Below are positions 1 through 64,000 of a stretch of DNA of 64,000 nt, one piece after another. The notes below the pieces were generated by a model. The model searched no databases and was not told the DNA's origin. It saw nothing but the letters and a program-made list of their open reading frames with translations. Each line of letters starts with the position of its first letter. Position 1 is the stretch's first letter. The position numbers and the translations under genes are program-made. Source of the stretch: Ruditapes philippinarum. Lineage: Eukaryota. Where the stretch lies: the NCBI RefSeq assembly GCF_026571515.1, contig NW_026865029.1, forward strand, positions 62,001 through 126,000. Direction: 5' to 3'.

Positions 1-249
1 AAAGAACAAATATTTGCGCTAGCATTCCCTTTTCAATGAATAAAGATTAAAATTATGTAATTTAAATTGTCTTGTTAAATGACCAATTGAAACTCAGCAA
101 ATTTGACGTCTGCGTCCCAGCACTGTTTGTCGTTTCTAAGCGACGTCTTTAGTTAACAACGTCATTAACAACGCTGCTTCGAAAGTTGCGGACGCTGCAT
201 AGAAAGCTATTCAAGAAAAAACAACAGTTGCATCATTGGCATCGTAGAT

Positions 250-3200
250 ATGTCCAGGTAAAAACCCACTTACTTTATACTATTTACACTTATATGTGAC
301 GATGAATTAACTTGAACCCGGGATGTGTATAAAATTTAGATGTAACTGCAGTATCTTTTTTTATTTATAATACGTTCATGATTGAAGGACTGAACTGTAT
401 TACAACATATTTGTTAACTGTCAATACTCGGAATTGAGCTAACGAAGAATACTGTACCCCTTCACTTTCACGCAACATTTCCACAATTTAAAGACTCCGA
501 ATAATATTGTGACATTGCGTTATTTAATGTATGGACACTATCTCCCATCTGCCGCATAATCTGCACATCTTTCAAATTCTATTTGAAAGACCCTGGTACA
601 TCTGATCATTTGAGGTACTTTTCCTACCTGTAGACTAGCTGAATATTTCAGTCTGCTGCATTTTTCTTCTACAAATAAATTTGTAACATCCGTATTAGTG
701 ATTATAAATGACCGGAATTAATGTTATTCGTATTTATTCCAATTAAAATAAACACTTAAAATTATCTGATTAGTGGATACAAAAAGAATTTCACCACAAC
801 ATTTTTGTTAACAAAAGAGCACATGTCAATGTTTGTGGGTAAATTTATGGTTATTCAAATGAAAGGTCAGAGTAAGGATCTACTATAGTATCAATTGCAT
901 CCGTAATGAGTATCTTTTTTCGCATCACAGTAAAAGACCTGTTTTATTTTTTAGGAGAATCACAACATAACAATCTAAAGTGTAATAATGTTTTTCTTTC
1001 TTATTTCAGACATAAAAATAGACGGGAGAAGAAACAATCCAATTTATTAGGTAAGTACCTTACACGCACCTTTTATATATGTCTTTTCTTAAATATGGTG
1101 ACTGATGTTTAGTACTTGCCTTTACATAAGTTTCTTTTGCGATGAACAGGACGTGAAGTGGCTTCACACTTGGTTAAGCTAGAGTATATATTTTTATTAT
1201 GAAATTAACAATGACAAAAGATGGCTAGAGAAGTCACTTCAATAACAAAACAAAATGTCTACGCTATGACATATAAGTGTACCATAAACATTTCATGTTC
1301 ATTATACTCATAAATTTAAAAATCATACATAATATAAGATACAATTCTAGGATATGTGATTTTTTTTCTGATAAGACAGTCGCAAATTTGTCAAGTTTGC
1401 TATCATATTGCTCGCTTGAAAGTGTGAACATATTTCTTGCGTCCTATCCCTTGTTATACAGTTGAGCTACCGCCAGTCATGAAATAGTTATTTTCATATC
1501 ACTCGATAAAAAAATCCTGTATTTATAGAAAAAACTTGAATTTTCTGTTTAATATATACATGTTTCTCTTTTTTGATATTACAATTTGAAAAACTTCATC
1601 TTACATTATGTGTATTGGCAGAATTTAGTAAAAAGTAGTCCGGTAAAACTATGTGTCATTGCAGCGAAAAGTGGAAATACGGAAAATGAAAATACGCATT
1701 TTATTTCAATATTTCATTTATAAGTACAGTATAAAGTAAAGTCGCCTTTTTATCACTTGTGATATAGAATGGATATTTTCATCCGGGTCATAAATACTTT
1801 TGGATATATACATGCATATTTTGCCATTTCCGTGTCTTGTATAAATGAGACACGTATCTGAACATGAACAACAGCCTATCTTGGAACTAGACTGGTACGA
1901 ATTTGACGGAGTTCGCCGGACTTGTACGAACACATATAAATTACTCTTGATTAATTGTTACCTGCACCACCTTAATTCATTATTTACTTAAAACATATAC
2001 ACTTGTAATATGATCTTCTCTACCAACAAGTACACATCGTAACTTACAAACACTTATTAACTCATAAAAATCTGCTTTTGTTATTCTTTAACAAGCACAC
2101 TTTTAACTTAGAAATATAATTATACGGTTCTAACTTACGAAAATAATAATGCACTGTTAACGTAAAGTATTCTGCACTCTTACCATATAAAATTATGAAA
2201 TCTGCGCTTATAAAAGTATGCACTTTAACTTCTAAAACTCTGTAATCTTAGGTTATAAAAATCTGTATTCTTAACTTATCTAATATTTCACTTACATTAA
2301 AATCTTATTAACACGCTCACTCTTAACTTCTAAAAATTTGGACTAGTTATACCCTGCATGAGCTTATAAAAGTATTTACTCATTTCTCTGTCTTATAAAA
2401 TATGCACCGAGCTTATAAAAATCTGCTTTCTTAAAGTACAAACATATACTTGCGTAATTTATAAATATATGCACTTTAAAGCTGCACGCCTCCAGATGAG
2501 CCAAAATATTTCAAGAAAATCAAACTTGAAAAAAATGTATTAAGACTTTAAGAAACAAAGTACAAGCAATAATCTATACGTGTTACGTGCGTTTAATGAC
2601 TGATTTTGCAGTATTTACCTTAAAATAATGCAGTAAAAGCTGTTGCTTCGTATTTTGACCTCTTTCTGGTAATTTATGTGGATTGTAAGTGCCGTTTGCG
2701 ATGTATAAATCACTTTCTTTGTTCCCTTACCTAATTATACTTTTATATACAGTTTCAAAATTTTTATGAAAATTAGCACGAATCTCGGGGCATGCTGCTT
2801 TAAACTTTTAACTTATAAATTAATCATATTTTATAATCATAAGCTATGGAAACAATTTCAAACAACAGCATAGTACATCAATACGTGAAATGCATACTTT
2901 TACTTGAAAAACAAGATTGGAAAAAAATATAATAAAACATAAATGGCAGAGGATATATCGAACAAGTGAAGGTTCAATACTAAATTTATTGAACGAGTTG
3001 AATAAAAACAAATCTTGCGAGTCATGAATCTACGCGATTATTAAAATATATTTATCACATACCTATAAAAGAACTGTTTACAGAGAAAATAATAATTTTT
3101 CGTTTTTGATGCGCCTATAGTGTTACGCTAACTTTTTGCGCGCTTCTCCGCGATATTTGTATGAGACATCAAAATATATGCACGGCCAGGCAATACCATT

Positions 3201-6200
3201 TTTACTGAATAAAAGCCGCACTGGCATGTAATAAACAGAGGATACTGAATGACTCAATTCATCAAAAAATCAAAGTTTCAGAATAAAATTATAAAATACT
3301 AGCCTCAATAAATATAGTATTGACTCTACACGAATATATAATATTCTATTTATAACACACCTATAAAAGAACTGTTTATAGTGAAAATAATCAATTTTCC
3401 TAAATTGTAACGCTAACGTTTTGCACGGGTTTACACTATGTTTGTATAACGCAAATGACATCACGTCAATATAATAATATGCAGGGACATGCAATACCAT
3501 TTTTGCTGAATAAAAGGGGCACGGTTATCTATACTGAATAAGTGTAGATATAACACTACATAGAGGATATTGAATGAGTGTAAGTTCAATACTGAATTTA
3601 TTGCACGAGTTGGCGAGCATAATATTATTTTATTCAACGAGTGCAATAAATTCAGTAATGAACTTACACGAATTTAATATTCTATTTATCACATAACCAA
3701 AAATAAAGACCGTTTAAAGTGAAATAAGAGTAATTTTACATTGACGCGCCTATAGTATAACGCTAACATTTAGCGCGTCTTTACACTATGTTTGTATAAC
3801 GCTTATGACGTCACGTCAAAATATATGCACGGCCGTGCAATACCATTTTTACGGAGTCGCAAAATCGGCACGGGTGTGTGATAAATGCATTTATTGAACG
3901 GGTTGAATAATTAAAATTATATTATGACAGTCTCTGGCTCATGAGTTCATTAAATATAGTATTGAATCTACACAAATCTACACGAATATATAGAGGATAT
4001 TGAATGAGTGTAAGTTCAATACTGAATTTATTGCACGAGTTGAATAAAATTATATTATGCGAGCCTCTGGCGAGCATAATATTATTTTATTCAACGAGTG
4101 CAATAAATTCAGTAATGAACTTACACGAATTTAATATTCTATTTATCACATAACCAAAATAAAGACCGTTTAAAGTGAAATAAGAGTCATTTTTCATCAT
4201 TGACGCGTCTATAGTATAACGCTAACATTTAGCTCGTCTTTACACTATGTTTACAGCTAAGAGAGTTATTTTTCTTTGATGCGTCTGTCATGGTAAAACA
4301 ATGTAAACTTAAACCTGTCAATGGTAACACAATTGTCAGGGGTAAAACAATGTAAACCTAAACCTGTATAGTGGCGCACTTTCATGTTGTTTTTTTGTGT
4401 GTATACATGTTGTATAATGCAAATGACAATACGTTATTGAAATGGTATTACACTAGTACGTGTAGATATCATTTTAAATTTTTTTTCACACTCCCGTGCC
4501 GTGCCTGATGTAATAAACCACACTATATTGATCAACCCTTTAAATTGCGTATGTTAAATTGAAAAATAATTTTGATTTTTTTTCAATTACGCAAAGATGG
4601 AGACTTACATTAAATTAATTAATTAATGTGCTTCAAAAATGTTTTAGTTTTAAACTTATTAATAGGTTTTAAGTTCCGAAGTGTGTCATATAACACACGA
4701 ATTAAAACAGCTAAATAATGTTAACTAGCAGAGTTAGGTAAATGTATATGCATAAACACTAAAACAGTTAAAAAAATTATCTAGTGGTATCAATAAGCAA
4801 TAGATCTACTATAATAGAGCACACTTCAAATATTTTGTCTGTTATTTACACTAGTTTTTAAAGTTATTTCGCGTAAACAAAGATGAAAACACACGTATAT
4901 TGAAATTTGAAAATGATGTACTTTAAATGATTAAAATACTTATTTTCCAAAATTTATACCCTATTAACCAGAAATGAAACCTGACAGACTGTCATACTGT
5001 TTCAGTTTTAATGACGGAAAAATACAAGCACATATATAATTATCTACAGGCGACAAAACAATTTTTTATTTTCTCTTTTTTTACATATACATACGCATAC
5101 AATTTGCCACGAACTGGCATTTTGCATTATGTAGTTTCCCTTTTTGTTACCTAGTGGTCAAGAGCCTAACTTTTTCTTCTTTATTACCTTGTGGCATGTT
5201 CCCTTTGTGCCTCCGTAAATTTACGCATTTTATAGATACCTTAACATTCTTTTTGTGAGAAATTCTTTTAGATCGTTTCTGTCTTTGCAGATGACGAAGT
5301 ACCGCAGTTACCAAAACTACCCAAACTTCCAAAGTTAAGGACATACACAACTAATTGTGGCAAATTGGATGCACGTAAAGTGATCACAGGTGAGAATGTT
5401 TTTGAAAAAAAAAAACCCATATGAATGGAATGCTTATCTCTTATGTATACGAATTTAAAGTACTTATACATTTATTGTACTGGAATGTTACCTTTAAAAT
5501 TTGGATAAACGGCATGCATACATTTGCCAAAAAAGAATTGAAAAAGAAAAACACTTCAAAATGCATATACAAATACCACTTGTGCAATATAAAGTAGAGC
5601 AATTCAGAAATAAATTGTGTGTTGGAAAGATCGTAGTGTCAAATATTGAATTCTTACCACCCCTTTTTTCCTTTGGTGTCCTATTTACCTTGAAATTGAC
5701 AGATTTTGTATGTTATACAAGTAATTTTCTCTATATACAGCTGTGCCAGTTATTTAAAAATTATTTACCAAATTTTATTAGAGACAGAAATATTTCTAAT
5801 ACGAGTAGAGATCTAATATTTTTTTTATTAAAAGGTATCATTTATCTTTCAGAAGCTGAACTTGCTTCAAAGAAAAGAAACGATGAACCTTTAAATTTTT
5901 GTCAAGAGCGACAAAGAATTGCTGAAAAGGTTATACAAAAATGTGGTTATGATAATATTACAGTGAATGCAAGACAAGTTCCGTATTGGAACCAAAGATG
6001 TATTCACCCCATTGATAGCGATGGAGTTGAAATCTCCGATGAATTTAGAAATTCAAGTTATCAAGTAAGAGAAATGCCTCTTCAAAGAAGTGCTGAGAGA
6101 GAAATAGAGCTAGATAAGAAGCGACAAGCTATGTTGGAGACAAAAGATCGACAGGTTAAGTCTTTGAGAAAATATAAGAAGATTAAATTCGAAGAAAACC

Positions 6201-6724
6201 AGGGGTCTAGAGTAGCATCTGAAACAGATCAAGAAGAAAAGAACAAGAAAAGACACACGAAAAAGTTAAACAAGTCCAGGGAGGAAAACAGATTTGTTTC
6301 ATACGAAATGTCTGAGGACCCCGCTTGGCAACGCCACATGGCAACGTCACATGGTAACGCCGCATGGCAACGTCATATGGCAGTACACGACAACTACACA
6401 CAACTGCCTCAATCTAAGTATCATATTCTTCCCCCTATTAAAGAACATCAGCAGGTGCAAAAACAAACTGAAGTTATTCAAGTCAATGTTGTAGACGACC
6501 GGTCTGATAGCAACTGCAGTGACATTGAATTAGACAAAGGTTATACGTCTGGACACGCTGAAATTGTACGCAAAGACAAGAAATTGCAACAAGAACTAAA
6601 GTTAGACTTGAGTTTTACAAAAACTCCCGAACCAAGGAGAAAAGCAAACAAAATATCAAAACAAAGTAAAAGTCAAGATAACATGACAACAAGGAGATTA
6701 TATAACACGAGTGAAAGATTATAA
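250..6724 (+). CDS. Spliced uncharacterised protein, 339 aa; exons 250-257, 1010-1050, 5291-5389, 5853-6724
   Basis: ATGTCCAG|gtaaaa, tttcag|A..G|gtaagt, tttgcag|AT..G|gtgaga, ctttcag|AA. All three introns are GT-AG with compatible phases. Joined CDS is 1020 nt with no internal stop: MSRHKNRREKKQSNLLDDEVPQLPKLPKLPKLRTYTTNCGKLDARKVITEAELASKKRNDEP...TSERL*. Charged and low-complexity; no domain recognised. Confidence 0.75.
1980..2475. repeat. Degenerate ~23-bp AT-rich minisatellite in intron 2
   Basis: Repeated variants of cttaacttataaaaatctgcact; the array resumes after the element at 2480-2799. Confidence 0.55.
2480..2799. mobile_element. Kolobok-like non-autonomous DNA transposon (MITE)
   Basis: TTAA at 2476-2479 and 2800-2803; ends AG...CT; imperfect TIR agctgcacgcctccagat / atctcggggcatgctgct. 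Confidence 0.7.
2948..4255. mobile_element. Tandem array of 4-5 copies of a ~300-330 bp hairpin-containing non-autonomous element (Crypton-like)
   Basis: Units start (t)agaggatat at ~2948, ~3237, 3561 and 3991. The 3991 copy has a long internal palindrome (gtgtaagttcaatactgaatttattgcacgagttgaataaaat ... attttattcaacgagtgcaataaattcagtaatgaacttacac). Superfamily assignment is tentative. Confidence 0.6.
6325..6382 (+). repeat. 13-bp tandem repeat (4.5 units) inside coding exon
   Basis: ttggcaacgccac atggcaacgtcac atggtaacgccgc atggcaacgtcat atggca; encodes WQRHMATSHGNAAWQRHMA. Confidence 0.85.
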
Positions 6725-7482
6725 AATTATTAGATAACCACAATGATTCCACATGATACTTTTTGAAAGATTTGAATTGAACAACAGTTTGAAGTTTTAT
6801 TTTATTGCAAACATATTGACAATTATTTTATGTCTATAATGTTTCCGTACATTTTCAAAAGAATGGGAACTATATTAATGCTATATGGAAAGACCAACAA
6901 ATATTATTAGAGTTGATGATCTGAAAAAATTAGACAGGGCCTTAACTACAATTATAAAGCCAGAAAAATACAGACTCACAAATTCAGTATCATGATATAA
7001 TTTATTGATATGGACAGTTTATAACATATTGAAATGTGTAGACAACAATCAGAAGTCAAAGTCAAAGTACAGAAACTTATAATGGCGTACTTTGCAGGAA
7101 TGATAAGAATTCATGATGCAAATATACTGCTGGAACCATGAAATACCCTCGATCTAAAGAAATTGTAAGAATTCAAAATCAGGATGAAAGTCAGGAATGG
7201 TAATTGCAACTTTACCACGATACAAAGTTCATGCAGGAAGTGTTTAATGTATATTAGGGACAGATATTGCAATGCTTTTGAAATATCCACGAGAGACAGT
7301 GCTAGCATTGTAAAAAAATACCTCGCAGGAATTGTAAACAATCCACAGGACAAAGATCGTATTGAAATTGTTAAATGTCATAAATGATATATAGATAATT
7401 TGATGCTCATATTTAAAGATTGTTATTTGAAATTAAAAAGAATGTGTATAAATTTCCTTTGCTTTTTTTATTTCCACTAGTC

Positions 7483-7696
7483 TTCTATGAAACTACCTCT
7501 TATAATATTATAGCAATTTGTATCATAAAACATATAATTCTTGATATGCAAGTCCACATATGATCTGAAATAAATATCAAATCTAAGCTTTCTATGAAAT
7601 TACCTCTTATAATATTATAGCAATTTGTATCATAAAACATATAATTCCTGATATGCAAGTCCACATATGATCTGAAATAAATATCAAATCTAAGCT
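7483..7696. repeat. Tandem duplication, 2 x 107 bp
   Basis: ttctatgaaa...atctaagct at 7483-7589 and 7590-7696, about 2 mismatches. Confidence 0.9.
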
Positions 7697-7798
7697 GATT
7701 TTGGATATTTACTAAACAGGCATATAAAACTTAAATAGTATAAAAAAGCTACTTTTTTCAACACCATCAAGGTCAAACATCAATAATCTAGAATAATT

Positions 7799-9182
7799 TA
7801 TGGAAAGCCTTGACTGTCTTATAATTATAAACCTGAACATTGTTATGTCCAAATAGCAATATATTGAGTCAACCTTTCCTTATACAAGGTGCACTCTCAA
7901 TATATTATGTGGATCCATCTTTATATGTAGTCAACTGAACAATACATGTATATGATGTCAATGTGTCTTTATATGATGTCATTATATCATTATGTGATGT
8001 GCATTTTTGAATATATTATGTGGAACCATCCTTATATAAAGTCAAAATAACAATATATTATGTCAGTCTGTCCTTATATGATGTCAGTCTGTCATTATAT
8101 GATGTGAAGTTATGAATATATTATGTGGAATAATAATTATATAGAGTCAACTCAATATGATGTCAATGTCTCCTTATATTATGTCAATCTATTAATATAC
8201 GCTGTGCATTTTTCAGTATATTATGTACAATCTTCTTTATATAGAGTCAACTTAACAATATATGATGTAAATGTGTCCTTATATGATGTAAATCTTTCAT
8301 TATACGATGTGCATTAATGAATATATTGTGTGGAACCATCTTTATATAGAGTCAAAATAACATTATGTTATGTAGAACCGTCTTTATATAGAGTCAACTT
8401 AACAATATATGATGTCAAGACGTCCATTTATGATGCCAATCTTTCATTGTACGATGTGCATTAATGAATATATTATGTGAAACCATCTTTATGTACAGTC
8501 AACTTAACATTATATGATGTCAACACGTCCTTATATGATGTCAATCTTTCATTATACGATGTGCATTAATGAATATATTATGTGAAACCATCTTTATATA
8601 GAGTCAACTTAACATTATATGATGTGTATGTGTCCTTATATGATGTCAGTCTTTCATTATATGATGTGCAATTACGAATATATTATGTGGAACCATTCTT
8701 ATATAGAGTCAAAACAACACTTTATTATGTAGAATTGTCTTTATATAGAGTCAGCTTAACAATATATGATACAATTTACTTTGAGTTTTCCCGCTGTCGC
8801 CACGAACGGTGCATAGTGAGATATAACCCGGTAAATTTAACCCCATCAGTATAATGACAGAAGCACACGATATAATGATGTTTGCACTTCATATAAAGCA
8901 GCGGTCGTATAACAATAGATGCACATCGTATAATGAAAGATTGACATAATATATTGATAAGTTGACTGTATATAATGATTCTACCACATCATATATTCAT
9001 AAATGCACATCGTATAATGATTGGTCGACATCATATAAAGACACATTGACATCATATATTGTTGAGTTGACTTCATATAAGGGTGCATCTACATAATATA
9101 TTCATGAGTGCACATCGTATAAAGAAAGAGTGACACAACAACGTTAATTTTCACAATTATAAGACAGTCATGGCTTTCCATA
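7799..9182. mobile_element. IS3EU-like non-autonomous foldback element with internal 21-bp satellite arms
   Basis: 28-bp TIR tatggaaagccWtgactgtcttataatt; 6-bp TSD ATAATT at 7793-7798 and 9183-9188; TAY...RTA ends. 21-bp repeats run forward at ~7850-8770 and inverted at ~8850-9135. Confidence 0.8.
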
Positions 9183-9979
9183 ATAATTCGTCACACAGTA
9201 TATCTACAGAAATAAATCTGTAAAATAAACGTTAACGACTTTTTAACGGCGTTTCCAACACCAACCCGCAACTAGATTGTATGTAATGTTCATTTCTTGT
9301 AAACATTTTTTTTTCATTATATTTTGTAAATATCTGCTGTTTGTTTGTTTGAGAAACTAGTTTTACGATGTGTTAATGGTCGGCGTAAAAACCAGAAAAA
9401 CAAACTAACATGTTGTTGTCTTGAAATCTTTAATAGTCCGCTAGCTTGACACAATATTCCAAAAGTCAAAGAGACAATGAAACACTACATTAATGCAGAA
9501 AAAAAGCTTGATAAAGCTTTTGAATTACTTCTTTACATGTTTATACGTTCATGGTCCCCATATAACAGTGCATTTTTGAATATTCTTTTACATTGTGTGT
9601 AATTTTGATTTTGGATTAAAAGAAGAGCCAATAACAGGAAAAAGGAATTAATTGAGATATTGTGAAAAAACAACAACAAAAACAAACAAACAAACAAAGA
9701 AACAAACAACAACAATATATAAAAACAGTAACACCGTTTTGAAATATTTTTTTCCCATATGCAGTCTTACTTTATTAACGATCCATCGGTACGATGGACA
9801 TATGACATATCCGTTTTTTATTTATCTCGTGTCTAAAAAATTTACGAGATGTAACCTCATTATCACGTGGCCACAAAAATAACACAACCCCCCCAGAAAA
9901 ACAACAACAAAAAAAAAAACACCCCCCCCCCCAAAAAAAAAAAAAACATGCCACCGTACTTTGAAGGGTCTCATTTCAA

Positions 9980-11389
9980 TTATAATATCTTCACGTTAAA
10001 GTAGTTTCTGTGACACTCGACACATTTGGTCAATTCTGTGCTCTTTCTAACAAATGGTAAAAGTTTCGGTAATGTTGATACAAAAGCCTCTGCGCCAGTT
10101 GATCTACTGTTTACTATCCTCAAACTTTTATCATCTACTTCTGCCGTTTCTCTACAGCTGATATTGTCAATTGACTCTAACATCATTTCTATTTCCTGCA
10201 AAAACTGTTCGCATGGAAACTTGTAAATTTTGCCTCTTAGAATATTATGCTTTCCAAAAAAGATGCTCGGGATATTTAGGGAAAATCTGTCTCCTGGCAT
10301 GAAAACTCTTGCCAATCTGCTTGGTTCAATTTTTTCTTCTTCCGCTTTTCGGTTAAACAGATAGTGTAAACATGAGGCTACTAACGTTTTGAAACAAACT
10401 GCTAGATTCTCTTCCTCTTCACAATGACAGCTATGCTTAAGGACGAGTGTCTTCAATGCATATGAAGGGAGGAATGTAAAGCCATTACCACCATTGAAAA
10501 TATATTTCAAAAGTTTGTAGCAATCTTTATGGTGCTGTCCCATACTCCGCACCAATTCAACTTCAGTTTCGGTAAATACCAAACACATGCATTGCTTTGC
10601 ATCACAAGACGCCTTTTCGCGACAAGAAATCAGCATGACTTTTCCATTCTCCTTCACCTTCCTGAAGAAAAGCGGATCATATGTATCTTTTTCGGAAATG
10701 ATGTCAGGCGTAAGTTCTACCTCTATTGCAGGTGTTATGTCAACTCCTATCGTAATTATCTCACCACTGCGATTGGATTTCCAACGAAATTTAGGAGTAA
10801 ACGCTGGACCGTGTTTTTTGACATGGAAGTTAAAAAACGAATCTGTTTCGATTTCCCCAATATCAGTTTTACATGCGAGTTTATCATTTTGCATGAAGTT
10901 ACACACTTCCTCTCTAAATGCGTTTCCTAAGGTATCAAAATAACCACTTAACCAGTCAGAATGACCTCTCGTAAAATTGCTCTTTAGATATTCACCATCC
11001 ATCCACTTTGCCCAAATGGTTTTCAAACCCGGATCTATGATTTTAACATGAGCATATCCTCTGTTTTTCTCACATGCTCTCTCGACTTGCACACCATTTG
11101 CTTCTATTTTTAGAATAGCTAGGTAATCAAATTCATTCGGGTGACCTACACTTGTTTCTTCAGCCATACTTCCTACTCTGACGACACGTGAAAACTGGAG
11201 CCATCCCACCTTTGACGAAATAGTAGCCACCAAAGTTTCAACTACAAAGTCGACACTGCAAATTATGTCACACATTTCTTTCTTTGTTAAACGAAAATTA
11301 ATTCGTCTTTTGAGTAGATTATGGAAATATTCCGTCAGTTTGAAGTTCTTTTCATTTTCAGAATTTTTGTCGGGCTTTTTGTCTGCCAT
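9980..11389 (-). CDS. cGAS-like receptor (cGLR) / Mab21-family nucleotidyltransferase, subtype A copy 1, 469 aa
   Basis: NTase signature VGSMAEETSVGHPNEFDYL, HGPA, third acidic residue in IGVDITPAI, Mab21 C-lobe motifs HKDCYKLLKY and LPSYALKTLV. Uninterrupted ORF; splice acceptor tttctgacag 37 nt upstream of ATG. Confidence 0.92.
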   Translation of the reverse strand: MADKKPDKNSENEKNFKLTEYFHNLLKRRINFRLTKKEMCDIICSVDFVVETLVATISSKVGWLQFSRVVRVGSMAEETSVGHPNEFDYLAILKIEANGVQVERACEKNRGYAHVKIIDPGLKTIWAKWMDGEYLKSNFTRGHSDWLSGYFDTLGNAFREEVCNFMQNDKLACKTDIGEIETDSFFNFHVKKHGPAFTPKFRWKSNRSGEIITIGVDITPAIEVELTPDIISEKDTYDPLFFRKVKENGKVMLISCREKASCDAKQCMCLVFTETEVELVRSMGQHHKDCYKLLKYIFNGGNGFTFLPSYALKTLVLKHSCHCEEEENLAVCFKTLVASCLHYLFNRKAEEEKIEPSRLARVFMPGDRFSLNIPSIFFGKHNILRGKIYKFPCEQFLQEIEMMLESIDNISCRETAEVDDKSLRIVNSRSTGAEAFVSTLPKLLPFVRKSTELTKCVECHRNYFNVKIL

Positions 11390-12218
11390 CTTGTTATGTT
11401 GTTGCTTTTTGTGAAAGAGTTAATATCTGTCAGAAATAATATTCTTATTATACTTTTAAACAGTAAATTTGAATAACGCAAAGAAATTAATGCTCATTAA
11501 AAGAGTCAAAATTATAAATTGTATCATAAATTCTTGTTTACATTGAACGTCTCTCTTCGCCATAATATCTTTATTTAGTAATAATCCTGATAAAATATAT
11601 ATATTTGTAAACTCCGAGGACAGACATCTTGAGACCTAACTTATAAAGAACAACTGTTGCAACATTATAATTGCATATCAATTAAATGTAATTATATATA
11701 CAAATGTACATGTACAAACCAACATACTGAACCATCAAAATGATAAGAACAACTTACAGAAAATTATCACAATGACTTATTCTAGTTAACAAAATAGGAT
11801 CGAAAATAACGAATGATAACAACACTGATTTTACCTTTATTCTGTTAAAATCTCAATGTAAGTGACAGAGAAATGACAATAACTGACAAAACCAATGAGG
11901 ACATAAATATGTTTACAACAATTGCATCGACACGGCCAGCTTGTTTTTGATGTCAAAAGTACTTTAAGATGAACTGTACTTATACAAATAGTTCGTTCAA
12001 CTTTGTTGAACTTTATGATTTTGACAATTAAACTGCTTGATTAATTACTAACTTGTTTACGTTTTACGCTTTGTGACATACTTAATTAGGTTATCTAAAT
12101 TCATTGAAAACTCAATTATTAATGTATACATATAAACAAAACAAACACTTTTGTACACCTTAACATTTTATAATAACAAACAATAGATTTTAAACATTCA
12201 AATGACGAGTAATAATTT

Positions 12219-12454
12219 GAGCCGCGTCACGACAAAATCAACATAATGCGTTTACGGCCAGCATCCGCGCAGTCTGATCAGGATCCATGCTGTTCGCTTA
12301 CAGTCTGATCAGGATCCATGCTGTTCGCTTACAATCAAGTTGAGAAACTGATAGCGAACAACATGGATCCTGATCAGACTGTGCGGATGCGCAGGCTGGT
12401 CTGGATCCAAGCTGGTCGCAAACGCATTACGTTGGTTTTGTCATGGCGCGGCTC
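12219..12454. mobile_element. Sola2-like palindromic MITE
   Basis: GAGCCGCG...CGCGGCTC ends, 4-bp TSD ATTT (12215-12218, 12455-12458), near-complete foldback, internal 30-bp tandem duplication (cagtctgatcaggatccatgctgttcgctta). Confidence 0.8.
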
Positions 12455-14452
12455 ATTTATCTTCTAGAAACAGTAAAAATGCACAAAACCGTCAACATCT
12501 ACCAAATTATATAAAACATAATAATCTGTTTATCGACATATTATATGAAATGTGAAGATAAACGTTCAATTAGTATATCATTTTGTAATACACAGTGGGT
12601 TATTATGGTACGTTATTTATATACATGTATCCGAAAGCTGAATAGAATAATGAGTTGATGACCTAAACATTCCGAAAATCTATTTATAGAGGGATGTACT
12701 CCTATCGGTAATTCCCGGTTTTGACCGGGATTCACTAGTGACCGGCGAATAGTACCATACATTTATTGTCCGGTCTCTCCCGATTTTGGAGTAGATGTTT
12801 GATATCGTTACAGAACAGAACAAATATTTTACAGATAAATAAGCTTTTTTCAAAATGAATGTTTGTCACTTAGTTTGGTTGCAATAATTAATAAACACAG
12901 ATCAACTCTCAAATTTATTGATCATTATTATACATAAACATACAATTCGAAAAAAAACAACAACAACAATAGCATGTTTTATTTTATTAATATGAGATGA
13001 AAACAATACATATGTACAATAATTTAGAAAAAAGGTACATTTTTATGGTATTAATATGACACTATCAACTTTGAAACATTTTATTTAATATGTGATTCGT
13101 GTTTAGTAAAGATGCCGAGGAATTATTCACAGTTACAAATTAGATAATTGATTGATAATTTAAAAAATGATAAAGAAAAATACAAATGTACATGTATATG
13201 GTTTAAGAATAAACAATGTATATTGAAAGATTAACCATATTTTACTGACTTTTTTCCAGTTAAGTTTTGACTTATAATCGTCGGTCAATATGACAATTGA
13301 ATTCTTAAAATAGTAGTAAACGTAAAAAACATTATAAATGATTGTATACATGTATATCCGTTGCTATTAATTACCACAATCATAAAGAAATAACAAGTAA
13401 TATTCTAATCTCTACCATGCTAATCAAAGTTAATAATGAACAATGTCTTTCGTCCGTTCATTCATAAGTGATATACAATTCTGGTAAAAACCAATTAACC
13501 ATTGAAAAGTTTATAAGAATATCTTGTCATCATATATCTACTAGTTCATTTTTACTTGCTGCATTTCTTGCTTGGACGCCCTTTGATGCTTTGCATCAAT
13601 GCTTTTCTTGTATATAACATGTATTAAGTGTTATATTTTTGAACGCTCGGTTATTTTCTGCCAAACCGTTTTTGTATGACAATATCGCCGCATCAGATTT
13701 AGATCTAGTTATTATACTATTTCATATTAACACTAATACAAATCAATGATTTCAGGTTTATGTGTTTTTGTTAAACAGATTCGATCATTCCAATGGTGAA
13801 ATGGGTAAAATTTTACACTTTACTGTATTTTTAGTTTTTACACATTAAATCAGCTTCGTGTTTTCATACAAATAACAGAAATCTGAATTTGTGCTGCTTT
13901 AAAGGTTTAATGTACGGTAAAAATGCACGACTAAAATATTATCATTGCTGTGAGTATGTATAATAAATAAATTTGCATCCATATCAATTTGATGCTAACA
14001 CAGATCTATATTAGGTACCGGGCTTTACAAACTCAATAAAGTAGATAATTTTGTTAAGATAAACTATGATAGGTCTATAAATGAGGGATGTTGCATGTTT
14101 TCATTATCCCTTATGTACAGACAAAACAACCCGAGTCTGCAATTTTCATGTAATTTTGTTGTGATTAATGCTTCCGAAGGATCACACTTTATCAAGGTTT
14201 CAAATTAAAGTGCTAAAACAGACACAGTGACTGACATTTTCATCTTGTGACTTATTCTTAATATAGAAAAATAATCAAATTTTCTGAACAAAGTGCAATT
14301 ATGCATGTATTACTACGCCCTTTGAATGACTAAAAATGTCAATAAATTACAACCTTTCAGGTTATCCACAACAAGAAAAAAACATGTTAAAAAGATAATG
14401 CAAGCTAGTATTGCCTACATAATATATAATGTGAAACCATATGGCTGGGCAG

Positions 14453-15963
14453 TTAAATGCTATACATGTTTTGATCGAAACCAGTTCGATGATTTTTCAT
14501 ATAATGTCTTCCTCTGTATTGCCTGAAGTAATTTTCAAGGCAATTTTGAACAAGTCTGAAATGTTTGTTCATAAATGGTACCATTAGATTTGCATATGCT
14601 TGAGCCCCTGTTTTATGGCCGTTTACAATATTCAGTTCCGAGTAATCAGGTTTCTCCTGCTTATTGATCTCTTCTAAAGATTCTAACATTCTCTCTATTG
14701 AAGAAACAAACTGTTCACGTGTAAATTTGAAATCTTTGCCAACAAGAACGTTATGTGTTTTAATGAAAATACTGGATACGTTAATTCCGAATTTCCATCC
14801 CGGCATAAACATTCTTACCAATCTACTTGGTTCTATTTGTTCTTTCCTTTCAGCCTTGCTAATTTCATACAGCAAAGACGCTACGATGACTTTAAAGCAA
14901 ACTGCCAGATTTGCGTTTTCCCGACAGTTAATGTCATGCTTTATCACAAGCATTTTGAATGCATAAGACGGTATATATGAATATCCTCCTCCGCTGTTGA
15001 AGATGTATTTCAAAAGCTTGTAGCATTCTTTGTGATGATCGCTTAGGTTTCGGACAAGCTCGACCTCTGTCTGCCGTAAATGTTATACGAAAGCAAAGGC
15101 CATCATCACATGCCGTTGACTCATTACACGGAATTAGCATATATCTACCGTGTCTTTCGAGCCTTTTCCATACTCCTGAATGAAATGTTTCATTCTCTGC
15201 AATCACATTTCCGTGTCGTGACATGTTTACTTCTATTGCAAAGTCATATCAATAGTTATCGTCTCGGCCTTCTCCGGGTTTTTGATTCCCATATAAATGT
15301 ATGCATGAACGCTGGACCGTGATTAACAACATCCTTATCGACCCGTAGTGTACCCGTGTTTCTGCTGCATCTTATATCTCCTGAACTTTGAATGACTTTT
15401 ACGACCTCTGACATAAATGCGTTTGACAGACTGTCGTTACAAGGATCCAAAATGCTCTGAAAACGTTGATCTTTTCTTCTCACTTTCCGTCCAACTGATC
15501 TAATAAAACCAACTAATTCAGTGATCTTTCCGAAAAAATCATGACTGAAAGATCCCTTCAGGTAGTCCCCGAGAAGAAAAGGTTCCCAAAGAGATCGAAG
15601 GCGCTGATCCAAAACTTTAACATGTGCATATCCTTCTCTTTCTTTTCCGCTGCAATCGCGTTTAACTTTCACCCCATCCTGATGAGTTACAATAAGAAAA
15701 TCAAACTCATCGGGGTTAACTATGCTCGTTCTTTCTGCCATGCTTCCAACTTTAAGTATTCGGAGTTTGTCATATGGACCTAACCATTTTACATTATTTG
15801 CCACTCGCAAAACAATGTCATGTACTAGTGTCTCTACAGCAAGAACAATGTCTTTTGTTTCATCCGGGGGTATTTGAAACTTAATCTTATTGTTCAGTAA
15901 ATCTCGGAAGAAGTACGTTAGTTTACAGTTCTTCTCTTCTTCAACGACAGACGAACACGCCAT
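14453..15963 (-). pseudogene. cGLR subtype B copy with three small frameshifting indels (young pseudogene or assembly error)
   Basis: ORF pieces 15256-16023, 14934-15224 and 14453-15013 are collinear with the 25323-26801 protein (MACS...VGSMAERTSIVNPDEFDFL...PSYAFKML...CLENYF). Indels at ~15265-15280, ~15241 and ~15073; no nonsense substitutions seen once the frame is restored. Confidence 0.8.
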
Positions 15964-16106
15964 TTCGGAAGTGGATATTTTAGTAGCAGGTGCCTTACAG
16001 AAGATATGATCTTTTTCTTTCAAGACGTTGATACTTGATATGAAAAAGAATAATTAACTTAATTAAGATAAGAAAAAACTTAATTAAGATACAAGCTATT
16101 AGAAAT

Positions 16107-17210
16107 TACGAAAGCCTAATAGTGTCAAATAAAATTAAAAAAGGCGTTATAACGCGAATAAAAGCGTTATTACGCGAATCAAAAGGCGTAATTACGTGGA
16201 ACAAAGGCGTAATAACGTGAAAAAAGCGAAGCAACGCAAATAAAGGCGAAGTAACGCGAATATAGGCGTTATAAAGCGAATTGAAAGGCATAATTACGCG
16301 AATCAAAAGGCGTTATTAATATCGCGAATAAAGGAGTTATAAAACGAATCAAAGGCGTAATAACGCGAATCAAGGCGATATAACGCGAATCAAAAGGAGT
16401 AGTGACGCGAAAAAGGCATAGTAACGCTAGGTTTTCCAATTCGCTTGATAACGCAAATTACAAACGCATTATACATCGCAACACTTTCATCATAGCCATA
16501 CCCTCTCCATTACTATCAAATGCCCCTACGTTACTTTACCGCGCCAAGCGAAGAAAATCATTGACTCGGCAATTCTATCTGCGCTCAAGCCACTTACAAC
16601 TCGCTCATGGAACTCAACTATCAAATATCCATTCTACTAACTCATCATTCCATTTCACGCAGTATCATCGCAACTTTTCTTTGTCATCACCTCACACTCA
16701 CCTCTTGATTCATTCGTCATCTCTACATGTGCTTGCGACGAACTCTCAATCCACCGCGCTCACTTGGGCTGTATTCAAAAACAGTATTACTGTCTGCAAT
16801 CACCATGCACTACAACTCCATTGATTTTACATATGTCAGCCTCATACGAGTAAAGACTTAATTTTCATTTCTCTTTATCTTTGTTATCCTGGTATACTTA
16901 TCCCCTTAATTCTCGCCATTCTTTATGAACGCCTTTTGTCTTCGGCCGATTATACACGCTGTATATATTGGCGTTATTACGGCCTTTAGAGTCGCGATTA
17001 TAAGCCTTTTTTCGCGTTTACCTTACCGCTTCCCTTCGATCTCTCGCGTACACTTATGCCTATTTCAATTCGCGTTATAACACTCTGCTCTTGCGTTAAT
17101 TTGCCCTTTACCTTCTGCGTTTGCCCTACCACGCCCCTTTATGATTCGCGTAATAACGCTTTATTCGCGTTATAACACACTTTGCAACTTTTTTATTTCT
17201 TCTTACTATT
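16107..17210. mobile_element. Second IS3EU-like foldback element with ~21-bp repeat arms (right arm degraded or noisy)
   Basis: Starts tacgaaagcctaatag; aaaaggcgttataacgcgaat repeats at 16135-16430; inverted attcgcgttataac repeats at ~16965-17180. Right end and TSD not resolved. Confidence 0.55.
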
Positions 17211-18287
17211 CTAATATATGACCCACTCTGTTAGGTCTTTTGAAAGAAATAATCTATACACAGAACACCGCACCAAACCCCTGAGCCATGATCGTGAAAA
17301 GATTGGATTTGAGAATTCAAGTTAATTTTTATAACTTGTCAAATTCAAATATTCCATATCCTCTATACTTACCAAAATAATATACAAGCACACTAGTCAA
17401 GTATGCATTGTTAAAAAACTTTAATTTGGTAATGACATAAAAATGTTTTAGATAAGACGGGTTATCTATTTTTTTGTAGATTAAATATTGACGTTTCTAC
17501 GATTAAATAGCTGTCCTTACAGTTCTAAAGGTATAAATTTTGGCTAAAATATTTTGTTTGCATACTTTCTAAAGTATGTTCGTAATTCAAAGTTTCGAAG
17601 TATTTATATAGCACATTGGCATTAAAATATTAAAAACATAGCAACATCTATTTTGAACAATTTCTCATATTTCGGAACTTCAAATGCAGTAGAGCAACGA
17701 TGCCCAATTGATTCTAATTGTTTTTTCTTTAAAATTCTGTACAGTTCATGTATGAAAAATCCCCATTGAATTAACTAGGTAAATTTAACTTATTTTAGTT
17801 TATTAATTAAAGCACGTTCGTTCTATTTGAAAGGGTTTTGTATTGTGCACAATTTAGATGCCTTATTGTTCCATTTTCTTTTTGTTTTTAAGAATAATAT
17901 CTTAGGTACTACCAATACTAGATAACCAAATTAGTTTATTAGTATAGGTAAAAGTTTATTAGTACGTATATTTACGAAAATGAAATTGGTCAGGCAAGCT
18001 TGGCCACAGTATAAGTTTATCTTTAGTTTAAATCGGCTTATGGTCGCTAAACCTCATTAAATGCCCCAACAGGTTCAATAAACGAGAGAATTTGTGTAAA
18101 TAATAAACTTTAAAAACGAATACCACACCAAGGGAAATTTGGAAATCTCTAGCAGTAACTGTGTGTAAGGTTACAAAAGGTGAAATATGTAAAACACAAG
18201 AGTGATCATGTAAAAATAAACATAACAAAGGTACCATATACCTTACTAGGTTCTCTACTGGCACAGTGGTGATATTTGTGCATTTTT

Positions 18288-18620
18288 ATTTATCTCGTGG
18301 CCAGCAGTTACTAACTCGTGAGCACGAGATATTAAGTGGTTCGCAGACATACTATTTCGTGGCCACGAGTAACTAAGTCGTGCGCACGAGACAACTAAGT
18401 GGTGGACACTAGCTACTATGTCATCTGGCAAAACGAGGTTACTAAGTCATGTGGCACGAGATAACTATGTCGTAGGACAAGAGTAACTCAGTTGTTCGCA
18501 TGAGATACTATGTCGTGGCCACGCAGCTGTTATTTAGTCGTGGAACGAGATAATTAAGTGGGTTTGCACGAGTTACCATGTCGTAAACACGAAGTTACTT
18601 AGTCGTGCACACGAGATAAA
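18288..18620. repeat. ~22-bp tandem array (cgtggccacgagataactaagt), transposon-associated
   Basis: Roughly 14 degenerate units bounded by ttatctcgtg ... cacgagataa; a related remnant lies at ~9790-9958. Confidence 0.7.
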
Positions 18621-21047
18621 TAACACTTTATATTTGAATTGTCTTTAGTTAACTAGAACATGTGCCAATCTCTGACCCATACTTCACCCTGCCCTGTCAC
18701 AGTGCTTATTATATATAAAATTATATGACTGGACAATGATTTTACATTTAATTGTTTGACCCAGATGCGCTCAAACATTATCAATTGCCAGCCTACTTGA
18801 TCAATTGACACACCTCACATGCCACATACTACGCGCTCTCATATAAACCAACATGGCCTATTTTCCTCTCTAGTTTATCAGACATGGAATTTTACATGCA
18901 AGCTAGTCACTGGTAACTCTTGACCATTTGGGACCTGAATTACCCACCCTCAAACACCTCAGAAGGTCATCTTCTGGCAAATCGGGCAACTCGCTCTCTT
19001 CACCACACACTACAAATAAACCAGGGCTTATTAACCCCTCTCAAGTTAACTCGTTATGAACAAGGGTTAACAGGCCGTTATGTACATACTGATTCAATCC
19101 TAACAACAAAGGCATATCTTAGGTCAAAAATTAAAGTCTGCATCTATTGAGCCTTGGCTGGGAGATCACGTTAAACACTGATCCTACAAGACACTGTATG
19201 CAAGTTTAATGTGACTTAGTAACTCACGTAGACCACCCGACATATATAATAAATATACGCCGCACCGGGTCATCATCTGTGCGCACCGTAGTTCTCACTA
19301 AGCATTTGGGAATGAGCCTTGGTCCTATTCTTCGTAAATAAAACGATTCAGTAGTTTTTTGAAAGAACAAGCAACCCACCACACCTTCCTACACAAAGCA
19401 CAATAAAAAATATAAAAAGGAAAAAAGAAGAAATAAAACCAGGTTCAAGATTTCACGAAATTTGCTATCAGTCATGTCTCGCAAAAAATCAGGACTTAAC
19501 TCATGGCAATACCGATAAAGTATTCTCAAGATCAGCTATTGAGACTACGAAAATATAGCTAATCACAAACATCTTTTGTAAAACATTTGTGCTCGTTCTT
19601 TATGATAGCGTAGCTTGTTTTATTCATCACCCATCACTTTAATCATTTTAACTCTCATACAGCAAATAATTGTTCTTTATTTCATCTTATCAACATGCAG
19701 AAAAACCTAACAAAACACGCCATCATCCGTTAATATACGCCCATTCCTATGACTGCATACAAGACGCGCGTCGATCCTTCTAATCTGGCCTTCTTCAGGC
19801 TACAGTCTCACAGTCACCATAGTCTCAAAGACCTTTCTATTGCATCGGCCTCTTGTCAAATATACGAGGCGTCCCTCAATACAAAACGTTTTTCCACAAT
19901 TTAGAAACAGAGCTTTTTAAAAACTGGTCTTTAAATCATTAAAATGTATCCTCTGCAGGTAATCATTTTAACTGGTTAGAAAGTTATTCCTTTCATAGTC
20001 AGATCATTTCTATAGTAAGCCACATGTATAATGATGTATAGAACTCATTGGCTTGATTTGTAATGAATCCTGTCTATAACAGTCAACTTGATTATTGACA
20101 CATTTTAACTAGTTTTAGTTTCAAACTAAAGTATGTAACGGTTTTATAATTCCGGAAGAACAAACGTAAGAATGAAATTTAGCCAAGTAAAAGATCTTTG
20201 CCGATAAAAAGGTTATTTCTTGATAGTGCAAATTATACAGTATCACGTACATATTCAAAATTTTGTTTATTCGAATTATATTGTTTTAAAAATACCCCTT
20301 AAACTAATCATATTCGCATTTACTAACATATGTACTAATAACAACGATTCAGAATTAAACAATATATTACCTGAAGACAGCAAATATTTCCGCAGATTTT
20401 AACAAATATGTCAAAACATAATGTTAGAAAGGTTTGCGATGATCTAAGTTTTGCTTATGATTAAATCACTTTCTAAATATAGTAATATATTTTTTAGATT
20501 ACAGGATATAGATAAGAGCCATACAAGTCATCAAGTATATTCACAACATAAGAACTTTACAAATAATTACATTTAAATCTCATAGTTTAAATAGTACAAA
20601 AAATAGTACAAACATCACCTTTATCATTGTACTATGATATTTTTAGTTATATTAATCATTTTTTTCATGAATACATTTTCAAGGAAATTATTACACGTAT
20701 TTTCGACTTTTTTACCAATATATCATAATTATCCGAAAATATTTCTACATTTTTATGATAAGAGTGGATTGTCTTGTTTACTTAATATAAATTGCTGAAT
20801 TACAAAAAAAAACAACAACAAAAAAAAAAAACAACAAAAAAAAACAAAAAAAAAACACAAAACAACAGAAGTATTTTAATGATAAAAAAGTTTCAAACAA
20901 AGTTTTTAGTCACATATTGATATTTCAAAAAAAAAAGCAGATAACGTAAGAGTAGGAATCCCAATTATCATATCGCCTAAGTTGTCAAGGAATGTTTACG
21001 TACATATCATACCCCCTGCATTGTCCCTAACATCAGTGTAAAGGAAT

Positions 21048-21540
21048 GTTACGTACATTGTTTGTTTAACTTATGATAACATGAAAATGGCCATGATCAT
21101 CTGCACTTGGCAAATCCTTCCCATTTGAAGTAAAATACAATATACTTGAAGCTAATCCCGCATTGTCAATAATTGTTTAATTTTATTCCCATTTACAAAT
21201 TAACGTTTACAAACGTGTTTGGTGTTGATATTAGTCGTATATTAGTGCTATAGTTTATAGATCATTTTCACATTACCTCGATGAAAAGTTATGTCATAGA
21301 AATACTTTCCTTTATCTATATTTCTATTAAAGTGAGAATATGCCCATTCAAATGCAAATGGTAAGCGCACAGGTCAAAGTGAAAAAAATTTGTCATAACG
21401 TTACATACATTGTTTGTGTTAACCTTATGATTACATGAAATGACCATGCTTATCTGCACTTGTACTAAATTAAAGGCCATATCCTTCCCTTTGAAGCTAG
21501 TGCCGCATTATCGATAATATTGTTTAATTTTATTCACATT
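21048..21540. repeat. Dispersed direct repeat ~145 bp (21048-21192 and 21400-21540)
   Basis: gttacRtacattgtttg...atctgcacttg...atccttccc...gaagcta...ttgtttaattttattc is present twice. Confidence 0.7.
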
Positions 21541-21866
21541 GTAACGACCAAGCGCCAAGCTCATTGATAATTTTCGAATAAGAAATTTTATCCGACTACT
21601 ACAACACTATGAACACCGGTCTCCGTATTAATGGCAACATGAATCAATACCTTTTACATAATATATAATTATGTCACTGTACTTGATGCGAAAAATTTTA
21701 TAGACCAATGTCAATTTATATCCATAAGATATTTAATATTCTACGTGAGAAAAACGTTGAATTTATCAGTTAGTTTCCCGGCTGCAGCGATTCCAAATGT
21801 AGGCTACATAACGGACTTTATTGTTCGAACAGCGCCGGCTGAAGCTATTGCGAATATAGCATAGAT

Positions 21867-22250
21867 TAGATAAATACAGAATCCCTAAAGAAAGCCCAAC
21901 ACGGCAAAATTGAAAATGTTGCAGGCTCGGTTTGATTGAGCCTGTTCATGGACGGTACTGGAAAGTGCAAGTTACCGTCCACGCCCCCTAGCACCGGCTT
22001 AAGCAGAATTCAACATTTAAACATGAAATAGTAAAATTTTGAATTTAGAAACATCCGCAGATGTGTTCATACGGCGGTTATCATGGAACCTTCAATGTGA
22101 CACAGTAGTGCAATTCCATGAAAAGCGGCGTATGGTCCCCAAGTAATAAAAAGCTTGCGCCCTAAACGAAAAAACAATGGGCAGAACTAAATAAAATGGA
22201 ATTTTGAAGGGGGATCAGAGGTTATGAAGCCTGCGTATCACAGATAAGAC
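21867..22250. mobile_element. Partial TIR element of the same family as 36008-36587 and 28802-28882
   Basis: aatccctaaagaaagcccaacacggcaaaattgaaaatg...; 21880-22240 is the reverse complement of ~36225-36575. Confidence 0.7.
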
Positions 22251-23190
22251 GTCAAAAGACAAATTTAAAAAGCAGGCAACATATCCTAAGGGTGATTCAA
22301 CATTATTCAAGTAGGAATATTGGAACCACCCAACTAGAAAATGCCAAAAAGTTGAAACTAAAAATACTACCAGCACAACAATAATGTCGTGCTGAACGAT
22401 CTTATTCGTTCACAGAGCCGACTCGGGGTAAATTTATGCACTGACGTCATCGGCTATATGACGTAGATCTGACCCCTGATACTGTAAATACCCCGGCGCG
22501 TGCGTTCCGGCGGTCTGTGTCTGGATAGAACTTTGAACGGTAAACAAAGCCGTTTACAGACTAAGAAATACTAATAACACCTTACACCAAGGTAATATAA
22601 TTATATTTGACAGTTTTTATTGTGCCTGATTTATTAGCCTCAGATAATTTTAGATTTCAAGACATCTTATTCAAGTGTATTGTTTTAATGTGACATATAT
22701 AGAGAAATGCCTGATACCAGCTCCCATGTTGACTCACAGAAATGTTTATAAATATCATTTGGAATGTATCGTTAATGGTCAATCCATAAAAATAGTTGAA
22801 CAGTCTTTTTATGTTAAAAACGACAGTTGTTTAATTTTATCCTAAACATTTTTCATTATCTATTATTGGTCAACGATTTTTATAGTAGCCAATTGAGCTC
22901 AACTTGATAGCGAAAATAAAGAGCATAATGTCATAATAAGTAATATGAAAAGTAAGATGAACAAGGGTAGGCGACATCAAATGAACACTTCCCTAATCAG
23001 ACTGTCATAGCGAGTTCTCAAATAAATCAAATATTACTTGTGCACATGATACTTTCCTTACTAAACAAAGCAAATTGATGTGTAATAGTCTTCCATATTT
23101 TTCAAAGTTTTAGCTCTCTAAAATTTCGCTTGTATTTCTCTATACTGTCATATAATTCTCGTTCTTTATTAATATTAAAGATGAAAATCA

Positions 23191-24465
23191 TTTTTATACG
23201 ACCGAAAAATTATCGGCGTACATTATTATGCACCTGTCCGTCCGCCTGTTAGCAGATTCGTGTCCGGACTGTACCTTTTGAATCGGTGGAAGGAAATGGA
23301 TACCACTTGTCAGAAATGTAAACCATAATGAGACGGTGTGCAGAGCGCAGGTTTGACCTTTCTCAGCTAACCTTTTAACTTAGAACCGATTGAAAGAATT
23401 TAAAACTATTTGGGAAAATATTACTTATGAGACGATGTACAGAACACAAATTTGAGCTTCCTGAGATCAAAATTATATAGTAAAGCATATATAAGTTTCG
23501 CTGTGTGAAACAACTCTGTCTAGAGCTTAGCTATTTATCATGTAGCAATGCCCTATTGACCTTTACAAAACTGGTATGAATCATGCCCCTCGGTTCAATA
23601 TTGGCCCCGCTAAAGGAGGTCACTTGATTTATAAAGACTTTTATTAGAAAAACACATCTAAGACTTACTGTGTGAAACTAAAATGCCCAAAGCTTAGATA
23701 TTTTGCATGTAACATCATTTTGTGGACCATAAGATAAATCGTATTAATAATACCCCTTAGGTAAATATTAACTCTGACCCCAGGGTTACTTCATTAAAAT
23801 AATAGCTTTGTATAGCAAAACACATTCAAGTCTTATTTTGTGAATCTGCAATACCTAGGGCTTAGAAATTTGTCATGTCGCATTGCTTTGTGACTCTCTA
23901 CAAAACTGGTATTGTTTATGCCCTATGGGCAAATATTGGCCCCGCCTCTGGGGTCACTAAGTTGATTATCTCTTGTAGGGAAATCACATTTCAGTCTTAT
24001 TTTGTGAACTACAATGCAAAGAGTTTAAATATTTGTCAAGGATGCATTGTCTTTGTTGATCCCTAAAATTGATATAAATCATTCTCTTGGGGTCAATATT
24101 GGCCCAACACCCGGGGTGACATATACTATATAGACTACAATGAAACTTAAATATCAAGAGCTAAATATTTGGTTAAGGTAAAAGGAAAACAAATCTCACT
24201 TTTTGTGGATAACTACTATGCCCTTATATTTGGCATATGACATTGCCTAGTAGACTTCTTCGAAAGTGTTACTAATCATGCACCAAGGGTAAATATATAA
24301 CCCCACCTTAGAAATCATATATTATCATAGGCATAATTAAGATAAAACGTTTTTCAGAAAAGTTTCTTGATTGGGTCTCTCCCTAATTGAAAGATTATTT
24401 TTAATTACTCATTTTATATTACTCTTACATTCGTGCGTATATTGCCCCGCATTGCAACGTTTATT
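23191..24465 (+). mobile_element. Non-autonomous Helentron/Helitron-like element with degenerate internal tandem repeats
   Basis: tttttatacgaccga start, gtccgtccg microsatellite, repeated ggtcaatattggccccg units, tcgtgcgtat subterminal inverted motif near the end. Confidence 0.6.
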
Positions 24466-24771
24466 TTTCAATATATTTTCAATACAATTAAATGTCAATC
24501 AATAAAAGAATGAACTTATAATATTCTAAAATTTTGATTTTTACTATGTTTTTATATTGCGTTTTCTTTTCTCTTTGGTATGTGTGTTTTTACGAAACTC
24601 AAGTTGAAACTAAGTTATTCTGGAAGTTTTTGTCAATGCATATATTCGTTGTATAATTCAATGTAACTGCAGTTGATATCAGAGCTCTTGTTTTAACATT
24701 TAAGTCAATTTGATTTTTTATCTGCACATGCTCATGCTTTAATCGGAGTAAAACATGGGAATTAGTTGTAA

Positions 24772-24888
24772 GGAGTGGGGTGTCATGCAATATGGTTAAT
24801 AAATTTATCAAAAATTTCAGACGTTTATTCCAATGTTTAAATGTTTCAACATAGTCCTCCTTAGTTAAACCTTTTAACAATATTGATA
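24772..24888 (-). mobile_element. Mariner-like transposase C-terminal remnant
   Basis: Minus-strand LKGLTKEDYVETFKHWNKRLK resembles the mariner C-terminal helix; followed by TIR-like attgcatgacacccc. Confidence 0.45.
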
Positions 24889-25322
24889 ACCTGTCTTCAT
24901 GATTGAGACAAACTTAAACAAACCCCCCCCCCCCAAAAAAAAAAAAAAAAAAAAACAACATGCTTGTCAAAAAAAAATAAAAAACACAAAAAACAACAAC
25001 AAACAAATTATTAAGTAAGTAAATAGTAAGAGTAAGATGTTCTGCACAAGAATTGAAAGCATTTATTGAGTAAGAATTAAATGTATAGGTATGATATTTT
25101 ATTGACAAATAGTGTTGGTGTGATATATTGTTGACATTAGAATAGTTAACAAAATACAATAGATGCCTGCGACATGTACACAAATGAATTTCTCTTACTG
25201 ACGAATGTTATATAAGCAATCTATAAACAGTATTTTCTGAATTTTTGACCTTAAGTTTCCAAGTGTAATGCACCAATATGATTTATTATTTCCCGATCAA
25301 TATAGAGTCAATGCTTAAAGCT

Positions 25323-26801
25323 TTACCGTTTTCTTCCATATGACCTGAAATAATTGTCAAGGCAATTTTGACAAAGTCTGAAGTCTTTTCTCATGAATGG
25401 TACCATTAGATTTGCATATGCTCGAGCCCCTGTTTTATGGCCGTTGACAATATTCAGAACCAAATCATCGGGTCTGTCCTGTTCATTGATCTCTTCTAAG
25501 GATTCTAGCATTCTCTCTATTGACGATAAAAATTGTTCGCATGGAAATTTGTAATCTTTGCCATCAAGAATGTTGTGGTTTCTGATGAATATACTGGAGA
25601 TGTTTATTTTGAATTTCTCTCCCGGCATAAAAAATCTTAACAACCTGCTTGGTTCTATTTGTTCCACTCTTTTTACCTTGGTAATTTCGTACAGCAATGA
25701 TGCCAATATGACTTTAAAGCAAACTGCCAGATTTGCATTTTCTCGACAGTTAAAGTCATGCTTTATCACAAGCATTTTGAATGCATAAGACGGAAGATAA
25801 GAGTATCCTCCCCCACTGTTGAAAATGTATTTCAAAAGCTTGTAGCATTCTTTGTGATGATTGCTTAAGTTTCGAACAAGCTCGACCTCTGTCTCCGTAA
25901 ATGTTAAACGAAAACAAAAGCCCGCAACACATGATGTTGACTCATTACATGGAATAAGCATATATTTTCCATGTCTGATGAGCTTTTCCCACACTTGTGA
26001 ATGAAATGTTTCATTCTCTGCTATCACATTACCGTGTCGTGACATGTTCACTTCTATTGCTAAAGTCATATCTATATTAATCGTCATTTTTCTATTATGC
26101 TTTGATTCCCAAATAAATGTTGGCATAAATGCTGGGCCGTGATTAACAACATGCTTGTCTACAGTTAACGTACCCGAGTTTCTACTACATCTTAAATCTC
26201 CTGAATGTTTAATAACTTTTTCGACTTCTGACATAAATGCATTTGCCAGACTATCGTTATACGGATTTAAAAGACTCTGAGAACTTTCACTTTGTAATGG
26301 GTCTCTTCGCAGCCATTTTCTGCCTACTGATTTAAAATAGCCATATAATTCAGTAACCTTTCCAGTAAAATCATGGCTAAAAGATCCTTGCAAGTAGTCC
26401 CCGCGAAGAAAAGGTTTCCATAGAGACTGAAGGCGTTGATCAGTTACTTTCACATGTGCATATCCCTCTCTCCACTTACACACGCGTTCAACTTTGACCC
26501 CATTTTGGTGAGTTACAATAAGGAAATCAAACTCATCAGGGTTAACTATACTCGTTCTTTCTGCCATGCTTCCAACTTTAAGTATTCGGAGTTTGTCATA
26601 TGGACCTAACCAGTCTACATTGTTTGCAACTCTTTTAACGATATCATGTACAAGTGTCTCAGCAGCGAGAACAATGTCTTTTGTTTCATCCTGAGAAGAC
26701 CGAAAAGAAACACGGTTGCTCAATAAATCCCGAAAGAAATATGTAAGTTTACAGTTTTTCTCCTCTTCGACGGCGGATCGCTGAGGTTTTGAGCAAGCCA
26801 T
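25323..26801 (-). CDS. cGAS-like receptor (cGLR) / Mab21-family nucleotidyltransferase, subtype B intact copy, 492 aa
   Basis: VGSMAERTSIVNPDEFDFL, HGPA, INIDMTLAI, CFRLTFTETE, HKECYKLLKY, LPSYAFKML. Single uninterrupted ORF; acceptor tttgcag 80 nt upstream of ATG. Confidence 0.92.
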   Translation of the reverse strand: MACSKPQRSAVEEEKNCKLTYFFRDLLSNRVSFRSSQDETKDIVLAAETLVHDIVKRVANNVDWLGPYDKLRILKVGSMAERTSIVNPDEFDFLIVTHQNGVKVERVCKWREGYAHVKVTDQRLQSLWKPFLRGDYLQGSFSHDFTGKVTELYGYFKSVGRKWLRRDPLQSESSQSLLNPYNDSLANAFMSEVEKVIKHSGDLRCSRNSGTLTVDKHVVNHGPAFMPTFIWESKHNRKMTINIDMTLAIEVNMSRHGNVIAENETFHSQVWEKLIRHGKYMLIPCNESTSCVAGFCFRLTFTETEVELVRNLSNHHKECYKLLKYIFNSGGGYSYLPSYAFKMLVIKHDFNCRENANLAVCFKVILASLLYEITKVKRVEQIEPSRLLRFFMPGEKFKINISSIFIRNHNILDGKDYKFPCEQFLSSIERMLESLEEINEQDRPDDLVLNIVNGHKTGARAYANLMVPFMRKDFRLCQNCLDNYFRSYGRKR

Positions 26802-27154
26802 TTTGTTGTGGAGTGTCTACTCACTGTAAGGTTTCTTAACCGAAAACACAAGCTTTTTTTTACACAGTCTGGTTACCATCCCTGCAAATTATGGCAATAC
26901 TATCATGAAAATATATGAATGTAACTAAAAATGCGAGAAAAGAGAGCACACCTTGCAAAATGGCGAATGGCGCTCAATATTTAAGACAGATTTTTAGTCC
27001 AATATTTTGTCAACAAATTTATTCCTCATCAGGAATATTTTTTCGTATTTTACAATAATATTTTAAGATAATATAGAAATAATAAGTAAAAATAATAACG
27101 TTCAAACCTTACTTTTTACGCCCCTAATTTTGTCAAAACATATAAAATAATATA

Positions 27155-28382
27155 ACAAAAGGGCCATGATGGCCTTGAGGTCGCTCACCTGTATATAGGC
27201 CCCCGGAGCGGGGCCAGTTTAAACCCCAGGGCTGTTATTTGAACAAACTTGGAAGACACCCATTAGAAGATGTTTCATGATGTTAAGTTTTTACTACACA
27301 CATATAATGAAAAAGAATGACCTCTGCCCCCACCCCCGGCAGTACCAATTTTAACACAAGGGCTTTTATTTGAACAAACTTCTTAGACACCCACAAAAAG
27401 ATGTTTCATGCTAAACATCTAACCTCTAGCTCATTGGATTTTTTAAAAGAAGATTTTTAAGTTTTTGCTATACACATATAAGGAAAATCAATGACCTCCG
27501 GGGCAGGGCCAATTCTGACCCCAGGACTTTTATTTGAACAAACTTTGTAGACACTCACTGGAAGATGTTTCATGCTTAATATCTAAACTCTAGCTATTTG
27601 GATTTTTTCAAAAAAGATTTTTTAAGTTTTTGTTATACACACATAAGGAAAATCAATGACCATCAGGGCGGGGCCAATTTTGACCCCAGGGCTTTTATTT
27701 GAACAAACTTTGTAGACACCCATTAGAACATGTTTCATGCTAAATATCTTAGCTCTAGCTCTTTGGGTTCTTTCAAAGAAGATTTTTTAAGTTTTTACTA
27801 TATGCATATAGGGAAAATCAATGACCCCCTGGGGCGGGGCCAATTTTGACCCCAGGGCTTTTATTTGAACGAACTTGGTAAACACTCACTAAAAGATGTT
27901 TCATGCCAAATATCTAAGCTCTAGCTCTTTGGGTTTTTTAAAAGAAGATATTTAAATTTTTTCTTTCGGTTGCCATGGCAACCAGAGTTCTGCATGGAAT
28001 TAAATTCTTTGAATAATTTTTAAAGGTGACCACCAAAGGAACATTCCTGTGAAGTTTGGATGAAATTGGCTTAGTGGTTAATGAGGAGATGTCATTTAAA
28101 GTAAAAGTTTACGGACGGACGGACGTACCAATTTTTCAGGTTTATGAGCTATTTCTATTGTTCTTTTCTTTTGTTTCCTTGTGGGCTAACTATTGTTTCC
28201 TTATGAGCTAACTATTATTTACGGAATGAAATCCTTTGTTCTCTTTTGTCCCAGTGTACTGTTAGTTAGCTCATATACCTAACATGTTTGTGCGGACGGA
28301 CGGACGACGGACGGACGGACGGACGCCGGACGAAAAGCGATCACAAAAGCTCACCCTGTCACTTTGTGACAGGTGAACTAAA
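27155..28382 (-). mobile_element. Non-autonomous Helentron carrying ~4.5 copies of a 166-bp oyster Cg170/HindIII-like satellite
   Basis: gggcggggcc at 27666 and 27832 gives a 166-bp period. (GACG)n microsatellite; gctcacc subterminal repeats; terminal hairpin cctgtcac-ttt-gtgacagg. Empty site in the paralogous block near 54960. Small nested insertion at ~28125-28290. Confidence 0.85.
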
Positions 28383-30574
28383 AACATTGTAAATTTTCTT
28401 AACTTATTAACATAAAATCGTTTACCTGACACTTCATTGTAATGACAACAAAATCATAGCAATAAAAACCAACATGATGATCAGTAACATTTAGTTGTTC
28501 TAATTTTTATAACATTTGTCAATTTTAATTATTCTTTTCTTGACAAAGTTTAACGTCTTTGTTCCTATTTATAGTACATAAAATACATAGCTCATGTTTG
28601 TACAATAAAATATCTCTGTTATCTTGAGTGCCTATTGAATATTTACTTTTCCATGATTTATAACGGACTTGACGTACTTGCTTTATATATTTATGCTTGT
28701 CACAAATGGTTTAATGCCACATCTTATCTATGTGTATTCCACCTAAAGAAAGTTTCAAGAGCTTAATTTGACGAATCGTTACAGTACCAATTTAGATTAC
28801 AGAACAGGCTCAATCAAACCGAGCCTGGAACATTTTCAATTTTGCCGTGTTGAGCTTTCTTTAGGGATTCTTATTTTCCCTATTTGATATCATTTTATTT
28901 GTTTAAGATGTGTGTGTTTTTTTAAATTATACAGCTTTATTCTTGAATAAATGAATATGTAAATAAGTTAATTGTGAAAATATAATATATATAAGCGAAA
29001 CATTTTGATAAATAAATCTAATAATAAATTAGTACAATGCAATTTTTGTATTTCTTTTAATTCAGTTTATGAAATAAGAATATATACAACCTAGCCATGT
29101 ATTTTTTACCTTTTTTAAAAAATATTTGTATTCCAACTATTTGAAAAAAAAATATATCCCCGTAATCTTTCCTGTAGCCCAATGTCTACATTATTAAAGA
29201 GATATGTACAAACTAATTCTTTTAAAGTATTTAAACAAAATAATTGTACCACTAAATAACTATCAGAAAACGTTTCGCGGTTCATCATGCTCTATAGGAA
29301 TGATTAAAATTTAAGGATCCTTAAAATCGAGAATACACGTTAAAACTATTCAATTTATAATTTGATTTTATTAGATTTTTTTCAAAATGTTCAAATAAAA
29401 GACTTCGCTAATGGTTTTGTTTTCTAAATGTGATACATTACTTGCTAGCAATGTTAAAAGAAGATATTGAAAATTGTTATGTGTACTTAACGTTATATTG
29501 TTCATATCCTAGAACTTATTATCTATTCTTATATTTGACAAGTTTTAAATATTTATCTTGTTATTATTTAAAGTAATACTTATAAATATTGATATATTGG
29601 TTAACATAATAAGAAAAAATAATAAAAGAGTACCAGAATTAATAAAATAGTTCCGCACTTTTTAAGTATTGTTCATTTATCGATCACCTGTCCGTATGAT
29701 TGAGACAAACTTAAAAAGTTTGGCTTGAGATCAAATCTTGATAAGGAAGTAAAGTATATTCAGATTTACGGGAAAAGAGATAAGGTGACATGAAAATTAA
29801 GTTATCATATATGCTGATAATAATAAAAGTTGCAATGTCATTGTGCGATTATGTGAATTTATTACAGTGTTTCAGCTCAATCGACAATTGACATTATTTA
29901 TTTCATTGATAGCAGAAGTTTACTGCATGAACAATGCAAATTTATAAGCTATACATGTATTATTAATACTTTTGTTTTAACATTTAAACAAGTGGTTGAA
30001 ATTTATATATTATTTGATAGTCACAATGTAAAGACTACTCACTGGAAAACTAATTTAAGATATATTTTAAATCAGGAATGTTATGTGAAATAAATTAAAC
30101 GTGATAAAGCGGCTTTAGCTTTTCTAAATGTTAAATATGTTATTCTTTTAGATAAATCGTTTCATATAATTGTCAAGTCAAAAGAATAAAGGTAGAAAAT
30201 GAAATTTGAAGTGATTAACACACACAAACAATAAGGAAACTCCTCGATACCTCAAATCTACCCGTCCGCTCTCTAAATGTGAATTAGTAAAGCCACGATC
30301 TTCTATTTTTAGAAACGAACTCTAAATTAATAGCTCTCAGGTTGAATGCTTAACAGTGATATGATGCAACTTTTCCGAGATATAATTTCTTAAATTTGAA
30401 ACAACACAGAATGACAAAAAAGCTGAAGGCCGCTTAATTTTAAATCGAGTGCATAAAAATACCAAACATGTATAAAATATTGTCAATATTCTTAAAAACA
30501 CAAGAAAGTTAATTTCATGAACAATATAAAATTATTCAATATTAATAATATTTTTTTAACAATGTTTCTTAACA

Positions 30575-31528
30575 ATGTTCGTGACGTTAACAGCCTAACA
30601 GCCTAGCAACCCAACTTAGAATAGTTCAAACATTAAAACCGTTGGAAATGCATTAGTAGCACTTCCTTAGATGACTTTTTAAATACCGTGATCTTTATTT
30701 TTTAAGATATTGAATTTTCTGACGCTTTGAAATTGTGAAGTTAGCAGCCTGTCAGCTATAAGAAAACTATGGATACTTTAATTATTATATCCGTCGGAAA
30801 TGAATCAGAAGCACTTTGTTAGACCATTCTACGCATTTTGTCAGTATCGTGATCTTTATTATTTAAGACGTTATAGTTTTTTTTTCATTCTGACGCATCT
30901 TCGAAATTTGTGTAGTTTACAGCCTAGCAGCCTGAAGAAAATTAAGGGTATTTAAAACATTTTATCCGTCGGAAATGAATTGGTAGCACCACCTAAGATC
31001 ATTCCGTGCCTTTTTTCAATTTCGCGATCTTTATTTTATAAGATCTTGCACTTTAAAGTTTTCATTCTGACACACTTCGAAATTTGTGAAGTTAGCAGGC
31101 TAGCAACCTTGCCAAGAATAATCCAATTAACTAGATTTAAATTATTATATATCAATTTTCAGTTATAGCGTACTTTTTTAATCTTAAAAGTTCAGCATTT
31201 ATAAAAAGGATCACGACATTGAATAAAGGCATGGAATGACCTAAGGAAATGCTGCCGCTGCATTTCCGACCGTTTTAATGTTTGTAATATCCTGAATTTT
31301 CTTAAAGCTGCCAGGCTGTTAGGCTGCTAACTTAACATATTTCGGAGCTTCAGAATACAAAAAAGTTCAGCAGTTTAAGAAATAAAGATCACGATATTGA
31401 AAACTTGCGTGGAATGATTTGAGGATGTTCTACAGATGCATTTCCGACCGCTTTCATGTTTGTAATATTCTTAGTTTTCTTTAAGTTGTTTGGCAGCTAG
31501 GCTGCTAGGCTGTAAACTTCACGAACAT
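30575..31528. mobile_element. Foldback element with ~170-bp subrepeats in opposed orientation
   Basis: TIR atgttcgtgaMgttWacagcctaRcagcctag at both ends; forward subunits at ~30580, 30735, 30910, 31085 and two reverse subunits at ~31170-31525. Confidence 0.8.
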
Positions 31529-31739
31529 ATTATTCTATATCAATTGTTAAAATCCAGTCCCTAAAAATAAGAAAAAAAACTTATACTACTTTTCAATCAA
31601 ATATATAGCAAAATTGGACGCTGTAATTATCCTATATTGGTCAGTTAAGTGCGTTTGGTCTTTTCCATGTAACGTCTATGATAAAAGTCGTTAACGACAA
31701 AAGGACCTGAATGAATTCTACTGGAGCGATGCAATATCG

Positions 31740-32410
31740 AACAATAACAATATCAAATATGATAAACAAGATCACCAAGGAAAGGCGGCGTTCAACGAAC
31801 GCAGCAGTCGTATTTCCATAATATTAAACAGGTACAATATGGGAATATTGCTGGACTCATACACAATACTTTTGATAAAGCAAGCATGCATATTTACATG
31901 CAAATCAGTCGACCAGTTGTCTATATATAATCCCATTATATATATCAGAAAAATGATGGAATCTGAAATTAAATAAGAGTTTCTTAATTAAATGTCAACA
32001 AATAAAGAAATAGACAATACTGATATCTTGCTAAATTGAAAGAATTTATATTTGTGTTAATAGATTGATGAATTTGTAAGTAAAGTGTAATCTGTGTATC
32101 TTTTAATACTTTTATTTGACCATTTTATTTTATTTATTACTTTTACTTTTTATTTTATTTCTTTATTTCTTTATTTATTATTTTTTCTTATTTCATATAT
32201 ATTTTCCATGTTTTTTATTTACGACAATGCTATAGCATATTACATTAGTTACAATAAAACTCAATTGAGAAATTCAAACAATGTCTTCAACCTCTAGTGC
32301 ACTATCAGTCGCGCTTGCGGTGGCGAGTTCGTCTACGGTGACAAGCGAGGACCTCAAAAGGTGATTACCAAGAAGAAATGAATGGTGAAATTTTCACCAA
32401 GTGGCTTAAT
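31740..32410 (+). mobile_element. Decayed Tc1/IS630-like transposase fragments
   Basis: ~32351-32409 translates GDYQEEMNGEIFTKWLNQKL (DYH-x-EMN...F..W motif of DDE_3-type transposases); ~31750-31805 ISNMINKITKERRR resembles an N-terminal HTH. Confidence 0.45.
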
Positions 32411-35400
32411 CAAAAGCTAACCCCATGTCGTATGTAGGTGCAATTTACATACATGACACAAACACGAAGTACCCGTGCATTGAAATAAAAAAGAAATTAT
32501 TTTAAAGAAATGGAACTGCTGGGGTTTAAACCCGTATCGGTATGATAACACTGCACTACAACGTCTTACTGCTAATACCATTTTCAATAAGTAGCTTTAT
32601 ACTATCCAAACACACACAACAAAACTTATCTGAAGTGCACTGATCTATGTTATATTAACAACGGTTCCGTCACCAGTACAGTCAAACAAACAAGCGAAGA
32701 CACAACAAATAAGCAAATACTCGTACAAACCAGACACAGTATTTCACGGAGAACGCAATATACCAGTGACCAATAGGACAAGATACACAGGTTACACAAG
32801 TAAGTGTGCGTTTTACCGTAGTTTTACCTGATTTATTTTCAAGGATCTAACACTGCAACACTAACACCCGATTCCGAGAATAACAAAACTGATGTCCCAC
32901 TTAAGACAAAAGTTCAGAGTTTGATAGGTAATCAGTTTACTTAGCTGTTAAAAGGAATTACAGGTCAGCCATGTTTATTATGTTTAATTATCTGTTTTTA
33001 ATAAAATTTTATAAGTATCGTTATTAATTCGGCTGGGATTGATTTTGTTGAATATGCATCTTATGTGTTGCTATTAAAATATACATTAATTATGTGTTCT
33101 TATTTCTGTCTTAGAAAATAAATATCAGAGATTCATGAGACAAGATGTTTATTTGGCAATCATTGATGGTAAAAGTTTGAAGAATGAATTTCAAACTTTT
33201 AATTATAATTATACTGTAGAATTGCAGAACTGACCTGAACTTATACATGTATAAGAAGATCTCATGCTTTAAAATGTGTGCATCAAAAATTAGAGTTTAC
33301 TCCATATATGTACACATTGCAGATAGCCTGCTAAACTCAGGGGTATATTCGCAAGGAATAAGATAGATAAAGGAACACATGGGGTGGCATTGAAGATATG
33401 TACAATATCGTGTCTTGCAGACATTATGGGCATCATGTAGCATGTACCTCCAAATCATAAAGATGACCACAAGATGACCACAAGATGACCGTAAGACTGT
33501 TTACTATTTAAAACTGAATCTCTGAAGTATAATATTCTAAAAATATATACAACATCGTTTCATTGCCTCATTTAGAGTCAAATACTAAAAAGGAGCAGGG
33601 TAGTAAATATACGATACATACTAAAATCAGATACAATGTATATGACTGTATCCAAAACAACAAATGTGACAATAACAATTTATTACACGCCCGTTTAACT
33701 CACAACGAGTGAAAAATGTCCATCGGTAAAAATGTTGTGAGCAACTTCCGTTCCTCGTTGTGAGCACCCATCTTTGACGTGTGACACGATAAACAAGGTG
33801 AGTTTTTCATAATTTTTGAAGATTACAGACATTTATGTAAAAATATCGAAATGCAGTTAGCTAGCGATGTGTTTTCCGAGTATGCACATGTCAAGATATT
33901 ACATTATGGACAATTTGATGGAAATACCGTGCGACGCGGTCACTCGGGGTAGCTGGAAAACTGGAGACAACTTCTCTTTGGACCTAATTTAACATTGAAA
34001 ACGTCGATTCTGGTGACGTTTTGTGCATTCTAACCTAAAACAGATTCCCACAAGTCTTCAGCGTAAATTATTATCTGAAAGTCTTCATAGAAACGAAGAT
34101 ATACCCTTTTTTGCTTTAATCCTCGTTGTGAGCACCATAACCTCGTTGTGAGCAAGACAAGCGCAGTGCGTGTATGGTTTTAATATGTAATTCAGATGGT
34201 GAAAATATAATTTTCAATCTACCACAGCAATTAAAACGTTTTTGCACAGCAGCATTTCTTTGCAAGACGTTGTGCATACCCCAAAGGGAGGCATATTAGT
34301 TTTGAACTGTCCGTCTGTCAGTCCGTCAATCTGTCCGAAAACTTTAACATTGGCCATAACTTCCTTATTAGTAAACGGATTTGATTCATATTTGAACACA
34401 ACATCCCTTAGCACCTTCCTACGGACCTGTATTTTTTACCTTGACCCCTGAATGGCCTTTACCTTGAAGGTCAAATTGTCCAAAAACATTTAAGATTGGC
34501 CATAATGTCCTGGCATAATGTTTAGGCACAACACATCTTTGGACAAGGCCTTTCAACTATCCTATATTCTTTTGACCTTGACCCCTGAATGACCTTCACC
34601 TTGAAGGTCAAATTGTCCAAAAACTTAAAAATTGGTCATAACTTCCTTATTAGTATACGGACTCTACTCATATTTTGAAACAACTCCCCTTCACCGTAGG
34701 GAACGTGTTACAGTATCGCGTTTTTCGGTTACAGTATAGAATTTTCAAGATGGAGGATTATTTGTTGGGAGGACAGGTAGGTGATTTTTATTCCGGTCCA
34801 TACTACAAGTAGTTTAGTTTCTAAAATATGTTTTTGTGCTTTGCTTGTAAGGAACAGAATTCGGTTTCTAGTCATATATTTCTTTAGACCCTGCACCGCA
34901 GATTTATCGCTTTATTGTCTCAATAATATGCAGATTTGACAGTTTGAAAATTTGAATCGAGAGACTAACGCATTTTTCTGCAATTTCGACATTATTTATG
35001 CATGCCTAGAAAAAGTAAATCTGCAAAACGTTAGTCCTTTATGTTTAGAAACGTTTATAAAAGTAAATGACCAGTTGAACCTATTTTCCTGTTCGTTAAA
35101 TGCGTTTGAAAAAATAAACAATGTTACAGTATAGAGCGAGGTAATTTGTGCAAGGTTACAGCATAGACCTAGCGATTTGTATCCGATTTTGTTACAGTTT
35201 ATACCCAGATTTCGGTTACAGTTTAGACTTCGATATTTTCTATATATACTAGGTAAAATGTATGAATGTTACATAGACTTTTAAATCTCTGTGAGCTTAT
35301 TGGCCCGATGGCTATTCGTCCGTCTGTCGTACATATGTGTGTGCAATCTCATCCGCTCAGTAACTACTTGACTAAATGTGATGAAATTTACATGACTTTC

Positions 35401-35734
35401 TACCAATTAAGTTGTTCAAATGGTTTCGGTTGCAATCGGGGATACGAAAACCCAAAACATAGATTTTGAAAAAAGGCAATGTTTAAAGACCCTTCTCATC
35501 TCGAACCAAAAGCATTCAAATCAAATCATGATCATGGCGTCATTTCGAATGCTTCTTTGTTGAAGTTACGATTATTTTGTCATTATTAAATTAAAAGTCG
35601 TTTTTCTTTATTTCAGACATCCTGTATAGCAGTTTTCAATTTTCTGAAAAAGAAAATAATATTGAAAGTTAAAGAGTATAAATTAAGGTCAGACAATTAC
35701 AATATTTTCTCTAGTGAGTCTGATGGAGGTACAT

Positions 35735-36000
35735 AATAGTGGCAGAGTCGGGATAAGGCCGTCGACTTCAAATCATCTTTCATTTACTGCTGTAGTTGAA
35801 ATCCAATCATGACTTTGGATTCTTTGTATGTGAGGAATCTATCAAGCTAATTTACGGAAGGTCGGTGGTTCTAGTCAGGTGCCTGCTCGTGTCTTTAATG
35901 TTTCACAAAGGGTATCTGGGGTCTTTCTTTACACTAAAGCAGGAATGTTTTCACATGACTTCAGTGTCGTTGAAACTTAAAATCCAAGAGAGCCAAACGT
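35735..36000 (+). mobile_element. tRNA-derived SINE (Deu/Nin-domain-like), degenerate
   Basis: tRNA-like head (gtggcagagt...gttgaaatcc) followed by tgtgaggaatctatcaagctaatttacggaaggtcggtggttcta core, recalled from bivalve SINEs. Confidence 0.55.
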
Positions 36001-36007
36001 AACAAAA

Positions 36008-36587
36008 TAGAGTTAAACATAATCCCTAAAGAAATTCCAACACAACAAAATTGAAAATATTCATAAACCCTTTTAAACACTTACAAAATACATTATGGTA
36101 GATGGAAATTTTAACTTAAAATAAAATTTAAGGTTGCAGTATTGCTCACTTAAATACTGTTTAATCATTCTAAGGGTACTGCCTGTCTGTTAATTGTGTC
36201 TTTTGACAGCTTATCTATGGTATGCAGGCTTCATGACCTCCGATTCCCTCTCAAAATTTAATTTTGTTTAGTTTCACTCATTGTTTTCTCGCTTAGGGCA
36301 CTCGCAATTTTTAACCTGGGGGTAATATGCCGCTTTTCATAGAATGGCAATAACGTGTAACATTGAAGGTTCCATGATAACCGCCATATGAACACATCCA
36401 CAGATGTTAAAAAATCTGAAGTGTACCAGTTCATGTGTAATGTGAATTCTGCTGAAGCCGGTGCTAGGAGACGTGGACGGTAGCTTGCAGTTACCACTAC
36501 CGTCCATGAACAGGTTTAATCAAGCTGAGCCTGCAACATATTCATGTTTTCCGTGTTGGACTTCTGTTAAGGATTATTTTTTCTCTA
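36008..36587. mobile_element. TAG...CTA-ended MITE (Academ-like ends)
   Basis: tagag...aatccctaaagaaattccaacac / gtgttggacttctgttaaggatt...ctcta; same family as 21867-22250. Confidence 0.6.
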
Positions 36588-39500
36588 TTTTATTACTAAT
36601 TGGCAATATTATAATGTGTAATGATATCAAGCAATAATCTTTCTTCTCTCAATACAATTCGATAAAAGTTACTGTTGTTGTCGTGAAAACAGTCACATTA
36701 GGACATTACCTATTCTGCAAAAAGTCTCAATCTGAAACTTAAAGTAAGAAAAATAGCAAACTATAACTTTTCTGCTGAAGAAAAAAAGTAATACATGTAC
36801 AACCTTGCAAGAATGTATTTAATAGAAAGTTATGAGTTATTTCATAAAAATAATGGATACACGAACTTTGTTTGCAATTTGGCAAGAATCTAAACTGTAA
36901 CAGAAATCTGGGTATAAACTGTAACAAAATTGGATGAAAGTCGCTAGGTCTATGCTGTAACCCTTCAAAATTAACCACGCCATATACTGTAACATTGTTT
37001 ATTTTTTCAAACGCATTTTACCAACAGGAAAATAGATTCAACTGGTCATTTACTTTTATAAACGTTTCTAAACATTAAGGACTAAAGTTTTGTAGATTTA
37101 CTTTACCTAGGCATGCATAAATAATGTCGGAATGGGAGAAAAATGCGTTGGTCTCTCGATTCAAATTTTTAAACCGTCAAATCTGCACATTTATGAGACA
37201 ATATAGAAATAAATCTGCGGTGCAGGGTCTGAAGAAATATATGACTAAATACCGGATTCTGTTCCTTACAAGCAAAGCACAAAAACATCTTTTAGAAACT
37301 AAACTACTAGTATCGCATGGACCGGAATAAAAATCACCTACCTCTCTTCCCATAAATAATCCTTCATCTTGAAAATTCTATACTGTAACCGAAAAACGCA
37401 ATACTGTAACACGTTCCCTACGGTGATAAATCAAAGGACAAAGCACCACTTCAAGGGCATTGTCAACTTACCGTGATAGTTCTTGTTTTACATAACTTTG
37501 TCAGTCTTCAGTTCAGGATAAACACATGTATGTGTGTATCACACAGATTGTGAAATTGTTGAAATATTCATAAAAACCCCGTGATGTTCACTCGTGCCAC
37601 ACTAAAGTATACGAAATAAAATACCTGGTTTACCTCCACTGATTAGTTCTTCTGTTAATCTGATGACTTGTGAATAGGAAGAATAATTTTCAAAAAAAGA
37701 AAAAGAAGAACTATTGCAAAGAAAAACTATTGTACAAAAACGTTTTGATTGCTTTTGGTAGATTGAAAATTGTATTCTTGCCATTTGAATTACATATTAA
37801 AACCAGACAAGCACTGCGCTTGTCTTGCTCACAACGAGGTTATGGTGCTCACAACGAGGACTAAAGCAAAAAAGAGTATATCTTCGTTTCTACGAAGACT
37901 TTCAGATAATAATTTACGCTGAAGACTTGTGGGCATCTGTTTTATGTTAGAATGCACAAAACGTCACCAGAATCGACGTTTTCAATGTTAAATTAGGTCC
38001 AAAGAGAAGTTGTCTCCAGTTTTCCAGCTACCCCGAGTGACTGCACCGCACGGTATTTCCATCAAATTGTCCACCAACAGGCAATATCTTTACATGTGCA
38101 TACTCGGAAAACACATCGCTAGCTAACTGCATTCCGATATTTTTACATAAATGTCTGTAATCTTCAAAAATTATGAAAAACTCACCTTGTTTATCGTGTC
38201 ACACGTCATAGATGGGTGCTCACAACGAGGAACGGAAGTTGCTCACAACATTTTTACCGATTGACATTTTTCACTCGTTGTGAGTTAAACGGGTTAAACT
38301 TTTCTCGCTAATAAAATATATATATGATGTATCATAAATTCTTTTTAAATATTTCTGACAGAATATATGGCCGTATATAAACAGATATTTGCAATACAAC
38401 CGTTTATATAGGGCCACAAAACCTGTCAAAATCTTTATGACTAATAATATAAGCGGATCAAAATTTTTTTTGATGTAATCATATTTTTGTTTATAATACT
38501 GTTGGCAATAAAGAAAAGGTTGATCTGAGTCAAATTTCACTCTTCAATGGGATACCCCGGGTTAATCCATTAACCCTTTTCCCTGGTAGAAAGTTGTTCC
38601 AAGTCTTAGCCAGGTAATAGCCTTGTCAATCTTAATGTTTTGAGAGTAATTGGCTAAAACGCACTGAAGAATTGTTATGCTAATTTGATGGCAGCTATTT
38701 TGAATTTTTGTTTACCATTTATCTATTACATATTGTCTTATTATATATAAGGCATCGGTGGGTGAGTTTGAAACAGGCTCAATGAAACCCGGTGAGATTT
38801 AGAACAGCTTTCGCTACCATGTCTGCTTTTTAGTTTCCGGCTATCTCTATGTGTGCTGGGCACCAAATAATAGTTATATTAATTTGGGGAGGTACGGCAA
38901 ATCAGAATTATTAGTTATATGAGTTAAAGATGTGTCAACAACCGGAATCATAAGGGCCGAGGGCATATTTCTAGCTGGTCGTCGTTCGGAAGTAGGGACA
39001 TCTTTCACGTCTCAGTCTTTCACCAACAGATTAGAACTTACTACGAAGGGGGAGTGGGGGGGGGGGGTTCTTTAAACTTGGAATAAGCAATGCCACAAAA
39101 TCAAAGAATGCGATACACCTGTTTTTTTTTATCCTATTGGACCTAATCCGGGTATGGTGTTTTAGGGTCTGTTTTTGATTTCAGCCTCAACATCTTGGTC
39201 CCGAGTTGCTGTAGGCCACAGGTCCCCAAGTGCCACCCTTATGGCAGTGATTTGAATAATATCTAGTTTTTTAAGAACATTGTTATTAACACTAGAATAG
39301 ATTTGTGCAACCCACTCTATTTTTGAACATTAAGGATTATATAGAAATATAATGCTACTTTACCTCGTTCCAAAATCAGCGCCTTTTAATATACGCATGA
39401 CATTCACTTTCTCATCAAAAGATTTTTTTTTTCAAAAAAAGTTTACGTGTAATCTGTTAAGTTTGAGAGACAACCGAAACCTTACAAGCCTGGTATGTGA

Positions 39501-42500
39501 AAATTCCTTTTGTTAACAAGAATAAGTAGGCTACAGAAGCTGGTCTCAAAGCATTGCATACAAGCTAGTGTCACTAGTTCTCGCACACTTCGTAAACTTC
39601 GTATCTCATGTAGAGTCGTCATGTATGTCATTTATAGGGATATAGGCAAAAGCTAGAAAAGGTAAGTTTACAAAGACAAATTTTACAGACCACCATCCCT
39701 ATTCCTCCACTATGTTAAAGTTAACAACAGTCTTTCCTGATCTATAATCCTTTAAAATAAAACATACTTTTTTATTTTGTTTATAACCTTAGCGACAGAT
39801 GGGTGCGAGAAAGAACAGCCAAATATGAATACCGGCAGTGGAAATAATCTCCGCTTGAAAAAATAGCAACAATGATCTTTCTTATTTTGTCTTTTTTGGT
39901 CATTAAGGTATAAAAAAAATATCTGCCTAAATGGTTTTAATGCGAATAAATAAATGTAAAGGGCAAAATAAATTAAAATAAATTAAAATAAATTAAAAAA
40001 GCCCACAAAAACAACAACAACAAACCCGCCTAAAACAAAACAAAACAAACAACCCTACACAACCGCGATTAATAATTGACTTTAAGAGGCAATGCAGAAT
40101 TTGAATATATTTATGGTGACTTACTTTATGACTCTTTTCCAATAAAACGAAATACATTTTACTTCCTTATTCAGAAAAGATTTGACACAGATTGCTTTCG
40201 TCGTAAATCACACAGTTATTTTATACATTAAAATTTAAAACGAATAACATATTGTCACTGAATAAAATTTGAAATATCCGAAATATGATATCATTATCTT
40301 AATAAATTATTATTAGGATTATGACTAGTGCAAAACATTTTTTACGACAAAGCTAACACACTTAAACATTTTATGTTATTTAAGGTAATAATAATCAAAC
40401 TGCTTAAAGTTTCAAGCGTGGAAATATTAACATTAGAAGTTGTCAATAAAGGTAAGTCAAACTTAATATACAGTACAGTTATTTCTTAAGATATAAGTAA
40501 CAGAAACAAAAAATGTTGACGATTGAACAAAAAAGTAAAAGAATACATAAAACATAATTGAATGCGTGGCAATTTTTAACGTCCAATTTACATGATTTCA
40601 ATTTAAGCATAATCTCAAAATTCTACCAATTATCCATATTATTTATAACAGAAGAAAGAAATCGACTAAAGTGTTGCCTTATTGTAGGAAAAACCATTGC
40701 CCTCTAATGTAACAAAAACATGTTTAAGGCATGTTTGAGTAGGCCAAACTGGTTGTAGGAAGAGGACAGAAATAAAGGTCAATACTGTATTGACATTTAT
40801 ATAATGTCAAAATTAAGCGGCCAAAATTTGTAAACTTTATTTGTTTAAGTCAGTACGTTGACGTTTTTTTTGCATTGTCTAAAATAACCCTCAACGCAAC
40901 GCAACGCTTATCATTTAATTCCGGCTAAAAAAACACACACATTGATTTTCCATTTAATTATGAACATATTTCTTTGTTATCTTTTCCACTTTAATTCTTT
41001 ACTTGATATTTGTAAGATTTTCAAATTTTATGTTTTTAGGCCTTTAGACCTCATTGAAGGGGATGTAAGGTCTTACAGTTCAAAAACAGTTTACAGGACT
41101 GCGTTTTCCAAGTCTCACAACACGAAAAAAAGACGGCATTGTTGCCAGGCTTAGAAAACCTAAATGAGAGAAAACCCAAAACATAACTTTGTTCTAAATC
41201 GAATCGCAGTTTATACATAAAATGTCAAAAGGTATTTTTTTTCAAACATTTTTTATTTTCGTTGTCTTATTACAGTGTACAAAAAATACTCATTAGCCAT
41301 TTTCCTGAGCCACCTTTTAATTCTTTTGCATTTTGGAAATAATTACACTAATTTAAGTGATTTAGTATTTGGAAGTTAGAATACCATTTTGTTTTTGTTT
41401 TGCAACATTAATCAATACTTTTTCAAATTCAACATTTTCATTCTTTCAAGTGTTAAATACATGTATCGCACATGTTCTAAATCTATTATTAAATCATTAT
41501 AGATAACATCTTTACCATTTCTACAGAAGAACAAAAATATTTATTTATAGACACAATGTCCCTTTACCGTCCCTTAACATAGCACTGATCAAGATATTAA
41601 ATGTTAAAAATGTGTTTTAAAACATAACGAGTGACTCGCCTATCAAACTAGTTTATCAAATACATCGCGTGGAAATGCGATACAGAAATGCGAATATTTT
41701 ACGATTACAAAACCATCATAAATAATACATAAGTAAATACAACTTTATCTACTCCAAAGGATTAAACTGCGTCTTCTGGCATGTTGCCAAAGTAGAGAAT
41801 GAATGTGATAGACATTACAAACAGATATCTTTCTATTAAACAGAAGGTACACGAGAGAACAAACATAGTGCAAAAAAGGTCACCGAGATAACGTTATATA
41901 AAACTGACGTCAAACTATGCACGCTATTTTTTAATATACCGCATACACAATACTATTCCTACTCACTATTTCTATGGCGCGTTGTGATATATTATTGACG
42001 CAGGACAGAAATTCCCGAAATACATGCATTAATAAAACGTTTTCATCAAACCATTATATTGCATTACATTACATTTATATTATGGGTAGCTTACCTGAGT
42101 TCTGAACTGATACGCCATGCCCGCCTGCTCTCGTGATGTAAAGCAGTAAATTGTGATTTATGTTATGAATCTATCGTGCGGTCGTTTATTTGCGATAATA
42201 TATTTTCTATAAATATTCAATTTAGTAGAATATTTGTATGTATCTTTTGATATAGAAACAGCTACAATTTCTTTCAATGGCAGAAATGCAAGCGTTGAAT
42301 AACCATTTATGGATGCCTATAGTAAGTCATGAAAATTGTGTTTGTGAAAACATATCCACACATCGATAAATGAAAAGAATTAACTTAGCCGATTATTTGA
42401 ACGAATAATTAATTATGAATCTAAGAAGAAATACATAACACTTAGACTCTACCATGAATACATATAAAAAGCTAAACACTATAAAAAGATGCTAACAGTA

Positions 42501-43871
42501 GGCATATGTATAGTCCTATGCACCCATTCCGTTAGACTTGTTACTTGGTTTTAATTTTGAGGTAAAAGCGGATGAATTGTTGTAACCCACCTGTCGGCGT
42601 TGGCTTTAATTAACCTTTCTGGTTAAGTGTTCGTTCTTGGACATTTATGTCGATACTAAATTGCCGAAAAGTTGCGATTAAAAGTTCAAAGTCATGGTCA
42701 AATGAACATGTAATAATAAAAGTACAACGGATCTTTTAAATCACTGTTCAATAAATTATAAATTGTGAATGAAGATTTCCCTTGGCGACTGTACCTGTCA
42801 TGCCCATTATCGGTCAAAATCACAGGGATCTGTTATATCAAACCATTTCCCCCCATTTAAACCATGTGCATTGCCACAGGAACTTTCCTATTTTCAGGTC
42901 AAAAGATCAACTGGTTTTTATGGCCAATAACTTTATTATCACCCTGAAGCTGATATATTGATGCATTTTAATGAGTTCTGCCTGTAACACCAATATTTTT
43001 ATCAAAAGGCCAAAGGTCTATGTGAATGCGTGAAAACTTTATTTTTTTTATAAATTTTCAATGTTTACCGCCTCATTTCATTGCATGATAATAATTTTAC
43101 TTCTTTTAAATTTTTGATGTCTTTTGATATCTCATGTGGTAAGTGCTCGTAATAAATCCTATTCGTTCAAAGTCATATTTTATATGTGATTATATTTGAA
43201 CGGATTAACAATATCAACTGTTCATCCTTATTAAACTAGAAAACCAGTTATTTCATAAATCTGTTGTAAACATTCTTTAGAAATTACTCGTATTGTACAA
43301 CTGAGCATAAGTTCATAAGTTTTTTCTATCAGTAAATATCATTATTTTCATGGACTCATATCAATGCTTTTAAAATTTTTAGTACTCGGTAAAGGTAAAG
43401 TGTCTTAAAGAACTATTGCGAAAATTAACTTTTAAAAAATCATTTGTATAAAAAGTGAATGTCTTAAAAATACACTTCCGTTTTACCGGTATGTCATAGT
43501 TTCATAAACAACAGTCAAGCTTAGCGATTATTTTTGCAGCTAAAAAGAATAATCAATGGAAGACAGCCGTATGCTGTATTGATGTTTTTCTTTATAACCC
43601 CTGGACTGATGTATTTTCTTCATCTTTAACCTTATAGGATTTCTTTTCAAAACACTGGGTGTGGGGTAGTTAGGGGTGTAAAGGAGGAGAACCATTTCAG
43701 AGATAATCATATTTTTATGTACAAAATATGTTAAGGATATTGTGATCTTTGCTAGTTTGATGAGCATTACTCTTTTGTCACACCGTTTATGTCTTTGCAA
43801 AAACAAACATTTATTTCCAATTCAGATACCGCGTTTGTAAAATCAGAACAACAGCAATTCTATTAAATAAG

Positions 43872-45290
43872 ATGGCAGAGTCTAAAAGATGTAAAGATCT
43901 TGACAAAACGTCTGAACCTGAACAGAACATCAAATTGACCGAATATTTCCGTCGTCTTCTTAAAAGAGAGATCAATTTTCGTCTTACTAAGGAAGAATTG
44001 TGTGACATAATTTGCAGTGTCGACTTTGTAGTTGAAACATTAGTGGCTACTATTTCGTCAAAGGTTGGATGGCTCCAGTTTTCACGAGTTGTTAAAGTAG
44101 GAAGTATGGCTGAAGGGACAAGTGTTGGTCGTCCGAATGAATTTGATTATCTAGCAGTTCTGAAAATTGAAGCAGGTAGTGTTCAAGTGGAACGCACTTG
44201 TGCAAAAAGAAGAGGTTACGCGCACGTTAAAATTGCTGATCCGAATTTGAAAACGATTTGGGGAAAGTGGATGAACGGTCAATACTTGACCAGCGACTTT
44301 ACCCGTGGACAATCAGACTTTTTAAGTGGCTATTTTGACAGCTTAGGTAATGCGTTTAAAGATGAGATATACCATGCCATGAATAACGCACATAGTAATC
44401 TTGTGTATAGAACTAAAATCGGGAAAATCGAACCAGAATCGTCTTTAAACCTCGATATTAAAAGGCACGGTCCAGCGTTTACACCAAAATTTGTTTGGAA
44501 ATCGAAGAATAGTGATGAGAAGATTACTATTGAAGTTGATATCACACTTGCAATAGAAGTAGAACTTACACCTGACATTATTTCCGAAACAGATACTTTT
44601 GATCCACTTTTCTTCAGGAAGGTTAAAGAGCATGGAAAAGTCATGTTGATTTCTTGTCGTGATAATGCATCTTGTGATGCAAAGCTATGCATGTGTTTGG
44701 TATTTACCGAAATCGAAGTTGAGTTGGTGAGGAATATGGGACAGCACCATAAAGAATGTTACAAACTTTTGAAATATATTTTCAATGATGGTCGTGGCTA
44801 CACATTCCTCCCTTCATATGTTCTGAAGACGCTTGTCCTTAAACATAACTGTCATTGTGAAGAGGAAGAGAATCTAGCAGTTTGTTTCAAAACGTTAGTA
44901 GCCTCATGTTTACACTATCTGTTTAACCGAAAAACGGAAGAAAAGATTGAACCAAGCAGATTTGCAAGAGCTTTAATGCTAGGAAAAAGATTTTCCCTGA
45001 ATATCCCAAGCATCTTTTTTAAAGAGCATAACATCCTATACAGCAAAAATTACAAGTTTCCTTGCGAACAGTTTTTGCAGGAAATCGAAATTATGTTAGA
45101 GTCGATCGAAAAAATCAGCTATAGGGAAGAGGACAATGACGACGACGAAAGTCTTGATATAGTTACTAGCATATTTACTGGTGTTGAGGCTTACTTATCA
45201 ACATTTCCATTTTTCAGAAAGGAAAAAGAATTAACATTTATAAAATGCTATGAATGCTACGGGAACTACTTCAATGAAAATATATTATAA
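43872..45290 (+). CDS. cGAS-like receptor (cGLR) / Mab21-family nucleotidyltransferase, subtype A copy 2, 472 aa
   Basis: VGSMAEGTSVGRPNEFDYL, HGPA, IEVDITLAI, HKECYKLLKY, LPSYVLKTLV. Collinear with 9980-11389; acceptor ttcag at 43821-43825. Confidence 0.92.
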   Translation: MAESKRCKDLDKTSEPEQNIKLTEYFRRLLKREINFRLTKEELCDIICSVDFVVETLVATISSKVGWLQFSRVVKVGSMAEGTSVGRPNEFDYLAVLKIEAGSVQVERTCAKRRGYAHVKIADPNLKTIWGKWMNGQYLTSDFTRGQSDFLSGYFDSLGNAFKDEIYHAMNNAHSNLVYRTKIGKIEPESSLNLDIKRHGPAFTPKFVWKSKNSDEKITIEVDITLAIEVELTPDIISETDTFDPLFFRKVKEHGKVMLISCRDNASCDAKLCMCLVFTEIEVELVRNMGQHHKECYKLLKYIFNDGRGYTFLPSYVLKTLVLKHNCHCEEEENLAVCFKTLVASCLHYLFNRKTEEKIEPSRFARALMLGKRFSLNIPSIFFKEHNILYSKNYKFPCEQFLQEIEIMLESIEKISYREEDNDDDESLDIVTSIFTGVEAYLSTFPFFRKEKELTFIKCYECYGNYFNENIL

Positions 45291-46281
45291 AGATATAGTT
45301 GTGATTAGTATGCATACTCATTTCCAGTTACATAAAAATTGATGCGCTGATTCAATGTGGAGTATTTAATAAACACACGTTTAAGTTGGGATATGATTTC
45401 TGAAAAATGTAAGATGATATTTAAAAAATGAAATGTATTTTTTTATGAAAATGTCACGACAATCAAAACATATGGAATAATGTATTCTTTTCAGAGTGCT
45501 ATAGAAAATGTCTTTTGTTTTCCTTTTTAATTTTAATACCCATAATGCCTCAACAATTGTTTTATTTTTATTTCTCTTAAGCTTTTTTATTTTGACGTTC
45601 TATAATAATACCAAAATGTTACTCATTGGCCAAATACTTGAACCATGTTTTTAATCGGTGGCGCTTTGGCAGTAAGTTTTTTCATCGGTTGAAATTTGGC
45701 AAAAAGTCCCGTCATACATGTAGTGAATTCGTTTTTCGTACGGAAGTAGTAAAAATATTAACATTCCCTGAAACCGATATTTAAACATAAATGATTATAA
45801 GATTGATGTTTGCCCTTTCGTGAGAAGGAAACCTTTATATATTTCTGAGGCATATATAATGTACAGTTAAGAGCCGTTTTTCTAGTTTTTGTAAACTCTT
45901 TTTTTATTAACCTTGTTATCTGTATAAATTCTACAAGCTGTGAAGGGATGCATTTTTAATCAGTTAATGACAAATGTTCGGGGTGCAGATTTCAAGGCTT
46001 CTTCATACTCGATCCATGTATAACATGACAATATGAGCTATAAGTAATAACTTATTTATATAATGAACTATAGAGGCAAAAATGGGCATAAGTTGCATTT
46101 TCCATACGAAGGAAAGATAATTGTGTTCCATATGCTTAATATCAATCAACCATAACATGTTACCAATACATATTTGTCATAAATTCATTATCATACACAT
46201 TTCTGTATTTAATCAGTGGTGTAAAAAACGTTGAATATATCCCACACTTTTATAACAAGGCATGTATTATAACTTTAATAC

Positions 46282-47127
46282 TATAAGAATCTTACACCGG
46301 CTGCCGGTACAGACCGGAATATCTAGCTCGAGGGTAACTGTTTACAGCGGTAACGAGGCTCTGCCGAGTTTCCGCTAAACAGTTACCCGAGAGCTAGATA
46401 TTCCCGTCTGTACCAACTGCCGGTGTTTGATTCTTTTTCTTGCATATTACATGTCAATTATTTTCGGAACAGAAATTATGAAAACTGATATTCTCATTAC
46501 GCACTTTTTTCTTATAGTAGCGTATGAACATACAACTTCATTCATAACGGAAAAATGACGTCATCCTAAGAACGCGATTCATTCATAAAAGTCGCGCGTC
46601 AATGACGTCATTTAAAGCACGCGACTTGTCTTACATGGGGGGTGTAAGACAGAGTTTTCTAGCACCGGTGTAAACGGTAGATAATCCTGTCTGAGATGCA
46701 AGAATATAAGAATCTTACACCGGCTGCCGGTACAGACCGGAATATCTAGCTCGAGGGTAACTGTTTACAGCGGTAACGAGGCTCTGCCGAGTTTCCGCTA
46801 AACAGTTACCCGAGAGCTAGATATTCCCGTCTGTACCGACAGCCAGTGTTTGATTCTTTTTCTTGCATATTGTATGTCAATTATTTTCGGAACAGAAATT
46901 ATGAAAACTGATATTCTCATTACGCACTTTTTTCTTATAGTAGCGTAGGAACATACAACTTCATTCATAAGGAAAAATGACGTCATCCTAAGAACACGAT
47001 TCATTCATAAAAGGCGCGCGTCAATGACGTCATTTAAAGCACGCAACTTGTCTTACATGGGGGGGTGTAAGACAGAGTTTTCTAGCACCGGTGTAAACGG
47101 TAGATAATCCTGTCTGAGATGCAAGAA
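46282..47127. mobile_element. Head-to-tail dimer (2 x 423 bp) of a hairpin-containing Crypton-like non-autonomous element
   Basis: tataagaatcttacacc starts at 46282 and 46705, and both copies end gcaagaa. Internal long IR around aacgaggctctgccgagtt; few mismatches between copies. Confidence 0.8.
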
Positions 47128-48261
47128 TAAGTGATATTCTATTATTAAATTTAATAACAAAATCTGTAACAAATGTACAGAAGTGATTGTACTTATAGAA
47201 GTATTTTGTGTATGTATTTATTACAGTTTTAAAGACCTTTGGTTGTCTATTAGAATAAAAAATGATAAAATAATGATTGTCTTTTTGAGTAATTACAGTT
47301 GGTCATAAATGATTTTTTCCTGATCAAATTTAAAGGAACTCTGTTGATGTCAAAAGCACACAATTATTAGATTTGAATTTCTTACATCAGCTGAGGAATA
47401 TAGAACAGATAAATAAGAAATCATATATATCACAAATAAATTGAAAATCGTTTTGTGTGAAAAAGCGATAATTTGAGTCGTCTTTTAAAAATAAGAATAA
47501 TTATTCTAGAAAAACGTAGTGCGCGAATGATTATTTTGGAAACATGTTATTGGTCAGACTTACATTAGATAAAACAATAATATTAAAAAAATAATTTACA
47601 GTCCCTTTCAAACTCACTTATTTAGCTAATTCTTAAGTCTTAACTGTAATTAATTTTTATGCAGGCCTTTTAACTTTTTAAACTACATTTGAATTGACTT
47701 TGCGACTTGGGCAATATTGATGTTTTCATTTATTTTTGTTTGTTGTTGTTTTTTTTAAAAATATTATATGATTTATTTGGTTTAACTGTACAGTACTTTT
47801 GAACGTGTTAATGTGCATGTCAAACACTTTAGTGGAGTCATTTAAAAGCAATTTGTCCTGTTTTAAGTGCACTTGAACCGCGCGGGTGCTATTTTCTATT
47901 TACTGATGTCATGAAGGTTACTTTGTTCTTTGCTTTACTGTACTAAAAATGAGGCTTTATCCATAATGAAATATGGCAATACCTTGCAAGCAGCAGATTA
48001 TCATACACATCCACTCATGCCTTCGATGTTACTTGCGACGATAGTGTTGAAGATTATGGAAAAGCTGAAATGAATAATTTATCTGGAAGGCAACTAAATA
48101 CACCAGCTTCTGCAACAATAACAAGGTCAGATTGATATGTCTCGCAAAATCATATCAATGGTATGATACGGATGCATCTGTTTTCTTGACCAACTTGTAG
48201 AATTGACATTTGAAAATGTTTTTATATAAATTCATTAACAAACTATATCGCTTGGGTTTTG

Positions 48262-50537
48262 GTTTAAACATATTTTATTCTATATATTTACATTACGATG
48301 AACAATATTTACACAATACATTTGGGATTGGGCAGAAAGCTATGAAAGCTTATGAGTGTCCTGTCCCAGTTTAAACAATTTACATATATACAGTTCATGG
48401 CATTATCATGCACAAAATTCATTTAGTTGAAAATATATCAAAGACATTTTCAAAAAATATGTATTTTGCAATTAATAAATACTTAATATATGGTCATGAG
48501 AAAAAAAAGCAAAAGAAAAATGAAACAAAATGGAGGTGAAAAAATAAATTATTATATGACAGAGATTAATTTAGTTAGAAGTCGCCGTTTAATTTTCACC
48601 TAGGAATGTGCAATCGAAAAGACACTGTTTATTAACGGAGACAAAAGAATGTAATAAGAATCTTAATTGATAGTTATAAAGTACAATTATGTAATTACGA
48701 AAAAAACAACAACAAAAAACTACCAGCTAATATTGACAAAAAAAAACAAAAAAATTGAGAAAGAAAAGGAGTGGTGGATGAACAATAATAAAGCAGCAGG
48801 AGTAAACAAAGATGCATTATATAGTAACTATGTATGTTTAGATGAACAAGCGTAAGTAAGACTTGGGGTACGCGCTAAAAGCGCTTCGTTTCTCGGATGT
48901 ATTTTTGAACAGCTGTAAAGATAGTTACATTAGACTCGTAAGATAAAGAAGTGTTTCCAGTAAGAATGACATTTAAAGAAGGATTACAAAATTGGGAAAT
49001 AGCCGTTATTAATTCTGGTCGAAGGTTAGTTTATTTAGGGCATTCCAAGAAATAGTGATAAGCATTTTCTCTCGGACCACATTCGCAAAATAGAGATTCG
49101 ATAATATTCTTTTCAAATAGATCGGCAGAAAGCGAACTGCAGTGAGTGCGTAATCTTGTGTGAAAAATTTGAAGTTTGCGATCACCAGAAAGAAAATAAG
49201 CAGGCACACTTGGCAAATCAAGGCGCTTAAAAGAAGCTAAGGTTGGGGCATTTTGCGTTTGAGGTGGAAGAGAATTGAAATCTCTGATAACAGAAGGCAA
49301 GAATGATTTATAGTAATAATCTGTATTTGTGTGAATATTCTGTGTGTCGTTTGAGTTCCGGAGTGGGTACCGATGCTCACTACCAACAGACGGAGGGACA
49401 AGGTCAGAGAGGTATTGAGGGGTAAGACTTTTTTTCATTTTAAAGAAAAGAATCAATTTATGTTTGTAACGCCTTTTTTCCAAGGATTCCCACCCAACTT
49501 CTTTCATGAGTTTATCAATAGACACAAGTTTAGTTGTTCCGGTAATTATTCTAGCTGCTTCTTGGTGAATTTGTTCGAGCTCTTTTTTATCATTTTGATT
49601 ACAATTGTCAAATAATACATCTCCATATTCTATAATCGGTCTAATAAATGATAGGTATATGATTTGTAGTGAGTTCCTGTCGAGTTGAAATTTTAGTTTT
49701 TTCATGACATTTATTCTTTTCCAAGCTTTATTTTTAATGTATTCAATATGTGTTGACCAACGTAAATCATGAGTAAAAGTTATACCTAAGTGTTTGTGAT
49801 TACGTACTTCTTTTATTTGTGTGTTTTGCATAAAAATAGGAGGATGATTTATAAGTCTGTTTGTTTTACGCGATATTAATAATGATTCTGTTTTAAGGGG
49901 ATTGAATTTTACCAACCACCTTTCGGCCCAAGAAGTTATGTTTTGCAAATCTGTGTTTAGGATAGTGGAAGCAGTGATAGGGTCTTCTACAACAATAAAG
50001 AGATTTGTATCGTCAGCGAAAAGTCTTATATTTGCATTAATATCGATAACAATATCATTAATATAAACAAGAAACAACAGTGGCCCAAGAATAGACCCTT
50101 GCGGCACACCAGCGTTTATATAACTAAAAGATGATTTACAACCAGGGAGAACGACTCTCTGTCTTCTGTTCTTGAGATAAGAAGAAAACCAAGAAGAAAG
50201 ACGACCAGATATGCCGATCGAATTTAATTTGAAAATAAGTCCTTTGTGCCAGACTCGATCAAACGCTTTACTTATATCACAAAAGACAGTTCTGACTTCT
50301 TTACCAGAATCAATGGCCTGTGCAAAAATATTATATAAATATGTTAATTGGTTGACAGTGGAGTCTCCGGGAACAAAACCAGATTGAAGAGATGTGATAA
50401 TGTTGTTAGATCTCAGAAAATTAAACGTGTGTTTAAATATAATTCTTTCAAAGACTTTGTTGACTGTACTAATTAGGTATATGGGTCTGTAATTATTAAC
50501 TAAAGAAGGGTCACCCGATTTAAAGAGAGGAGAAACA
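48262..50537 (-). mobile_element. 5'-truncated CR1-group LINE with 10-bp TSD
   Basis: TSD TTGGGTTTTG at 48252-48261 and 50538-50547; RT ORF; 3' UTR ending aataaaatatgtttaaac on the minus strand. Confidence 0.9.
48875..50537 (-). pseudogene. LINE ORF2 reverse transcriptase fragment (endonuclease missing, one premature stop at 49031-49033)
   Basis: Motifs NYRPI, QSGF, DISKAFDRVWH, GVPQGSILGPLLF, FADD, HLG, CECG...HYFLECP. The frame continues after the TAA to ...YIRETKRF*. Confidence 0.9.
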
Positions 50538-53180
50538 TTGGGTTTTGCTTGAACATTAGTAGTCAACTTTGTTTGTCGGCCAAAAAAAAAACATTTATTT
50601 TGTAGTTTGCTAGTGTTATACTTTATAGAACGAACGAAGTCATTTACTTTGTAAAAATAAGTTTTATAGAAATAGTTATGCTTCGTAGAACGTTCCTTGT
50701 GACATAAAAATAGCGAAACAATCCAGGTTTATAAATGTTTACATACGGGAAGGACAAGTAAGCGCAATTGCGGTGCACAATGTTGTGATGCGCACGTACA
50801 AGTAATAACTGTTAGTGTGTTTTCACATGTTTACAAATAGAAAAAATGAAGAAAATTAATGTTCTTGCTGTAAGGATTAAGTAAAATTAGTAAAAGCATT
50901 ACCTTTTATTCAGACTGATATATGTTAAACACCTAACCAAACCAGCTTACATTTTACAGTAATATACTTAAATATTTATCATATTACAACAGTCTAAAAT
51001 CACCGTAAGTTCGGTTATATTCGCTAATTTATATAGGAAGCCTAAATAGGAACACACTGGAACGGAACCACAGATGATGCATTTTCCTGATTTTGTAGTG
51101 TGTCTGTAATTAAATAAATATTGGCACTGCAAAATTTGCTAATATTTATAAAAAAGTGAGCCACAGTCATTGTTTGTCCGATATGGAAAAGATATATTTC
51201 TATAAAAATAACGACTGGTCTATTAGACATTGCACGCCTTAAAAAGCCTGCCATTTGTTTCTTTCTTTGGTAAAGATAGGAGAAGTACCGTATTGTTTTA
51301 GTTCTTTGCCTTTTGTAACCAATAAGCAATCAAGTTCTCATTGAAAACCCTTCTGTTACATGTTCAAACTGCTATGAAACTATATAAAAGTTTCCAACTG
51401 TTCAAACGTGACACAAACGATGACTGGATCATAGCCTTTGTAACGGCATACTCAATCTTAAATTTCCTGTTACCATGGCAACGCGGGGAAATCTCAAAAT
51501 TGCCAAAAATCACTATTTTGCGTTGATTTTCCCATCAACACTGATTTCAAAGAAGAGCAACTTATTAATGGATTGAGATAGAGTCAAAGGCTTTACAGCG
51601 TTGGGTACACGTTACCTTAAGGTCGACCAAAGGCCATTCTAGTTTCTCACAAGTGCAAAATTTTCTTGGAGATGAGGAGGTCGGCTGATTTCTTCAAACC
51701 CCCGATCGGAAGGGGGCATTTTTCCCCTCTGGCACCGATTGATGTATCTATTTGGCAGGGGATGGCGCGGATCACTTTTTTAACAAAGTTTCTCAAACGA
51801 AAACTAGTGTTAGGGGTCTAGGTGGAGTTTTTTTCTCACTTTTTGAGGTCTCAAAAGGGGAGGGGGTAAAAAGGCGTGAAAAAACGTCTGTATGAAGTGA
51901 TGAGTTAAACAAAAAAGAATGGACGCTGTAAGCCTATAGATAAGTACAATGGTTTTGTCATCAAAAATTTGCAGCATTATTCTAAGGCTATAAACGCTCC
52001 TGACTCAGTCTTTTATCAATTAGATGAAGATATTTTGGATGGTTTCCGGAATAAACTCTCGTATAATATCTGTGTGGCCGCAAGCAAGTCTGTTGTCTTG
52101 TCGTTGTTGTTAAATTAAATGTCTGTTCATATTGCGCGACATTTTCTCCCAATGTGTTCTTATTGAGCAACCTGACACAAGAAAGCTAATTGTTCGTGCA
52201 CTAATTTAATGATTAGCTTATGCTTTGCATATTTTATCAACCAAATAATTCCACAAAGTATATTAGTTTATTTGTTCCCGTACACGAATCGATTCCTGTA
52301 GAACAGTTAGGATGAACGCTTATGTATATCATGATCAATATGATTACGCATGTGAAAGACGTGATTGAAATGACTGTTTCTCTGTTTGCAAAATGACACA
52401 TTTAAGCATAAAGGAGATCTTTACTTCTCAAACTTGAAAATTTCTTAAAAGGAGACGAACAATGCACAAGCTAACGCACAAAGTTGTCAAGTACACTATT
52501 TTAACATAAATTGACAAAGATAAATACATGAACGGATCGGAGTTACAAAGCATCTGTATTTGCACCAGTAAGTAACTTAAAGTTTCTGATAAATTAAATA
52601 AAAGAAAGAGACCAAAAATTGCGTGCACAGGTAAATTCGTGACCAAAATATAAGAAACGAATTAAGATATAATTGTTGTCTAGAAAAGCAAAAGAAAAAA
52701 ATTAGTAAGTTAGTAAATATTTACAATTAGAGTTAATGTTCTGCATAAGAATTGAAAGCATTTGTTGAATAAAAATTAAATGTATATTTATGACATTTTA
52801 TTGGCAAACAATGTTGGTGTGATATATTGGCAATACTTCATAGACGTACGTACATTACAATACAAACAAAATACAATAGATGCAGAACACAAAACACAGG
52901 GCACCACAGTTTCTAAAAAACAACACTGCGACATGTACACAAATGGATTTCTCTTATTGGCAAATCTCGTATTAGTTACGTGTGAAATGTTTGTCTGTTT
53001 CTAATGTATAACCAAGTTGACCTCAAGTATCTAAATACAATGCACCAATATGTGGTCAAAAGGGGGATAAATTTAGAATCAGAAAAACAGTTCATAAACA
53101 GCAAATATAAGACTTGTCATATTCTATATCTAGAATTTCCCGATCAATGTAGAGAATCAATACCGTACATGCTTTAAGCT

Positions 53181-54598
53181 TTACCGTCTTCTTCCATATC
53201 GCCTGAAATAATTGTCAAGGCAATCTGTACACAGTTTGGGGTCCTCCTGGGCTCCTTGCCACTGGCACTTGTTACTGGGTCGGGTGGGGGCTGCGTTCAT
53301 TGGACGCCGCCTTTCCTTGATGATCTTGTTTATCGTATATTTTCTGATGAAAATACTGGAGATGTTTATTTTGAATTTCTCTTCCGGCATAAATAATCTT
53401 AACAACCTGCTTGGTTCTATTTGTTCTTTCCTTTTCAGCTTGGAACTTTCGTACAGCAAAGACGCTAAGATATTCTTTTAAACCCAACTGTCAGATTTGC
53501 ATTTTCCCCGACAGTTAAAGTCATGCTTTATCACAAGCATTTCGAATGCATTAGATGGGAGATAGGAATTTGAATGGAATCTGTTGGACTAGAATACCAA
53601 TGACAGCTGCACAGAGTGAGTTCATTAATATCCTCCTCTGCTGTTGAAGATGTATTTCAAAAGCTTGTAGCATTCATTGTGACTATTGCTTAAGGTTCGA
53701 ACAAGCTCGACCTCTGCCTCCGTAAATGTTACATGGAAACAAAGCCTGCATCACAAAATGTTGACTCATTACAAGGAATAAGCCTATATTTTATATGCCT
53801 GATGAGCTTTTCCCACACTCCTGAATGAAATGTTTCATTTTCTGCAACCACCTTACCTTGTCGTGACATGTTTACTTCTATTGGTAAAGTCATATCATTA
53901 TTAATCGTCATTTTTCTATTATGTTTTGATTCCCAAATAAATGTTGTCATATGTGCTGGGCCGTGATTTACAACATGCTTGCCTACACGAAGAGTAACCA
54001 AGGTTCTAATACATTTTAAATCTCCTGAAAATTTAATGACGTCGACGACTTCTGACATAAATGCGTTTGCAAGACTATCGTTAAACGGATTCAAACGACT
54101 CTGAGAACTTTCACTTTGTAATGGGTCTCTGCGCAGCCATTTTCTGCCTCCTAATTTTGAATAGCCATATAATTCACTTACTTTTCCTGTAAAATCATGG
54201 CTAAACGATCCCTGCATGTAGCCCCCGCGAAGAAAAGGTTTCCATAGAGACTAAATGCGTTGATCAATTATTTTCACATGCGCAAATCCCTCTATCAATT
54301 TACACACGCGTTCAACTTTGACCCTTTTTTGGTGAGTTACAATAAGTAAATCAAACTCATCTGGCTAACTATACTCGTTCTTTCTGTCAAGCTTCCAACC
54401 TTAAATTTTCGGAGTTTGCCAAATGGACCTAACCAGTCCACGTTATTTGCAACTCTTTTAATGATATCATGTACAAGTGCCTCAGCAGCGAGAAGACCGA
54501 ACAGAAACTCGGTTACTCAATGAATTCCGAAAGAAATATGTAAATTAACAGTTTTTCACCTCTTCGACGGCTGCTTGCTGAGGTTTTGAGCCAGCCAT
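53181..54598 (-). pseudogene. cGLR subtype B pseudogene (duplicate of 25323-26801)
   Basis: MAGSKPQQAAVEEVKNC* early stop; a deletion after RVSVR; -1 deletion just before DEFD; further stops and frameshifts; ~60-bp insertion at ~53570-53628; replaced segment at 53239-53340. Confidence 0.92.
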
Positions 54599-54985
54599 TT
54601 TGTTTTGGAGTGTTTACTCTGTTAGGTTTCTTAACCTACAACACAAACTCTTCTTTACACAATCTTGAATATCAGACTGGGTTTTCCGTTAGTTCTACCC
54701 ATGCCGGAAGTATCATCTGGCATGGGATGCCATTGGGGACGGATTTATCGATCTGAACCGCAACATCTGACATATTATTAGACTGGTTACCACCACTGCA
54801 AGTTTTGGCAATCCAATTATGAAACTATGTCAATGTTACTAAACTGTGATAAAATGGAGCAAACCTTGCAAAATAGCGAAGAAAGTGAAATATATAAGAC
54901 AGCTTTTTATTCCATTATTTTGTTTATTATTTTATTTTGTCAAAACATAAAATAATGATAATAAAAACATTATAGATATTCTTAA

Positions 54986-55338
54986 AGATCCTGTAACACA
55001 ATTTATATGGTTTTAAATCATAAGTATGATGCTCAAATTAAGATTAATTAATATTGTAGGTTTCAAAAAGCATTATTTATAAAGTTATTACCGAATTTAA
55101 CATTTCATGTAAATAAAGGGAGGTAATAAAACGATTATTTTCTATAAAGTTTAAGTCAAATTTTGCATTAAGAAATGAATGCATATATTTTAATGATTAC
55201 ATAATATGCACACATATTTACAGTACATATTTTATTATATTCTTCGATGTTTGAAAATTGTTTTATTTGCATAATTATGTACACATATATAATTTCACTA
55301 AGTGTGGTTAACCACTTTGATCACAACATACAGGATCT
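54986..55338. mobile_element. Kolobok-like MITE
   Basis: TTAA|AGATCCTGTA...TACAGGATCT|TTAA; single TTAA empty site at ~28399 in the paralogous block. Confidence 0.85.
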
Positions 55339-56789
55339 TTAAGTTATATTTAAGTTTAAAATCGTTTACCTGACAATGAAATGACAACGAAATCATTGCA
55401 ATAATGGCTGACATAATGATCAACCTTTGTACATTTTAAAGATTTCTTTCTTGACAAAGTTTAAGCGGCTTCATTCCTATTTATAGTTCATAATACATAT
55501 AGTTCATGTATATACAGTAAAATATTTCAGTTTAGTTTAGGTATTGCTTCAAACGCAAGAAATTACATTATGCTATTTTGAGTGCCGATTGAATATTTAT
55601 TATTCCATGATTTATAACGGACTTGACATTCATGTTATAAATTTATGGTTTAAAGGCACATCTTATCTATGTTGTACAGTTTTGAACGTGCCACACCTAA
55701 GGAAATTTTCAAGAGCTTATTCATTATATCTGTTTAACATGTTATTTTGTAAAAACAATAATACATCCTTATTTCTTGAATAAATGGATATGTGTGTAAA
55801 TTGCGCAAAAATAAGCTATAAAAGCAGAAGATTGTGAGAAAGAATGTGAAAATAAGTTAGTTCAATGTCATGTTTGTATTTCTTATAGTTCCGTTAATGA
55901 AATGCGTTATTGAAATATTTACAACGTAGCCATGTATTTTCACCTTGTTTAAATATCAGTAACCAAAACATTTGAAAAATACACCCCTGTACTCTATTTC
56001 TGTAACAAAATGTCTACACTAAAACATACGTAGAATTTTTTTTTTAAAGTCTTTTACCAAAATAATTATACCACTAAGAAATTAGAAAACGTTTAGAGAT
56101 TCATCATTTATTATTCAAGCTTTAATGGAATGGTTTAAATTCTAAATTTTGGGGACTTTTAAAATCGAGAATACACTTTAAAAATTGTTTTTATTTAATT
56201 TTATATTTGAAAAGTTTTAAGTATTCATATTGTTAGTATTTAAAGTAATAAATAATATATGTTTACATTCTTGTTAACAAAAAAGAAATCTTGACTTTTA
56301 GATAATGAAAGGATACCAGAATTAATAAAAAAAAATCCCGCACTTTTAAACGATTGTTCTAATATCGATTACCTGTCCGTATGATTGAGACCAACTATTT
56401 GTGTTTATAAAAAAATAAATATATATTTAGATTTTCACGAAAAAGAGACCAAGTTCATTGGAAATAAAGTTGTCATGTTTGTAGAAAATTTGCAATGTCA
56501 TTGTGTGATTATGTGAATTTATTACAATGTTTCAGCTCAATCGACCATTGACGTTAATTTCATTGATATAATAAATTTACTGCATAAGCATTTCAAATGT
56601 ATAAGTTATATAATTGACACTTTTGTTTAAACACTTTAACAAATTTATTGTATCATCGGAGGGTATGAAATGGTTCAAATCTTTATATTATAAATTAGTC
56701 CAAATAAAAACTATACTCACTTAAAAAGAACTAATGATTACTTTTTAAAACAAACTTATATTGAACTTTGAACTTTCTATTACAATTAT

Positions 56790-58000
56790 ACCTGACCTAG
56801 GTCCACCATCAACTTCTACTATACTTAACCTTTTTTTTTTAATTCATCCGAAACAGAAGCAATTCTCAAATCTCTAAAAGTAGCCATTGAAGCATCTGGA
56901 CCAGATGGTATCAGTAACATAATTCTTCGTGAATCTTCACGAGAACTTTCTATTCCTTTAACCGATCTTTTTAACACATCTTTATCATGTTGCAAAGTAG
57001 GAAGGAAGCCAATGTTACAGCTATTTCCTGCAAACAATTATAGACCTATTTCATTGTTAAACACTATAGAAAATTTCATTGCGCCACTTATTTTTAAGCA
57101 CCTTTTCAATCACATGATATCAAATTGAATTCTTACACCATTGCATATAATATATATATAAATATATATATATATATAAAGCCTGACAACAATGGTGTAA
57201 GAATTCAATTTGATATCATGTGATCATGTATCTATAGCACTGTTTGTAAAGCACTTGATAATGACATTGAAGCTAGAGTTATTTTTTTGACATTAGCATT
57301 TGATAAGGCCTTGCATAAAGATATTCTTTGTTAACTAAAATATTATGGTATATCTGGCAATTTGTTGGATTGGGTTCGAGACTATCTAAAATCTAAACGC
57401 CAGCGGGTTGTCTAAACAGATGCAAAATCATTTTTTTTTTAGGCAGGTGTCCCTCAAGGCTAGATCCTTAGTCCTTTGCTTTTTCTAATTTATATTAATG
57501 ACATTGTTCAAGATATTCAATCTAATGTTTACCTTTTTGCTGATGATACAAGTAGTTAACCATAAACACTTGGGTTTTTTCTTATCTAACAATTGTCAAT
57601 GGCACTCACATATTGAATGTGTTAATGATAAAGCATGGAAACGAGTAAACATAATGAGAAAATTAGAATTTGTATTAGATCGTAAATCTTTAGAAATAAT
57701 TTGTACGTCGTTTATAAAACAAATTCTCGAATATTCTGACGTCGTAAAGGTAAATGCATTTTAATATGAACTTGAACTTTTAGACTAATTACTAGAATAG
57801 TACCGGATGCATCAATGCTTATTTCTATAGAAAATATTAAAAATGAACTTAGTTGGTGAACATTAAAGCAGAGACGTCATAACCACAGATTTATTTTGTT
57901 TTATAAAATTAAATACGGCATAACACCTAAATATACCACGCTTCGCATACACCAGATCCCACAAACACTCGCTATAACTTAAGGAACTCAAATGACACAA
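56790..58000 (+). mobile_element. Degenerate CR1-group LINE fragment
   Basis: Broken motifs ASGPDGISN, NYRPISLL, AGVPQG, PLLFLIYINDI, FADD, HKHLG, KAWKRVNIMRKL. Absent from the paralogous block near 30060-30110. Confidence 0.85.
57109..57224. repeat. Perfect 35-bp inverted repeat around a (TA)n tract
   Basis: atcacatgatatcaaattgaattcttacaccattg (57109-57143) and its reverse complement (57190-57224). Confidence 0.9.
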
Positions 58001-61000
58001 ACGCCTATTTGAAAAAGCGGCCTTCAGCGTTTCTAAATATTAAATGTGCTATTTTTTATATAAATCGTTTCATATAGTTAACAAATAAAAAAATTAAGAT
58101 GGAAAATGAATTTCGCCGTCCTAAAATACATAAACAATAAGGAATACCCACGATGCCTCTAATATACCGGTCCGCTTTCTGTAAGCTAGAATTGAACGTC
58201 ACTTACAATGGAACGTCACTTATAAATAGCTCTCGGAGAAGGTTTACTGTCGTGATCCGGAGTGAAAACTACCACCACCACCACCACCACTAAGGTTTTG
58301 AAGAAAGCTTAAGAGTGATATGATGCAACTTTTCCAAGAAAAAAAGAATTGAATTCTTACTATATAAAATAATAATATTGCCTTTTCATAGCAATATTTC
58401 TCATAGAACTTCAAATGCATACTTCTTTTAGATACTATAGTATTTTGTGTGCTGCGCTGAAAAATATACATACTAGTAATTGATTTGTGAAACATATTTC
58501 GATTCGCGTGTATATCAAATATTTAAAATGATTTAATGGTAATACTTCGTAACTCTTGGAAACTTTTAGGTAAATTAGCAGTGCCTTAAATATGCAAATT
58601 TGCAGTGAGTTTAGCGTTTCGGGTAAGTAAATTATCGAATATTGGTTAACTGAAGTATACGTAGAAGAAACACTTTTGTTTGACTTGATAGAAAAAACAT
58701 TAAAGAATATAAACCCTTATGTATATTCATTGATTGAAAATATATTAAATGTAGACAGGTCCACTTCTTAAAAATCTATAAGATCTATTTAAGAGCCATT
58801 ATAACTAAATGAATTATATTAAAAGACTTCATTCAACTATATATCACTGGGAATGACCCTTGTAGGTCACATGGCCGTCATAAAATATTTATTTGTTCAG
58901 ACGTCTGTTATTATAGAACGTTTCTACTTTAGTTTCTTTTACAAATATAGTAAATAAAGACCATAACAGTATTGTTGAATTAGGTCATATTTACTTTAGT
59001 TTATGCCCTAAATTAAGTCACTCAAACATACTTTCAGTATCATAAACTAAAAAATGGTTTAAAGACAATCGTTAATGTTTAAGTTATTTTCTTCTCATCG
59101 TTAAAGGTACATTATGCCTCAGAAATGAACTAATTTTTAATACGTAGGAAACGGAAAACATGAATTTATAATGAATAATGTTTAATGGTTTTAGATCATA
59201 TTAGATGCTTGTTACCTAAAGAAAGAAGAGATATATGTGAACACGTTTGTCATTAAAGTAGCAAAATGTAAACAAAGTAGTATGTTGAGTTTCGTACGAA
59301 TTACTAGTTCAATATTTTACTTATTGTCAAAAAGCAACGAATAAAAAAACATGGTTCATGTAATTTTGATAGTTTAAAAAACACCAGGAGCTATTTTATT
59401 TTTTTTTTATTTTGTCCACAAACCAAATTTTGATCATTTTATTCCTTCAATTTAAAACAGCGAAAATAAGTTCGGAACAAAAAAAATCCATTAAATTTCT
59501 ATTACTAGTACATGTATGTGAAGTTACATATTGGTTCCCCGTCGGTGATACGCAGCCTGGTATTTCTATAAATGAGAACGGGAACCAATTTACGCGCTGA
59601 CAGAAAAGAAGATAGAAAGTAAAACAAAGCAGCATAACTGACATTTATATCTTTTATGAAAATAAAAGATTTTTTTTTCTTTTCTGGGGGAAATTGTAGT
59701 ACACATAGTTGTATGCAGATTGGTCGCATGCATTTTATTGCCTCGCAAGACTGGTTAGTGCGCTTCCGTTGAATGACGAACAAACCCAAATTCGAAAGCT
59801 TTAAACAGATGACCTTAACATTGTAATGACCCGAAAATCTATCTATAGATATCTATAGTTTTTACGGATGACTGAGCAATTACGACTGAAAATAAAATTT
59901 AGAATTGGAGAATTATTTTGACGATGTTGAATAAAGTTCTTTTACTGTGCTTTAGTTTTTCTGAATACTTTTCGTTGTTTTAATTTCTAGAACTTGTTTA
60001 AAGTCTGTGTTTCTATTTTATGGGATATATGTTTGTACAGACGCTTTATTGAAGCATATTTATACCAAAGCAACGAAGTTCAGGGCTTCTCTCACGATGA
60101 CTTCAATGCTCAGGCAGATGACTTTAAACCAAAAACTCTATTTCCATGGAAATGGGATTTATCCAAATAACATTTTAAATGCAATCGTATATCAGGTTTT
60201 ACACAAATTCAGTGTAGATAAGCTGTTTTATCAATCACTTATTGCATTATACAAGTTATAGTTGTTTGTATACAAGCGGACTGCAGCCGCAAGCTACTTC
60301 GTTTCCATGCATTTTTCTGATCTATGCAATGATTGAAAAGTCAGATTTTTATCAACTTTTAATACAATCATATAAGTAGTATGTTTTATATTGATGCCCT
60401 ACTTGCCTTATTGTTAAGACCTTTGTTAGACTTTTGAAACTGTCCGTTATGAGTTCGAATCCAGTGTAGTATTTCATTTCATTTTCAAGAAAAGTTGACC
60501 ACTATGTTTGGTGATTTTAATTGCACTGTGTTAATTTAAAAAATCTTGAATATTTTTGATGGTTTACTTGATACTTTAATGCACATACGATCGAACATGT
60601 CTTCTAAGAAAACATCAAAACTTTTAATCAAAAGAAAACTCTAAAACTGCCTTCGTTGTGTAGCATTTTTGGGAATAGCACAAAGATTAGAATAGAATAG
60701 AAAAATATGATATATAAAGTTACCCCCAGTGTTTTTGTGAAAGGAAACAAAATACACATATACACAAACAAAAACCGTTTTTTATCGCAAGGCCACAAAG
60801 TCAAACATGGATAATTGATAACAATACTTTCATAAAAGTACGTATTTGAATAGAAAGAAATCATGAAAACTAACGAACATGATTCAGACAATGATTGAGG
60901 ATCAGTTCAATATTGCCAAACAATAGAAGGAATATGCAATGGTTTATGTAATTTGGTAGGATAATTGCCCATGACTTATAATTTTAAGGTTAAAATCAAA

Positions 61001-64000
61001 TCAAATACAGTGTATTAATTCTTTTTAAAATCACTAACTTGGGAAAGAACAAACATTGCACTATTTTACTTTGTACAGACTTTGTACCTCTCGATAACCC
61101 ATGCTGTTGTCCATAAGTACAAAGTTGCTAAGAATATTTCTAGTTTCTGTAAAGTATGTTACTCTGAATTGTTAGACACATTTCTAGTTTCTGTTCTTGT
61201 TTTTTTTTGCAAACTGGCAATACTTTTCGCATGATAAACAGTAGAAAATGATTGACATCCAGCTGTAACAGACTAAAATTGTATAATTGTATTAAATCCC
61301 AATGATAATATTTTAATATCATATACATAGCAAAAAGTTATATGCTGCATAGAGCTTCCCTTTTGCTATCTTTGAGCAATATCTGTACGTGTTACCTTAG
61401 AAATCGATTCCAAGCCACATACGATACAACTTAGCTATGCAACATTACTTGTTGGAAATATATTGCATACAATGAAATCATCACATCAATGAATCTGTGG
61501 CTTTAAACTTGCAATAATGCCTTTATAGTTTTAAAACTTAAAAGTTATTTCAAATCAATAAAAAATAAATTTAGTTTCATCAAATTTTATTGCTTTTTTT
61601 CTTTTTATACCAAAAAGATACATTGTCACATACAATCATAAGACACAAAATATCGGATAAATTTAGTCTAATGGCATAAAAACAAATGGGTTAGACCACA
61701 AGTTTTAACAACTTTAGTGAGTTGGCCATTTCCATTACAAAATGAATAAGACAGAAAAAGTTTTAATCGACTTCATCAAACATTTATAAAAACAAAACCA
61801 AATTTTTTTAATTCCATTGAACCAACAAACATTCCCAATAAAAAAAGAAAACAACACAAATCTTATAAAAAATAAGCAATAAATGGTTATAAATTAATGA
61901 AAAGAAACAGCAAATTAATAAATAATTTTCAGTATAGATCATCTTGTAGTATCGGCAGGTCTAATATGTAAAAACAAAGTTCAAGTCATTATGTGGGTTC
62001 TTAAAGAAACCATACAGTTCAAGCCAACTTGTCGCGTCGACCCGTCTAAAATCAAGTATCTTGCCGATTAACAAATATCTGGAAAGTGGAAAAAGGATGA
62101 TCTGTGGAAGCATTAATCACCACATAATAACATGTAAAATGCAGGCAAGGTTTTATTTAGTCGGTATAAGAGGGATTATGAAAAGATACAACATCCTTCG
62201 TGCCTCCTAGCACCGACTTTAGTGGTCCTCAAATTTCAACACTTAAAAGTGCTGAACAAGTCCGAGAAAATACAAAATCGTCATAACGAAGAGTCCAAGA
62301 CGATCAATGATAAATGAAATAAAACGCTGTTAAGTTCATTGACATTATGATATGGGTATATACGAATATCGTATGATAGGAAGGACATCTTATAATTAAT
62401 ATACTTTTATGGTTACTTCTGACATTGCCTGCAATTAACTTGTAGTGGACCTTTAAATAGAAAAAAAAATCTGATTAAACTCTATGTCATAGTAAAATAT
62501 TAAAAACTTTCAAATGGAAAAAATAGAGATATCAACGTCATTATAAAGTATTCATGCTGTATGTATAATTAATATATATATATAGACTCGTTAGGTCAAT
62601 AAGTCAATGAAATAACAATAAACAGTAGTTATATATCGTAAGTACATTCCGTTTTTCGTTACAAATTCACGCCTCTCACGTGTGATGGCACTGGATAGGG
62701 CAAACATTATTTTAATGCCTTTGCCACAAGCGGTGACATACCTTTTTCAATTTTTTCATAACATTTTTCAATCAACATATTAACATCGTTAAGTAAAAAG
62801 GAATGCAAAGCTTAACAACATGGAAGGTTTGTTCATATATTTTGTTTATTTTCTTTTGTATTTTATTTTCTTTTTCTTGTACATATATAATTTGAAGAAC
62901 ATATTTGATAATCAATCAGTAAATAATGTTCTTTTAAATTTCTTCTTAACAATCTAAAACACCTATTGATTAAATAAAAAAAACATTTTTTAAAAATATA
63001 AGACGTTTTAAAAAAAATAGTGTTTTAATCAATTTACATTACTGCAGTGACAGAAACAGTTTCTCATCAGTTGTTTTTTAAAAAAATAATATGGTTACTG
63101 GATTAATGATTAATGCAAATCCTCTGCCAGTTTTTAATGGATTTTGAGAAGCACTGTCATGAAGTACCACGGCGGGTTTTATCAGTGTTTTATTATTGAA
63201 TTTCAATTGATAAAAAGAAAATGATATTTACTCTTGCAAAATATCTATATTAAGCAATGGATTACCGAAATAAAAATGTTGCATGGAAATACTATTTCGT
63301 AGGATGTATGGTACATATTATTATTTTTTTTGCTATGTATACTTCTGTTTGTTTTTTTGTTTTGTTTGTTTCTTATTTACAAACTATGAAATAATTTGAT
63401 AGATCTGATGCTTACCAAACAGTAAATTAATGAGTTAATATCAGAATGCAAATCTTGTAAATTTATCATTCATTTTTGTGTATTTGTCATTTTTCATATA
63501 ATATTTCATATGGCCAAAGGCAATAAGTTTGTCTGTTTGCTGATATAAAATTTGTAACTTGTTTATTTTTACAGTTGTTTTTTGTAATGTTATACACAGT
63601 AGAATATAATAGTCTCTGTCCCACTCCCATACTGAAGTTTTCTTTGAGATTTTCAATCGTCAATGTTATTAATGATTGTTTTGTCATCATACTTAGATAT
63701 AACTAATTTTTAAAGAACACAGTCAAAAAAGGTTGGACTGAGCTAGGCCTTGTCAAATTGTTGTCTTTTATCAGAATTGCTCATAATTTTGTTTTAATGG
63801 ATTGGTTTTATTCATACTTGGACAAAACAACCTCTTTTAAAGGACCGACATGTTCATTTCATTGACCGTTAGGATTAAAAGAGTAAATTTTGCTGAAATA
63901 ATCATACCTTTGTCATTGATTCACATACTGGATTCATAGGTGGACAAAACAATACTTAACAAAAGGGTTAATTTCCAAGGTGTTTCTCAATACTTTATTA

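Follow-up and report, generated by a model that had tools for sequence, protein, structure and literature searches.

Some bivalve genomes hold more than 200 cGAS-like receptor (cGLR) proteins, and in the screen by Li et al. many enzymes were active, 15 of them being selected (10.1101/2023.02.22.529553). Oyster cGLRs make 2'3'-cUA in vitro, and the same study suggested that the ligands of cGLRs extend beyond nucleic acids (Li et al., 10.1101/2023.02.22.529553). In shrimp, three Mab21 proteins have been described that make no cGAMP, bind no nucleic acid and act through IKK-epsilon (PMC12928593). The gene array described here bears on a wider question, namely which ligands and products belong to the hundreds of cGLRs of bivalves. 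The gene family and its expansion in bivalves are already known, and a cluster of cGLR genes in a bivalve is, as such, expected; what is new is a predicted His-His-Cys-Cys zinc site, together with a difference in the putative acceptor pocket between neighbouring paralogues.

Gene copies in the window and along the contig

The window, i.e., the whole 64,000-nucleotide stretch of Ruditapes philippinarum DNA that was analysed, contains five paralogues in the order A(-) B*(-) B(-) A(+) Bpsi(-), as the preliminary description had it and as six-frame translation and tblastn bear out. The copies and the DNA upstream of the last one are as follows:

9980..11389, minus strand: A1, intact single-coding-exon cGAS-like gene of subtype A, 469 aa, pI 8.0
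14453..15963, minus strand: B*, subtype B, with three 1-nt indels in this sequence (near 15268, 15240 and 15073); the copy on contig C10575 is whole, 503 aa
25323..26801, minus strand: B, intact cGAS-like gene of subtype B, 492 aa, pI 9.0
43872..45290, plus strand: A2, an inverted duplicate of A1 and likewise an intact cGAS-like gene of subtype A, 472 aa, pI 6.1
about 53205..54598, minus strand: Bpsi, decayed copy of B with several-to-many indels and stops
54780..58180, minus strand: DNA upstream of Bpsi, which resembles that upstream of B (26866-30274) at 64-79%, about 3.5 kb being common to both

The coding region is a single exon in each copy. A1 and A2 are 81% identical in DNA and 75% in protein, and the A and B proteins of the window are 44% identical, the range between subtypes being 44-53%. 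By eye, a splice-acceptor-like tract can be seen about 40-80 nt upstream of the ATG in most copies, which suggests that these possess 5' untranslated exons. Contamination with a bacterial CD-NTase gene is ruled out by clam repeats, the splice-acceptor-like sites and clam homologues, and the bivalve origin is borne out by close homologues labelled Ruditapes philippinarum and Mercenaria mercenaria.

The count of five members in two subtypes proved too low. The contig carries nine copies in three subtypes (2 A, 3 B and 4 C), seven of which are open reading frames of 458-492 aa. The third subtype, C, is represented by four intact genes outside the window, at 256, 278, 304 and 321 kb, i.e., 130-200 kb further along the contig than the window cluster, and no paralogues beyond these nine came to light when the retrieved parts of the contig were scanned with a profile. 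Genome-wide, 81 of the 128 candidates scored matched Mab-21, a figure that is not a copy number, and the array is therefore one of many such loci in the genome.

In a quick tree of 35 rows (SH-aLRT support only, midpoint root, none of the rows a characterised cGLR), subtypes A, B and C form a single long-branched clade (SH-aLRT 100). The Mercenaria protein P0008 was placed within A, Mercenaria P0004 beside C (94), and two further proteins beside B. As A and C have Mercenaria orthologues, the subtypes are judged to be old and to predate the split from Mercenaria; P0008 and P0004 are apparently encoded on one contig, which suggests that the cluster is conserved in that clam.

The set of whole copies differs between related sequences. 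Contig C10575 is colinear with 12.2-26.3 kb of the window at 88-99.7% identity and, on the simplest reading, is probably the second haplotype, a recent segmental duplicate being a possible alternative. B* cannot be called a fixed pseudogene, as the gene is whole on this probable second haplotype. The C10575 and window copies of B* are set apart by three single-base coding indels within 200 bases, along with 14 substitutions over 1,700 bases. The protein P0003, from a separate contig, differs from window B* at 1 of 230 residues and runs in frame through all three indels; it is itself split further on, B* thus being broken at another place on that contig. Since P0003 and C10575 are both in frame over the indels, those of the window may be assembly errors or mark a null allele. 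The counterpart of B on C10575 lacks codons 1-169, carries a net 13-base insertion and is frameshifted, so that the window has B whole and B* broken, whereas C10575 has B* whole and B broken. As for Bpsi, its upstream DNA was duplicated together with the gene, which rules out a retrogene origin and indicates that the copy arose by DNA duplication and not by retroposition.

All eight within-subtype pairs have a dN/dS of 0.19-0.34, dS being saturated in all 20 between-subtype pairs, and by this measure the paralogue pairs are under purifying selection. The birth-and-death evolution proposed in the preliminary description is borne out by the haplotype-variable broken copies, the tree and these dN/dS values on intact copies. 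It would be highly improbable that the genes are neutral, decaying duplicates with no present function: two of the five window copies are broken as sequenced, as are B on C10575 and B* elsewhere on the separate contig, but the dN/dS values, the occurrence of intact close homologues of all three subtypes in other data sets and the seven long open frames among the nine contig copies are at odds with such decay.

Fold, catalytic residues and a predicted zinc site

The two domains proposed for checking the assignment gave different answers. Pfam Mab-21 (PF03281) was matched above the cut-off by A1 (E 1.3e-6) and A2 (E 1.1e-7) and just below it by B (E 5.8e-4, 20.4 vs 24.1 bits), and Mab-21_C was matched by none of the window proteins. 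In the Atlas, the first matches of the window proteins were Mab-21, at 0.96-0.97. A Pfam match to Hepsin-SRCR (E 0.6) was rejected. When solved structures were searched with single sequences, A1 found cGAS weakly (E 0.005-0.2), and the sole match of B, myomesin (E 0.1-0.7), was rejected as chance.

A profile of 118 sequences, composed of three window proteins and 115 homologues of near-full coverage (shorter matches were left out, and one of the searches from which they were chosen listed the best 150 of 1,192), matched mouse cGAS at E 1e-28 in one continuous alignment over 334 cGAS residues, so that the homology spans both the nucleotidyltransferase (NTase) core and the C-terminal helical bundle. 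The cGLR1 structures 8gjy and 8gjw were matched at 6e-27 and 2e-21, and MAB21L1 scored 9e-16 against the 1e-28 of cGAS. AlphaFold models were obtained with a pLDDT of 90.3 for A1 and 88.0 for B, and all 39 rows shown in a Foldseek search with the A1 model were cGAS, the top one being 4k96_B (E 2.7e-15, TM 0.72 by target). The claim of a cGAS/cGLR fold with a catalytic triad is thus upheld by AlphaFold, by Foldseek for the A1 model, by the profile match and by the intact acids, which in A1 are located as follows:

11126..11176, minus strand: activation loop and first two catalytic acids of A1, V72-G73-S74 ... E86-F87-D88
10733..10744, minus strand: third catalytic Asp of A1, D217, which the model places on a beta strand
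10394..10534, minus strand: helical lobe of A1, with K288/K292/K295, S309-Y310-K313 and the conserved H287, H319, C323 and C332 (predicted zinc site)

The G[S/G] loop and the Glu-Asp-Asp triad (G73-S74, E86, D88 and D217 in A1) are found likewise in A2 and B, and GS-x11-EFD, the third Asp, HHKxCYKLLK and SY-x2-K could all be recovered, as first reported, from the three intact open reading frames. The triad is intact in 113 of the 118 aligned homologues, which stand at 18-30% identity, and K295 and K313 are kept in 117 and 116, respectively. The Lys/Ser/Tyr positions that in cGAS-like enzymes hold the triphosphate are thus retained.

The zinc thumb of cGAS (H390-C396-C397-C404) is absent from the clam proteins, the cGAS segment appearing as an unmatched insertion relative to the family profile. 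H287, H319, C323 and C332, on the other hand, are kept jointly in 107/118 homologues, nearly as well as the triad, and from this conservation the His-His-Cys-Cys set is predicted to form a zinc site different from the thumb. A second candidate metal site (C106, H114, C262 and C267) was rejected: it is complete in just 47/118 homologues, and although its residues tend to be found together, G178 and C290 go along with them as well, so that shared ancestry can explain the pattern. The word zinc is absent from the main text of Li et al. (10.1101/2023.02.22.529553), and neither the array nor the His-His-Cys-Cys site was found described in listings of the openly available literature on bivalve, mollusc or zinc-binding cGLR/Mab21 proteins.

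Subtype differences and a proposed mechanism

In cGAS, guanine is read by T211, R376, S378 and S380 (PMC4897736). Two features of the window are of interest in comparing the subtypes:

10568..10591, minus strand: A1 strand aligned to the guanine-reading strand of cGAS, with Cys269/Val271 at cGAS Arg376/Ser378 (Arg/Thr in B and C)
26307..26354, minus strand: inserted helix peculiar to B (residues 150-165); it forms part of an insert in the NTase core, about 30 residues long and mildly basic, that models as a helix

The equivalents of T211/R376/S378/S380 are V/C-or-S/V-or-A/T in all five A-type proteins and V/R/T/T in eight of the nine B- and C-type proteins, the ninth having V/R/A/T; the arginine is found in 0/5 of the former and 9/9 of the latter. 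Because A has lost the guanine-reading Arg and Ser while B and C keep Arg/Thr, the products of A and of B/C are likely to differ. Pocket residues predict the product loosely, as the cUA-making oyster enzymes, compared by eye, keep both Arg and Ser. The subtypes also differ in charge (pI 9.0 in B and in whole B*, 8.0 in A1, 6.1 in A2 and 5.9-8.1 in C), and among the window genes the B type alone exceeds 8.5, the value above which nucleic-acid-sensing cGLRs, with their long basic surface, typically lie (Li et al., 10.1101/2023.02.22.529553). Pocket residues and pI together give a sequence basis to the difference in product pocket and charge that had been postulated between A and B. The N-terminal spine lacks a basic character, its net charge ranging from +3 to -6 across 14 close members, and the position of cGAS Lys362 is occupied by Cys, Ser or Thr, being non-Lys in 14/14 close members, and that of Lys384 by Val or Leu; as judged from the missing lysines and the non-basic spine, these features argue against DNA binding in the manner of cGAS.

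The pairing of A and B that had been suggested drew solely on their neighbourhood, and the arrangement is not one-to-one. An obligate pair, be it a sensor with a catalytic partner or a heterodimer, seems quite improbable: the two lie interspersed in the window, are unlike each other in charge and in acceptor pocket and belong to lineages that are both old, but each subtype has a full triad, neither the ratio nor the order is one-to-one (2 A, 3 B, 4 C), and the C group lies 130-200 kb off with no A or B neighbours.

No STING domain was present in the eight window open reading frames scanned, and none of the matches of a search for STING across the genome fell within the window, in agreement with the preliminary description. 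Elsewhere in the genome, on contig C7837, STING_LBD exons adjoin a TIR exon, representing a TIR-STING-like gene, and we infer a link between this gene and the array.

We consider it probable, with appreciable reservation, that the array encodes cGAS-fold, ligand-gated sensors making cyclic dinucleotides for a STING located elsewhere, with subtypes that would differ in trigger and product; on this reading, the genes would be active sensors. A ligand would bind and order the GS loop, and two Mg ions held by E86/D88/D217 would join two NTPs into a cyclic dinucleotide. B, with its pI of 9.0, extra basic helix and Arg/Thr pocket, would be the best candidate both for sensing nucleic acids and for retaining guanine as acceptor, and A, with a pI of 6-8 and a Cys/Val pocket, would use another acceptor base or ligand. 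Where cGAS has its zinc thumb, the clam proteins would rely on the His-His-Cys-Cys zinc site to brace the helical lobe, and the product could reach a STING such as that encoded by the TIR-STING-like gene.

The proteins might instead be active nucleotidyltransferases that yield something other than a cyclic dinucleotide bound by STING: they could make a linear oligonucleotide, or transfer a nucleotide to a protein or membrane effector. The uniform absence of lysine at the Lys362 position in the 14 close members, 40-60 extra residues in the NTase core and the presence in 19/118 relatives of at least two C-terminal hydrophobic segments, which suggests an own membrane output in some clade members, would all agree with this explanation. 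We nonetheless regard it as unlikely, as the closest solved fold and profile matches are cGAS and cGLR1 and not OAS or other NTases, and as the genome does contain a STING-like gene.

With sensors that signal through cyclic dinucleotides as the preferred reading, a broader and decidedly tentative view can be put forward. The array may belong to a cGLR branch of at least 118 proteins, mollusc-rich and mostly unannotated, in which a His-His-Cys-Cys zinc site replaces the thumb, neither plain dsDNA nor plain dsRNA is the trigger, several distinct nucleotide signals, at least one of them unlike the known animal ones, are sent by tandem subtypes that differ in acceptor pocket, and the sensor set varies between haplotypes. 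The array provides a compact natural comparison, in which close paralogues that differ in acceptor pocket, charge and one inserted helix could reveal rules of product and ligand, and should stocks of this farmed clam prove to segregate for whole and broken copies, these could be relevant to its resistance to disease.

Comparison with described receptors

By the structural criterion of Li et al., the clam proteins fall with the cGLRs, the AlphaFold model of A1 being homologous to cGAS. The sequence motif of that study, h[QT]GS ... X50-90 ... third acid, is not matched literally, as Val precedes GS and 128-151 residues lead to the third Asp; since Table S1 of Li et al. itself has rows with VGS and with spacing above 100 (10.1101/2023.02.22.529553), the motif was not applied to the letter. 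Seven short A/B/C motifs, searched in the Mercenaria-rich Table S1 as exact words within the first 400 letters of each cell, so that diverged kin would be missed, gave no matches, and an eighth, HGPAF, gave 44, of which the 20 inspected were all in non-molluscan rows. One of six wider-clade motifs matched Crassostrea virginica XP_022289212.1 in the same table. Compared by eye alone, this oyster protein resembles the clam clade in HHKKCYK, SSY-x2-K, H...C...C and a spacing of about 133 residues ahead of the third Asp, and is unlike it in that GS is preceded by Thr and that the Lys362 position still holds Lys; by this pattern, the wider clade has already been catalogued as cGLR. XP_022289212.1 was sample 4 of the screen and is not among the 15 selected actives (Li et al., 10.1101/2023.02.22.529553), which is weak evidence against cyclic-nucleotide activity.

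The shrimp proteins LvMab21-1/2/3, compared by description, are alike in that several Mab21 paralogues of an invertebrate make up a set that serves in immunity (PMC12928593). They offer a precedent for a further explanation, namely that the clam proteins are scaffolds that activate a kinase of the IKK-epsilon/TBK1 type and make no nucleotide. The non-basic spine, the missing zinc thumb and the position of the clade-like oyster protein outside the selected actives are in line with this, but we think it doubtful, as the triad, kept in 113/118 homologues at 18-30% identity, and the retained triphosphate-binding Lys would be needless for a pure scaffold. The clam proteins also differ from MAB21L1/2, for which Li et al. 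predict no functional active site, in that their triad is intact.

Insect cGLR clusters, i.e., Drosophila cGLR1 and its relatives, are similar in that related genes are clustered as a result of recent amplification, and Li et al. (10.1101/2023.02.22.529553) present insects as the exception in the clustering of cGLR genes. The clam cluster differs in having three subtypes that predate the Mercenaria split.

Vertebrate cGAS (PDB 4k96 and others) gives the top Foldseek and profile matches, and the equivalents of E225/D227/D319, K407/K411/K414 and S435/Y436/K439 (human numbering) are kept. The clam proteins differ from it in an identity of 16-19%, an rmsd of about 5 A and about 100 extra residues, and they lack the zinc thumb, have Val at the K384 position and, in subtype A, are without the guanine readers. 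With the animal cGLRs, including the oyster Cg-cGLR1 and Cv-cGLR1 (dsDNA, 2'3'-cUA), they have in common the NTase core and helical bundle, the GS loop and the acidic triad and, as described by Li et al., a single-domain protein and a radiation of bivalve genes. They differ from these in the Val before GS, the 128-151 residues to the third Asp, the His-His-Cys-Cys set and the lack of Lys at the Lys362 position; the oyster enzymes with activity have a length of about 360 aa, and the His-His-Cys-Cys set was not seen in them by eye. Given the departures from the literal motif, we file the clam proteins as variant cGLRs and not as typical members of the family.

Open frames, repeats and mobile elements around the array

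Several features were recorded in the window that holds the five cGAS-like paralogues (A1, B*, B, A2 and Bpsi), and two more outside it on the same contig (C13516 of the clam genome, G000):

Window 5498-6721, + strand: 408-codon open frame, charged and of low complexity
Window 7860-9183: 21/105-base satellite with an inverted arm
Window ~26818-26880, - strand: upstream ORF of B, ~20 codons, read by eye
Window 27345-27962: 165-base tandem array, in the near upstream region of B
Window 33690-35227 and 36889-38293: pair of long inverted repeats, 91-94% identity over ~1.1 kb
Window 46282-47129: 423-base near-perfect duplication with internal palindromes
Window 49034-50728, - strand: reverse transcriptase ORF (Pfam RVT_1, 1.8e-30)
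G000:C13516:43871-44479 (L043): KH-domain exon, ~28 kb before A1
G000:C13516:263413-268306 (L039): ORFs resembling Gag, integrase and RT/RNase H

The 408-codon frame has no Pfam match, its sole match in a search of this genome is itself, and it is probably an exon belonging to a neighbouring gene. The KH-domain exon is presumably FUBP-like. By eye, the short upstream ORF ends shortly before the start codon of B. The inverted repeat pair sits between B and the inverted A2, and the RVT_1 ORF, which we take to be LINE-like, lies between A2 and Bpsi. The Gag/integrase/RT-RNase H-like ORFs, read by eye as a Ty3/gypsy-type retrotransposon, are flanked by two of the third-subtype C genes.

Genes on other contigs

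Contigs bearing C-gene copies and a sister type, D:
G000 contigs C13474, C14994, C5131 and C13004

The C-gene copies are probable haplotype copies, one of them broken. Type D, more distant than these, occurs on two other contigs, with one D split.

TIR and STING_LBD exons:
G000:C7837:110836-115234 (L027), TIR Pfam 5e-12

Here the STING_LBD exons adjoin the TIR exon and are followed by another TIR-like exon, read by eye and without a match in a Pfam search; judged from sequence, the locus is a TIR-STING-like gene.

Hydrophobic segments and the activation loop

Two to five hydrophobic segments lie C-terminal to the cGAS-like domain in 19 of 118 clade members (relatives listed: P0017-P0019, P0032, P0036-P0058), which might represent a fusion of the enzyme to a membrane part. 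In section 5 of their survey, Li et al. (10.1101/2023.02.22.529553) name these domain types: ankyrin, TPR and tandem cGLR.

The residue preceding GS (window 11174-11176 in A1, with equivalents in other members) is Val in 93 of the 118 rows. The clade shares this Val with the designed constitutively active cGAS of 7lz3 (VGS) and differs from the wild-type cGAS there (TGS), and by analogy its members may be partially ligand-independent.
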